Translations under genes and position numbers: made by a program | Part shown: positions 1 through 64,000 of the stretch, one piece after another | Layout of the letters: each line of letters starts with the position of its first letter | How positions within the stretch are numbered: the stretch's first letter is position 1 | Assembly: GCA_026770705.1 (NCBI GenBank) | Contig: JANJGN010000007.1 | Coordinates: forward strand, 109,926,001-109,990,000 | Direction of reading: 5' to 3' | Length of the DNA stretch: 64,000 bases | Source of the DNA: Isurus oxyrinchus | Lineage: Eukaryota | The notes under the pieces: generated by a model | What the model was told of the DNA's origin: nothing | Database searches by the model: none | Seen by the model: the letters and a program-made list of their open reading frames with translations, nothing else

Positions 1-75
1 CATTCCCAAGGGCAATTAGGGATGGGCATCAAAAATGTTGGACTAGTCAGCTATGCCTACATCCCATGAAAGAAT

Positions 76-1240
76 ATAAAAAAGGAAATAAGTACAAGGC
101 ACATGTTCAATGTCTCTGCCATTTCCTTGTTACCAATGATTAGTTCTGCAGTCTTATTCTGAAAAGGACCAAAGTATATTTTAGCTATTCTTTTCTTTTT
201 TATATAAATCTCTTAATGTCTGTTTTTATATTGCTTGCAAGTTTTCTACCATATTTTAATTATTTGTCTTTTTTATTCATCCTTTGCTGTTTTCTACAAT
301 TTTCACGATCTGCTAGCCTTACAATCAATCTAGTAATCCTCACGGCATTTTATGCCTTTTCATTCAATTTAATACCATCATTACTTTCCTTTATTAGACA
401 CAGATGATTCATGCTCCTCTGAGGGTCGTTATTCCTCAAAGCAATGTGTACATTTGTTGAGAGTTATGAAATATCTCCTCAAACGTATGTCATTGCTTAC
501 CTACCATCTAAGCTTTTAACCTATTTTCCGAGCCCACTTGAGCTGACTCATCTTCATACCTTCATCCTTGTTTTTATTGCAGCTTAAGACAGTAGTTTCA
601 GACACAAACTGCACACTCTCAAACTGAATTCGAAATTCTACATGTAGGGTCACCCTTCCCTAGAATACTTTATGATGATCTATTTAATGAATTCTGCCTC
701 ATTGTGCTTTAACAGATCTAATATAAATTGTCCCAGGGTTGGTTCCACAATGTATTGTTCTTGGAATATGTCCAAAATGAACTTGACCTGAAGGCTGCCA
801 TTGCCAATTTGATTTGTCCAAACCGGAAGATAATTAAAATCTCCCATGACCATTGCAGTATCTTTCTTACAAGCTCCAACAAATTTTTGATGTTTACTCT
901 GTCCTACAGTGTAGTTACTTTTAGGAGGCTTATGAACTATTTCCACTAGTGACACTTTTCTCTTTCCTATTTCTTATCTCCACCCAAATGGATTCTATAC
1001 GTTGATCTTCTTAGCCAAGATTTCCTTGTGCTGATCTCATTCTTTATTAATAGAGCTGCCCCACCTCACTTTCCTTTCTTCCTATCCTTTCAAAATGTAA
1101 AATGCCCTTGCATATTCAGTTTCTGGCCTTGGTCACCTTGCAACCACGTTTCTGTAATGACTATCATATAATATCCATACCGTTTTATCTATGCCATCGA
1201 TTCACCTATCTTGCCATCAATCCCGCATGCATTCACATAA
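76..1240 (-). mobile_element. Decayed CR1-clade LINE ORF2 fragment (endonuclease region)
   Basis: Minus ORF 680-955 contains VMGDFN...FQEQYIVEPT...ILDL, the APE endonuclease motifs also seen in the + strand CR1 at 54.8 kb. Confidence 0.75.
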
Positions 1241-1875
1241 AGAGCACTGAGAGCCATATCATAGAATGTTTGCAGCACATAAAGAGGCCATTGGCCCGTT
1301 GTGTCCATGCCAGCTGTCTACAAGAACAACTCTCCTAGTCCCAGTCTCCTGTCTTTTCCCCATAGCCCTACATATGTATCTTCAGATAATTGCCCAATTC
1401 TCCTTTCAGATCGATGATTGAATCAGATTTTGTACTTAGAGCATTATGTTTGTACACTCTGACCCTTCATGTCACATTCCAGTTATCATTACCCTTATCG
1501 ATACATTGCAACCACGTTTCTGTAATGACTATCATATAATATCCATACCGTTTTATCTATGCCATCGATTCACCTATCTTGCCATCAATCCCGCATGCAT
1601 TCACATAAAGAGCACTGAGAGCCATATCATAGAATGTTTGCAGCACAAAAAGAGGCCATTGGCCCGTTGTGTCCATGCCAGCTGTCTACAAGAACAACTC
1701 TCCTAGTCCCAGTCTCCTGTCTTTTCCCCATAGCCCTACATATGTATCTTCAGATAATTGCCCAATTCTCCTTTCAGATCGATGATTGAATCAGATTTTG
1801 TACTTAGAGCATTATGTTTGTACACTCTGACCCTTCATGTCACATTCCAGTTATCATTACCCTTATCGATACATT
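1138..1875. repeat. Near-perfect 368-bp tandem duplication
   Basis: 1138-1505 is repeated at 1506-1875 (caaccacgtttc at 1141 and 1509); one mismatch seen (cacat/cacaa). Confidence 0.95.
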
Positions 1876-2719
1876 ACGTTATTGCATTGGCCTTTCAATT
1901 TAATTCACTAAATTTCCCTCAGCTGAAGCATCCTTCTTCACGATTTAGTTTAAAGCTTTATTCAAACAGAAAATGTCTGGTTGATCTAAGTGGATATCCG
2001 AAATCAGAATATCTCTCTTCAGTTTTACATAATTCCTAGTAATGGTATCTCAAGGTGGAAATGGTAAGTGGCCCCTTTACAGGATCTGATGAAGGGAACT
2101 TTGATGGTTGGATCAAAGCCATTAAAGAATGTTAATGCTTGTACCAGGTTCTGCTGTGATCCATCAGTCAAAATGACCAGATGATGAAAAATGCCAGAAG
2201 GAACTGTTCAAGGCATCAGTTACCAGAGTGCACAGACTTAATAGCTCACTTGCTTGTTGCTGAACCATTTACATCATAGCTAGTTCACAGGATAAATAAG
2301 CTTGCAGGCAACAATGAGATAGTCTATGCTGACATCGGTAAGAGCTGGGGAGCCAGACTTTTCATTCCAAGGGTGTCCGTAAAGACTGCAGCTGTGTACT
2401 GAGAAAATAAGTCTAAGCTGATTTACCTAAAGTTATTGTTACATTACAAGCTGCTCTACAGACAGCTTTTAAAAAAGGGCATTTTCACCTTTGGCCATAC
2501 ATAATTTTCCAGCCATGTTCCCCATTTAATAAGCCTCCGACAAACAATGTTTCTCTTTAAGAACTTTTACCCTGCGATTTTAGTGCATTCCATTCCAACG
2601 AAGACCCACCCACAAGGGACAACGACTCAGGGAGCACTTTTAAATTACAGCATGATGTGGATACCAGTAATCTGTAAGTGAAACAGGAAATGCTGAACAG
2701 GTTATGCAGCATTTTTTTT

Positions 2720-3640
2720 TTATCTGTTCACGGGATATGGCAAGGGCAGCATTAACTATCCATCCCTAATTGCCCTTGAGAGGATGATGGTGAGCTGCTT
2801 CTTGAACCATTGAAATCTATTTGGTGCAGGTATACAAGCAGACTGGGAAGGCGTGGGATGTAGTATGGTGGTGGTGGTGGTCGGGGGTGTTTGGTTGGGG
2901 CGACTTCCAGGATTTTGACCAGGAGCAGTGAAGGGATGGTGATATAGCCCCAGATCCGGGTGTGATTTAGAAAGGAATGCGCAGGTCTGACAATCTCATG
3001 CATTTATTGTCTTTGTCCTCGAGGTGGTCGAGGTGTCAGCTTAGGAATGAGTGGTACTTTCTAAGGAACCTTGGTGAGTTGCTGCAGTGCATCGTGCAGA
3101 CGCCATTGCCACTGTGGGCCAATGTTGGAGGAAGTGCATGTTTCAGGTGATGGAAGGGGTGCCAATCAAGCAGGCTGCTTTGTCCTGGATAGTGTCCAGC
3201 TTCTTGAGTGTGTTGAAGTCACTCTCATCCAGGATAATGAAGAATAAGAACAATATTCCATCACACACTTGATTTGGACAGGATTTGGGGGTTAGGTGGT
3301 GTGTTACTTGGCACAGAATTCCCAGCCTCTGGCCTGCCCTTGTAGCCACGGTATTTATATGGCTGGTCCAATTAAGCTTCTGGGGTGGCGGTGTTGGATG
3401 GTGGAAGGTTTCAGCGCTGGAAATGCCTTTGAACATCAAGAATGATGGGTAGGTTCTCTCTTGTTGGAAATGGTCATTACCTGGCGCGAATTGCGGCGCG
3501 TATGTCACTTGCCTCTTATTAACCAAAGCTTAAAGGTTTTCTAAGTCTCGCTGCCTATGGACACTGAATGCTTCAGTGTCGGAGGGGAGTTGTAAATGGT
3601 GCAGAACACGGTGCAAGCATCAGCAAAGCTCTCCACTTTA
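2720..3640 (-). mobile_element. HER1-like (CR1-group) LINE 3' fragment
   Basis: Minus ORF has KLNWTSHINTVATRAGQRLGIL...TLKKLDTIQDKAACLIG; tail GGGCAATTAGGGATGG is typical of elasmobranch HE1/HER1. Confidence 0.75.
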
Positions 3641-3789
3641 CACGTGATGTCATCAACTTCTGACATATTTGTCGACTGAGCTTTTGTAAGCCGACACAAT
3701 TTGAACAATCGACTGTCACTTGCTTACTTGTATTCATTCAACATGCATAGTCGGACATCCTTCTATGTATACTGACCCTGGGGATTGCA

Positions 3790-3925
3790 CACGCCGGTAC
3801 AGACGTTTGCTTTAGTATTTACATTGTCCTTTTTTTGGGTGTTGGGGATTCCACAGTCGGACAAACACCCGCCACTCGAAGTTCCGCTCAAACAACAAAC
3901 ATCATCTGATAGGGCATCTTCCCGC
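3790..3925 (+). pseudogene. Truncated relic of the type-B V exon (5' part only)
   Basis: ggggattccacagtcggacaaacaccc...tgatagggcatcttccc matches 31560-31640 and 42527-42608, then jumps to sequence homologous to 46995. Confidence 0.65.
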
Positions 3926-4354
3926 TCTTCCCTCCATGTTCTAAAGATGTTCTGCGATTCCCCGGCGTGCTGATTCAGAAATTTGAAATGCGAAGCAATC
4001 ATCTTGAAATCAAATGTCAATGTTAAAATATAGTTAATTTTAGAGGTGTGCAGCTGTTTTTTCTGAGAACGTCCTAGAAATAGCTCTCAGCATACCGCCA
4101 TTTCGGTTATTATCAGCTGCAATAGAGAGTAACGCGATCATTCAGCAAGTTATCATTATGCGTAATGTCATCCAATACACTGGATTTGAATGGAGCGATG
4201 CCCTTAATGTAGAAAGAAAATAAGACGAGTCGAAGTAGCGAAAGGAAAAGAAAAATAACTTGAAATGAGGTAGCGCATTGTCTGAACGCTTGAGATCCCA
4301 GAGCGCGTTACAGCCAATTAAATCCTTTTGACGCCTTGTTGGTGTTGTAACGTA

Positions 4355-5050
4355 GAAGGGAAAGTAAAGTATCTCACAAATTGAACAACAGGTTAAGCAA
4401 GCCATTTTGCACTGCGACAATGCCTTGGTGACGCGAGCGGTGTTCTCCAAGAATCGGATGCTGCCGTCGTTCCAAAAAGACATTCTGGCTACCACACAAT
4501 CTAGCCGTGTCATGTACGAATTGCAGTACTGGTATGATGCCAGGTACAAAGGTCCTACATCCCAACATCCGAATCATCCTCCAGCTGTTCTTAACAAGCA
4601 GAGTACAGGCCACGCTTGCAAAACCCAACACAGAACATTTACTGTTAGATGTAATTTTGTGATTGGGCAACACTTGCTGAACAATATTGAGTCTGTTAAT
4701 AGTTACACTAACAATTTAAGGCACTGAGTCGAACTGGTGAGGTGGCTCACTTACACTTGCTACAAGAAACCTACATTCAAACACAGGAACCCATTCTCCA
4801 AAAAAGGAATATGCCTTGCCCCTTCTTTGAATTACGCAGAAACATGGAAAACCTATAATTCCCCCTTGATTCTTTCATGGCAGCATATCAGCAAATCTAC
4901 GTTCACTTGCCAACCAATCGGCACCTTTTTTCCTGTAGTATAATTATTCTGATCCATTAAAATGCGACATTCTGGCATTTGACCTCGAGTGCAAGACAAA
5001 GAACGTCGACAACATGTAACTCTTTTTAGCAAACTCGATATGTCTGACAT
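4355..5050 (+). mobile_element. Penelope-like element 3' fragment (GIY-YIG region)
   Basis: MYELQYWYDARYKGPTSQ is a decayed version of YEFQLWCVARYVGRTSQRLADRIK at 52975; paralogous to 52830-53520. Confidence 0.7.
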
Positions 5051-5124
5051 AATCATTCATACTACATCTAAGTGCCCAGCCTTTTAATTATGGAAGCTAC
5101 AGTTAAAATGGCAGCGTTTGCTAC

Positions 5125-7645
5125 AGTAATCATGGGTGACTTTAATCTGCGTATGTAATAGGCAAACAAATTTAGCAATAATACTGTGGTGAATAAATTC
5201 CTGGAGTGTATGTGAGATGTTGTTTAGGCTAGTACGTCGAGGAACGGACTAAGGAACAGGTTATCCTAGATTTTGTATTGTGTAATTAGAAGGGGTTAAT
5301 TAAGAATCTTGTTGTGCTGGGTCCTTTAGAGAACAGTGGCCATAACATGATTGGATTCATCATTAGGATGGAAAGTGAAGTAGTCCAATTTAGGGTTCCA
5401 AATATTAACAAAGGAAAGTACAAAGCTATGAGGCATGAGTTGGGCAAGATAGGTTAGGAAACGTCATTGAAAAGCATGACGGTGGATAGAAAATGGCTAA
5501 AATTTAAAAAACGAATGTATGCATTGCAACAGTTAAACATTCCTAACACAACCGGAAAAACTGGATAGTATTTGATCTAAAGAGGAGTCAGATAAAGTTG
5601 CTAGAAAAACAGGTAAGCCTGGGGATTGTGAACAGTTTAGAATTCAGCTGAAGAGGACCAACAGTTTGAGGGGAAAAATACAGAATGAGATGAAACTTGC
5701 AAGGAACATTAAAGCAGGCTGTAAAAGCTCTACAATGATGTAAAGAGATAAAAGGTTAGTGAAGACAAATGTTGGTCCCTTGCAATCCAAAGCGGGGGAA
5801 TTCAAACCAGAAATATAGCAGGGAAATTTTAAAAACTGCTGTAGTATTCGTTTCACAAAGGAAGACACAAATAACTTTCTAGAAATACTAGGCAACCTAG
5901 GGCCCAGTGAGAAGGATGAACTGAAGGAAATTAGGAGAAACAAAACAACAGTGCTGGAGGAAGTAATGGAACTGAAAGTCAATAAATCTCCTGGGCCCTA
6001 TAATCTACACGCCAGGGTTCTAAAGGAGCTGACCATGGAAATAGCACTGAAGAAGGGTCATACAGACGCTAAACGTTACCTCTGTTCCTCTCTCCACCGA
6101 TGCTGTTAAGCCTGCTCATTTTCTCCACTATTTTCTGTTTTTATTTCAAATAGTGGATGCATTGATTGTCATCTTCCAAAATTCTGTAGATGCTAGAACA
6201 GTGCTGGCAGATTGGAAGGTGGAAAATGTAACCCCGCTATTTAATAAATGAGGGAGGGAGAAAAGTGCAAATTACAGACCGATTAGCCTAACATCAACTG
6301 TAGGGAAAATGTTAGAGTCTGTTATAAAGGATGTGATAACAGGATACTTAGAAAATATCAACGGAATTAGACAAAGTCAGTATGGATTTATGAAAGGGAA
6401 ATCATGTTTGACAAACCTACTGGAGTTCTTACAGAATGTAACTAGCAGAATAGATAAATGAAAACCCATTGATGTAGTGTATTTGGATTTCCTGACAGCT
6501 TTTGATAAAGTCCCACATAAGAGGTTAGTGTGTGAAATTAAAGCATATGGGATTGTGGGTAATATATCGACATGGATTGAGAATTAGTTAGCAGACAGGG
6601 AGCAGAGAGTGGGAATAAATATGTATTCCTGGAGTAGCAGATGATGACTAACGGAGTACCGCAGGGGTCAGTGCTTGGGCCCCACCTATTCACAATATAT
6701 ATCAATGAATTGGATGAGGGAACCAAATCTAATATTTCCAAGTTTGATGACGACCCGAAAATACTTGGAATGTGAATGTTGAGGACGTTGTTAAGAGGCT
6801 TCAAGGCAATTTAGACAGGTTGAGTGTGCGTGCAAATACATGGCAGATGTTGTATAACATGGATAAGTGTGAGGTTATCCGCTTTGGTAGGAAAAGTAGA
6901 ATGGCAGAGTATTGTTTAAATGGTTGCAGATTGGCAAATTTTAATGTACAAAGGGACCTCGGTGCCCTTGTACACCAATCACTGAAAGCAAGCATGCAAG
7001 TGCAGCAAACAGTTAAAATGGCAAATGGTATGCTGGTTTTCATTGTGAGAGGAATTGACTACAGGGGGAAAGATGTCGTCCTGCAGTTCTACAGGGCCTA
7101 GGTGAGACCACGCCTGTAGTATTGCGTACAGGTTTAGTCGCCTTACCTAAGAAAGGATATCCTTGACATAGAGAGAGTGCAGCAAAGGTTCACCAGACTG
7201 ATTCCTGGGATGGCAGGATTGTTGTGTGAGGAGAGACTGGGTCGCTAGCCCTGTGGACACTGCAGTTTGGAAGAATGAGAGGGCATCTCATAGAATTCTG
7301 ACAGGGATGGACAGACTAGATGCAGGGATGATGTTTCCTCTGGCTGGGAGGTCTGCAACAAGGGGCCACAGTCTCAGGATACACGTGGACCATTTAGGAC
7401 TGAGATGAGGAGAAACTCAGAGGGTGATGAACCTGTGGGATTCTCCATCACAAAAGTATGTGGTGGCCAAGTCACTGAATGTATTTATGAAAGAAATAGA
7501 TCCCTGAACTCTACAGACGTCAAGGGGCATGGGCAGAGCACAGGAGTATGGCATTGAGATAGTGGATCAGCCATGATCATGCTGAATTTTCAGAGCAGGC
7601 TTGAAGGGATGAATGACATACTCGTGCTCCTAGTTTCTATGTTTC
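5125..7645 (+). mobile_element. 5'-truncated CR1 LINE ORF2 (EN/RT), with a ~100-bp Penelope terminal fragment at ~6047-6150
   Basis: NYRPISLTS, QYGFMKGKSCLTNLLEF, GVPQGSVLGP and WQMLYNMDKCEVI motifs with stops and frameshifts; TTTCTATG tail. Confidence 0.9.
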
Positions 7646-7699
7646 GAACTCTTAATAACTTATTAACCCCTTATATTTCTCTTCAGCTAGTTGTTCCCC

Positions 7700-8200
7700 A
7701 GAACTCTCCCATTCAACATCTCTCTCGTCCTTTCCACTTATCACCTCTCCCAACCTTCTCATTCGTCGAGTTTCCTGCCCACCATTTCCCTCTCCCAAGC
7801 GTAACGCTCGCCGCTTCCCTCCCTTCACCCTTCCAGTAGCTACTTCTCTCTTACCAATCTGTGGGTCATCGCTTCCCTCCCCCGAATCTCCCAGTCACCA
7901 CTTGCCACCACCCAACCCCACCCTCCCCACCCCAGCTCCTTCCCTCCCACTCACTGCCCTCTTCACTCCTTCGCTCATTCCTCTCTTGTTACCCCTCTTC
8001 TGAGCCTCAGTCACTGCGAGGGCTTGGTAGAGGGGAGACCAGCAAGCCGACGGGCAGAAAGGAGCAAGGATTCAGGAGAGGAAGCAATGAGTAGGAGGGA
8101 GCAGGAGGGTCGGGATAGGGCTGGCGATTGGGAGGGTCAGGATAGAGAAGTGGAGAGTGGGAAGGTCCAGAGAGGGAAGAGGCAAGCAAAGCAGAGCTGT
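7700..8200. repeat. C/T-rich then G/A-rich low-complexity block, paralogous to 35950-36620 and 59750-59830
   Basis: Base composition and shared cagcaaggattcaggagagg...ggcgattgggagggt segment. Confidence 0.65.
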
Positions 8201-8309
8201 GTTTAATAAAGACTGAGCATGCACAGAAATTGTACTAGAACAAATATGGAGACAGCATGATTCAGGGAACTTCCTTAATTTACAAATTACACACAAATGA
8301 AAATGCTCT

Positions 8310-8790
8310 ATTAGAACACAATTTAAATGGAGATACTCTATTTGCTTCAACCCTCCATCAGGTGGAACTTGCAACCTGATCGCAAGTTCCACATTTTTCC
8401 CACACTTTGGATAAAGAAGTTTCTTTTGAATTCCCTATTAGATTTCTTGCTGACTCTTATATTGATGGCCCCAAGTTATGTTCTTCCCCACAAGAGGCAA
8501 CAAACACCTCAAAACCTTTCAGAATTTTAAACACACCTCAGTCTTCTTTTTTCCAAGGGAAGAGACCCAGCCTATTAATCCTTCCCTGCTATACATACCC
8601 ACTTATTTCTGGTGTCAATCTTGTAAGTGTTCTCAGACCCTCACCAGTGCCTCTATATCTTTTTATTAATATGGTAGCAAGAACTGCATTCAATACTCTA
8701 AGTGGTCTAACCAGGCTTCCAAAGAAGTTCAGCCCAACTTCCCTACTTTTCAACTCTATTCCACTAGAATGAAAACCTAGAGCTTGTTTT
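8310..8790 (-). mobile_element. Old CR1 3' fragment
   Basis: Minus translation GIELKSREV.LN...SLVRP resembles the CR1 RT C-terminus. Confidence 0.6.
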
Positions 8791-8992
8791 TCGGGAAAAA
8801 AGCTGCACTCAGGTATCCAACACTCCATAAATAGTGGGGGTGCAACGGAAAGGGTGAATGGCCTCCCAAGGGCTATTGCTGGCGACTTTAGAGAAACAAT
8901 GCTTGTACCATTTGTCCTAATGCCTGCCTAGCATCCTGGTTGTTCGCAGTCAATTCGCATTGACTGGGCTATTCGGAAACACTGTTTCATTG

Positions 8993-9892
8993 TGTCATGA
9001 AAGTATAATAATTTCATAATATTTTTCTGGTTTATTGTGAAGTAGCTTTATAGGGTTAAGTATAGTTGGGTCTGTCTGAGTGTGACTTAATTATATTTGG
9101 AATCAAGTAGACTGCCAGCTTTAACTTATCAAAAAAGGTGAGGTGCTTGACATGCTAATGAGTAAACAAGGGGTGAAGGGAATTTGTATTTCTGATAAAT
9201 AAAAGGATAATTGGATTTCAAAGGGATTTTAGTCTGTTTACAACTAGCCAGATAAGCAAGGCTAAGCAATGTGTTTATTTTTCCCAAAGGTTACTGACAA
9301 TATATAGTGACAATATGAACGTATTCATATTATGAAGGAGGTACAGTTTCAAAGACGCATGGAGCAATAGAATTTATATATTAAAACTGAGAAACATATA
9401 TAAAGGAGACTGAAAGGCTATGTGTCAGGAGAAGGCCATGTAAGATCTAACAGGAGTGTGTGAAGTAGCCTTAAAGAAGCCTCCAGCATTTGTGCATAAG
9501 TCTGCTCTCTACCAAAATGGAAGCCACAAAAAACATTTGAAATTCCATTATCCAGGGTATTGTGTTAACTTTCTGGATCTGTTTTAAATCTAAAATCTAT
9601 TTTTGGACCGTTGCCTTAAAGAAGTGTAACTGGTGGTCAGGTTAATTAGGAATTTTAGGAGTTATTGTAGTAATAATTGTAGTATTATGTATGTGCTTGA
9701 CATCTTTTAATTTGTTAATAAATATTTTTATTTTAATTATTTAAATCTCTAAAGGTCTTGGTGGACATATTACTTCTGAATGCATTGCACACACATCGCA
9801 ATAAATACAAATTGCAAAATCGTTGTGATAGCACAAGCAAATTTCCCTATGGATTTGGTCCGCCTGGCAGAGATCATCTGCGCGTCATAACA
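8993..9892 (+). mobile_element. Solo LTR (~900 bp; 4-bp TSD compatible with Gypsy or ERV)
   Basis: Starts TGTCATGA, ends TCATAACA; flanks ATTG/ATCG; TATA-like at ~9397 and AATAAA at ~9717; empty site ttcattgcaggttttgagg at ~60006-60024. Confidence 0.8.
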
Positions 9893-10566
9893 ATCGTCCG
9901 TTTTGAGGATGGCGATATTGTGACCAATGAAAATCACCTGGAAATTTCGTGCACCCTGAGAAAGCAACTGGCGGAGAGAGAGAAAGCAGTGCATTCGACG
10001 ACAGTTAGGGGAAGGAGTTAGAAAAATAGAGCCACAAAACTGGGAGGGAAGGCGAGTTCATGGCAGCCTGTGACGGGTGTTGATGGTTTGTTTTGGGGGT
10101 GTCAGGAAGCTTTGGCGCAACTTCCTGAGGACAAAGCCTTAATTTCATGAATTTGGGCCTCGACAGCGAAATATGGGCGCCGGGGAATGGGGGGTGGTGG
10201 AGTCAGTGAATTAAATTAGCTTTTTGTTTTACTTAATGTTCGTCATAGAATTATACGAAAAGCTCAGAAGCTACTTTCATCAATGATGTACTTGGGGTAT
10301 CGGTGGTACTTGATGTTTCTATTTTTGGTAGACACCGTAGAAATACCATATAAGTAGCTTTCATTTAAACACGACTCACCATTAAGTATTTCCATTCTTG
10401 TGAGTTTTTTCATTGGTTTATGAATTAAGTTACTCATCTCACTATGAAAAAAGTAAACTATTTTATTATGGGCCTTTCAATAATAGGAAACTCGACTGAT
10501 GTAAATACATTATTAACATTTGCAAGTAGTAGCCAAGTGTCACGTGATCAAAGGTAAGGCACAAGT

Positions 10567-10818
10567 TAAAAGCAAGATTCGGCGGATGCTGGAAATCTGA
10601 AATAAAAACAGAAAATGTTGGAAAAACTTAGTAGATATGACAGCATCTACATGACAGCATGGAAAACGAAACAGAGTTAATGTTCCGACTAGGCATGACT
10701 CTATAACTCTATTTGCTCTGATGAAGAGGCACACAGACTCGAAACGTTAACTCTTTTTCTCTCTCCTCAGGTGTTCTCAGGCCTGTTAAGTTTTACCAGC
10801 ACTTCCTGTTTTTATTTG
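10567..10818. mobile_element. Two oppositely oriented Penelope terminal-repeat fragments with a hammerhead motif
   Basis: gatgctggaaatctgaaataaaaacagaaaatg (minus) followed by CTGATGAAGAGGCACACAGACTCGAAACGTTAAC (plus); absent from paralogs at ~39570 and ~60315. Confidence 0.7.
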
Positions 10819-11099
10819 ACTCTATAACTTGCTGCGTTACAGATCGGCCTTGATTTCACTGAATGTCAAAACGTGCTGGGAGAGCTCAAAAGCCCGACTG
10901 TTGTTCCAATGACTTTAAGCATTGTATGAGAGAGGTCACATGATGTATCTTCAGAAATACATCAAAACCGAGTTCTGAACCCTTCTGTGACTCATGATTT
11001 TTACTACAGATGCCGGGATCTCTTTAATTTACCTGAAACTTTTGATATTTAGCTTCATGTTTCCACCACTCAGAATTTTATTTTCATCAATCCAAATCT

Positions 11100-11500
11100 C
11101 CTGCCGATTGATCCGGAGCTGCGCCCCTGTTCCAGTAATGGCCATCACCAATTATTTTTCGAGTTATTTATTATAAACCGCTGCGGGATAACAGATTTTT
11201 TACTCTTTTGGAGTCAAACAATTAAATTAAATAACATATTTGTATATAGGTGCGAAAAGCTAGCCAAATTTTGTATTCAGTAATGGAGGACAATTGAGAT
11301 GGACAACTATTCTTCACTAATCAAGCAGCTACCACAAGTTCGCTCCTTCAGAACAGGCCGGAGCATGTTGGAATACTATCTGTTCTATTTCATTATGCTT
11401 TATCTCACAACAACAGCGAAATTGCATTCACTGTTATCAAACAACAGCAGTAAGCGCAGGTTAATTGTACGGCTAAGCTCACCGTGCCTCCAATTAATTC
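11100..11500 (-). pseudogene. Candidate decayed VJ-type Ig exon (type C), unit I copy
   Basis: Minus strand reads AVQLTCAY ... SGL** ... TGTGAQLRIN across frameshifts. Confidence 0.35.
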
Positions 11501-12403
11501 AGTTGTCCGCTCACTTAAATTTATGTTCACTAAAAACTTTCTAATCTTCCTGAAGATGAAACTGTGAGGAGAAACTGAGAGAATGACTCACATTTTACTG
11601 ATTGCAAAGAGAAAGCTGAATTCAATGAAAGTATTTTTGAAGGTGTCAGGAAAAATGAGGAGGCTGCGAAAAACAGCGGGGATACTTGACTTATTAATAG
11701 AGAAACAGGGTACAGTGACGAAATGATTCTAAATCTTTATAAAGCGCCAGTTCGGCCTCGGCTGGAATCTTTTCTTCAACCTGAAGGATGTCAGAGACTT
11801 GCTGGACCTGCTGATTTTTCCAACATATTCTGTCTTTATTTCAGGTCTTCAGTATCCCTAGTATTTTGCTTTCATTATTCGCGAATACTCCTTGTTGCAT
11901 TTCAGGCCTGCTGTAATACTAAATGTAACATTGAAAGATATAGATATAGAATCAACATTTAATCTCCAGTATGGTGAAGGTAAAATTCACCTAACAGTTA
12001 TGGAATGTAAAAAGGGAGATGGGCAGGATTATTCATCGAAATTTCTATTCCAGTGAGCTCTATTACTATTCCGGTGGGTAAGACTGGTTGTGGTCTCGAT
12101 CGCAGTAGGCTCTAAATGCTCAGGAGTAAATATTTGCACACTCACATTTTCCATGCTCCTACATGAAGTCGAATGCATTAGGTGAAGTACTGGAGGACTG
12201 CCTGCGCCTGCGGCCTGCATCTTTAGTTTTAGGATAGGGTGAAGTATCAAACGTCGGTGTTGACAAAGAAGGTGATGGGAACGAAGTGTTCCGGGAGCGG
12301 CTGAGAAAGCATCACTCTTCAGGGGAGACCTTTTCAGCCGGCAGTTAGGAGGTGAACTTCAGCTTCCCAGACTCCACCACGGAAGAATAAACAGAACTGC
12401 TTT

Positions 12404-12413
12404 AGTCATGTGA
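12404..12413 (+). promoter_or_regulatory. M-box/E-box-like motif (AGTCATGTGA) ~130 bp upstream of the type-A ATG
   Basis: Same motif at 63353-63362 in the paralog; motif match only. Confidence 0.3.
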
Positions 12414-12532
12414 TCTCTCATGTCGTCGTCATAAGTTTCACATATTTACCTATTAAATCAAGTTCTTATACAAGCCATTGGAGATACCGTTCTCACTTGC
12501 AGCAAGAAGGCAACTAACCTTTTATTTGTAAC

Positions 12533-12587
12533 ATGTCGATGGAAGTTACAGTTCAGTAAATGACTCTTCTGGGCATGGTTTGGCCAG
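12533..12587 (+). pseudogene. Type-A leader exon (MSMEVTVQ*MTLLGMVWP)
   Basis: 55-nt exon ending CCAG|GTACC; TAA at 12557-12559 where the paralog has TAC. Confidence 0.8.
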
Positions 12588-12795
12588 GTACCTTTGGTTT
12601 ATATGCTGCCGGCTTCAGAATCGCTAATCCTAATGTAATTGATCCTACAAATTGTACGCATTTTAAAAGTCGACACTGTGCCACTCTAATTCGACTGCTG
12701 GTGTTTCATAATGAATCTTATATTTTACTTCTCTTAGTTATTCTTCTTTATCTAATGCTTGCAGTGCTATTACCGTCGTGTTAATTTTTTGATAG

Positions 12796-13105
12796 CCGCC
12801 AGAGTAACTTCGAACAAAGTGGAATAGTTCCCGAAATATTTGAAGGTGCCCAGAGGTGCGAATATTTCCATGTTCTGCAGGCTCCTCATATCTCAAGGTC
12901 TTCCCGATGTTCGTTGGTGGAGACGCGGTGAGGAATCCTTTCTGGAACCAGTTAACAGAAAACGATTTGATGTTAAAAAAAAAAGCTAGTAGTTCGTTTG
13001 ACGTCCTGAATGTGACCTTTACAGATTCCGGGATGTATTATTGCAAAGTTAAGCATGGGCAAAATGTTTATGGAAATGGAGCAGGCGCCCAGTTCACTGT
13101 GCACG
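12796..13105 (+). pseudogene. Type-A germline-joined VJ exon
   Basis: KVE*FPKYLKVPRGANISMFC...DVRWWR...FDVLNVTFTDSGMYYCKVKHGQNVYGNGAGAQFTVH|gt; TAG at 12825-12827; frameshift in the A10 run 12975-12984. Confidence 0.92.
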
Positions 13106-15554
13106 GTAGGTGTTCTTGTAAGTGGGAGGGTTACAACTCTGTGCGAAACCTGTCATTTGAGCTTTTTTTTATCACTGGAGGAAAACCTGGTGATACCGAA
13201 TTCCTTTTACTCATCATCGGGTTTTCTTCCACTGACCTCGGTATACAATGGACATCGTAGATTTGAAATTAAACAATGGAATAATATGATCAAAACACAG
13301 AAAATGTCGGAAATATTCAGGAGGTCAGGGAGCCTCTGTGGAGACAAGCAGAGTTAGCGTTTCATGTCGATAATCATAATCGATCCGAAAAATTAATTCC
13401 GTTTCTCTACACAGGTGTTGCCCATCCTGCTGAATATTTCCAGCATTTTCTGTTTGTATTTCAGGCTTCCAGTATCTGTAGTATTTTGCGTTTAGGTTGC
13501 AAAAGGATAAAATAGTTCAATCTCAGCAAAATAACGGTGCCACAGTGCAACAATGGAAGCGACTTTAACCCCTACTAGGTCGTCACTTACACAACATTAA
13601 AGATCACTTAATTCACCTCAACAAGGAAGGAATATTCTCGGTGTGTTGGGTAATACCCGCAGATGGAACTACGAGGAGAAACTACCCTCATTGAGCTAAT
13701 TGCAAAGAGAAAGGAGATGTCAATGATAGTAAGACTGGTTATTCATGATATTCAGCTTGCTGCAGGTTCCAGTTTACGAATCCGCTCTGTGTCGAGTTAG
13801 CTGATCGAAATCAAGAAGGACTCCTGTGCCTCACCGCCATCCAATGCCATCCATTGGAGCTGTACGAGCCTACGGTAACAATAACAGGGAATGGGCTGTA
13901 ACTGACATCGAATCAAAGGTCAGAAGCCTCGGGTTCCTTTGCCAATAACATTAAATCCCTGTCTTCTGGTTACCGATTCTTGTCTTAATGGTTTCTCCTT
14001 GTTTACTGAATCAGAACGTTTCATAACTTTGAAAGTCGCTATCAAGCCTCCTCTTAACCTTCTCAGCTCTCAGGGGAACAAGCGTAGCTTCTCCGCTCAT
14101 TGCACATAATCCAGTCCCGTAACCCTGGTAAATCTCCAGCAAATCTTTTTTGCAACTTCTCTAAGTGTCTTCACTATAAATTTACCACAGCGACGAATAT
14201 TTCGCAATCGAGGTACCTTTTTCTGTCTACTGCTCGAAATTGCCGATCTAACATTTTGTATACTGGAATGACCGAAATTTGAAGTGGCTAGATTTTTGCT
14301 AGGCATAGGTACCAAGGAAATATAATTAAGTCGGACAAATGGTGTTGAGGTAGAGATCAACCATAATCTAAATGAATGGCAGGGGAAGTTGTGGAGGGGG
14401 GGCGGGGTGCTGAATGGACATCCTGTTCTTAAGTCCACAGTTTATACGTTGTTCTTGATCGAAATGCCAAACTATTTCCACAAAGGAACACGGCAATTCC
14501 GTAAGAGGGGAGATGTTGATCTTGCCTGCAATGTTTGGTTCCACCCCAAGTCCCAGAACTTGCAGGACAATTAAGGAGCCCAATGCCCTTATTTGAATCT
14601 CTGGGGCACACCAATTCCAATCTCTCTGATGCACTCATAACTGGTAAAGTGGAGGCGGGAAACACAAAACATTTCTATAAACGTCTGGACTCCCGCATTT
14701 GTAATTCCTAATTTCCATCTTCACTCCCCATAGGCAGGCGGAAGTGAGTGCACGAGATCAAGGGAACACTGGCTTCTTTCTCCCCAGCGGGGATTCTGTC
14801 AACATTAATTCAATAATTTGCTATTGGTACAATAAAAGAAAAGAAAATGTGTAAGAATAATATAAGAAGATTGACTTTATTAAGAAAAAAAGAATGTAGC
14901 CTAATGCGGGACTTTACTTTCAATTATCAAGTGATTTTAGGTAGAGCGGGCAAATAGGTAGAAATGTTCACATCAAAAAATTGTAAATTTGGACTGTTAT
15001 AAGCCGAATCTTCTCCAGACAAAATGCCTTCAATGAAGTTGTGGAATGGCAAAACGCGAGAATCATGTACGGCATGCACTCTGGGTTAGGATTTCCTGTT
15101 CGGTTTCGGTCATCTGTACGGATGTTGTGATCTATACAGCCATAAATAATTATCAAAATAAATTATTACTTGGAGAGCTAAACACTGCAGCTCTCCGTGC
15201 CCCTCTGGAGAAAGACACTTTGGTGAAAAGTGCACGATAAATTCGGCAGGAATCTCACTCGGGGTCTGTGCTGCAAACCTTAAAGCCGCCCTAGGATCTG
15301 GCATTTCCATTGCAGTGACAATTGCTTTATGGTTGTGCGCCAGCCTGGGACATACTCCCTTACCTGGATCGATCGAAAGGACATCTGGCAAATTTTCTGT
15401 GCGCCGCATAACATTGTGTAAAATAAATGCAAACTCAAAGGGAAACACGAGACCGCAAGGATCACCCTTCTCACAGTATGAGGTTAAGAGCATTGCGAGG
15501 GTAGGCAACTGAAAATGTGCTCAATTCAAAAGGTATATTTCTTTCCTGTTAAAG

Positions 15555-15844
15555 TACCTCCAACACCACTGAAAATCGTTCCTGTTGAAGGGAACGACTT
15601 GTCTGAAACTCGAGTGTAAAACGGCTGCCTTTTACCCGGAGGATTTAAGAGTTTCCTGGCAAAGAGATGGTGTGGAAATTCTGACCGGAACAGAAACTGA
15701 AAAACGAGATCGTAGATGGACTCTACGAGGTCTCCAGTTCTTTGGATGAAGTACAGCCTGCCCGGAACACAGTCGTTTATACCTGTCTGGTGTGTCACGT
15801 CTCTCTTGAGGTGTCCGCCAGTGTCAGCTACACCATCAACCAAG
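15555..15844 (+). pseudogene. Type-A Ig C1-set exon
   Basis: VPPTPLKIVPVEG / LKLECKTAAFYPEDLRVSWQRDG / DGLYEVSSSL...YTCLVCHVSLEVSASVSYTINQ|gtgaga; two frameshifts; 290 nt. Confidence 0.9.
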
Positions 15845-16505
15845 GTGAGATTGGAAACAGCAGCGAGTGGGGTATATGCTGCAATCTCTATTTACCTATT
15901 AGACATGTAGCCGGACTGCTGTTCAAACTCGAGTATACAGGGTGAAGGTGGAGAGTATTTACTCTCACTGTCACATTAATAGGAATAAAATGAAACAATC
16001 AAGACGGTTTGTAGCTGGAGGGGGGAGAATATCTCCCTGAAAAGATCTGAGGGAGGTTGATATGTGAGCTGCTCAAAAACTGAAAGCTCATTCCTCGTCA
16101 CATTTTTGTCATATGAAACGAATTTAGGTTAAATGGATCGGTTTTAGCAGAGTCACTTCTATCTCCCGTATATTTAAATTTAATATATGAAAATATCATT
16201 GTGCGTATCAGTTTTCTCTGCACCTTGCCTTTAGCTGTTTCACCCATAGACTCAAAAATTCACGCGCTAAATATTTCCGCCTCTCCAACTCTCCTTTTAC
16301 ACACTCCCTGAACTCTACCTCCACCTGTCCGAATATCACTTTATGCGTCCTGATTTTGTTTGATAACGCTGCTGTGAAGTGCGTTTAAGCGTTTTGCTAC
16401 GTTAAATGCAAGGTATTCTTGTTACCTCCTGAAAATTGCAAAGGTATCCTTTGGTAAGACTGTTTATCAGTGTTGAAGAGTGGAAGATTTTGTCACTCTT
16501 TGCAG

Positions 16506-16538
16506 CCGATGCGCATCTGTCTGGTGTAGCACAGAAAG
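16506..16538 (+). pseudogene. Candidate 33-nt phase-1 micro-exon (ADAHLSGVAQK)
   Basis: tttgtcactctttgcag acceptor and AAAG|GTAAAA donor; frame-preserving. Confidence 0.5.
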
Positions 16539-17073
16539 GTAAAAGGTGTACGTGCCTTACTCTTAACAAACAACCCTCACGTCCAGAGAGAAGCTTCCTG
16601 CGTCTTTATCGATTTATTCCCTCCATAAATTGCGTTACTGGCTTCAGTTTATATTGTTTGGTACATATTATAATCCACGTGCGGCTACTGCCAATTTATG
16701 AAAGCCGTCGGTCCCCACTGAGATTAAGCGGTTACCCAAGAGACAGCTTTAGAGCTCGCCCTCCTGTGTCTGACACATAACTCCGTATATAAACCTCGCT
16801 GTGTTCGACAAGTTCTTATTTCAATCTTTTGTTGATCATGTAGGTATTGGTGTCAGTTTACGATGTAAAATGGCTTGCTGACTCTTTGTCACATGTCTTA
16901 CACTACCCCACACAAAGCAGTGTGCTCCATTGGATAGAGAGACACGACGAAGCACTTCAATTTTCAAGGTTCCTTCCTTTACACAGTAAAAGCGTTTAGC
17001 TTCGAAGTCGACTTATTGGTTTTGCTTGCACACTTATTCAGTTATTCAACGTGGATTTCTTCTCTTCCTTTAG

Positions 17074-17097
17074 GCGTTGAGAGAAATTTTGTGGAAG
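17074..17097 (+). pseudogene. Candidate 24-nt phase-1 micro-exon (GVERNFVE)
   Basis: tttcttctcttcctttag acceptor and GAAG|GTGATT donor; read-through would give GVERNFVEGD*. Confidence 0.5.
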
Positions 17098-17209
17098 GTG
17101 ATTAAAGTGAAGAGCCGATAGGGCGAAAATGTTCTTTATATTCCAAAAAGAGGGGTTCGCGGGTAACAGCAAGAAATATTGCAATCAGCCGAGAAGAATT
17201 TAATTAAGT

Positions 17210-17790
17210 TTCATAGAATCATAGAAATGAAGTTATTATGCCTGTCCCGCTTCTGTGAAAAAACTATCCAATTAGCCCAATTCCCCATCTTTACCCATAA
17301 CCCTTCTTTTTGTTTGTTCAAGAAAATCTCTAATTCGTTTTTTTAAAGTTTCCATTGAATCTGCTTCCTCCAACCTTTCAGGAAATGGGTTCCTGACCAC
17401 AACAACCGGCTACACATAAAAAAATCTCATCTTGTCCTGATTATTTTGCCAATTATCTTAATTAGCCGTCCCTTGGATACCAACCCAAACACCACTGAAA
17501 ACGCTTCCTACATATTTACTTTCCTCAAAACTTCTCACCATTTTCAACACGCCCATTATATTCCCTTTTATCTTTCTCTGCTCTGAGAACAATCAAAGGC
17601 TCTCTCGTCTCCCCAGCGTAACTGAAGTCCCTCATCCCTGGTACCATTCTAGCAAATATCCTTTGCAACGGCTCCCAAAAATGTTGTTCCCAGAATGGGA
17701 CCAAATGCACCAATGAGGCTTAACCAGTGATTTATAAAGTTACAGCATAAATTCATTCTTTTTGCACCCCATGCCCTTATTTAGAAGGCC
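17210..17790 (-). mobile_element. Old CR1 3' fragment
   Basis: catagaatcatagaa tail; minus ORF LQRIFARMVPGMRDFSY. Confidence 0.7.
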
Positions 17791-18169
17791 AGAATAAATG
17801 TGTATTTATTGAAACATACACGATTGATGGATACTGTTTCAACAATTTCAACAATTCGAGGTTCTTAGATGCCCAGTTGCTTAATTGACACATTGTGTTG
17901 CATAATCACATGTGTAGCGTAACTAGGAAGGTGCCTAGTTAAAAGTGTTGCAAAGAAAGAACATGGTAATAGTACAGGGTAAAGATATCGGTCATGATAG
18001 CTGATGTGACAGAACTTAAAGTCAATTGGGTGCACCAGCAAATAAGTTCAGAGTAGGGAAAATGGTAAAGGGACAGAAGCAAGCACTCCGTATCTGAATG
18101 CAGCCAGCAGTTCTAACAAGGTAGATCGTTTGATGCTACACATAGGTGAGAAAGCATGTTCTGAGCAAG

Positions 18170-19990
18170 TCACAAAGAGAATGCCAAGGGATATAGATAG
18201 GTTATGTGAATGAGCAAGAATTTGGCAGATGGAGTATGATGTGAGAAAAGGTGAAGTTATCTTCTTTGGAAGGAAGAGAAGAAAAATAGAATATCATTTA
18301 AATGAAATGAAACTACAGAATACTGTGGTACAGAGGATTTAAGACAAAGGTGAGGAGGAATTTATTCTCTCAAAGGGTTATGAGGGATGGGGGGCTGGAA
18401 ACAGGAAAGTGTTGTTGAGGCCAGAATCAGATCAGCCATGATCTCGTTGAATGGTCTACTCCTACTCCTGCCTCTTATGACCTTGTCGTTAACCTTTGCA
18501 ATTTTGTACCCAGAGAACAATGGAGGCTGGGTAATTGAATATATTCAATGCTGAATTATACAGATTTTCATCTACACGAGTGCCAAGGGTGATTTTTGGT
18601 GTGGGGTAGTTGCGGTGGGTCAGATGGTGGAAGGCAAGAAATACAGAACCAGAAACAACTTACCCTATGCCACTGTCCAAGCTAGCACCAGGAAAAAAAG
18701 ATAAACCCCATTCTGCCAGAGTAGAACACGGTACAGCTGAGTTAATTCATTGAAGCCCTATCATTGTTAAGTGGTATGACGCTAATGTGTAGGAATTGGA
18801 AAGGTTCCAGTTTTAATAAACTAATTGGTTTTGTCAATTGATCTCAGCCAAGGTTCATCAGATTTGCCTCACGTCCGAGAACAGAAAGACCTGGGAGTAT
18901 ATGTGCATCAATCTTTGAAGGTGGCTGGGCAAGGTAAGTGGGTGGTTTGCAAAGCATGTGGGATCTTGGGCTTCATATATAGATACATTAAGTGCAAAAG
19001 CATGGAAGTCATGTTGAACCTTTATACAGATTTACTTTGACCACAGAATATTACATCCAGTTCTGGTCACAACACTGTAGGGTATGTGGGTCTTTCGGAG
19101 GCTGTAGAGATGATGTACCAGAATAGTTCCATGCGTGGGAGATTTTGGGGGGAGATTTGATGAAGGTGTACAAGATTATAACAGCTTTAGAGAAGGTAGA
19201 CAAAGAAAAACTGTTTCTATTAGCTTCTATTAGAGGTTTACAAGAATGTTGCCAGGGTTAGAAAAGTGTAGCTACGAGGAGAGATTGGATAGGTTGGGGT
19301 TATTTTCCTTAGGAAAAAGAAAGCTGAAAGGTGACTCGATTGAGGTGTACAAAAGTAAGAGGGGAATAGATAGAGTGGATAGGATAAAATTGTTTCCCTT
19401 GCTGGAGAATTTTGAACCAGGGGACATAGATTCAGGATAAGTGGCAGAAGGTGTAGGGGATACATGAGGAAGAACTTTTTTACACAGAGGATAGTGGGTG
19501 TCTGCAATCTGCTGCCCAAGTTGGTGGTTGAGGCAGAAACTCTAAACTCTTTTAAAAAGTATCTGGATCTGCACCTTAAGTGCTGTAAACTGCAGGGCGA
19601 TGGGCCAGGTGCAGGAAGGTGGGCTTAGAAAGGGCATCTGGGTGTCCTCGGGCTGGCATGGATAAGATGGGCCGAATGGCCTCCTTCTGTGCTGTAACTT
19701 TTCTATGCTTCTATGGTTCTAGCTGATGGTACAGGGACAGAGTTAAGGACAAGAGACACAGGGGAAATCTGAGGGGAAAATTTTCAAACCGTGTGTAGTA
19801 ATGACCCATAATTTGCTGCCCACCAGGGCGGTGGAAGCAGAGATCAATGATTTCAAAAGGAATTGGCATGGGCACTTCAAGTTTACTTCCTTGCAGGTTT
19901 ACAGAGATAGGAGTCGGGGAATGGAACTGACGGAATTGCTCCGTGGAAAGCCTTTAGACTGGGTGGGCTGTATACCCACCCTCTGAGCTT
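18170..19990 (+). mobile_element. Cluster of CR1 3' fragments, with a younger copy (~19235-19720) nested in an older one
   Basis: MLPGLEKCSYEERLDRLGLFSL; TTCTATG tail at ~19700; the host resumes gctgatggtac. Confidence 0.75.
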
Positions 19991-20127
19991 CCAGTGGACT
20001 CTGACTTTAAACTGAATTTGATAATTGATGAGAGAAAATTTCATTACAGCCTTTTTTTAAACCCTGATTGCCTCAAGCAACGAACTGACGATAAACTAAC
20101 AGGTGACATTAAATATTACTTTCACAG

Positions 20128-20306
20128 ATTAAAGAGGCAGGAATAGCAAGCTGATTTACGCCACTCTGCAGCTCACTGATTCCAATAAAACATCAAAATC
20201 TTGACAGGAAGATGAACATGTAGTGTACGCAAAAGTGAACATGACAAAGAAAAAGAGAAGCAGAGAATCGAAAAACAATCCAATGATGAGTTTTTTATGC
20301 GTGTAG
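20128..20306 (+). pseudogene. Type-A terminal cytoplasmic exon with two ITIMs
   Basis: tactttcacag acceptor, then D*RGRNSKLIYATLQLTDSNKTSKS*QEDEHVVYAKVNMTKKKRSRESKNNPMMSFLCV*; Tyr codons at 20157 and 20226. Confidence 0.75.
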
Positions 20307-23300
20307 GCCCAGGGCATTCAATTCTTCTTAAGTGCTCTGCCCGAAGGCAGGTCCAATCCACAGCACCTTGACCACCCATCAAGGGTAGGGTAAGGACGCA
20401 GGTCCCATTTCCAACCCAACTGGAACACGGTTCTGCTGGCATCAGTTTGATCCACATCTGCTACCCAGACAACTGAGTCAACCAGCCTCCCCAAAGCAGT
20501 TCGAGTTGCTGTAGGAACATACACATTTACATGCATGTTGTAGCATGGGTAGTGATGGTAGGATTCCAACTTCTTTCCATCACATAGATGGAAAAAAAGT
20601 GAGCATTTTGGTACTAATACAAATCAGTAGATTTCCCCGCACTGATGTTCAAATTCCACAGGGTTATCCTACTGAAATTTGAGCGGACCAGTATTTTCTT
20701 TTCTTTTGGTGGTGGGGGCGGGGTAGGTGATGGTGGGCGGACGACATGGGGAACACAACAGAGACACAGAGAAAGACAGAGAGACAGAGAAGTAATAACA
20801 GAGAAAGAGAACAAGGGTGTGGGAACAAGAGAGAGAGAACGAGAGAAAGAAGCCATAAAGAAAAAGTGTAAGCAGCTGTTTATCATTTCCCTTGGGTTGC
20901 TGATGTTACAATAAAAGACCAGTGATAATTTCATCAAAGGCCAGTGGAACTATATTTAAACCAAGTGCTTTACACTATTTAAACAGTACATGATTTTTTT
21001 CATCACTCCCTCTAGTGACAGACCCCTTCACACATTGCTACTTCACTTTCCTTATACAGCTTTATCCTGCCACCAAGCAACTTTAAGGCAACACACATGA
21101 CTGTATAATTGCGTGCAGTATTTTCAGTACAGTTTGATCCTATTAGGAATTATACATGCCTTTGGCAATCCTAGTGACAGCACTTCTAAACTATGCAGCA
21201 CCTGCCAGGGGTAATGTTCAGCCTTCCATACTGCCAGTATGATGTGCAACACTACAACTATGTACAGTATCAAATGGCCCAGATTTTTAAAATCTCTAAT
21301 GTTCACAACGTGGAGCATGATTCTACATTCTGGGAAGTGGATGGTACAGACAAGGCTACATTAGTCACCGAGAAGGTCACAGTGGGCCTTCTCCTTGAAC
21401 TATGCATCAAACTCTTTAACTCACCACATGTCTCTTGCTAAGAAGGAGTTCGATTCATTTCCTCCACAAAATCAATAACGAATGAATCATGGGCCCACCA
21501 CGAATTGGAGACAGAAAACCTCTGGACCTGCACGTGTGCATTACAATTTTCTCATCCCAGGCTAATAGCTTCAATCCAGTTCAAATTGACCTTTTCTTTC
21601 CTTTGCATCTTTAAACATTTCCTCTTCGTTTTTTCGAAAACCTAGAACAGAAGTTCATGAAGATCTGTATCAGCCTTATGACTGCCTGCAATCAAACAGT
21701 TACTGCAATACCCACTTGATTCTGAACATTGTAATTTTCTGAAAATCAAAGTTACTTCACACACAACTTACATTCAGCAGGCACTGCAGCAAATTGCATA
21801 GGCCTATTAACCAGCAGCAGTCCGATCATTTACACGCTTTAGTAACATGGGATGAGCAGAAAAAAATTGTGTGTGTGTATGTGTGTAAAACAGGCAAGAG
21901 ATAAAATTCCAACCAACACTATAAAGCCTCGAGTCCCACATCTGATCATAAATGAGAAGAAATTTATACGAGGCTGGAGCTGGACCAAAAAATTACTTCT
22001 CCAAAGATGAAAGGTAAACACTTCACATTTCTACCACAGTAACCAAAGCAGCAGAATCCATTCAGTGAATTGCCAATCCAACTAGGTTTCGAGTGCGACA
22101 TCCAATTACAAAATAGAAACAAAATGATCAGGATGAAATATAAAAATCGCATGCGTTTCAGCCAATTAAAAACTCAAAAAAAAAGTGATGTTATTCATTT
22201 AATAAAGTAGAAGATGCAAACAATTACGCACGAGCAAAAAGAAACATTTCATTTTTTTAAAAAGCTGCAGTTAAGTTCCTTGTCTCTTATTGTCGAGTTA
22301 AACAGAGCACCAGCCAAGGCAGGACAGGTGCTGCAAAATGCCACAGGCTAGGGTAGAAGAACTGATTAAGTCCATGGCGAATGGAAGCCACACTTGATGA
22401 TATTCAGGGAAACTGGACTTACATGGCCATCATGATCTTGTGCCTGGGATATTCATTTATTCATTTATAAATAAAATTAATCTGAGAAGCTTAAAATGTT
22501 AGCAGATTTTTAGTCACCTTGGAAAATGTAAACATTAACTGCAATGAAAGAAATGATTTTCTTTTTTAAGTATGAACAATGCATTTAATTACAAGGGCAT
22601 TGAGTCATGAAATACTTTTAGGAAAGCTGCGTCTGTTTCAGGCTTGAAGCTGCCCAATTGCATACAGTGAAGCAGCCTTGTGATGTACTAGTGCTCTGTT
22701 TGGAGTATAATTTAGCAAAATATCATGTTGGGTTAATTGCTTAACATACTTTGTTTTTACACATAACCAAACTACAAGCTTGTTATTAAACCTAAACTTT
22801 TCTACATCTGGCCTTCTAGTTACAATCTGGTCATCATTACCCATATTGCTACGCTTGGTCTTTCAAATTAATTTTCTAGATTTCTCCTCACCTGCAACAT
22901 CTTTCTTCACTGTTTAGTTTAAAGCCCTACCTAAATTGTCGCAGTTTGTCGCACCAATGGACTAGAAGCCCAAGTTAACGCCAGCGGTTCACAAATCATA
23001 GAATCTTCACAGTGCAGAAGGAGGCCATTCAGCGCATTAAGTCTGCACTGGCCTCTGAAAGAGCATTCTACCTAGTCCCACTCCCCTGCCTTATCCCTGT
23101 AACCTTGCATAATCTTTCTTTTCAGACAGCAATCCAGTTCACTTTTGACTACCTCAATCGAACCTGCCTCCATCACAGTCTCAGGAAGTTCCTTCCAGAT
23201 TCCAACCACCCTCACATCACCTTTACTCCATTTGCCAATTTATTGAATCTGTAATCTCTAGTTCTTGACGTTCTCTTGATTGGGAACAGTTTCTCACTAT

Positions 23301-24611
23301 TTACCCCATCTATACCCTTCAGAATTGTGAATGCCTTTATCAAGTCTCTTCTCAGCCTTCTTTTCTCCACGGAAAGCAGTCCCAAGCTCTCCAACATATC
23401 CTCATAGCGACAGTTCTTTATCTCTGGCATCATTGTTGTGAATCTCCTCTGTACTCTCTCCAATGCCTTCACATCCATCCTCAAGTATGGCTCCAAAAAC
23501 TGGATGCAGTGCTCCAGATGAGGCCTAACTATGTCCTTTTGAACTTCAGGGCTATCCTCATCACAGCTGACGTTTTCAATCTTGGTACAATTCGCTAATT
23601 TTGAAATCATGGCCTGAATATCACAGTCTAGGTCATTAATAAGATGACAGTCTAGGTCAACAAGAGCCAAGGGTCCCAACACTGACCCCTGAGGAATCCA
23701 CTACAAATATTCCTGCAATCAGAAAAGCAACCATTTATCACTTCTCTCTGTTTCCTGTCACACAGCCAATTTCCTATCCAAGTACCAACTTTCCCTTTTA
23801 TTCCATGAGCCAGAATTTTGTTCACAGGCCTGTTGTGTTGTGTATCAAATGTCTTTTTAAAATGCATATGCACCACATTAACAGCTTTGTCCTTATCAAC
23901 CTATTCTGTTTCCTCGTTAAAAACAACTCCAGCATGTTAGTTAAATATAATTTTCCCTTAATGAACTCTTGCTGGCTTTCCTTTATTGTCCTACACTTAC
24001 TGAAGGGACTGTTGATTTTGGCCCAAACTACAGTTTCCTCAAATTTCCTTATCACTGAAGTCAAACTGAGTGGTCTGTAGTTGCCAGCTTTATCCTTACA
24101 TCCCTTTTTGAACAAGGGTGTAATGTTCGCAATTCTCCAGTCCTCTGACACCACCCCTGTGTCTAAGGAAAGCTGGAAGATTATCACTAGTGCATCTGCA
24201 ATTTCCACTCTCGCTTCCCTCTGTACCCTCGAATGCATCTCATCTGGTTAAGGATAGCCACTCTAATACCTCCTCCTCCTCAATTGAAAATTCTTCTAGT
24301 GTACCAGTTATCTCCTCTCTCACCTCGGCCTGGGTAGCATCTTCTTCCTTTGTAAAGACAGGTGAAAAGTATTCATGTAATACCCTGCTATTTCTCCTGA
24401 CTCCACATGCAAGTCCCCTTTTTATTCCTAATCACCCCCATCCTTTCTTTTACCACCCTTTTATTACTTATATGCTTATGGAAGACATTAGGAATCTGAT
24501 TTCGATTGGCTGTCTGTTTCTATTCATGCTATTTCCCTGCTTTTCTTATTAGTATTTTTCACTTCATCTTGCCGGTCTATATTTAGTCTGATTCTTCATT
24601 ATATTTTCCAC

Positions 24612-26930
24612 CTGTCGTGCTTGCAGGCAGACTGAAGGTGTTCCACAAAGTGGTAACCCAGTCTTTGCTGGTCTCTCCAATGTAGAGGAGACCACACTGG
24701 GAGCAGCGAATACTTTTGACCAAATTGAAGGAGGTGCAAGTGAAGCACTGCTTCACCTGAAAGGAGTGTTTGTCTTCACTTTTAACCCCACCAGCCTCCG
24801 AATTCAAAGGGTCATCCTCCGCCACCTCCACCAACTCCAGCATGATGCCACTATAAAATAAATCTTCCATTCACCACCCTCTGTCGGTATTCCGTAGGGA
24901 CCGGTCACTCCAGGATACCCTGGTCCACTCTTCCATCACCCACAATACCTCATCCCCCTCCCACAGCAGCCTGTCATGCAATCACAGAAGGTGCAACACC
25001 TGCCCCTTTACTTCCTCCCTCGTCTCTGCCCAAGGGCCGAAACACTCCTTTCAAGTGAAGCAGCGTTTGACTTGCACATCCTTCAATTTGATCTACTGCA
25101 TTCGCTGCTCCCCATGCAGTCTCCCCTATATTGGTGAGGCCAAATGCTGACTGGGTGACAGCTTTGCAGAATGCCTTCAATCTGTACACAAGCATGACCC
25201 TGACCTTCCTGTCACTTGCCATTTCAACACTTCATCTCATGCCCACATGCCTGTCGTTGGCCTGCTGCAATATTCCAGTGAAGCCATCGCAACATAGATG
25301 ACTATGTAGTAAGTTTGTAGATGACACAAATATTGCCCAGGTGGTTAACAATGAGGTTGAGTGTCTTGGGATACAGGAAGATATAGACGGGATGGTCAAA
25401 TGGGCAGATAAATGGCAGATGGAATTTAACCCTGAAAAGTGTGAGGTGATACATTTTAGAAGGAATAATTTGACAAGGAGGTATTCAATGAACAGCATGG
25501 CACTACAAGTTCTGAGGAACAACGGGACCTTGGCATGTGTGCCCATAGATCTCTGAAGGCAGAACGACATGTTAGTGCGGTGGTGAAAAAGGCATATGGG
25601 ACACTTGCCTTTATCAATCGAGGCATAGATTACAAAAGTAGGTCATTTGGAGTTGTATCGAACCTTAGTGAGGCCACAACTGGAATACTATGTGCAGTTC
25701 TGGTCGCCACATTGTAGGAAGGATGTGATTGCACTGGAGGGGGTGCAGAGGAGATTCACCAGGATGTTACCTGGAATGAAACATTTAAGTTATGAAGAGA
25801 GGTTGGATCGACTTGAGTTGTTTTCGTTGGAGCAGAGAAGACTGAGGGGCGACCTGATCATGGTGTACAAGATAATGAGGCGCAAGGACAGGGTGGAAAA
25901 AGAGCAGCTGTTCCTCTTAGTTGAAGGGTTATTCACAAGGGGGCATAAGTTCAATGTGAGGGGTAGGGTGTTTAGGGGGATGTGAAGAAAAATGTTTTTA
26001 CCCAGAGGGTGGTGACAGTCTGGAATGCACTGCCTGGAAGGGTGGTGGAGGCGGGTTACCTCACATCCTTTAAAAGTACCTGGATGAGCACTTGCCACGT
26101 CATAACATTCAAGTCTATGGGCCAAGTGCTGCTAAATGGGGTTAGGTAGGTAGGTCAGTTGTTTTTCACGTGTCGGTGCAGACTCGATGGGCCAAAGGGC
26201 CAGTTCTGCACTGTAATTCTGTGATTCTGAAGGAACAGCATATCATCTGCCAATTAGGACTTTACAGCCTTCCAGGCTTAACATTGAATTCAACAAGTTC
26301 AGACCATGAACTCTCTCTGCTGCATCCTCAACCCCATCCACACCCCCCTCCCACCCCCACCCACCCCCCCTGCCTTTTAACTGCCTTCTTTACTATTTAT
26401 TTTCATTTTCTAATTTTTTATTTCTATCAATTTTTAAATTTTGTTTTTATCCACTTACTTTTATTTTTATTTATCTTCATCTTTATTCATTGTTTTATCC
26501 TATTTTCAATCGATTCCCCTAACTGTCCCCTCCCCTCACTCCATCCCCACAAGGGCCATCTGAAACTTGTTCATGTTGTTCTTTCCAAACTGCTTACCCT
26601 TGTCCTGCTGTTATCACATCGCGATTTCTGACCTTACTGCCACCATCAGCACCTCCTTTAGCCAGCATCATTACCATTAACATCCCTTTGTGCTTTTGTC
26701 CAGGACATCTCTGGCAATCTCTCCTTTGCCTCCACCTATCACTGGCTTCTATACATCTTCATCTGATCCACTGTCCTTAAACAGTATAAATGTCATCACA
26801 TTTTTTTCTTCTCTTTAAATCAGAAGAAGAGTCATGTGGACTCGAAATTTTATCTCTGTTTTTTTTTTCCCTCTCCACAGATGCTGTTAGACCTGCTGAG
26901 TTTTTCCAGCATTTTTTGTTTTTGTTTTAG
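24612..26930 (+). mobile_element. Penelope-like element 3' portion with a short inverted 5' segment, split by a CR1 insertion
   Basis: KHSFQVKQ.FTCTSFNL...IRCSQCGLLYIGET GIY-YIG motif on both strands (24620-24770 minus, 25040-25150 plus); resumes at ~26230; terminal repeat 26820-26930. Confidence 0.8.
25300..26228 (+). mobile_element. CR1 3' fragment nested in the Penelope element
   Basis: KFVDDT...WADKWQMEFNPEKCEVIHF, LYRTLVRPQLEY; tail attctgtgattctg. Confidence 0.85.
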
Positions 26931-29099
26931 AATACCTGCCCTCTTGTTGGACCAGAAACATGCTGCTGCAGAAAATCATCCTGAACACATTCCAGTAAGC
27001 CTTGCCCCTCCTGTCCCTTTGCACTATCCCTATCTCAGGCTATATTTGGATAATTGAAGTACCCTATTATTATTACTCAGTAGTTTTTACACTTCTTTAT
27101 AATTTGTTTGAAATTTTTTTATCCACATCCCTTCCACTGGTTAGTAGCATGTGTGCTACACCAATCAATATTATTGCACCTTTTCATTCCTTACTTCTTG
27201 CCAGAGAGATTCCAACCTTCACCCCTCTATGATATCTTCTTTCTCCAATACTGTAATGCCATCTTTAATCAATACTGCCAGTCCCCCACCCCACCCTCAT
27301 TTGTCTTTTCCTATCTCTCCTAAAGGCCTTGTACTTGGAAATATTTAATAACCACTCCTGTCCTTCTTGGAGCCAGGTTTCTGTTATTGCAATAATATCA
27401 TAATTCCATTTGTCAACCTGCACCTGTAGTTCACCAATATTAATAACAACACTCCATGCATTCACATACATGCACATTAACCCTGATATAGGTTTTACTT
27501 TCCCCCTTACTCTGAGCCCATCTAATGACTTACTATTGCTGGCTTTAATTCTATCAGGCTCTCTGATATCACCTCCTTATCAGTTCATACATTTCTGTTT
27601 CCCACTGCCAGTTCCTCTCCTCTCCATTTTGAACTTCCCCCCAGGATCCCATCCCCTTGCCAATCTAGTTTAACCCGCACCGCCTCCCGCACCGTGCCCC
27701 CGCCCTCCAACAGCATTAGCAAGCCTCCCCAAGAGGACATTAGTCCCAGTCCGGTTCAGAAAACCCATATTTCTTTGATAGGTCGCACATGCCCTGGAAC
27801 CGGTTCCAACGCCTCAGAAATCGAAAGTCACCCCTCCTAATCCATTTCTCTACCCATGGGTTGACGTGCTCAATCTTCCTATTCTTATGCACATTATCAA
27901 TGGCTTGGGAGTAAACCTGACATTACTGCTCTTGAGCTGCTGTATTTAATTTCCTTCCTAACTCACTAAACTCTGCTTCCAGGACCTCATCCCTTTTCCT
28001 ACCTATGCCCTTGGACCCAATGTGGACCACAAGCTCTGGCTGTACACCTTCCCCCAAAACAATGTTCTGCAGCCGCTCTCTGACATCCTTGACCCTGGCA
28101 CCAGGGAGGCAACAGACCATCCTGGAGTCAGGCGCAGAAACGCCTGTCTGCTCCCTAAATATGGAATCCCCTAACATTATAGATCATTCACTTCTCCTCC
28201 TCCCTTCCTCTGCATCTGCGCCACCTGTGGTGCCATGAACTTAGCTCTTTTGCCAGCCTTCTGAAGAATGATCTTGTTTGCCAGTATCAAAATGGTAAAG
28301 TTATCAGCGTGTGAGGTCTCCTCAGCAGATTCCTGCACTACCTGGCAGTTTCTCTTAGATACTCTGGCGGTTACCCATTCCCTCTCTGCTTGTCTGTTCG
28401 TTAGCTGTGGTGTGACTGCATCTCTAAACATCCTGCTCATGTAATCCTCAGCCTTGCACCACCAGATGCACCACAGTGAATCCAGCCACTGCTCGAGTTC
28501 CACAACCTGGAGCTCAAGTTTCTGTAGTTGGTGACACCCTCTGCAGATGTAATCATCGAGGGCCCTTTCACCTGCATGACTTCCCACATCCTGCAGAATG
28601 CACACTCCACATCACCGAACTGCATTGACATACCTTAGACTTGATTTAAATGTTTATTACGGTGTGGTATAATTTAATATCTCACCTGTCACTCACCAAC
28701 CGATTGTCACGTCCAGAAAGGCCAACACTTATAAACCAATCAACTTATAGGCCTCCTGTGATATCACTTTTAGTTTTTATCTGTAAACTCTCTGCTCTCT
28801 CTCCCTCTCTCCGCTGCTTTAAGCTTTCAGATGTCTCCAGTTAATTACCAGTTACTGATTAAACTATGTCTGCTGCACCAAAGTGGAAATCAAATGCTGG
28901 AGGTTGATAAGAGTAGAAGAGTACCTCTTCCCCCCACTTCACCAAACTCCCAACACAGCACGTTCTACCCCTTGACTAAGTATTACCTAAATCACTAAAG
29001 AGGAATGGCCGCTGTGCACCGAATTCCCACTTTGAATCAAATTCCCGAGTTTCTCACTCACTCTGTTTCTGTCTCATTCAGGCATAGTCTCTCTTACTG

Positions 29100-29355
29100 T
29101 AATAAGGGTTTGAATGGGTTTAAATTCCAGCACAGCAGCTTTTCTATTCAATTAATTATCTCTGCTCTATGAAACCACCATTGATTGTTGTTAAAAACAA
29201 GAAAATAGTTCTCCCATGTCCTTTAGGGAATGAATCTGCCATCCTGGTGTAGCCTACATGTGATTCCTGACCAGCAGCAGTGTGGTTGACTTTTAACTGT
29301 CCTCGGAAATGGCCAAAAAGCCACTCAGTTAAGCATAATTAAGGGTGAGCAAGAA
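29100..29355 (+). mobile_element. HE1-like SINE, decayed
   Basis: gaaaccaccattgattgttg...ctttagggaatgaatctgccatcct...gccactcagtt tail shared with the HER1-like fragments. Confidence 0.6.
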
Positions 29356-30089
29356 AAAAAAAACAGGAAATTACTCAATGGTCTACAGTTGTATTTGAAA
29401 TCAAAATATCTCTCTTCTAGTAATAAGATCCTTCAGGCTGAAATGCAAGACAAGCCATTTCACATGAATCAAAACAAATGGCCTGATAAAGGGAATTTTA
29501 ATGGATGGGTTTCATTTCATGCTCTGGGTTCTGCTGTGATTCATGTATGAAAATAACCAGGAGGTGGAAAATGCCAAAATGAACTGTTCAAGGTATCGGC
29601 TACCAGAATGCAACGACTTAATAGCTCACTTACTTGTATTTCACTAGTTCAATCATAGCTTGTTCAAAGCATAACTAAGCTTGCAGTTAGCAACGGGATA
29701 AGTTCTCATGAATTTAGCTCAGAGTCTGGAAGCCAAAGCCTTCATTCCAAGGGCGCCATTGTATTGTGAAGGCTGAAGCTGTGCATACTGAGAAACGAAG
29801 GCTCGGCTGATTCACCTGAAGGAATGGTTAAATTACAAAATGCTGTACAGGAAGCTTTTTAAAAGGGCATTTTCACCCTTGGTCATAAATAATGTTCCAA
29901 CCATGTTGCCATTTAACAAGCCTCCTACAAACAATGTTGCCCTGTAAAAACTTCTAACCTCGGAGTTTAGTGCTTTCCATTTCAACAAAGATCCAACCAC
30001 ACACAACAATAATTCAAGGAGCACTTCAAATTGCAGCATGATGTGGGTACTGGAAATCGGAAAGTACAACAGGAAATGCGCTACAGTTT

Positions 30090-31360
30090 GTCTAGCGTTT
30101 TCTATTTGTTCAAAGAAGATGGCACGGCCAGCATTAATTATCCATCCCTAGTTACCCGTGAGAAGATGATGGTGAGCCCCTTCTTAAACCCTTGCATTCC
30201 ATGTGCTGCAGGTACACCCAGAGGGCTGTTGCAGAGGGCGATGGTGGGGTTGAGTTCCAGGAATTTGACCCAGGCACAGTGAAGGAATGGCAATATACTC
30301 CCAGGTCAGGATGGTGTCCGTTCTGGGCACCACACTTTAGGAAGAATGTGAAAGCAATAGAGAGAGTGCAAAAAATATTCAAAATGAAGGGTCTTGAGAT
30401 GTGAAATTTCAGTTCTGTGGAAAGATTGAAGAAGCTGGTGCTGCTCTTCTTGAAGAAGAGAGTTGCGAGGAGACTTGACAAGGGTGTTCAAAATAATGAG
30501 AGGTCTGGACAAAGTATGGAGGGAGACTGTATTGTCTTTGGCAGAAGGATCGTGAACCAGAGCTCAGGTGATTGGCAAAACAAGTGACAATGACATAAGG
30601 AAAAGCTATTACGCAGTGAGTGGCTAGGATCTGGAATGCACTGCCTGAGAGTGTTGGAAAGGGAGATTCAGTTGTGGCTTTGAAAAGAGAATTGATAATT
30701 ACCAAATAGAAAAGATTTGCAGGGCCGTGGAGACAAGGCTGTGGGATGGTGGTTGGGTGGGGAGGGGGGGTGATGGAGAGACGAGTTACGTTGTTCATGC
30801 AGAGACCTGGCAAGATCTTGATGGACTGAATTGCCTCTTCCTTTGCTTTAACCATTCTATGATGCTTGGTAGTTGAGGTGTTTAGAATGAATGATGCTAT
30901 CCAAGGAGCCTTAGTGAGTTGTTACAGTGCATATGTTGTTGCCACTGTGGGTCAATGGTGGAGGAAATTAAGGTTTAAGGAGATGGATGGGGTGTCAGAC
31001 AAGCTGGCTGCTTTGTCCTTGGTAGTGTCTAGTTTCTTGAGTGTGCTGGAGCCATATTCATCCAGGCAAGTGAACAATGTTCCATCACACACTTGATTTG
31101 TGCATTGGAGTTAATAAATAGGCTTTGGGGTCTCAGGTGGTGAGTTACTCGCTACAGAATTCCCAGTTTCTCAACTGGTCTTAGAAACATAGCATTTATA
31201 TAGATGGTCCAATTGGTATTCTTGTCAACAGCGAGATCAAGATGTTCACTGGGGCAGGGGGTGGGGGAGGTGGGGGCGGTTCCAGGTCTTGCTGCATATG
31301 GATTCGGATTGCTTCGGTATCTGAGGAGTTGTGAATGGTGCTGAACACGGTGCAATCATC
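30090..31360 (-). mobile_element. HER1-like LINE fragment with a CR1 3' fragment (+, ~30305-30862) inserted
   Basis: Paralogous to 2720-3640; the insert encodes FWAPHFRKNVKAIERVQK. Confidence 0.7.
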
Positions 31361-31449
31361 ACTTTACACGTGATGTCACCAACTTCTGACACGTTTCTCG
31401 TCTGAGCTTTTGTAAACCCACATAATCCGACATATCGACTGTCACGTGC

Positions 31450-33474
31450 TTACATGCATTGATCCAATTGCTTTGTTTCTAAGTATATTGACCCTGGCGA
31501 TTGCACACACCGGTACAAGTGTTTATTTTAGGATTTACATCAGGTTTCTGATGGTGATTGGGGATTCCATTGTCGGACAAATACCCTGCCCTCAAATTTC
31601 CGCTCAAACGAACAAACATCACCTGATAGGGCATCTTCCCATTCTTTCAAGAGGAGTAAGGTGTAGAAGTTCTCTGGTGGAGACACGATAACCAGCAGCA
31701 CTTGAACAACGAGGAAGCGAAAAAGAGACAACATAATCTTCCATTAAAGGGGGGAGATTCCCTCTGCCTCTTGAATTCATGAATGTGAGATTCAAAGAGC
31801 CTGTCCGTTATTACTGCTACGTGTACTGTCGGGAAGGATAGTCGGGGATAGAACCGACTCAGAGATCCTTGCGCCTGTTGAGTCGCAGGTTCTGGATGTT
31901 GCAGGAGTCAATCGTGCAACAGGTACTTGGTAAAATTCCATCGAGATAGCGAAGAGTGTGGGAATGGGACACCTGTCCAGGTTTTTGTATTTACTGCCAG
32001 CATCAAACCAGCCTAGGAGTAAGATTACCGATTCATAGAGAAGCTTTTTTGCAAGTGTTTTTCTTTAATGTAGCCAGATATATATGTGTTAAAGTTTACA
32101 ATCTCATTGCTGTGAAAGCATAATCCATATCTTTTTTCAATAAAAGGTAACGGGATAAAAACGTCAATGAGACGAACTGCATTACCTTTTCAGAACCAAC
32201 TTAGCACATTGAGCAAATATATCCCTACATCGCATCGTTGTATGACACTGTAAACAGGTAAACTGCGATTCGGTAACCAAGGGGCTCGGATTTAAGAAAA
32301 ATTGGCAGAAGAACAACAAACGAGGGGAGAAGAAATTGTTTTACAAGGTAAATTGCTCTGATCTGGAATTCACTACATGGAAGCAGGAATAGTAATTTTC
32401 AAGGGGGAAATTGGATAGATACTTAGAAATAAAAGCATGGCTTTGGAGAAAGAGCAGGAAAGTGAAACTAATTGCACAGCTCTTTCAATGAGCCAATACA
32501 GGCAGTGTAGCCCGAATGGCCTCGCGGTATGCTCCATGATTCAGTAATTCTAGAATATACATTACTCTATTCAAGGCTCCATGTACTTTCTAGCTCCGTG
32601 TTAAATAATGACTGAAAACAAAGACAGTAAAAACGCTCCAATGAAACATGACGTTAAAGGGCCTGTCCTGAGCTTGTCTCTAAATTACAGACCGCAATAA
32701 TAAAATAATAATTAATATTTCAAAAGCAAAATCATTTTCTTCTCCTCCCAATGTTGTCCATTCATCTGAGCTTCGACCCGATTGAGTCTAAATTCTGTAC
32801 AGCCAGTTCACAGACTCTCCTGTGCAAAACAGCTCAGTTTTAACCTGAAGATCCCCATGTGACTCGATGTTAAGAACAAAGCGAAAACTGGAACCGGTGC
32901 CAATACTCCGAAGCAGCGAACCACGGTGTGAATCTACGAGCCTTCCAGCACTTTAAAACATGTGGCATTAACCAGCAATGAAGCTATATGCAGCTGCCAA
33001 GTATCTCATCTTTCTCTTCAGACTGCAACATTGTCACTTAGAAGGGTGAAGGTACGGACATTTTTGTTTCAGAAACTCTTGCTCGTTTGTCGTTTTTCTT
33101 AATACAAGGACGTCTGTGAACACGTTAGCATTTGACGCTCTTTTTTCCTTCGTTATATTCAGGGTTTATTGGTTCGATTGTAATTTTTTTTAACTTGGCA
33201 TTTATTTCAAGATTTTTAAAACATATCTGTATTTGTGTTAAATAGTCATTAGACGATTTGCTCTGATCCCGTATATCCCTTTGGTTTTCTTGTTGGTGCT
33301 GATTTTATTGATATTACGCCTGTCGGCCTTATATCTCTGCTGCTCGTTGGTTGCAGTCGCTGCTAACGTCGTTTTCCTCTATTTGGCATTCGGCATTTAG
33401 TGGGAATATTGGGTATAATGGTGCTAAGTGGCAACGCTGGGCTCTATTTGAAGCTGAGGTACTGCCAAAAATGA
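31450..33474 (+). pseudogene. Type-B VJ-C1-TM short-tail receptor pseudogene, copy 1
   Basis: V ~31545-31877 (KYPALKFPLKRTNIT**GIFPFFQEE*GVEVLWWRHD...EFMNVRFKEPVRYYC...IVGDRTDSEIL, donor TTGAGT); C1 32752-33051 (LLCKTAQF*PED...IYEPSSTL...SCQVSHLSLQT); TM 33357-33474 ending YLKLRYCQK*; AATAAA at ~33528. Confidence 0.8.
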
Positions 33475-33849
33475 GAGACGCCTTTATTACCAGAGCGAAT
33501 CATCACTTTAAAAGATGAAACTTTTGCAATAAATCCGCAAATAAAGTCGCGCTAACCGATAGGAAATGAACATCAATGTTCTTTGAAGGTGGACACGTAG
33601 ACCACGGTTTACACATTGAAAGTAATGAGATATCATCACGGAAAATAGCTGATGCACAGTTCCGACCATTGTTACTCAGGGCGAGCAATATCTTGCAGGA
33701 GACAGCGACCTCCTCTGGTCGATCTGGAGCAGCGACGTTTCGAAGACGTTTGGAGGATTTCCATGTTCTAGGGAAATGGTGGAAGTGTTTAAAAGAAGCA
33801 ATATAGCATTTCACTAAAAAAGCAGCCAGGCGAAATTATTCTCCGTTAT

Positions 33850-34250
33850 TAAACGAAAATAAAATGCCAACTTTTGAAGAATAGTCATTGTTTTGATTGG
33901 AAAGCGTCACTGTAAGCTTTTGCACAGCAAATCCACAAATTAGCAACGTGATCATGACCGGGTAACCTGTTTTTTGCCTGATGTTCATTATGATAAATGT
34001 TAGTCCGGACATTGGGGAAAACGCCTCTGTTATTCCTCAAAATACTGCCATGGGATCCTGGACGTTCACCCAAGAGGGCAGTGGGAATCTAGGTTGAACT
34101 TCGCATTGGGAAGACAGCGCCTCACAATGCAGCACTCGCTCAGTACTGCACTGGAATACCAATCTAAATTGGTGGTGCTCAAGTCCTGGAGTGGGAATTG
34201 AACACACAACTTTCTCAGGAGTGCTAACAACTGAACAATTGCTGACATTC
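33850..34250 (-). mobile_element. Ancient tRNA-derived SINE (SacSINE1/Deu-like); a related copy lies at ~57200-57600
   Basis: gacagcgcctcacaatgcagcactcgctcagtactgcactgg core and ggagtgggaattgaacacacaac B-box-like head. Confidence 0.5.
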
Positions 34251-36769
34251 AAATTAATATAAATGTGGAAAGAAAGGTAAAGCTCAGGGGAGACTATATT
34301 CGAGGTTTTGGAATAATGAAAGGGTTTGTTATGGTTGATCCAGAGAAAATGTGTCCACTCGTGATGAAATCCAGAACGATAGGGCAGAAAAAGTCATAAA
34401 TAAACCCAACAGAGAATTCGTGAGAAGTTTCTGCACCCAGTAAGTGGTAAGAAAGTGGAGCACGCTAGAGAAAGGGATAAATGAGGAGAAAAGCAGTGGC
34501 ACATTTAGGGGGGAAGGTAGATATGCAAATGAGGCAAAAAATATGCAGATAGGGATAGAGAAAGAGATGGGGTAGGAGCATAAATACCAGCATATTATCA
34601 TCTGGGCCGAGTAGCCTGCTCTTGTGCTGTAGGTTCCCACAAGCAATAATTACAGATAATCATTTTAAGCGATATTGGAGGAAGGATAAATGTTGTGTAG
34701 AGGGAGAACTCCTCGTTCTCCTCCGACCTTCTGACTCACAGGGAGAGTGCTACAACTGAGCTAAGGTTGACACATGTATGTTACCATCATTAATTAATTC
34801 CAAATGGTATGCAGCTTGAGCTGCCAGCTCTCCCTAATAGAGTCATCGTGATTATACCTAGTTGATTCCAATGCGCTGGCTTCAAAGACTGATGTTGCTG
34901 TTGTTCTCCCCACTCTTTGAATAGGTGATGCTCATGAGTCCGGAGCCAAGCTGTAACAACCCTGGTGTCATCTGTCACAATCATTTGTGCAAATGTTTCC
35001 AAATACTTCATGCATAGGCATTAAAAATATCTAAACATAAAATAATTTTTCATTATTCTAACAGGATTTGACTTTCACATACAGCAAATGCTTTCAGCCT
35101 CCAAATGAAGGAAAATTGTGAAATATGGAAAACTATTTTACTTACATACAGAAAAGAGTTGTTTACACTAATTGTATTACTCGATTGTGTAAAAACAAAA
35201 GTTCTTAAACTAATATGTACTCAGCCATACTCTCTATAATTTCGCTGTGGTCTTACAAGTGCAACTTGACCCTAAAGCAGAGGTATCCTCCAAATTCCCG
35301 ATGCACCAAGCAGCAAAACCCGCAGAACTCATAAAACATTCAAACAGCCTCGGACATCGTAAACCTTTCTAGTTTAACTTCCAGAAATAGTTTGCCATTA
35401 ATACGGTAAAGCCCACGTACACTGAAAAGCATCTATCTTTTTCTCTCTGTGTTAGTCTCCCTCCTTTGTTTCAACAAAAGTAAAATGGCTCCCGACTGAC
35501 GACAGCACCAACCCTGGTGGATGAATTCCACACTCAATCTGTATAAGGATACATTTGATGTGTGGCACAGAAACAGTGCATTCGATCCAAACAGCTCATG
35601 CCAGTGTTTATGCCCAACTCAAGCCTCCTCCCATTTCTCATTTAAGTATACTATTGTAACCAGTATTGCCCTCTTCCTCAAATGTTTGTCTGGCTTCCCA
35701 TTAGATTCATCCACTCAGCAGCTATCCCTCGTTTAGCACATGTGGTGTTCTTAATAAACAGCGTGCTAAACGAAAATGTACTAAACAAAAGTCACTTTCC
35801 CATTGGAAAACATATAATAAAGATGGCTTACAGTTTTGACCTGTCATTTTTACTTCAAAAACCTATGAGCTGCCTAACTGGCCCAAGATTCTCCTAATAA
35901 CATGCTATCTGTTCATAACTCGTTACCTCCTTATATCTTACTAGCCCCGCCTCTCTATTTCCCGCTCACAGCTTCCCCCGGCTGTCCTGCTTGCTACCTC
36001 ACTTGTCTTTCCCTCTCGCACTCCCTCCCCTGACACTCCCACTCACCCCTTCTCTCTCCGACCTTCCCAGTTGCCAACGCCCCTTGTTGCCATTCCTCTC
36101 TTCCAACCTTCCCGTTCGCCTCTTCCCTCTCCTGCCCCTTTCACTCACCGCTTCCCGTCTCTCCCATTTGTCGCCTCTCCGGACCTTCCTCTTTGTTGCT
36201 TCTCCCTCCCTCCCATTAACCGCTTCTCCCAACATTCCCGCTCGCTACCTCTCCTGACTCTCCCACTGGCTGCTTCTCCCTCGTGACCCTTCCCCCTCAC
36301 TGCTGTCCTCTCCCGTCCGTCCCACTCGCTGCTTCTCCTTCCGTTCCGCTCACCGTTTTCCTCTCAGGACCATCTCGCTCGTCGCTTCCCGTCACCACCC
36401 CCCAACTTCTTTCCCCCTCCTTGCCTCCCACTCGCTGCCCTCTCATTCCCTCGCTCATTCCTCTTGCTCCCCTTCCTCTGGGCCTCAGTCACAGCGATGA
36501 CCAGCCAGGCAGCGAGTGGGAAGCAGCAAGGATTCAGGAGAGAGGAGCGGTGAGTGGGAGGGAGCAGGAGGGTCGGGACAGGGGTGGCGATTGGGAGGGT
36601 TGGCGAGCAAAGCAGAGGTTTGTTTAAAAAGTCTGAGCATGCACAGAAACTCCACATTTATCCCACTCTTTGGATGAAGAAATTTCTCTCCCTCGTATCA
36701 AACTGCGTCCTTTGCTGAGCACTGAATGTTCAGCATCAGAGGGGGGAAGGTCAGAGGGTGCCGTGTTCT

Positions 36770-38985
36770 GAAGGTGAACGTCCCTCATCTCCTCAGGAGA
36801 TCTTCCCTCCACAGCTTCCAACCTCATAGTCTCACAGTCCCGGATTGCCCGCTTCTACCCCCTCCACAAAATCCACAAGCAGGAAAGCAGGACTGTCCAG
36901 GTAGACAGATCGTGTCAGCCTGTTCCTGCCCCATGGAAATCATTTCTTCCTATTTACTCCGTTCTCTCGCCCCTTGTCCAGTCTCTTGCCACCTACATCG
37001 GCGACTCCTCTGATGCCCTACTTCATGTCAAAAATTTCCAGTTTCCTGCCCCTGTCTGCCTCCTCTTCACCATGGACGTCCAATCTGTCTACACCTCCAT
37101 TCCCCCACCAGGGGATAGTCTGAGGGCTCTCCGCTTCTTCCTCGAACAGAGGCCCAAACAATTCCCATCCACCACGACTCTACTCCATCTGGCTGAACTT
37201 GTTCCAGCACTGAACAGATTCTCATTAAACGAATCTCACTTCCTCGAAATTAAAGGTGTGGCTACGGGTACCCCCATGAGCCCCGGTTATGCCTGTCTCT
37301 TTATGGGGTATGTAGAACATTCTTTGCTCCAATCCTACTCAGGACCATTCCCACAACTCTTTTTGGCACATTGATGAATGTTTCAGTGCCACTTCATGCT
37401 CTCGTTTGGACCTGGAAAAGTTTTATCAACTTTTCTTCCAAATTCCACCCCTCCATCACCTTCACATGGCCCATTTACGACACTTCCCTTCCCTTCCTTG
37501 ACCTCTCTGTCTCAATTTGTGTTGATAGACTGTCCTCCAATATTCATTACAAGTCCACCGACTCTTACAGCTATCTCGGCTGCAGCTCCTCACATCCTGC
37601 TTCTTGTAAGGACCGCATCCTGTTCCCTCAGTTCCTACGCCTCTGTTCAGCTGTTCCAATTATGCCACTATCCAAAACGACACTTCCGACATGTCTTCCT
37701 TCTTCCTTAATCAAGGTTTCCCACCGACTATGGTTGAAAGGATCCTCAACCATGTCCTACCCATCTCCTACACCTTTGCTCTCTCTCCTTCCTCTCCTTC
37801 CAAGAACCATGATAGGGTTCCCCTTGTACTCACTTTCCATCCCACTAGAGTCCACGTTCAAAGGATCATCCACCACCAACTCCAGCATGATGCCACCACC
37901 AAACATGTCTTCCCTTCACCCTCCCTGCCTTCAGCATTCTGTAGGAACCATGAACACCCTGGTCTACTCCTCAAACACCCCCAACACCTTATCTCCTTCC
38001 CATGGTATCTTCCCATGCAATCGAAGAAGGTGCAACACCTGGCCCTTTACCTCCTCCCTCCTCATCACCCAAGGGCCCAAACATTCCTTTCAGGTGAAGC
38101 AGCGCTTCACTTGCACCTCATTCAATTTAGCCTACTGCATCCGCTGCTCCCGATGTGGTCTCCTCTACATTGAGGAGACCAAATGCAGGCTGGGTGGCTG
38201 CTTTGTGGAACATCTTCAGCCTGTCTGCAAGCATAACCCAGACATTCCTGTCACTTGCCATTTCAAAACATGATCCTGCTCTCATGCCCACATGTCCATC
38301 CCTGACATTCTGCACTATTCAAGTGAAGCCCAAAGCAAACTGGAGGAACACCACCTCAACTTCTAATTAGGCACTTTACAGCCTTCCGGACTTAACATTG
38401 AGTTCAATAACTTCAGGCCATGAACTCTTTCCTCTATCCACGCCCCCTTTTTACATTATTTTTCGATATTCATTTTCATTTTTTATTTTTATCCACTTAT
38501 TTTTTATTTATTGTTTTATCCCCACACTTTATAGTATTTTCTATATTGTATCCCAAAGACCATCCCCTCCCCCATCTCTCCCCCACAAGAGTCATCTGTC
38601 ACTGCTTCATGTTCTTCTTTTCAGAGTATTTTCCCTTGTCCGGCTATTATCACATTCTGCTTTCTTACATTAATGCCACTATCAGCACATCCTTTAGCCC
38701 TTATCACTACCATTAACACCTCCTTTGACCATTTGTTCATGACATCTTTGCCAATCTCTCTTTGCCCCCACCTATCACTGGCCTTCAATCCCGCTTCACC
38801 TGTTCCGCCGCCTTAAACAGTATCAATTTCATCACATTTTTACTTCTCTTTAGCTCTGAAGAAGAGTCATATGGACTCGAAACATTATTTTCTCTCCGCA
38901 GATGGGGTTAGACCTGCTGAGCTTTTCCTGCATTTTCTGTTTTTGTTTCCGACTTCCAGCATCCGCAGTATTTTGCTTTTATCTT
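36770..38985 (+). mobile_element. Penelope-like element (RT, GIY-YIG and terminal repeat), frameshifted
   Basis: FTMDVQSVYTSIP, IKGVATGTPMSPGYACLFMG, LPFLDLSVSI, CIRCSRCGLLYIEETKCRLG; inserted between blocks that are near each other in unit I. Confidence 0.88.
38856..38885 (+). ncRNA. Minimal hammerhead-ribozyme core in the Penelope terminal repeat
   Basis: CTGAAGA-A-GAGTC-ATATG-GACTC-GAAA with a perfect 5-bp stem II; stem III region looks degraded. Confidence 0.5.
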
Positions 38986-40016
38986 GAGGATGGCGACATC
39001 GGGACCAACGAAAACCGCCTGCAAATTTCGTCCTGAGAGAGCAACTGGGAGCGAGAGAGAGAGAGAGAGCGACGCAAATGACGAGGAGAGAGAAACTGTA
39101 GAGGTGGGGGTGCAGGGTGGTGGGGTGGAGAATGATAGACCAACACATGCTGGAGAGAAGGCGAGTTCGTGGAGGCCTGTGACGGACGCTGATGGTTTGT
39201 TCTGCGGAGTCAGGCAGCTTCGGCGCTGCTTCCTGAGGACAGAGTCTTAATTTCATGAAGCTGGGCCTGTATGCAGTGAATTGATTCAGCTCTTGTTTTA
39301 TTTAACGTTCGTCATAAAATTATACGAAAAGCTCAGTTAAATGTTGCTTACATTCATGATGTTATTCTTGAATCATTTGCATTTACTTGATGTTTCTCAT
39401 TGTTTTAACACCCTAGAAATGCCACAGAGTAGCTTTTATTTAAACGTTACTCATCCCGCCATAAATCAGAGTCAAATATTTTATTTTGGGTTTGGTAATA
39501 ATACGAAACTCAACTAATGTAAACTCCTAAACATTTGCAAGTCATCGTCAAGTGTCACGTGATCAAATGTAAGGTATAATTTGTTGAGTTACAGATATCA
39601 GACATGATTTCACTGAATGGCAAAACATGCTGGGAGAGCTAAATACCCGGACTTATTCATATGTCATTCTGCATTATATAAGAGACGTCACATGATTGAA
39701 TCCTCAGGGATACACCAAAATAGATTTGCCAACCACTTTGTGACTCATTAGTTTTTCTACGGATGCCGAGCCTCATTAATGTTCTTCCAATATTTGATAA
39801 TTAATTTCATATTTCCAACATTCATAATTTTATTTTCATTAATCCAAATCTTCTGTTGATTGAGATATTATTGATCCTTCGCATACACTTACCCCCTTCA
39901 CTGTTTATTAACCCACTGCCAGTGTTTCTAATAGAAAATGTCATGCACCTTTCTTCTTCCCCCTCAGAATTTTAGTGGCAGTCACGAGAGAGATCACAAA
40001 CAACTGTGACACTCAC

Positions 40017-40370
40017 TTGGGTCGGTGATCTGGAGCTGCGCCCCTGTTCAAGCGATGACCATCACCAATTCCTTTTCGAATTATCCATTATAAACCCCTG
40101 CGGGATAACAGATTTGTTTATAGGTGAGAAGAGCTGGCCAATTATTGGATTCAATAAGGGAGGACTGTTGAGGTGAACAACTATTCTTCACTAATCAAGC
40201 AGCTACCACAAGTTCGCTCTCTCAGAACAGGCCGGAGCAAGTGGGAACACTATCTGTTCTATTTCATTATCCTATACCTCACAACAAGAGTGAATTTGCA
40301 TTCGTTGCTACCAAACGGCAGCAGTAAACGCAGGTTAATTGCACGGTTAACCGCCCTCTGCATCTAATTA
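40017..40370 (-). pseudogene. Candidate decayed VJ-type Ig exon (type C), unit II copy
   Basis: Minus strand: LTVQLTCVY ... L*TNLLSRRGL*W ... IA*TGAQLQITDP, then a phase-1 GTGAGT donor (40016-40011). Confidence 0.4.
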
Positions 40371-40524
40371 GTTCAGATCTTAGCTCACTTACATTTATGT
40401 TTGTTAAAGACCTGCCTAATCTTTCCAGTCTTTCTGAAGACTGAACTGAGGAGAAACTGACAGAATGGCTCACATTTTAGTGAATGCAACGAGAAAAGAG
40501 ATTCCAATGAAAGTAAATGCCTTG

Positions 40525-41335
40525 TGGTAAAGGCAAAATACAGCGATGCTGGAAATCTGAAACAAAAGGAAAAACTCAGCAGGTCTGACAGCATCTGTGG
40601 AGGGAAAGACAGAGTTAACGTTTCGAGTGCGCATGACTCATCACAATCAAAGGGCAGTAGAAATGTGATGAAATATATACTGTTTCAGGGAGGTGGAGCA
40701 GGTGAAGCTGGATAGAAGGCCAGCGATAGGTGGAGGCAAAGGAGAGATTGCGAAATATATCATAAACAAAAGGTGAAATGGTTGTTAATTGCTGTGGTAC
40801 TGGCGAAAGGAGGTGTTAATGATGACATTAAGAGTGGAAAGCAGGATGCGATAATGGCAGGGCCAGAGTAAGCATTCTTGAAAGTGACAGATGGCTCTAG
40901 TGGTCGGTGCGTGGGTGGGAGCGGTGGTGGGGCCTGGGCGGACGTGGGAGGTGACGGTTTTGGGAAAGAAGATCGAGATGGCCAAAAGCTGGGCATAAAA
41001 CAATTAATAAAAATGGAAATTAATTTAAAAATAGCAATAATGAAGATAGGTGGGGGAAAACATATAAATACATAAATTAAACTAAAAATTAAAAAATAAA
41101 AATGGATATAGAGAAAAGGGGGGATGAAAAAGGGATGGGGATAGAGGAAAGAGTTCACGGTCTGAAGTTGTCGAACTCAATGTTAAGTCCTGAAGGCTGT
41201 AAAGTGCCTTATCGGAAGATGAGGTGCTGTTCTACCAGTTTGCGTTGAGCATCACATCAACATTGCTGCAGTCCAAGGACGGACCTGTGGATATGAGAGC
41301 AGGATAGTGTGTTGAAATGGGAAGCGACAGGAAGC
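40525..41335 (-). mobile_element. Penelope 3' fragment at the unit II/III junction
   Basis: Reverse-complement match to 38260-38985. Confidence 0.8.
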
Positions 41336-41359
41336 ATGACCTATCCCCAAGCATGACCC

Positions 41360-42330
41360 AGAGATGATATTGCCCTTGGCAGAAGGATCATGAGCCAGCG
41401 CCAGCCATTTAAGGTGATTGGCAAACCAAGCAACAGTGACACGAGGAAAACTGGTTTATGCAGCGACTGGCTAGGGTCTGAAATGCACTGCCTGAGAGTG
41501 AGGGGGAGGCAGATTCAGTTGTGGCATTCAAAATGGAATTGGATAGTTACCTAAATAGAAAAGATTTGCTGGGCCATGGAGGAAGGGCGGGTGGGGAGAC
41601 GAGTTAAATTGTTCTTGCAGAGAGCTGGCACGGTCCTGATGGACCAAATGGCCTCTTTCTATGCTTGAGCCATTCTATGATTCCAGGTATTTGAGGTGTA
41701 GGGCTGGGAATGGGTGGTGATATCCAAGGAGCCTTGCTGAGTTCCTGCTGTGCATCGTGCAGATGTTGCTGCCACTGTGGGTCAATGGTGGAGGAAGTGA
41801 ATGTTTCAGATGATGGATGGGATACCTATCAAGTGGGCAGCTTTGTCCTCGATAGTGTCCAGTTCCTTCAGTATGCTGAGGCCACATTAATTCAGGCAAG
41901 TGAAGAATATTCCACCACACACTCGGTTTGTGCCTTGTAGACAATGGACAGGCTTCAGAGTGTTAGGTGGTGAATTACTCTCAACAGAATTCTCAGCCTC
42001 TGACATGATTTTGCAAACACAGTTTTCATATGGCCACTGTAATTGATATTCTTATCAACAGCGAGATCAAGATGTTTACTGGGTGAGGGGTGGGGGTGGA
42101 GAGAGTTTCAGCGCCAGTAATACCTTTGAATGTCAAGGATGGTGGGTGGATTCTCCTTTGCTGGAAGTGGTCATTGCCTGGCACGAATTGTGGCGCGAAT
42201 GTCACTTGCCTCTTATCGATCAAAGTCTGAAAGTTTCCAGGTCTTCCTGCATATGGACACGGATTGCTTCAGTATCTGAGGACTTGTGAATGGTGCAGAA
42301 CACAGTGCAATCATCAGCAAAGCTTCCCCA
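41360..42330. mobile_element. CR1 tail (+) and HER1-like fragment (-), paralogous to 30530-31360
   Basis: Shared junction cattctatga followed by the LINE body. Confidence 0.7.
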
Positions 42331-42419
42331 CTTTACACGTGGTGTCACCAACTTCTGACATATTCCTCGTCTGAGCTTTGTGAACTCAGTCAATCTGAAC
42401 CATCGACTGCCACTTGCTT

Positions 42420-44376
42420 ACTTGCATTGATTCAATTGCTTTGTTTCTATGTATACTGACCCTGGGGATTAAACACGAGAGTGCAGATGTTTATTCTAGT
42501 GTCTACGTTAGCTTTCTGATGGTGATTGGGGATTCCGCAGTCGGCCAAATACCCTGCCCTCAAATTTCCGCTCAAACGAACAAACATCACTTGATAGGGC
42601 ATCTTCCCATTCTTTCAAGAGGAGTCAGGTGTGGAGGTTCACTGGTGGCGACACGATAACCAGGAGCACTTAGACGACGAGGAAGCGAAAAAGAGACAAT
42701 ATAATCTTCCATTAAAGGGGGGACACGCCCTCTGCCTCTTGAATTCTTGAATGTGAGATTCAAAGAATCTGTCCTCTATTACTACTATGTGTACAGTCGG
42801 GAAGGATAGTCGGGGATAGAACCGGCTCAGAGATCCTTGCGCCTGTTGAGTCGCAGGGTCTGGATATTGCAGGAGTCAATCGTGCAACAAGTACTTGGCG
42901 AAATTCCATCGATATAGCGAAGAGTGTGGGAATGGGACATCTGCCCAGGTTCTTATATTTAGTGCCAGCAGCAAACCAGCCTAGGGCTAAGATTATGGAC
43001 TTACAGGGAAGCTTGATTGCAAGTGTTTTTTCTTTAATGTAGCCGGTTATATATTTGTTAAAGTTTACAATTTCGTTACTGTGGAAGCATGATCCATACT
43101 TTTTTTAAAGGTAAGTGAATAAAAACGCCAATAAGGCGAACTAGATTACTTTTTCGGGGCCAATTTAGCACACTGAGTAAATGCATTCCTACACTGCAAA
43201 GTAGTATGACTCTAACCAGGTAAACTATGATTCGATAACCAACGGGTCCAGATTTACGAACATTGACTAAAGAACAACAGGAATTTCCTGCCTGGAAACA
43301 GCAATAGTAATTTTCGGGGGTGGGGGGGTGTAGGTGGAATTGGATAGATACTACCAAATAAATTCAGGGCTTTGCAGAAAGAGCTGTAGAGTGAGGTTAA
43401 TTGCATTGTTCTTTCAAAGAGCCAATACAGACACTATGGGCTGAATGCTCCATGACTCAGGACATATATCAATTTTCTTTCTCTTTTTAAGAGTCCATAT
43501 AATTTCTAGTTCATGTTCAATAACGCTTGAAGACGCAGAAGTTAAAAACGCTCCAATAAAACACCACGTTAAAGGACCTGTCCTAAAATTATGTTTTAAA
43601 TTACAGGCTACAGAAATAAAATAATAATTAATATTTCAAAATCAAAATCATTTTCTTTTCCTCCCAATTTTTTTCATTCTTCTGATTGAGTCTAAATTCT
43701 GTCCAGCCATTTCACCAACTCCACTGCGCAAATCAGTTGTTTTACCCTGAAGATCTCAGTGTAACTCCAGTTTAGGAACCATGCGACAATTAGAACAGGG
43801 ACCAACACTCCGAAGCAACGAACCACGGTGGGAATGTACGAGCCTTCCAGCACTTTAAGGTATACGGCATCAACCAGCAGTGGAGCTGCATACAGCTGCC
43901 AAGAGTGTCATCTTTCTCTTCAGACTCCAACATTGTCAATTAGAAATGTGAATGTAAGGTCATTTTTTTTTCAAAAACTCTTGCTCGTTTGTCGCCTCTC
44001 TTAATACAAGGGCGTTTGTGAATGCATGTTAGCATTTGGCGCTGTTGCATTCCTTTGTCACATTATGGATTTAATGCTTCAATCGCATTTTGTTATTTGT
44101 TGGCATTTATTTGAATATTTTTAAAACATCTGTGTTTGTATTAAATGTCGATTAAACGATTTGTTCTGATCCTGTGTGTCCCTTTGGTTTTTTTGTTGGT
44201 GCTGGTTTTATTGATATTACGAATGTTGGCCTTACATCTCTGCAACTCTTTGTTTGCATGCGCTTCTAACGTCGTTGTCGTCTCTTTGACGTTCGGATTT
44301 ACTGGGTAGATTGGTAATAATGGCGCTGATTGGTTTCGTTGGGGATTATTTGAAGCTGAGGTGCTGCCAAAGGTGA
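42420..44376 (+). pseudogene. Type-B VJ-C1-TM short-tail receptor pseudogene, copy 2
   Basis: V ~42515-42845 (GIFPFFQEESGVEVHWWRHD...EFLNVRFKESVLYYYYV...IVGDRTGSEIL); C1 ~43668-43953 (FYPEDLSVT...GMYEPSSTL...AYSCQECHLSLQTP); TM ~44260-44376 ending YLKLRCCQR*; AATAAA at ~44429. Confidence 0.8.
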
Positions 44377-45549
44377 GAAGCACCTTTATTACCAGAACGC
44401 AGCGTCGCTTTGAAGATCAAACTTTTGCAATAAATCTGCAAACAAAGTCGCGCTAACCGATAGGGGATGAAAATGAATGTTCTTAAATGATGGACATTTG
44501 GATCACACTTCACACATTGAAAGTAATGAGATATTCTCCCGGGAAATAGCTGATGCACAGTTCCGACAATTGTTGCTCCAGACAAGCAGTATCTTGCGAG
44601 AGACAACGACCTCCTCTGGAGTAGCAACATTGCGAATTTATTTGGGGAGTTACCATGTTGTGGGGAAATGGTGGAAGCAATTTTTAAAAAGCCATATAAG
44701 ATTGCACCAGAAAGGGCAGCCAGACAAAATTTTTCTAAGTTATTGCACGAGCGTAAAATGCCAACCGCCTCGATAACAGGCTAATGATTTGTTTTTTTAC
44801 ATCCTTCACGGTCACCAGAATTGCCAGAGCGCTTTGCAGTCAACATTTGAAGTAAGGTCATTGTTTTGATTAGGAAACGTCACTGAAAACTGCGCACAGC
44901 AAATCCACAAATTAGCAACGTGATTATTAGCAGATAACCAGTGTTTTTGCGTGGTCTTGATTGAGTGATGGAACGATTCGATCATTGAAATTATGAAAGA
45001 GCTTGATATGGTTGATCCAGAGAAAATGTGTTCACTCGTGATGGAATCCATTTCTACAGGGCAGAAATGGATAGTCATAAATTAATCCAATAGGTAATTC
45101 GTGAGAAGATTTTATACCCAGTAAGTGGTAAGAATGTGGAGTATGCGAGAGAAACGGGTAACTGAGGAGAATAGACTACACAAGTTTAAAGGGGAAGATT
45201 GATATACATATGAGGCAGGAAGAAATATGCAGATTGGGATAGAAGAAGAGGACGGAGAAGCATAAATGCCAGCATATATCAGCTGGGCCGAATAGCCTAT
45301 TTTGTGCTGTAGGCTCTATGCATTTGTATGCAATGTAGAACAGAACATGTTAGAAACACTTGATGAGAAAAATAAGTTAACGGTTCAGTCATAGCCCTTC
45401 ATCAGAACTGGAAAAATGAAGAGGAAATCACAAATGACACAGATGTTTATATCATGTCTTAAAAGTAGAAAGACGTACTGAAATGTTTCCAAAGAACTAA
45501 CCAAAAAGAAAAATACACCCAGTCAAATAAATCGTATTAAAAGGGAGGA

Positions 45550-46280
45550 AGCAAAAGGTTGATCGAAGAGGTGGTTTTAACGAACAATATTAATGGGAGA
45601 GAAAGAATGCACAAGCGATGTCGTTCAGAGAGAGAATGGTGTCTAGACAATGGAGGTAAAAGTATAATATTGTATTACACTCCAGTAATGCAGATATGGG
45701 GGAGCGATTGGCTGGACGATGAGATAGGGAAGGGCACGGCCAAAAAGTATGAGAATTTTAGGGGTTGGGAAGTAATTGTAAGTCGGCCAGAATAAGAATG
45801 ATGGGTGAGCAGGGCTGGGTGAAGGATGGGATACGGCACCAAAGTTTTGAATGAACTAAAGTTTATGGAAATTGAAAGTCAGCGGGGTGGAAGCAGACAC
45901 CTAGGATTGCTAAAATGTAATTGGAGAGATCTTTGACCATGTGTAGTGCTGTAAATGAGTCGGCAGTCTGTTTTACATCTCTCCAAATTTATGTTTCCAT
46001 TAACTTCTATTGATCAATATTGGGATTTAACTAGCCAAGGATAACTGTTTCTGTTACAGATGATTGAGATGGGATGCAGACGGATAATGTCACAGAGGAA
46101 GAAGTAGACCGTCTTTGCAATGAAGAGGATTTGCGGTCGCCATCACAGATTATTTCATTTGTGAATTTGCTTAGCGCCGCTGTGGTGGGGTGGAAATCTG
46201 AATATCCAATAAGACGGGAATGGAACAAACGGAAGAGTGGTGGAAAAATAAACATATTGTTTGATCGAGGAAGGAGAATG
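45550..46280 (-). mobile_element. Old L2-clade LINE remnant
   Basis: Minus ORF FHPTTAALSKFTNEIICDGD resembles the L2 RT segment FRP.HSTETAL.KVTNDIL.D.D. Confidence 0.55.
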
Positions 46281-47544
46281 ATCCCCTGCTTGTCATTAAA
46301 TATTCCACCATTTCCAGTCTGCCTATGTATGCGTTCACATGCCTATTGGTGTATGTGTGTATATAAGCGTGCGTGCGAGTGTGTGTGTGTCCTACAATAC
46401 AGCAGTGCCTACACCTCATTGGCTGTAAAGCGCTTTGCGACAACCTGACGCCACGGAAGGTGTTACGAAGGTACGAATCTTTCTATTTATGATTATTGCT
46501 GGAGAAAGGGACAGCTGTCAAAGCTTTTCATCTTTCACTCACCAGGATAAATTCGCAAGAATAACTAATGTCAAAGTCTTTCTGTGTGAGTTGGACTCTT
46601 CTTTCCATTTCTGCTCCTTTGGAAATGTTTCCTATTTGTAATTTGTTCAATTCTGATAAAGGACACACAGACATCCATTTCAGATCTCTGATGGAATGCG
46701 CCGCGATTGTTGCTGCCCGCGATTCAGCTGTGAACTTTGGCAACTTGTCTACAAAGAAAGGTCTCTTCTTATAGCTGATTTCTTGACTTAGCTAATCATA
46801 TACCACCTAGTGCATTCGGAGCTGGAGAGAAACTGCAAAAACTGCACAGCAATTCTGCTAATGGTATAATGGAAACACTTGTGGTTAGAGGGTGCGCACA
46901 TCTCAGGTCGAGCAAGCTGCACAATACTTGCGCTGAAAAGAAGTATAATTTAAGAAATTAATTTGAAATCTCGCCTTTCTCAACCAAACCTTTCTAAATA
47001 TGTTCTACGATTCCCCGACGTGCTGATTCTGAAACTTGAAATGCGAAGCAATCATCTTGAAATCAGTTAAATATCAGTGTTAAAACATAGATAATTTTAG
47101 AGATGTGTGTTTTTCTGAGAACGTCCTAGAAATACCTCTCAGCATACCGCCCTTTCGGTTATTATCAGCTGCAACAGTGAATAACGTTATCATTCAGCAA
47201 GTTTTCATTATGCGTAACGTCATCCAGGACATTGGATTTGAACGGAGAGATGCCCTTATTGTAGAAAGAAAATCAGACTAGTCTAATTGACAAAAGGAAA
47301 AGAAAAATAACATTAATTTACGTAGTGCATTTTCTGAACGTTTGAGATCCCAGAGCACGTTAAAGCCAATTAAATCCTTTTGACATCTTGTTTGTGTTGT
47401 AACGTAGGAAACATAGCAGCCATGTTACCCACAGCACTATCCCACAACATAAACATTACAATGAGCAGCTGATTTGCATTAGTGAAGTTGGTTGAGGGAT
47501 GAATTCAGGGATGACAAGGACAACAGCAACCTGATGCTGGAGGA

Positions 47545-48662
47545 ACTTTATAGGTCATGGAATAAAGGGGGCAGTAGCAACGTGGATACAAGATTGGCTG
47601 AGGGATAGGAAACAGAGAGTAATGGTTAATGGGTATTTTTCGGGCTGGAAGTAGGTTTGTAATGGAGTTCCCCAGTGGTCGGTATTGGGACCCTACTTTT
47701 CCTGATATATATAATTTATCCAGATCTTGGTGTGCAGGGGGCAATTTCAAAGTTTGCAGACGACACAAAACTTGGGAGAATTGTAAACTGTGAGGAGGAC
47801 AGAGTAAGAACTTCAAAAGGACATTGATACATTGGTGGAATGGGGAGATAGCTGACAGATGAAGTTCAATGCGGACAAGTGTGAGGTGATACACTTTAGT
47901 ACAAAGAACATGGAGTGGCAGCATAACATAAAGGATACAATTCTAAAGAGTGTGTAGGAGCAGAGATACCTGGGTGTATATGTACATAAGTCATGGCAGG
48001 ACAGGTGGGGAGACCTGTTTCTAAAACATACAGTATTCTAGGTTTCATTAATATGGGCATACAGTACAGGAACAGGGAAGTTAGGAGGAACTTATACAGG
48101 ACACTGGTTGGACCTCAGCTGGAGTATTGCATACAGTTCTGGGCGTTACACTATAGGAAGAATGAGAACGCATCAGAGAGAGTGAAGAAGAAGTTTACGA
48201 GAATGGTTCCAGGGATGTGACACTTCAGTTATAAGGAAAGCTTGGAGAATTTGGGACTGTTTTCCTTGGAGAGGAGAAGGTTAAGTGGAGATTTGATAGA
48301 AGTTTTCAAAATCATGCCGGTTCTGGGCAGAATAGATTGGGAGATTGTTCCCACTTGTAAACAGACTGAGAACCAGAGGGCACAGTTTTAAAGTGTTTTG
48401 CAAAATAAGCAAATATGAGGCAAGAAAAAACTTTTCGACACAGAGAGTGGTTCAGGTCTGGAATGCACTACCTGGAAGTGTGATGGAGGCAGGTTTAATT
48501 GAGGCATTCAAGAGGTCATTGGATGTTTACCTAAAGAGAAACAATGTGCAGGGTTACAGGGAAAAGGTAGGAGATTGGCACTAAGTTAAAATGCTCAGAG
48601 AGCAGGTGCAGACATGATAGGCTGAATGGTCTCCTTCCATGTCATAATAATTCGGTGATTCT
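47545..48662 (+). mobile_element. CR1 3' RT fragment
   Basis: GVPQWSVLGP, KFADDTKL, LYRTLVGPQLEYCIQFW, FSTQRVVQVWNALP. Confidence 0.85.
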
Positions 48663-49349
48663 GGATAGTGCTACGAGCAACGTAACTCTCCATTTCACTT
48701 ACACAGTTACTTTCTGTAAAGGGAGACAAACACGGAAAATATCAATGTCCTCATACACCATCGTTCATTGTCACAGATGTGGAGGCGAAGTGTAAAGTGT
48801 GATGTCAGATCACCTGGAACTCAAGGCCCAGAAGTGGAACTCCCATCCATTATTCTGGATTACAGTACAGTCCCGGTTCTGGATTTACATTGAGAAGTGG
48901 GAATAACATTACATGAGAAATCACTGCATTTTAAAATAACTTTGCACCAACCATGACCATGCAATTGATCAATCATAATATTATGTGCATAAAATTATAT
49001 TCACTTCTCAAAATTCTGGGAATGCTTGGTAAACTCCAAATACACATCAAATTTGTGGGTTTTTTAAATATGCCACTCTGAAGAAAGAAAGAATGATTTA
49101 CATTCATATATAAGACCTCATTAACTCACTTATCAACTGTCCCAAAAGTGCCTCATATTGATTGCTTTGGGAATGGGAAAACCTGGAAGTAAATGCGCAC
49201 AGCATGATCCCATTGACAGTGGTAGAATATGTCTTCTTCAGTTCTCTAGTCAAAGACAGGTCCAAGCCATTGCACTGCAATCTACACCATGGTTAGGGCA
49301 AGGAGAACGGTTCTGGATCCACCCCAGCCCGAAGGGGAATCAAATCCAC

Positions 49350-49553
49350 CACCCTCTGAATGAAGAACGATAGGCTCTCCATGTTTCCGGGCTATTCAAA
49401 AAGCGTGCATGGCTTGAACATATTCCTTTTGTTTGCAGAGAACGAGTCCGTGCGTCTGAATGTATGTCACTTCTAGCAAGTGTAAATGAGCTGTGTCACA
49501 GGCTTATTGTGTCACTATTAGCGGGCTCAGGATTGTTCAGCAAGTGTTGCCAG
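49350..49553. repeat. ~200-bp dispersed direct repeat of ~50976-51185
   Basis: accctctgaatgaagaac...gctctccatgtttccgg...ggattgttcagcaagtgttgcc occurs at both sites. Confidence 0.8.
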
Positions 49554-50589
49554 TAATGTGATCCAGATTATTTGTCCATGGAACTGAAACATCTGCCCCT
49601 GCCGCCCCCTTCACCCATGCCCCACCTGCACCTCCTCCTTTTTCTCACCAAAAAGTTGCACATTTACAAGCATGTTGTAGTCCAGAGCCATGAATAGTGA
49701 TGGTAAAGGCTCCACTTCTTTTCCGTCACACAGCTCACCACAAATCTCTCCACCTCCTGCTATTGGTGCATGTTCTAAAGCTTTACAGATTGATACTCAA
49801 CCTGTTTGGCCAGATTATGAATGGACTTTTCTTGGCCATCAAATCTTGATGTGAGACCTGAACCCAGAGCTTCAAGCTCAGAGGCATAGACGCTACTACT
49901 GCACCACAAGACCGATGAGCAGAACATATACAGCACTTTTCACAACTGCAAGATACTCCACAAACTTCACAACCAATAAATTATTTTTGTTGTGGTTGCT
50001 GTTGCCATCATTGTAATGTAGAGAAAGATGGCAGGCAGTTAGCAAACTGAAAGGTCTCACAAATGGAAACGAACTAAAAGACCAGATCACTTGCAATTAG
50101 CAATGCTTTTTGATGGAAGAATGCTGGTCAGAACACTAGGAGAACTCGATGTGACTTTGGATGTTTTAGGGCCCCCTAAAGAGACAGAGTGATCCAGGAT
50201 GTATTATCTCTTGGTAAGAAGAACACCTTCAGAAAAGGAGGGCGTGATCTGCATTTTGGGAACAGGAGTGGTTATATGGCTGCAATATCAACAATAAACT
50301 ATCAAAATAATCACAAATTAAAATCAAGGCGCATCTCTTTATTTGTGATTGATCTGATCTATTTACATATTTTGTTACTTATTTGCACATCTCAAAATTT
50401 AAATTGTCCCTCAGATTGTGCTAAAACTGAAGAACTCACTGTAGTCTTCAAGGGATTTAAAAACAAAGCAACGTAGAGAAAAGGGAGAGAATTTTGAGCC
50501 TGCCCCAACAAAAAAGCCTCTCGATCCCTTTTAACCCTCAATCCTTCCCCTCACTTTAAAAAAAGCAATTTCGTGTTGTGGCACTTCTA

Positions 50590-51830
50590 GAAATGTGTTG
50601 AAAGAGAGACATGTTCTCTAAATTTTTCATCTTGTCCTCATCAGGACAAATGCAAGAATTCAGAAATTCAAATGATCGAGAAGAGGGGTGCTGATCGGTT
50701 AACAAGTTGGCTCTCATTGGCCGAGACATTGACATGGAGAAAGCAACAGGGAACATAAGAGCATAAGAAATAGAAGCATCAGTAGGTCATTCAGCTCTTC
50801 AAGCCCATTCCAACATTCAATGATATCATGGCTGATCTTCTACTTCACCATTTCCGTCACCATCCCTGTACCCGTTGATGCTTTTCATATGCAGAAATCT
50901 ATTGATCTCGCCCTTGAACATACTCAACGAGAGATACTCCACAGCCCACTGGAGCAGAGAATTCCAAAGACTCGCTACCCTCTGAATGAAGAACTATACG
51001 CTCTCCATGTTTCCGGTTGATTCAAAAAGGGAGCATGGCTTGAACATATTCCTTTTGTTTGCAGCGAACGAGTCTGTGCGTATGAATGTATTTCACTTCT
51101 AGCAAGTGTAAATGAACTATGTCACAGGCTCACCTGCTTATTGTGTCACTATTAGCGGGCTCAGGATTGTTCAGCAAGTGTTGCCCAGTTGCAGAATTAC
51201 TTCTAACAGAAGTTGTTTTGTTTTGGGCTTTGGGAGTGTGAGCTGGTTGAGTATAGCCTGCACTCTATTATGAACAGCTGGAAGAGCATGTTTGATTTGA
51301 TCAGTCAATCACTGGAACGTACAACCTACTTACTTGGCATCAGAACAACACTTAAATTCATAGATGATATTATTCAATTGTGTGGTAGGCAGAATGTCTG
51401 TTTGGACTGATAGCAGCACCTATTAGTGGAAAATACTGCTCACAAAGCCGCTGCAGAGCAGCAGCATGTAATAGCTTGTCTAAATGGCTGTTCAAATTTT
51501 TGAGATACTTTGCTTTTCCAGGGTAATTTGAGGTAGACCAGGCACTTTTCGGGTCCAAAAGTGGCGACCAATGGCCCATTTGTGAGTTTGCGCAATACAC
51601 AGTAAACAATGATCCGATCAGGATAGCCGTTGTCCTGCAGGATAGCTTTAATGTGCACTATTTCGATGTCATGGTGAGCAAAAAGCTAGGGCCCTATTTA
51701 CAAGATTGCTGATAAGGCCAATCCTATGCCATGTGGAGCTATATAAATCCCCTATGTTAACCAGTGAACATAGGCTTCTGATAGTAACGGAGAAACCATT
51801 AGAGGATTTGTCAACTAGCATGTGGGGGAA
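50590..51830 (-). mobile_element. Penelope-like element (second family), minus-strand 3' part, with a CR1 tail inserted at ~50753-50995
   Basis: IKAILQDNGYPDRII, FGPEKCLVYLKLPW, ISNLVNRAL; CTGATGAG..GAAA motif at ~50620-50646. Confidence 0.75.
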
Positions 51831-51869
51831 AGGGAGAGCGTCGACGAGAGGGATTCTTGTGATGAATAC

Positions 51870-53520
51870 GGTAGGATCCTTATGCCTCACTACTTCTACA
51901 CATGTTTAGGCTGCCTAAGGTGCACAAAGATGATGCCCCATTACGCCATATTTCATCTATGACTGATTCTGTGCAGCTTGAATGGGCCAATTGGTTGAAT
52001 AAATTAGTACATCCAGTTCTTAACGAGTTTTCCGCGTACATAGTGAAGGATTACTTCACTTTTGCTAAGACTATACGCAACCTACATATTAATACGATGC
52101 CTTTCTCTGCTCATTCAACACAGTTAGCTTACTTGCAAATGCGTCGCTGAAGGAAGACATCGACATTTATGCTGCGTCACTATATCATGGCAATCTAGAT
52201 GCGCCACCATTTTCAGAATCTGTATTCATTCAAAGTATAAACTTAGCAACTCGTGCAGTCAAGTTCGGTTTTAATGACACCATATATGCCCAAATAGAGG
52301 ATTTAGCCATGGAATCCGCTCTCGGTCCACCACCTGCTAACATTTTTGTCGACTTCCAAAAGAAATGCTTTATTGATGGGATGAATCCTAACCTCCCACC
52401 CGGTGCATATTTCCAATATTAGATGAAGTGTTCCCTATCTTTGAATCTGCAGCCATATATAATAATTTCCGTTGACACCTTAATGTGCTCCATCCCACAC
52501 TTTAATTCGCTTTTGAGATGCAGCAATCTAACGTGCTCCCTTTCCTCCACACTCTAGTTGAGAAATCCATGAATGGTTTCTCCAATACTGTCTACGCAAG
52601 GCTACCTTTGCCAACTAATCTACAAATTGGGATTTGTGTAGCTCCTCACATTTTAAGAATGGCATTATCAGCAATATTACAAACTGGGACCTGGCCAGTA
52701 GTAGAGCGCATCAACAGAAGGATAATGGCTGTCCGGATCAGATTTTGATCACGGTATATCATGCAAATGGGCCAATGGTCACACTTTTGGACTGAAAAGT
52801 GCCCAGTATACCTCAACTTAACCTGGGATGGAAAAGTATCTCAAAATTTGAACAGGTTTAGCAAGCTATATTGCCTGTAACAATGCAGTGCTGAAGCTAG
52901 TGGTATTCTCCACTAATCGGATGCTGCTGTAATTCCAAACAGGCATTCTGCCCACCGTACAATCGAGTGATGTCATGTATGAATTTCAGCTCTGGTGTGT
53001 TGCCAGGTATGTAGGTCGTACATCCCAAAGATTGGCTGATCGAATCAAGCCACATGTTCCTCCAGCTGTTCTTAACAAACAGAGTACAGTCCACGCTTGC
53101 AAAATGCACAGAAAACATCTACTGTTAGATTTGATTGGACAGCACTTGCTGAACAATAGAAAGTGCGCTAAAAGCTACAAAGCAAACAATATTGGTTAAT
53201 GAGTCCAGGTAGTAACGTGGCTCATTTAACGTGCTAGAAGCAACCTACATTCAAACGCATCCACCTGATCTCGGCAAACAAAAGAAATATGCCTTGCACA
53301 TTTTTTGAATTACCTGGAAGCATAGAGAACCTATACTTCCCCATTCATTCCATCATGGCAGTATATCAGCCAAACAGAGCTGACATATCAACCAATCAGT
53401 AACTCTTTTCTCCTGTGGTATGAATTGCTCTGATCCATTGAAATATAGCATTCTTGCGTTTGACCTGATGAGAGCAAGACAAAAAGCTTCGACAACATGT
53501 CTCTCTTTTTACCAATATCA
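51870..53520 (+). mobile_element. Penelope-like element (second family), RT and GIY-YIG, inverted relative to the adjacent copy
   Basis: LPKVHKDDAPLRHI, AMESALGP, LPFLHTLVEK, RYVGRTSQRLADRIK. Confidence 0.8.
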
Positions 53521-53699
53521 ATATTTCTGATCTCATCCTTTACGGGGTGAACTGCCCAGCCTTTTAGTTATGGCAGCTACAGTTAAAATGGTGATAGTTG
53601 TTTTGCTCATCAAGACTATTGAAAAAATATGCATCGCATATGGAGGGTGAAAAAACATAATTTGAAAAGGAGGAAAAATGTCTTTTCAAAGTTTGGGAA

Positions 53700-56600
53700 T
53701 GCAATAGTATGGGGGATTCAGTTGTAAAGTGATTAGATAGTCATTTCTGTGGCCGCAAATGAGATTCCAGCATGGTTTGTGGCCTCCCTGGTGCTAGGGT
53801 CAAGGATATCTCAGAGTGGCTACAGGACATTCTGAAGGTGAACAGCCAGTGGTCGTGGTACACATTGGTAGAAACGACATAGGTAAAAAAAGGGATGAGG
53901 TCCTAAAAGCAGAATATAGGGTGCTAGGGAGTAAGGTGAAAAGTAGGACCTCAAAAGTAGTGATCTCAGGATTACTATCAATGGCACATGCTAGTCGGAG
54001 TAGAAATAGCAGGATATATCAGCTGAATGCATGGCTAAAGAGATGGTGTGAGGGGGAGGGTTGCAGATTCCTGGGATATTGGTACTAGTTCCAGGGGAGG
54101 TGGGCCCAGTGCAAACTGGACGGGTTACATCTGGGCAGGACTGGAGCTGATGTCTTAGGGGAAATATTTGCTAGAGTGGTTGGGGAGGGTTTAAATTATA
54201 ATGGCAGGGGGTTGGGAACCAATGCAAGGAGTCAAAGGAAGAGGAATCAAGGACAAGAACAAAAGACAGAAAGGAAAATCAGAAAAGTGATAGGCAGAGA
54301 AATCAAGGGCAAGAATCAAACAGGGCCTCAGTGAAATACAGTGGGAATGGGACAACGAATGTTAAAAAGACAAGCCTTAAGGCAATGTGCATAAATGCGA
54401 GGAGCATTCACAATAAAGTGGATGAATTAACCATGCAAATAAATGTAAACATGTATGAAATAGTCGGGATTGCAGAGACATGGCTGCAAGGTGACCAGGG
54501 ATGGGAACTGAACATCCAGTGGTATCCAGTATTTAGGAAGGACAGACAAGAAGGAAAAGGCAGTGGAGTTGCATTGCTGGTTAAAGAGGAAATTAACACA
54601 ATAGTGAGGAAAGATGTTGGCTCTGACGATGTGGAATCTGCATGGGTAGAGCTGAGAAATACTAAGGGGCAAAAAAACATTTCTGGGGGTTGTATATAGA
54701 CCCCTAAACTGTAATAGTGATGTTGGGAATAGCATTAAACAGGAAATTAGAGACGCATGCAATAAAGGAACATCTGTAATTATGGGTGACTTTAATATGC
54801 ATATAGATTGGGAAAATCAAATTAGTAACAATACTGTAGAGGAGGGATTCCTGGCGTGTATATGGGATGTTTCTCTGGACTAATATGTTAAGGGATCAAC
54901 AAGAGAACAGGCCATCCTAAACTGGGTATTGTGTAATGAGAAAGGAATAATTGGCAATCTAGTTGTGCGAGGCCCCTTGAGGATGAGCAACCATAATATG
55001 ATAGAATTCTTCATCAAGATGGAGAGTGCTATAGTTGATTCTTGGACTAGGGTCCTGAATCTTAATAAAGGAAACTACGATGGTATAAGGCGTGAGTTGG
55101 CTATGATGGGAAACATTACTTAAAGGGATGACGGTGGCTAGGCAATGACAAACATTCAAAGAACGCGTGGATGAACTGCAACAATTGTTTATTCCTGTCT
55201 GGTGCAAAAGTAAAGCAGGAGACGTGGCCAAACCATGGCTTACAAGGGAAATTAGAGATAGTATTAGATAGAAGGAAGAGGCATACAAATTGGCCAGAAA
55301 AAGCAACAGCCCTGAGGATTGGGGGGAGTTTAGAATTCAGCAAAGGAGGACCGAGGGATTGATTAAGAAGGGGAAAATAGAGTACAAGAGTAAGCTTGCG
55401 GGAAACATAAAATCTGACTGTAAAAGATTATTTAGGTATGCAAAGAGAAAAAGATTGGTCAAGGCAAATGTTTGTCCCTTACATTCAGAAAGGGGAATTT
55501 ATAATGGGGAGCAAAGAAATGGCTGGGGAACACAGGGTTTAGTGAGAGGGCGGAACTGAAAGAAATCAGTATTAGTAGGGAAATGGTGTTTGGAAAATTG
55601 ATGAGAGTGAAGGCCAATAAATCCCCAGGGCCTGATAACATACATCCCAGAGTACTTATGGAAGTGGTCCTTGAAGTAGTGGATACATTGGTGGTCATTG
55701 TCTGAGATTCTATAGACTCTCGAACTGTTCCTACAGATTGGAGGGTAGCTAATGTAATCGCACTATTTAAAAGGGGAGGTAGAGAGAAAATAGGGAATTA
55801 TAGACCAGTCAGCTTGACATCAGTATGGGGGAAATTCTAGAGTCCATTATAAAAGATTTAGTAGCTGAGCACGTGGAAATCAGTGGCAGAATCGGACAGA
55901 GCCAGCATGGACTTATGAAAAGGAAATCATGCTTGACAAATCTACTGGAATTTTTCGGGGATGTAACTAGTAGATTTGATGAGGGAGGTCCAGTTGATGT
56001 GGTTTATTTTGACTTTCAGAAGCCTTTCGACAAAGTCCCATATAAGAGATTGGTGTGTAAAATTAAAGCTCATGGGAATGAGGGTACTGTTTGAGATGGA
56101 TAGAAAACTGGTTGTCAGACAGGAAACAAAAAGTAGGTATAAATGGTTCTTTTTCCGAATGGCAGGCAATGACTAGTGAGGGAATGCAGGGATCAGTGCT
56201 GTGACCCCAGTTATTCACAATATACATTAATGATTTAGATGAGGAAACTAAATGTAATGTCTATGAATTTGCAGATGACACAATGCTGGGTGGGAGGGGG
56301 AGCTGTGAGGAGGATGCAGAGATGCTTCTGTGTGATTTGTACAATCTGAGTGAGTGGGCAAATCCATGGCAGATGCAGTATAATGTGGATAAATGCGAGG
56401 TTATCCACTTAGGTGGCAAAAACAGGAAAGCAAATTATTATATGAATGGCTATAAATTGAGAGAGGGGAATGTGCAACAAGACCTGGGTGTTCTTGTACA
56501 CCAGTCGCTGAAGGGAAGTATACAGGTGCAGTATGTGGTAAAGAAGGCAAATGGTATGTTGGCCTTCATAGCCAGAGGGTTCGAGCACAGGAACAGGGAT

Positions 56601-57190
56601 GTCTTGCTGCAATTGGACAGGGCCTTGGTGAGACCACGCCTGGAATATTGTGTGCAGGTTTGGTCTCCTTGTCTGAGGAACAATGTACTTGATATAGGGG
56701 GAGTGCAGTGAAGGTTTACCAGACTGATTCCTAGGATGGCGGGACTGACATATGAGGAGAGATTGAGTCAGTTAGGATTATATTCACTTGAGTTCAGAAG
56801 AATGAGAGGGGGTCTCATAAAGCGTATAAAATGCTAACAGGTCTAGACAAGGTAGATGCAGGAAGGATGTTCCCGATAGTAGGGGAGTCCAGAACCAGGG
56901 GTCACAGTCTGAGGATACGGGGTAGACCATTTAGAATGGAGATGAGGAGAAATTTCTTCACCAGAGAGTGGTGAGCCTGTGGAATTCGTTACCACAGAAA
57001 GTAGTTGAGGCCAAAACATTGTACGTTTTCAAGAGGGAGTTAGATATAGCTCTTGGGGCAAAAGGGACCAAAGGATATGGGGAGAAAGCGGGAGCAGGCT
57101 ATTGAGTTGGGTGATCAGGCGTGATCATAATGAATGGCAGAGCAGGTTCGAAGGGCCGAATAGCCTACTCCTGCTTCTATGTTTCTATGA
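53700..57190 (+). mobile_element. Long CR1 LINE (ORF1 esterase part and whole ORF2), decayed
   Basis: VVVVHIGRNDIGKK, INARSIHNK, IAETWLQ, QSQHGLMKRKSCLTNLLEFF, FADDT, tail ttctatgtttctatg. Confidence 0.92.
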
Positions 57191-58659
57191 CTTCGGACCT
57201 CCCAGAGCGTTTCAGCCAATGGAGTGCTTTTCAAAATGCAGTCACTGTTGTAGAAAACAGACAATAGCTTGTGGACATCAGAGTCCCACAAACAACACTG
57301 CGATATTTACCAGATAATAATTTTGAAGCGATATTAGAAAAGAGATAACTATTGTGCAGGAGGAGAACTCTGTTGTTCTTCCAATTGTCTGGTGGATCAT
57401 TTACCTCCAGTTCTGAGGATTGAGGGAGCTTGTTTTAATGTCTCATCCAAGATGGAGCACTATCGGCCGTGAAGTTGTCCTTTAGTACTGCATTAGAGTA
57501 TCAGCCTAGAATTTGATTTGAAGTCACTGGAGTAGGAAAAGAGCCACAGCCTTCTTAACCACAGGGAGAGTGCTACACCGAGATCAGGCTGACACGTTTG
57601 TGTTACCATCATTAGTTAAGTCTAAATGATTTGCAGCCAAAGCTGCAAACTCTCTCTAATAGAGTCATTATGCTTATACCAAGCTGAATACAATGCACCA
57701 GCATCAGAGATCGATGCTGCTGTTCTCCCTGTTCTGAGGTGATGCCGATGAGTCAGGATCCGAGCTGGAACAGTCCTGGCGTCATCTGACACAATCATTT
57801 GTGCAAACATTTCAAAACAATTCATGAATAGGCATTGAAAATATCTATGAATAAAATAAATACTTATCATTCTAACTGGATTGGCCTTTCACTTATAGGA
57901 AATGCTCAGAACCTTCAAATGAAAGAAATGGCGAAATAAGGAAAAATATTTTCTTACATGCAGAAATGTTTTGTTTATACTAATCGTATTGCTCAATAGT
58001 GTAAAAACAAAAGTTACTGAACTAATATGCACACAACCATACCCTGTATGATTTCGTTGTTATCTTACAAGTGCGCCTTCACTCCAAAGCAGGGGTTTCC
58101 TCCAAATTCCCAAGTAGCAAAACGGCCACCTGCAGAATCCATAAAGCATTCAAAATACCCTCGGACCTCGGAACCCTTTCTAGTTTACCTTCCAAACATA
58201 GTTTGCCATTAATACGCTAAAGGCGAAGCACACTGAAAAATACCTGTCTGATTCTCTCTGTGTCAGTCTCCCTTCTGTGTTTCAACCAACAGTAAAATGG
58301 CTCCCGGCTGATGGAAGTACGAACCATGGTGGATGAATTCTGCGCACAATCTGTATAAGATTACATTGGCTATATGGCACAGAAACGTTCAATCCAAACA
58401 GTTTATGCCAGCGTTTATGCCCCACTCAAGCCTCCCCCCATTTCTCATCTAAATGTATAATTGTAACCAATATTGCCCTCTCCCTCAAATGCTCTTCTAG
58501 TTTCCCATTAGATTCATCCATGCAACAGTTATCCCTCGTTGTGCACACCTAATGTTTTCTTAAATAACAGCATGCTAAACAAAAATGTGCTAAACAAAAA
58601 TCACTTTTCCATGAGAAAAAATATCAGGTGTCTTACCATTCTGACCTGTCATTTTTACA

Positions 58660-59620
58660 TTTTTTTATTCATTCATGGGTTGTGGGCTTCGCTGGCTGGG
58701 CCAGCATTTATTGCCCATCACTAGTTGCCCTTGAGACGGTGGTGGTGAGCTGCCTTGTTGAACTGCAGCAATCCATGTGGTGTAGATAAACCCACAGTGT
58801 TGTTAGGGAGGGAGTTCCAGGATCTTGACCAAGTGACAGTGAAGGAACAGCAATATATTTCCAAGTTGAGATGGTGGATAACTTGGAGGGGAATTTCCAA
58901 GTGGTTGTGTCCCCATGTATCTGCTGCCTTTGTCCTTCTAGGTGGTAGTGGTCGTGTGTATGGAAGGTGCTGTCTCAGGAGCTTTGGTGAATCCCTGCAG
59001 TGCATCTTCTCGATGGTATACACTGCTGCTGCAGTGTGTCGGTGGTGGAGGGAGTGAATGTTTGTGGATGGGGTGCAATCAAGAGGGCTGCTTTGACCTG
59101 GATGGTGTCAAGCTTCTTGAGTGTTGTGGGAGCTACTCTCATCCAGGCAAGTGGAGAGTATTCCATCGCACTCCTGACTTGTGCCTTGTAGATGGTGTTC
59201 AGGCTTTGGGGAGTGAGCAGGTGGCTTATTCGTCACAGGATTCATAGCCTCTGACCTGCTCTAGTACCTATGTCTAGTTCAGTTCAGTTTCTGATCAATG
59301 GTAATCCTCAGGATGTTGACAGTGGGAGAATCTGTGTCAGTAATGCTGTTGAACATCAACAGGTGATGGTTAGATTCTCTCTTGTTGGAGATGATCATTG
59401 CCTGACACTTGTGTGGTGTGAATATTACTTGCCACTTGTCAGCCAAAACCTGGACATTGTCCAGGTTTTGCGGCATTTGGACATTAACTGCTTCAATATC
59501 TGAGGAGTCACGAATGGTGCTGAACATTGTGCAATCAAGAGCGAACATCCCCACTTCTGACCTTATGATGGAAGGAAGGTCATTGGTGAAGCAGCTGAAT
59601 TTAGTGAGCCGAGGCCACTA
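58660..59620 (-). mobile_element. HER1-like LINE 3' fragment
   Basis: MEYSPLAWMRVAPTTLKKLDTIQ, ADKWQVIFTPHKCQAM; gggcaataaatgctggcccagccagcgaagccc tail. Confidence 0.8.
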
Positions 59621-60902
59621 CCATGAGGAACCTATGAGCTGCCTTGAACCCTAACTGGCCCGAAGATCCTCCTAATAACACTATTAATAACGTTAGTAAA
59701 TTGTTCATTCTTAATAACTTATGAATCCTCTTTATTTCCTGCTCACACCTTCCCGACTCTCCTGCTTGCCATCTTTCTTGCTTTTCCTGCTCTCCGCTTC
59801 CCCCCGCCGCTCCCACTCACAGCTTCTCTCTCCCAGCCATCCGTAAACAGCGGGAGTGTAAAAGAATCCTGAGGGTTATTGCTGGCGACTCGAAAGAAAC
59901 GGTGCTTGTACCGTTCGTGTTAATGCAGGCCTAGTAACCTGGCTGCTTACAGTCAATTCACGTTATCCGGGCACTGCTATTTACCCACCTGTACCGAAAC
60001 GCCGCTTCATTGCAGGTTTTGAGGATAGCGACAGCGGGACCAGCTAATATCAACTGGAAATTTCGTGCGTCCTGAGACAGCAACTGGGAAAGAGAAACAT
60101 ACCGTAGAAACGCCACATAAGTAGCTTTTATTTAAACATTACTCACCATTAAATCTCTTCTTGGGAGTTTTTTTTTTCATTGATTTATCAATTACATTAC
60201 TGATCTCACTATACGACAAAGAGATACATTTTATTTTGGGGTTAGCAATAATAAGCTCAACTAATGTAAACACTTTAACATTTGCAGCTCGTCGCGTGTC
60301 ACGCAACAAATTTAAGGTATAAATTGTTGGGTTACAGACCAGGCATTATTCCACTGAATGGCAAAACCTACTGGGAGAGCCCAAAGAGTCCTTTGACCTT
60401 AAGCATTACATGAGAGATGACACATGGTGGAATCTTCAAGAATACATCAAAATAGATTTGCCGACCCTCCTGTGACTCATGACTCTTCCTACGGATGCCG
60501 AGGCCTCATTAATGTACTTCCAATATTTGACATTTAATTTCATTCCCAACATTCATAATTTTATTTTCATTAATCCAAATCTTTTGTTGATGTGATATCA
60601 GTGATCTCTCGCGTATACTTATCCCCTTTACTGGTTATTAACTCACTGCAAGTGTTTCTACTGGAAAATGTCATGCACCTTTTTCTTCCCGCTCAGAATT
60701 TCAGTAGCAGTCACGAGATCACAAACAACTGTGCAATTCAATCGGATCGGATCTGGAGCTGCACCCCTGTTCAAGTGATGACCATCAACAATTCTTTTTC
60801 GAGTTATCCATTATAAACCCCTGCGGAATAACAGATTTGTAACTCTTTCAGAGTCACAAACAATTAAACTAAATTAACTAAATGAGGGATAAATAACAGG
60901 TT

Positions 60903-60995
60903 TGTAACTCTTTCGAGTACAAACCCGTTTCTATCTGTTTCAGATGAAGTTACATTGTTTCATAGTTTTGCTATTGTGAGATTTGAACTCTTGAT
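60903..60995 (-). mobile_element. 5'-truncated tRNA-Thr-derived SINE (copy A)
   Basis: Matches the 3' ~93 bp of copies B and C. Confidence 0.75.
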
Positions 60996-61240
60996 AATCT
61001 TTTAAATGAAAACCAAATCAACAAAATCGGGATAAATCAGGCACAGCCCCTAATTCAGGTCAGCTGTAAAACCAAGAACAAAGTTTAAAGGAAACTTACA
61101 AACTTTAAATCAAAATGTGATTAAAGGGGTCAACAAAACACCCCAGTCCCCGCGGTGCCCACGGAAGGCCTCGAGAGTGCCAGCAGACACCGCGTGCTCC
61201 CTCTCGAGGGACATCCGGCAGCGAATGTAGCCGCGGATAA
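60996..61240 (-). mobile_element. Tx1-clade LINE 3' end
   Basis: Minus translation RGYIRCRMSLEREHAVSAGTLEAFR / APRGLGCFVDPFNHILI* resembles the Tx1 ORF2 C-terminus; followed by a T-rich UTR. Confidence 0.6.
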
Positions 61241-61262
61241 TGATCCGGGGTGACATCGGTCT

Positions 61263-61409
61263 TGTAACTCTTTCGAGTACAAACCTGTTTCCATCTGTTC
61301 CTATTCAGATGAAGTGACATTGTTTCATAGTTTGCCATTGTGAGATTTAAACTCTTGATTTTGGGGTTACAAACCCAGTACCATAACCACTTGGCTATTT
61401 AGGCCAAGC
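61263..61409 (-). mobile_element. tRNA-Thr(UGU)-derived short SINE (copy B)
   Basis: Minus: GCTTGGCCTAAATAGCCAAGTGGTTATGGTACTGGGTTTGTAACCCCAAAATCAAGAGTTTAAATCTCAC...; A box, TTTGTAA anticodon loop, B-box-like; 3' end CGAAAGAGTTACA. Confidence 0.75.
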
Positions 61410-61420
61410 CATAGCAGGTT

Positions 61421-61562
61421 TGTAACTCTTTCGAGTACAAACCCGTTTCCATCTGTTTCAGATGAAGTTACATTGTTTCATAGTTTGCCATTGTGAGATT
61501 TGAACTCTTAATCTTGGGGTTACAAACCCAGTACCATAACCACTTGGCTATTCAGGCCAAGC
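61421..61562 (-). mobile_element. tRNA-Thr(UGU)-derived short SINE (copy C)
   Basis: Tandem with copy B; GAGTTCAAATC B box; flanked by ATA(G/A)CAGGTTTGTA. Confidence 0.75.
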
Positions 61563-62019
61563 CATAACAGGTTTGTATATAGGCTCAAAGCGCTGGCCAA
61601 TTATTGGATTCAATAAGGGAGGACAGTTGAGGTGGACAACTATCCTTCACTAATCAAGCAGCTACCACAAGTTCGCTCCTTCAGAACAGGCCCGAGCAAG
61701 TGGGAATACTACACGTTCTATTTCCTCACACAAAGAGTGATTTTGCGTTGGCTGTTACCGAAAGACAGCGGCAAGCGCAGGTTAATTGCATAGCTAAGCG
61801 CCCCATGGCTCTAATTAGTTCAGATGTCAGCTCACTTATATTTGTGTTTACTAAACACCTGCCGCCTTTCCTACCCTTCCTAAAGATGGAACTGTGAGGA
61901 GGAACTGAGAGAATAGCTCACATTTTACTGATTGCAAAGAGAAAGGAGATTTCGGTGAAAGTAAAGACCTCGGGGCGTTCGCACAATTTTTGGTGGTGTT
62001 AGGACAAATGAGGAGGCTG

Positions 62020-62400
62020 TTAAAAACAGAGGGGATACTTCATTTTATTGATGAAGACACAGGGTACGGTAAGGAAATTATTTTAAACTTTTATAAAGCA
62101 CCAGTTCAGCCTCAGCTGGAATGCTTTCTTCAAATCTGAAGGATGTCAGGGACTTGGAGAGGGTGCAGAAAAGATTTGCTGAAGGTTCGCCTGGTTTAAG
62201 GGTCTTGGGTTATGTGGAGAGATTGGAGAAGCTACAGTTGTTCTCCTTAGAGTCGAGAATATTAAGAGGAGGCTTGATAGCGACTTTCAAAGTTATGAAC
62301 AGTATTGATTAAAGAAATTAGGAGAAACTGTTCCCAGTGACACAAGAGTCCTTAACCAGAAGATAGAGATTTAAGGTGATTGGTAAAAGAAACCGAGGCA
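62020..62400 (+). mobile_element. Old CR1 3' fragment
   Basis: KDVRDLERVQKRF...YVERLEKLQLFSLE; shorter paralog at 11650-11800. Confidence 0.7.
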
Positions 62401-63480
62401 TCTAACATTTGGCTGGAAGTTAGTTGCGTGTAGCCCCGTCCTGTTGTTGCCATCGGTTCGTACAGCTTAAATGGACGGCGGTGAGGAGCAGAAATCCTGA
62501 TTGATTTTTGCCTCCTGATTTAGATAAGCTAACTCGGCACACAGCGGATTTGGAAACAGGAACCTGCAACACGCTGAATGCAGTGAATAATCAGTCTTAC
62601 TTTCATTGATATCTCTTTTCTCTTTGCAACCAGCTTGCTTTAGTTAGTCCAAATGCAGGTTTCACCCAACACACCGCGAAAATTCCTTCCGAAGAATAAT
62701 TATATTCGACTGGAAATTTTACTTCGGTTTCTATCTCTATAGATACTGCTGGACCTGCTGATTTTTCCAGGACTTTCTGCCTTTATTTCAGATCGTCAGT
62801 ATCCCCAGTATTTTGCTTTTATTATTCGCGAATATTCCTTATTGCATTTCAGGCCTGCTGGACGAATAACTGTAACATTGAAAGGTGTAGATGTAGAACC
62901 AACATTTCATCTCTGGTATGGTGAAGGTAAAATTGTCCTCAACAGCTCTGGGATGAAAAAAGGACGATGAGCAGGATTATTAATCTAAATTGCTGTTGCA
63001 GTGAGCTGTAACTATTCCGATGAGTGGAGGCTGGTTGGGGTCTCGATCTAAATATATAAATAAGAACTAAGTATTGGCACATTCACATTGTCTATGCTCC
63101 TACATGAAGTCGGATGCCTTCGGTGAAGTGCTGGAGGACTGCCTGCGCCTGCGGCCTACATCTTTAGTTTCAGTATAGAGTGAAGTATCAAAGGTAGGTG
63201 TTGACAAAGGTGTTGATTGGAACGAAGTGCCCCGGGAGCGGCTGAGAAAACATTACCCTTCACGTGAAGGCTTTTCAATCAGCAGTTAAGGGGTGATCTT
63301 CAATTTCCTAGACTCCACCACGGTAGAATAAACAGACCCAATACGCTGCGTTAGTCATGTGATCTCCATATCGTGGTCATACGTTTCACATATTTACCTA
63401 TGAAATAAAGTTCTTACCCAAGCCACTGGTGATATCATTCTCACTGACAGCAATTTGGCAACTAACTTTTTATTTGCAAT

Positions 63481-63535
63481 ATGTCGATACAAGCTACAGT
63501 TCAGTACATGACTCTTCTGCGCATGGTTTGGCCAG
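63481..63535 (+). CDS. Type-A receptor copy 2, leader exon (MSIQATVQYMTLLRMVWP)
   Basis: Open 55-nt phase-1 exon, CCAG|GTACC donor; paralog of 12533-12587. Confidence 0.75.
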
Positions 63536-63736
63536 GTACCTTTGGTTTTTATATGCTACCGGTTTCAGAATAGCAAATCGTAATTAAATTATTCTACAAC
63601 TGTTACGCATTGTAAAATTGCATCCTGTTCCTCTCAAATTCGACTGTTGGCAATTCATAATGGATCTTATATTTTACATCTTTGCTTGTTTTTCTTTATC
63701 TATTGTATGCACTGTCTTCTTCATTTTTTTTGATAG

Positions 63737-64000
63737 CTGCTGGAGCAACTTCGAACAAACTGGAGCAGTTCCCTAAAGACTTGGACGTGACCAGTGGCGC
63801 GAATGTTTCCATATTCTGCAGATTTCCCATATTTCAAGGTTTTCCTGATGTTCGTTGGTGGAAACGCGACGAGGAAACCTTTCTGGAACCAGATAGCAGA
63901 AAGCGAGTTGATGTAAAAAAAGGAAGTAGTTCGTTTGACATCCTGAATGTGACTTTTACAGACTCCGGGGTGTATTATTGCAAAGTAAGGCATAGGCAAA
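63737..64000 (+). CDS. Type-A receptor copy 2, V exon (partial; open to the window end)
   Basis: tttttttgatag acceptor; AAGATSNKLEQFPKDLDVTSGANVSIFCRFPIFQGFPDVRWWKRDEETFLEPDSRKRVDVKKGSSSFDILNVTFTDSGVYYCKVRHRQ with no stop; canonical Cys-Trp-DxGxYxC; two N-glycosylation sequons. Confidence 0.85.

Follow-up and report, generated by a model that had tools for sequence, protein, structure and literature searches.

The window, i.e. the whole 64,000-nucleotide stretch of Isurus oxyrinchus DNA analyzed here, probably represents (about 80% on the sequence evidence) the decaying part of a tandem array. The genes of this array would belong to a multigene, non-rearranging family of Ig-light-chain-like VJ-C1 membrane receptors that is spread across Chondrichthyes and whose closest named relative is SIRP. 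The sequence-only reading of the window had proposed a cluster of VJ-C1 receptors, and this cluster is real: in tblastn searches, the Ig exons resemble intact shark proteins much more closely than chance would allow. As a correction to that reading, nearly all copies of the two gene types, A and B, in this window are pseudogenes.

Organization of the window

Besides the receptor cluster, the window contains only repeats. Self-BLAST reveals three old duplication units (about 2-13 kb, 29.5-40.5 kb and 41.3-64 kb) that share 74-82% DNA identity, confirming the claim of a tandem duplication cluster. The gene pair of a unit consists of one type A and one type B gene; in both, a single exon encodes the V domain together with its J-like GxG strand, and a C1-set exon follows. 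Copies have met different fates in the different units, i.e. loss, truncation or decay, as found in tandem arrays subject to gene birth and death. DNA contigs from the source organism match the window across the pseudogene of type A, including its frameshift at 15697. The putative RNA runs cover only repeats. These old pseudogenes reveal an A-B unit older than the local duplications, with B the first of the two to die.

Type A genes

The first type A copy (12533-20306, plus strand like all features described here) accumulates four in-frame stops and three frameshifts. Its leader exon (12533..12587), directly followed by a GT donor, is interrupted by an in-frame TAA (12557-12559) and translates as MSMEVTVQ*MTLLGMVWP, versus MSIQATVQYMTLLRMVWP in the second copy. 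The V+J-like exon (12796..13105) carries a TAG (12825-12827) and a frameshift near 12980. Its J-like strand, YGNGAGAQFTV, is encoded in the same uninterrupted exon as V and precedes a phase 1 GT donor at 13106. No RSS heptamer adjoins any V end in the window, and the lone CACTGTG, at 13095, sits inside the J-like coding sequence of this copy. Hence, the V and J-like segments are germline-joined, as had been claimed. The 3' piece of the exon matches positions 74-109 of the Pfam V-set model, and the V pieces score 8e-34 in tblastn against intact shark proteins.

The C1-set exon of the same pseudogene (15555..15844), delimited by splice sites read from the DNA, is shifted in frame twice (near 15595, at 15697), and its tblastn matches are spread over three frames (about 6e-27 against intact shark proteins). 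It retains the YTCLVCH motif, and its first part, a half-exon, matches Pfam C1-set at 1.5e-04. No TM exon is detectable within 12533-20306. The last cytoplasmic exon (20128..20306), interrupted by two stops (TAA, 20130; TGA, 20202), bears out the proposed dual ITIM of type A, also found as ITIM tails in relatives: LIYATL (20151-20168) precedes the TGA and VVYAKV (20220-20237) follows it. Positions 20133-20261 of this exon match in tblastn at 4.6e-07, with 53% identity to the C-terminal exon of the Heterodontus protein P0151.

The second copy is the sole open gene copy in the window, where it is visible only to the middle of its V exon. The leader exon (63481..63535; GT donor at 63536) matches residues 1-19 of P0151 in tblastn. 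The V exon (63737..64000) is open to the window end, its J-like strand, C1 domain, TM and tail lying beyond. It matches P0151 with a tblastn E of 8.5e-37 and 67% identity (63736-63999), and Pfam assigns it to I-set (1.4e-09) and to V-set (1.2e-06).

Type B genes

In unit 1, type B is reduced to a 5' remnant of the V exon (3757..3930), truncated downstream, in a region that aligns to 31.4 kb and 42.4 kb. This remnant matches residues 1-56 of Heterodontus P0184 (tblastn E 1.8e-04), two stops replacing FYC. Type B exons span 31.5-33.5 kb in unit 2 and 42.5-44.3 kb in unit 3. Both of their V+J-like exons are dead. That of unit 2 (31545..31990) has TGATAG (31624-31629) and frameshifts, and about 125 additional bases separate its YYC from GNGT. 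That of unit 3 (42520..42960) repeats these frame changes and has its TGATAG at 42592-42597. The C1-like exons are also dead. In unit 2 (32740..33047), stops and a frameshift have accumulated, the CQVSH motif is kept and one piece has 59% identity to P0184 residues 171-221. In unit 3 (43690..43945), a frameshift lies near 43766 and the identity to residues 170-222 is 58%.

The hydrophobic last-exon region of unit 2 (33245..33474) has two competing readings: a 51-aa hydrophobic stretch in frame 1 (33245-33397), or a TM-like stretch followed by KLRYCQK and TGA in frame 0 (33367-33474). AATAAA signals lie downstream at 33528 and 33540. Searches with family relatives favored neither reading. The end ascribed to type B (a TM, a tail of about 7 aa, a stop and AATAAA) is recovered in frame 0 of the unit 2 copy only, and homology did not confirm it. 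The corresponding region of unit 3 (44145..44306; AATAAA at 44429) shows 90% DNA identity to that of unit 2.

Since the TGATAG double stop, located at the expected first Ig cysteine, is common to all three type B copies, type B had died before the triplication. An ancestral pair, type B followed by type A, would have been copied three times with B already dead. Unit 2 would afterwards have lost its type A, whereas that of unit 1 would have decayed. In unit 3, where the gene extends past the window, type A may survive.

Intact relatives in cartilaginous fishes

HMMER searches against 1.84 billion proteins retrieved relatives that match the window genes in a single stretch with 39-68% identity. 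Intact members occur in at least 15 chondrichthyan species of both subclasses, and both ITIM-bearing and short-tailed homologues are found in many sharks, in rays and in one chimaera. RefSeq models come from Heterodontus, Scyliorhinus, Narcine, Mobula, Mustelus, Heptranchias, Carcharodon, Pristis, Hypanus, Callorhinchus, Cetorhinus, Rhincodon, Hemiscyllium and Chiloscyllium. In living members, the leader precedes a short V domain that includes the J-type GxG strand, then come a single C1-set domain, a TM and one of two endings: either tyrosine motifs of the ITIM/ITSM-like kind recur along a long tail, or a short tail follows a different TM. In the long-tailed relatives, one to three [SIVLT]xYxx[ILV] motifs are present. 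The short-tailed TM form reads R, a hydrophobic run and (D/E)H, e.g. RLVLGFLVILGLLGIIVDH; neither a lysine inside the TM nor a basic TM residue of the SIRP-beta/KIR type is found in the short-tailed members examined.

The family tree splits into two clades (support 97/100), and in both of them ITIM-tailed members interleave with members carrying the short-tail-type TM. Scyliorhinus P0163 and P0164 have ectodomains about 95% identical to the end of C1 and are unrelated from the TM on. This pattern agrees with the proposal of paired receptors; however, types A and B themselves are not the inhibitory and short-tailed forms of one receptor but two old clades. Judging by their motifs, the long-tailed forms would be inhibitory receptors that recruit SH2 phosphatases upon tyrosine phosphorylation, and the short-tailed forms, with nearly identical ectodomains, would be their activating or decoy counterparts. 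The family may have diversified by gene birth and death and by exon exchange.

The best matches of the window type A and type B are P0151 and P0184, respectively, and their RefSeq accession numbers are consecutive. By this accession order, A-like and B-like genes apparently lie side by side in Heterodontus, as they do in each unit of the window. Such gene pairing could mirror a germline-encoded, TCR-like heterodimer of an A chain with a B chain. Ig and TCR dimerize through their GxG J-type strand and C1 domain, and most ITIM-type TMs start with a conserved Cys (motif GCAGG). Nevertheless, A lived on although each of the three units inherited a B that was dead before the triplication, which argues against an obligate partnership, and complete ITIM receptors exist in both clades. 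We therefore consider such a heterodimer very unlikely.

Domain structure and relationship to SIRP

The second domain had been proposed to be C1-set, not C2 or I-set, and intact relatives establish this: Pfam C1-set matches range from 2e-14 to 3e-08 and beat C2-set models. Among the relatives tested, 5/5 exceed the Pfam C1-set cut-off (2.1e-14 to 4.4e-08). The family members examined have a single C1-set domain between V and TM. The first domain is short, with 54 residues between cysteines, and Pfam scores it about equally as V-set and I-set, the V-set match covering model positions 1-109. Thus, the antigen-receptor-like character claimed for the domains stands for C1 and is weaker than claimed for the first domain. 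J-like strands of the relatives read IGDGSGSQLTV or similar. The AlphaFold2 ectodomain model (pLDDT above 90) has no strand between residues 62 and 73, in the C'-C'' region. Foldseek matches it best to Fab light chains (about 220 columns, E about 2e-15). A PDB profile search with the family retrieved Ig chains (about 1e-24 for light chains), UrIg2 (9dmx; 7.5e-35), SIRP-alpha (2.3e-29) and SIRP-gamma (4.5e-25).

These genes could simply be SIRP orthologues (SIRP-alpha-like and SIRP-beta-like) in cartilaginous fishes, with nothing new beyond their annotation. RefSeq most often assigns SIRP-type names ('tyrosine-protein phosphatase non-receptor type substrate 1-like' and 'signal-regulatory protein beta/gamma-like'), and the best non-titin PDB match of P0151 is human SIRP-alpha (2wng; E 1.4e-10). 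The layout is also shared: one exon encodes the N-terminal V-type domain including the J-like strand, a C1-set domain comes next, the genes are clustered, and multi-ITIM inhibitory members occur next to short-tailed members with closely similar ectodomains. Furthermore, the tails have repeated 'xTYAxL ... xEYAxI/V' pairs similar to those of SIRP-alpha.

However, mammalian SIRPs are V-C1-C1 whereas the shark family has one C1. The first domain of the family is shorter and I-set-like, the V domain of SIRP-alpha having about 66 residues between cysteines. Activating SIRP members have a TM lysine, a basic residue that pairs with DAP12, whereas the shark short-tailed TM lacks it and is flanked by R and (D/E)H. 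The shark family is also much more expanded, with two old clades, and SIRP fits its profile no better than Ig chains and UrIg2 do. Moreover, the RefSeq names are automatic and inconsistent, with at least five unrelated ones. Because they also include B7H6-like, tapasin-related-like, Ig-lambda-like and TCR-beta-like, the SIRP name amounts to a weak best match. SIRP orthology is possible but, in our opinion, doubtful. That the genes form a large undescribed family across Chondrichthyes, a VJ-C1 lineage of its own that is distinct from SIRP, from UrIg and from rearranging antigen receptors and not orthologous to SIRP, is likewise a tentative proposal. Our literature searches found no paper on the family.

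Comparison with antigen receptors and other VJ-C1 genes

Ig light chains share with the family the two-domain VJ-C1 fold seen in the Foldseek and profile matches. Unlike light chains, the family has neither a V-J split nor RSS, its V domain is shorter and it carries a TM and a signaling tail. The sequence-only reading had linked the genes to the pre-RAG receptor ancestor, which is speculation. On this idea, the family could be a direct relic of the pre-RAG antigen-receptor precursor, and SIRP and other VJ-C1 genes would then be more distant from Ig/TCR than it is. A single VJ exon without RSS followed by a C1 domain, the light-chain fold matches, the strong profile matches to Ig chains and UrIg2 and the presence in both chondrichthyan subclasses would agree with it. 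However, any V-C1 protein is expected to give light-chain-like fold matches, the V domain is too short for C'-C'' strands, and an ITIM signaling tail is typical of innate paired receptors. UrIg and UrIg2 have already been proposed as better candidates (PMC12227049, PMC10751288). Direct descent from the precursor is hence improbable.

UrIg and UrIg2 resemble the family in being non-rearranging genes with a single-exon VJ and C1 in elasmobranchs (PMC12227049, PMC10751288), and UrIg2 (9dmx) is among the best profile matches. UrIg nevertheless is antibody-like (V-C1-C2-C3, with an Fc-like dimer) and encoded by few genes, whereas the family members are V-C1-TM proteins with ITIM or short tails and are encoded by many genes per genome. 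PRARP (2019, cited in PMC10751288) can be likened to the family by description, as PMC11599192 presents it as IgSF genes that do not rearrange and whose VJ domain is already joined. Tandem birth/death arrays with many pseudogenes, and ITIM and short-tailed forms with near-identical ectodomains, are also known from the KIR, LILR, NITR, PILR and CD300 clusters; unlike the shark genes, these use V-only, C2 or I-type domains and no C1.

Genes combining a single-exon VJ with C1 are actively sought as clues to the origin of Ig and TCR (PMC12227049), and NKp30 and UrIg/UrIg2 are the only shark VJ-C1 genes discussed in the literature that we found. The present data show that cartilaginous fishes possess numerous VJ-C1 genes of the paired ITIM/short-tail receptor type as well. 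If these genes do form a separate lineage, they would provide independent and abundant data for reconstructing VJ-C1 genes as they were before the RAG transposon split one. The window alone is of lower value, consisting mainly of old pseudogenes. UrIg has been reported from elasmobranchs only (PMC12227049), and the family described here is also present in Callorhinchus, in which one model (P0175) resembles two fused V-C1 units.

Relatives in sharks, rays and chimaera

The receptor genes of the window belong to a family of non-rearranging VJ-C1 membrane receptors that have ITIM-tailed and short-tailed forms. The observation made by the sequence-only reading is real and its interpretation right in outline, and the genes within the window are nearly all dead. 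Exons were searched singly and as frame pieces. When the open V exon of type A copy 2 was used as query against 1.84 billion proteins, about 20 single-stretch matches were found (39-68% identity over 130-420 residues), giant multi-Ig proteins aside. Look-ups and two further searches identified the matched proteins as RefSeq models, their sources being sharks, rays and the chimaera Callorhinchus. The genes lie several per species on one chromosome-sized record and bear automatic, inconsistent RefSeq names (SHPS-1/SIRP-like, B7H6-like, tapasin-related-like, Ig lambda-like, TCR beta-like). Furthermore, several isoforms are predicted at many of these loci, which may reflect transcript support, as is probably usual for such models. 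The ESM Atlas gave nothing beyond generic V-C1, B7 and butyrophilin-like clusters. The tail of one relative, P0177 (residues 262-368), used as sole query, matched only chondrichthyan proteins, a result that is uninformative on SIRP since the method needs shared words.

Domain architecture and fold

The family alignment gives the order leader, first Ig domain, conserved VPPTPL linker, C1-set domain, TM and one of two endings. The first Ig domain has invariant Cys, Trp and DxGxYxC, plus a GxG...L.V strand, and the C1-set domain carries the motifs F.P, W and Y.C.V.H. The long ending contains repeated motifs like xxYAxL, TVYAQT, LTYAAL and xEYAE[IV]; the short ending sits behind another TM type, R-hydrophobic-(D/E)H. 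Pfam scores the second domain of the relatives clearly as C1-set, as had been claimed from the sequence. The likeness of the first domain to an antigen-receptor V was overstated: V-set and I-set score about equally, only 54 residues separate the cysteines, and the AlphaFold2 model of the Heterodontus protein P0151, with a pLDDT above 90 over both domains, has no strand at the C'-C'' position. In Foldseek, the top matches are Fab light chains, aligned across both domains. Compared with PDB sequences, the family profile matches Ig heavy and light chains, UrIg2 (7.5e-35), SIRP-alpha (2.3e-29) and SIRP-gamma (4.5e-25), and SIRP-alpha is the top match of a single-protein search, titin excepted.

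Some predicted isoforms (among the proteins P0158, P0110, P0140 and P0157) lack the TM exon, the C1 exon (giving V-TM-ITIM) or a tail exon. Those devoid of the TM exon are possibly soluble. If these partial isoforms are real, several receptor forms would come from each gene of the family.

Clades and pairing

When 37 ectodomains and the open V exon of the window are placed in a maximum-likelihood tree, two clades emerge, each with a support of 97/100. Clade 1, in which type A falls, contains elasmobranch sequences only. Callorhinchus falls in clade 2 together with Heterodontus P0184, a protein that type B matches far better than any other. ITIM tails occur in both clades, and so does the R...(D/E)H TM that accompanies short tails. 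Moreover, in two Scyliorhinus proteins, P0163 and P0164, the ectodomains share about 95% identity, and the sequences have no relation from the TM on. Near-identical ectodomains joined to unrelated TM and tails are the usual signature of paired receptors. Therefore, these receptors form a paired-type family, as proposed for the tandem cluster, but types A and B of the window are two old lineages and not the two halves of one pair. The consecutive accession numbers of the A-like P0151 (XP_067906043-46) and the B-like P0184 (XP_067906047-48) suggest that an intact A-B unit is present in horn shark. In addition, the Heterodontus protein P0161 combines a V domain resembling that of Heptranchias P0116 with a C1 domain, TM and tail that the P0151 group of clade 1 shares in nearly identical form, an example suggesting that V exons may be exchanged within the family.

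Comparison with known families and possible functions

SIRP is the closest named family. However, SIRPs have two C1 domains whereas the family described here has a single C1-set domain, and the activating SIRP partner has a TM lysine whereas the short-tailed TM found here is devoid of the usual one. Two defining SIRP features, C1 domain number and TM lysine, thus fail in this family. The non-rearranging VJ-C1 organization is also that of UrIg and UrIg2, but both of these are antibody-like genes. Known non-rearranging VJ genes are given as NKp30, PRARP and UrIg (PMC10751288, PMC12227049, PMC11599192), and these three papers do not mention the present family. A literature search of partial coverage found no publication on it, and an earlier description is possible.

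By analogy with SIRP, KIR, LILR and similar families, and from their motifs, long-tailed members are probably inhibitory receptors, whose tail tyrosines would become phosphorylated and recruit SH2-domain phosphatases. Short-tailed members, with a TM lacking the usual lysine, are probably activating or decoy counterparts. The family would have diversified by tandem duplication, decay and exon exchange. As for its link to the pre-RAG ancestor, it can be put forward as a hypothesis. The family merits naming, phylogenetic analysis and mapping.

Type A copies

In type A copy 2, a leader exon reading MSIQATVQYMTLLRMVWP extends from 63481 to the GT donor at 63536, and the V exon is open from 63737 through the final base of the window. 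Copy 1 has the same layout and is multiply broken: the leader (12533-12587) is interrupted by TAA at 12557, the V exon (12796-13105) by TAG at 12825 and a frameshift near 12980, the C1 exon (15555-15844) by frame changes near 15595 and at 15697, and the last exon (20128-20306) by TAA at 20130 and TGA at 20202. This last TGA separates LIYATL from VVYAKV, the two ITIMs that had been attributed to the type A tail and that are indeed present. A TM exon and middle cytoplasmic exons of copy 1 were sought between 15.85 and 20.13 kb by tblastn, by the family HMM run on all open stretches of 15850-20140 and by a motif scan; none was found, the best candidate (E 0.22 at about 18630) being unconvincing.

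At the 3' end of its V exon, copy 1 reads YGNGAGAQFTV, immediately followed by a phase-1 donor; hence, the J-like strand belongs to the V exon. In addition, the RSS search found no recombination-signal heptamer flanking any V end. These data bear out the description of the VJ exon as germline-joined and non-rearranging. In copy 1, a CACTGTG heptamer occurs at 13095, where the J-like strand is encoded (FTVH). The four V exons and the few hundred bases around them contain no other such heptamer, and this one most likely results from chance.

DNA contigs from the source organism match the window throughout the type A pseudogene, 15697 included. In a related organism, one DNA contig has two extra bases (TG) at 15697, which would undo one of the two frameshifts of the C1 exon. 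Hence, the 15697 lesion may postdate the divergence of the two organisms; alternatively, this contig may derive from a paralogue.

Type B copies

Type B is represented by two nearly full long copies (31545-33474, in unit 2, and 42520-44306) and by a 5' remnant (3757-3930). All three carry TGATAG at the expected position of the first Ig cysteine, and the two long copies change frame at identical places. Hence, type B was already dead when the unit was triplicated. Its C1-like exons retain F.PED..VT and C.V.H-type motifs, yet with stops and frameshifts. Furthermore, both long copies have about 125 extra bases (31836-31965 and 42804-42933) separating the V end (YYC.VYCREG) from the J-like GNGT, where the intact Heterodontus P0184 has just 8 residues. 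This segment is unique within the window, is 95% identical between its two copies and contains no RSS heptamer.

Type B had been described as ending in a TM, a short tail, a stop and AATAAA. Such an arrangement is seen in frame 0 of the unit 2 copy, with a TM-like stretch followed by KLRYCQK, then TGA, and AATAAA downstream at 33528 and 33540 (conserved at 44429). Frame 1 contains a 51-residue hydrophobic stretch. Neither reading of this last exon matches any family member, and the structure of the type B 3' end is uncertain.

Layout and repeats of the window

The sequence is free of N runs. Compared with itself, it contains three blocks that resemble one another (about 2-13 kb, 29.5-40.5 kb and 41.3-64 kb), with 66-87% DNA identity and with unrelated insertions breaking them up. 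No host genes other than Ig-type receptors were seen in it, and the long open stretches outside Ig exons mostly resemble reverse-transcriptase-bearing repeat fragments. By eye only, LINE reverse transcriptase-like open stretches lie among the receptor exons at 18.8-19.6, 23.2-24.2 (minus strand), 25.6-26.0 and 56.2-56.7 kb.

When four small runs guessed to be RNA were compared with 12500-18499, repeats alone were covered, which is neutral on expression, for or against. The segments 13300-13499 and 18300-18499 are also covered by such runs; their summed contig depth exceeds 100,000 in a DNA run of the source organism and reaches 24,000-140,000 in the related organism. These are very high-copy repeats, probably SINE-like. 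Low-complexity Pro/Ser/Leu-rich stretches with several frames open occur at 35900-36650 and 7650-8200 and are probably simple repeats; GC content is 0.53 at 36-38 kb.

Follow-up and report, generated by a model that had tools for sequence, protein, structure and literature searches.

The window analysed here is a stretch of 64,000 nucleotides on C7 of Isurus oxyrinchus. It holds the remains of one receptor gene, copy W, and the first two exons of a second, gene G, both of a type in which a leader is followed by a V exon, a C1 exon, a transmembrane (TM) exon and a series of tail exons. Positions without a prefix are those of the window.

12533..12587, plus strand: leader exon of copy W, with TAA at 12557 (copy alignment, exon models)
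12796..13105, plus strand: single V exon of copy W with a germline-joined J-like end, and TAG at 12825 (exon models; Pfam on intact paralogs)
15555..15844, plus strand: C1 exon of copy W (copy alignment, exon models, Pfam)
16844..16857, plus strand: stub of the TM exon of copy W, 14 bases (alignment to gene G)
17074..17117, plus strand: first tail exon of copy W, with TAA at 17103 and the donor AT instead of GT (exon models)
18630..18730, plus strand, ends approximate: decayed relic of the third tail exon (LPYATV) of copy W (tail-exon search)
20128..20264, plus strand: dead terminal tail exon of copy W (homologous copies, exon models, stop scan)
63481..63535, plus strand: open leader exon of gene G (exon models)
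63737..64000, continuing to 64042 past the window, plus strand: open V(J) exon of gene G (exon models, Pfam)
C7:109992739-109998660: C1, TM, first tail exon and dead terminal exon of gene G (exon models)

Copy W is a pseudogene. Its V exon has 310 bases compared to 306 in intact copies and its C1 exon has 290 compared to 297, so that both are frameshifted. Relative to gene G, a deletion of 523 bases at 16857/16858 has left only 14 bases of the TM exon. With stops at 12557, 12825, 17103, 20130 and 20202, the TM deleted and the donor lost, W lacks the open frame plus TM of an ITIM receptor.

Two further V-C1 copies on the plus strand (31482-33024 and 42526-43932) are decayed members of a second subfamily of the same receptor family. 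They lie in a 2.6-kb duplication (31280-33871 and 42235-44765, 79% identity) and have better-preserved relatives at C7:109735382 and C7:109784999. The non-coding region upstream of the leaders of W (9903-11633) and G (60194-61965) occurs a third time at 38984-40517, and no leader or V exon was found behind this third copy. Short local repeats of ~100-160 bases with 89-95% identity are inserted upstream of G relative to W (60893-61577). At 1135-1875 there is a head-to-tail duplication of ~370 bases with 99.5% identity, which is either very recent or an assembly artefact.

A genome-wide DNA search with the terminal exon returned seven matches from seven candidates, all on C7 at 109.77-110.05 Mb, and a local search of 350 kb added an eighth. 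The copies were named A, B, C, D, E, W (window), G (the 63481 copy) and H. For every one of the eight terminal exons there is a same-strand C1 exon 4.5-10.5 kb upstream, each copy has a single C1 exon, and a leader and V exon were found upstream in seven; for C, none was found within the fetched stretch. In one of the two protein searches with the V and C1 exons, the 49 matches (89 candidates) all lay on C7, with a few exons double-counted, and in the other 56 of 91 lay on C7. These matches fall mainly into two clusters, at 96.4-97.6 and 108.6-110.05 Mb; the counts on C7 are lower bounds and include broken copies. The cluster sequence read amounts to ~650 kb of roughly 2.6 Mb. One copy, gene B, is intact.

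C7:109810211-109819817, plus strand: gene B (locus L045), the sole fully open inhibitory-type copy among the eight

Gene B is ordered leader, V(J), C1, TM, first tail exon (44 bases, phase 1 in and phase 0 out), second (111 bases), third and terminal exon, the last of which closes three phase-0 tail exons. Every exon is open and the phases match, the acceptor of the third tail exon being a weaker call. Gene B therefore carries an open leader-V-C1-TM-tail frame with an ITIM and a neutral TM. The tail has six tyrosines in three similar modules, and a 15-base in-frame deletion in the third tail exon removes the hydrophobic +3 residue of the first motif there. A protein of the cloudy catshark and models from horn shark (P0023, P0010, P0011) have the same six-tyrosine tail with the same exon junctions. 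Among the other copies, A has a neutral TM and stays open as far as the first tail exon, but tail exons 2 and 3 are gone and the motif frame is lost; its terminal exon has a 4-base deletion ahead of motif 1, and the terminal exon of H lacks 2 bases. D is open apart from its C1 donor, which is AT. Copies C, E, H and W are damaged in the ectodomain or at its splice sites. Only B, D, E and H yielded a second tail exon, which was not found in W, C or G.

The AG acceptor preceding the terminal exon of W ends at 20127 (TTTCACAG). An initial annotation, made from the window sequence, had placed two tyrosine motifs and two in-frame stops here, and re-reading of the letters bore this out: LIYATL (20151-20168) and VVYAKV (20220-20237) share one frame at a spacing of 23 codons, the in-frame stops lie at 20130 (TAA) and 20202 (TGA), and TAG 20304-20306 ends the frame. 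Both motifs satisfy the ITIM definition (S/I/V/L)xYxx(I/V/L) taken from an excerpt of PMC12151841. The description of both as ITIMs thus stands for the consensus fit in W, but across the copies only the first motif is conserved as a canonical ITIM. In copies A, D, E and H and in the horn-shark models, position -2 of the second motif is an Ala, which makes its perfect fit in W lineage-specific.

The motifs taken by themselves are no more frequent than expected. Across the six frames of the 64-kb window there are 178 matches to the ITIM consensus, and the six close pairs (same frame, 15-35 codons apart) compare with a mean of 6.1 (range 2-13) in 30 shuffles, so the identity of the exon was decided by homology. 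A chance motif pair or a piece of a repeat family would suit this frequency. However, all seven genome-wide DNA matches and the local eighth lie behind C1 exons of the cluster, and the translated exon matches the C-terminus of P0005 (56% over 43 residues), one of the proteins modelled in other sharks whose C-termini the terminal-exon sequence matches. Membership of a repeat family, which the initial annotation had raised against its own reading, is at odds with the finding that all eight copies are in register with receptor genes. The probability of a chance or repeat origin is vanishingly small.

The phase-1 acceptor that had been thought to fit the upstream exons did not survive comparison with the other copies. 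The terminal exon of W is 4 bases short at its 5' end relative to intact copies (copy alignment), and because these bases are missing its motifs seem to be in phase 1; read in that phase, the first full codon is TAA. The upstream tail exons, a first of 44 and a second of 111 bases, end in phase 0, and the motifs are open in phase 0 in three of the eight copies (B, D and E). Phase 1 for W and phase 2 for copy H had been considered for the terminal exon and were dropped after these upstream exons were defined. The homologous coding part of the W exon stops at 20264, the stop position of intact B, and not at 20306, and no acceptor phase yields both motifs.

Could the exon still be used, through exon skipping, a cryptic splice site or stop read-through? 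The exon keeps an intact acceptor and polypyrimidine tract, its two motifs have hardly changed, a phase-1 GT precedes the stop in the first tail exon of W, and AG sites within the terminal exon could reach motif 1. Those internal AG sites, however, are preceded by purine-rich sequence, TGA 20202 splits the motifs regardless, and the host gene has stops in its leader and V exons and no TM. The preservation of the motifs is explained by a divergence of only 7-9% within the group formed by C, W and G. We consider continued use extremely unlikely. The proposed link to the V(J)-C1 exons was right in that the segment is a tail exon of the upstream V(J)-C1 gene, but it is not a hidden usable exon, as W is broken in every exon. 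We are highly confident that the segment from 20128 on is a real, dead ITIM exon and the relic of an inhibitory tail.

A search for the homologous exon behind the 63481 copy had been proposed beforehand, and the exon is present there, at C7:109998471. It is not usable in gene G either, since the frame ends in the first tail exon, 3.7 kb ahead of the terminal-exon copy. Four lesions are common to C, W and G and absent from the other five copies: a stop in the first tail exon (base 30), a donor of that exon reading AT instead of GT, a terminal exon that is 4 bases short at its start, and a stop between the two motifs of the terminal exon. Their presence in three loci shows that these lesions are not assembly errors, and they are older than the private damage of W. 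The TM codons differ too: C and G read TTT CGA TGG (Phe-Arg-Trp) compared to TTT GGA (Phe-Gly) in A, B, D, E and H. For W, whose TM exon is deleted, the Arg is presumed from its clade.

In gene G the leader, V, C1 and TM exons are open with GT/AG junctions, and the tail exons are dead or missing. Given the stop in the first tail exon and the TM Arg, G is predicted to encode leader-V-C1-TM(Arg) with a 14-residue tail that has no tyrosine. A poly(A) scan found ATTAAA 129 bases into the first tail exon of G, and it is also present in H. The genome contains an FcR-gamma-like TM exon with an acidic residue and a second zeta-family exon. The pN/pS of the terminal exon was 0.87-1.49 in three pairs within C/W/G and 0.14-1.7 in five pairs among A/B/D/E, with 1-3 synonymous differences each, and that of the V and C1 exons of G was 0.42-0.95 against all partners. 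With so few changes, pN/pS over the terminal, V, C1 and TM exons gave no separation of dead from live exons. In six presumed-RNA runs, four on gene G and four on the TM-tail part of gene B, no cross-exon piece or joint occurred among the matches listed, and depth was almost confined to repeats; the tissue of these runs is unlabelled, so they have no bearing on the expression of G or B.

Homologue searches returned 10 and 24 proteins, and all with a visible species name were cartilaginous; the first ten had 65-80% identity over the V exon. A profile search (E up to 1e-30) returned 97 proteins, some of them long multi-Ig non-members. In a species check of 30 of 150 listed proteins, all 23 of family size (229-493 residues) came from sharks, rays or Callorhinchus, and the 7 longer multi-domain proteins were chondrichthyan in 2 cases and from turtle, teleost, frog and coelacanth in 5. 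The database models have the same V-C1-TM layout and terminal tail sequence as the cluster genes. They are labelled 'SHPS-1/SIRP-alpha-like', 'NCR3LG1-like', 'tapasin-related-like' or 'Ig lambda-like' (P0005, P0010, P0004, P0023; XP_062923465, XP_007902824), labels that are inconsistent and apparently automatic. No description of the family was found in the titles and abstract beginnings of the literature searched, and the excerpts of PMC3964593, PMC6795676 and PMC4701786 hold nothing on it. AMFR and BBS2 exons lie ~100 and ~170 kb past copy H (C7:110150002-110221705; loci L088, L091 and L095), on the one flank read.

Pfam assigns the second domain to the C1-set, as does its fold, for which MHC II beta-2 and the constant domains of IgNAR came up as matches. 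In the first domain, I-set scores slightly over V-set, the cysteine spacing is compact at 54-60 residues in 57 proteins (54 in the W/G subfamily), unlike in UrIg, NCR3 and their kin, and the domain ends in GxG(S/T)xLxV with no preceding Phe or Trp. 'VJ' is for these reasons a fair but loose label. Fold searches with the sawfish member P0012 (mean pLDDT 90) confirmed two Ig domains without singling out one family; there was a tie between Ig light chains, B7-type proteins, butyrophilins, VNAR and MHC domains. Identity as a rearranging Ig or TCR gene was rejected: the J-like end is inside the V exon, and around seven V exons no heptamer-spacer-nonamer was found, only bare heptamers.

Across the family, a charged TM goes with a short tail. 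The comparison covered 65 proteins, each 200-500 residues long and containing a C1 motif as well as a called TM; Arg/Lys was counted in the outer TM, and proteins for which no TM was called were set aside. No ITIM/ITSM-like motif was found in 15 of the 18 proteins with a TM Arg/Lys compared to 17 of the 47 without (Fisher p 0.0008, which is overstated since the proteins are related gene models, some of them truncated). Median tails were 29 and 88 residues, respectively. By eye, the Arg is often at the TM position of G, as in P0040, P0049, P0054, P0055 and P0107. A tail loss with Phe-Arg-Trp as in C/W/G occurred in none of the fetched database proteins, and the W copy is a pseudogene. In the catshark model P0004 the Arg is one residue further along the TM than in G and the tail ends just past the first tail exon; P0004 is possibly an independent switch. 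On the ectodomain tree, built from 49 database rows and five of our own genes by a quick search without a shuffle control and with 17 rows that had neither trait excluded, the Arg types were scattered, with 16 changes among 53 labelled rows. The 19 Arg rows were not a clade, and a single-clade constraint was rejected (p 8e-6); the labels set by hand include ITIM type for P0026 and P0038 and Arg type for P0034 and P0087, despite the one motif present in each of the latter two.

These observations bear on what became of the C/W/G clade. Its tail may simply have been lost, leaving a non-signalling decoy or a decaying gene in which the TM Arg is incidental. Tail loss does happen without an Arg, as copy A lost its motifs with a neutral TM and the 17 non-Arg proteins above lack them. 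Moreover, two of the three clade members (C and W) are broken pseudogenes, so G may be on the same decay path, and pN/pS resolved no signal of selection. Against this, four exons of G remain open and keep their GT/AG junctions, in contrast to its three tail exons, which are either dead or missing, and its Arg is at a position seen in short-tailed members of other species. We regard the decoy or decay account as unlikely, and lean towards the C/W/G clade being activating. The Arg may have been gained before the tail was lost or after it.

The history of the cluster is mosaic. In the tail tree C, W and G form a group (100/99) with H as sister, and in the V and C1 trees G groups with H (99/99 and 100/98). 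AU tests rejected C+G+W on C1 (p 0.00025), G+W on V (p 0.0005) and G+H on the tail (p 0.007); the groups were picked after the trees had been seen, and the V alignment of H has a long branch from an insertion. D and E have a G-like ectodomain joined to a B-like tail. The ectodomains of A and B are closest to that of a third gene, M1, and a more distant member also has a TM Arg.

C7:109360500-109364930, minus strand: gene M1 (locus L067), with open leader, V and C1, 400 kb upstream
C7:109228698-109232083, minus strand: distant cluster member (locus L101) with Phe-Arg-His in the TM, the Arg apparently at the position of G

The TM exon of M1 bears an Arg, is of a different, unrelated type and resembles that of catshark P0003/P0014. 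From its sequence, M1 is likely to be an older activating partner of B. Since ectodomains and tails are demonstrably shuffled in the cluster and other Arg-type genes occur there, the Arg TM exon of C/W/G could have come from an older activating cluster gene by recombination, which would be tail swapping and not a fresh switch. However, the TM region of C and G groups with that of the inhibitory-type H (100% bootstrap), and their Arg codon is one base from the H codon. The nearby Arg gene M1 has an unrelated TM exon, within the part of the cluster that was read, and the relic tail exons are in place behind the Arg TM exon. This makes recombination very unlikely, and a change within the clade remains our preferred reading.

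The cluster shares its logic with the paired receptors of mammals. According to an excerpt of PMC3210942, ITIM tails are there set against charged TMs, activating forms are derived from inhibitory ones (KIR, Ly49, PIR, KLRC) and homogenisation is restricted to the ectodomain. The shark cluster is like these systems in its clustering, its split into ITIM-tail and charged-TM forms, its homogenised ectodomains and its distinct signalling parts: B lies in one cluster with G and M1, and the ectodomain tree is discordant with the tree of the signalling parts, in agreement with ectodomain-restricted homogenisation as that excerpt describes it. The likeness is one of the same logic on a V(J)-C1 scaffold, and not a shown homology.

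The V plus C1 ectodomain, the multi-tyrosine inhibitory tail and the short-tailed partners resemble SIRP-alpha and SIRP-beta. In a search of solved sequences SIRP-alpha came second (E 1.4e-12), equalled by an Ig light chain (E 2e-12), and SIRP clusters were among the top Atlas matches. SIRP ectodomains are V-C1-C1, the TM Lys of SIRP is central, and the SIRP locus adjoins NSFL1C. In contrast, the shark copies have one C1, and the TM Arg, where present, lies towards the outer end; two C1 occur in P0006, a bamboo-shark model. SEP-domain matches lay on C12 and C5, with none of the four on C7, and the one cluster flank read contains AMFR and BBS2.

Judging from excerpts of PMC12227049 and PMC10751288, UrIg, UrIg2, NCR3/NKp30 and PRARP are like the shark genes in having the J-like end within the V exon, and UrIg also has C1 domains; UrIg is secreted only, with three C1 domains, and UrIg and NCR3 are MHC-linked. 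The shark genes have one C1 followed by TM and tail exons, and not the VJ plus at least three C1 of UrIg/UrIg2. Of 33 MHC class I matches, 31 lay on C21, two on C16 and none on C7, so that there is no MHC linkage, unlike NCR3 and UrIg. The NITRs of ray-finned fish are likewise a clustered multigene family with J-like motifs in a single exon and TM and tail exons, but they consist of V plus I domains, and holostean NITRs are flanked by runx1 and donson (an excerpt of bioRxiv 2021.06.11.448072); the second domain of the shark genes is C1-set and not I-type.

Taken together, we consider it probable that the dead exon in the window is the final exon of a pseudogene belonging to a tandem array of V(J)-C1-TM receptors that do not rearrange, and that its death accompanied the conversion of an inhibitory receptor, ancestral to C, W and G, into an activating one. 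By analogy, intact relatives of W may recruit SHP-1/2; from established receptor biology, B-type receptors would bind SHP-1, SHP-2 or SHP-2L through their phosphorylated motifs. G would pair through its Arg with the acidic residue of an adaptor of the FcR-gamma or CD3-zeta type and activate. Loss of the tail would have been the functional switch in the C/W/G ancestor, and exchange of V and C1 between neighbours may keep the opposing receptors matched. The tail of W would have been dead from the outset, by inheritance, and the loss of the TM exon and of the ectodomain frame would have followed.

The W exon itself is an ordinary pseudogene remnant, and its value is as a marker of the direction of receptor change. 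Dead ITIM exons behind a short-tailed, Arg-bearing gene point to an activating-type receptor derived from an inhibitory one. An excerpt of PMC3210942 describes this pattern for KIR and Ly49 in mammals; a cartilaginous fish now shows it on a scaffold like that of antigen receptors. One coherent family is concealed behind labels such as 'SIRP-alpha-like' or 'tapasin-like'. Its members are candidates for the on/off balance of shark innate or T cells, with B putatively inhibitory and G and M1 putatively activating. More broadly, we put forward, as a proposal for and against which the balance is even, that cartilaginous fish own a large and apparently undescribed paired-receptor system of ~50 V(J)-C1 units on one chromosome, by AMFR/BBS2. 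This system would give rise to activating receptors again and again, through a single-base exchange of Gly for Arg at one TM site together with loss of the ITIM tail, with C/W/G as one such switch that has kept its fossil brake exons, and it may be the sharks' equivalent of KIR/LILR/SIRP.
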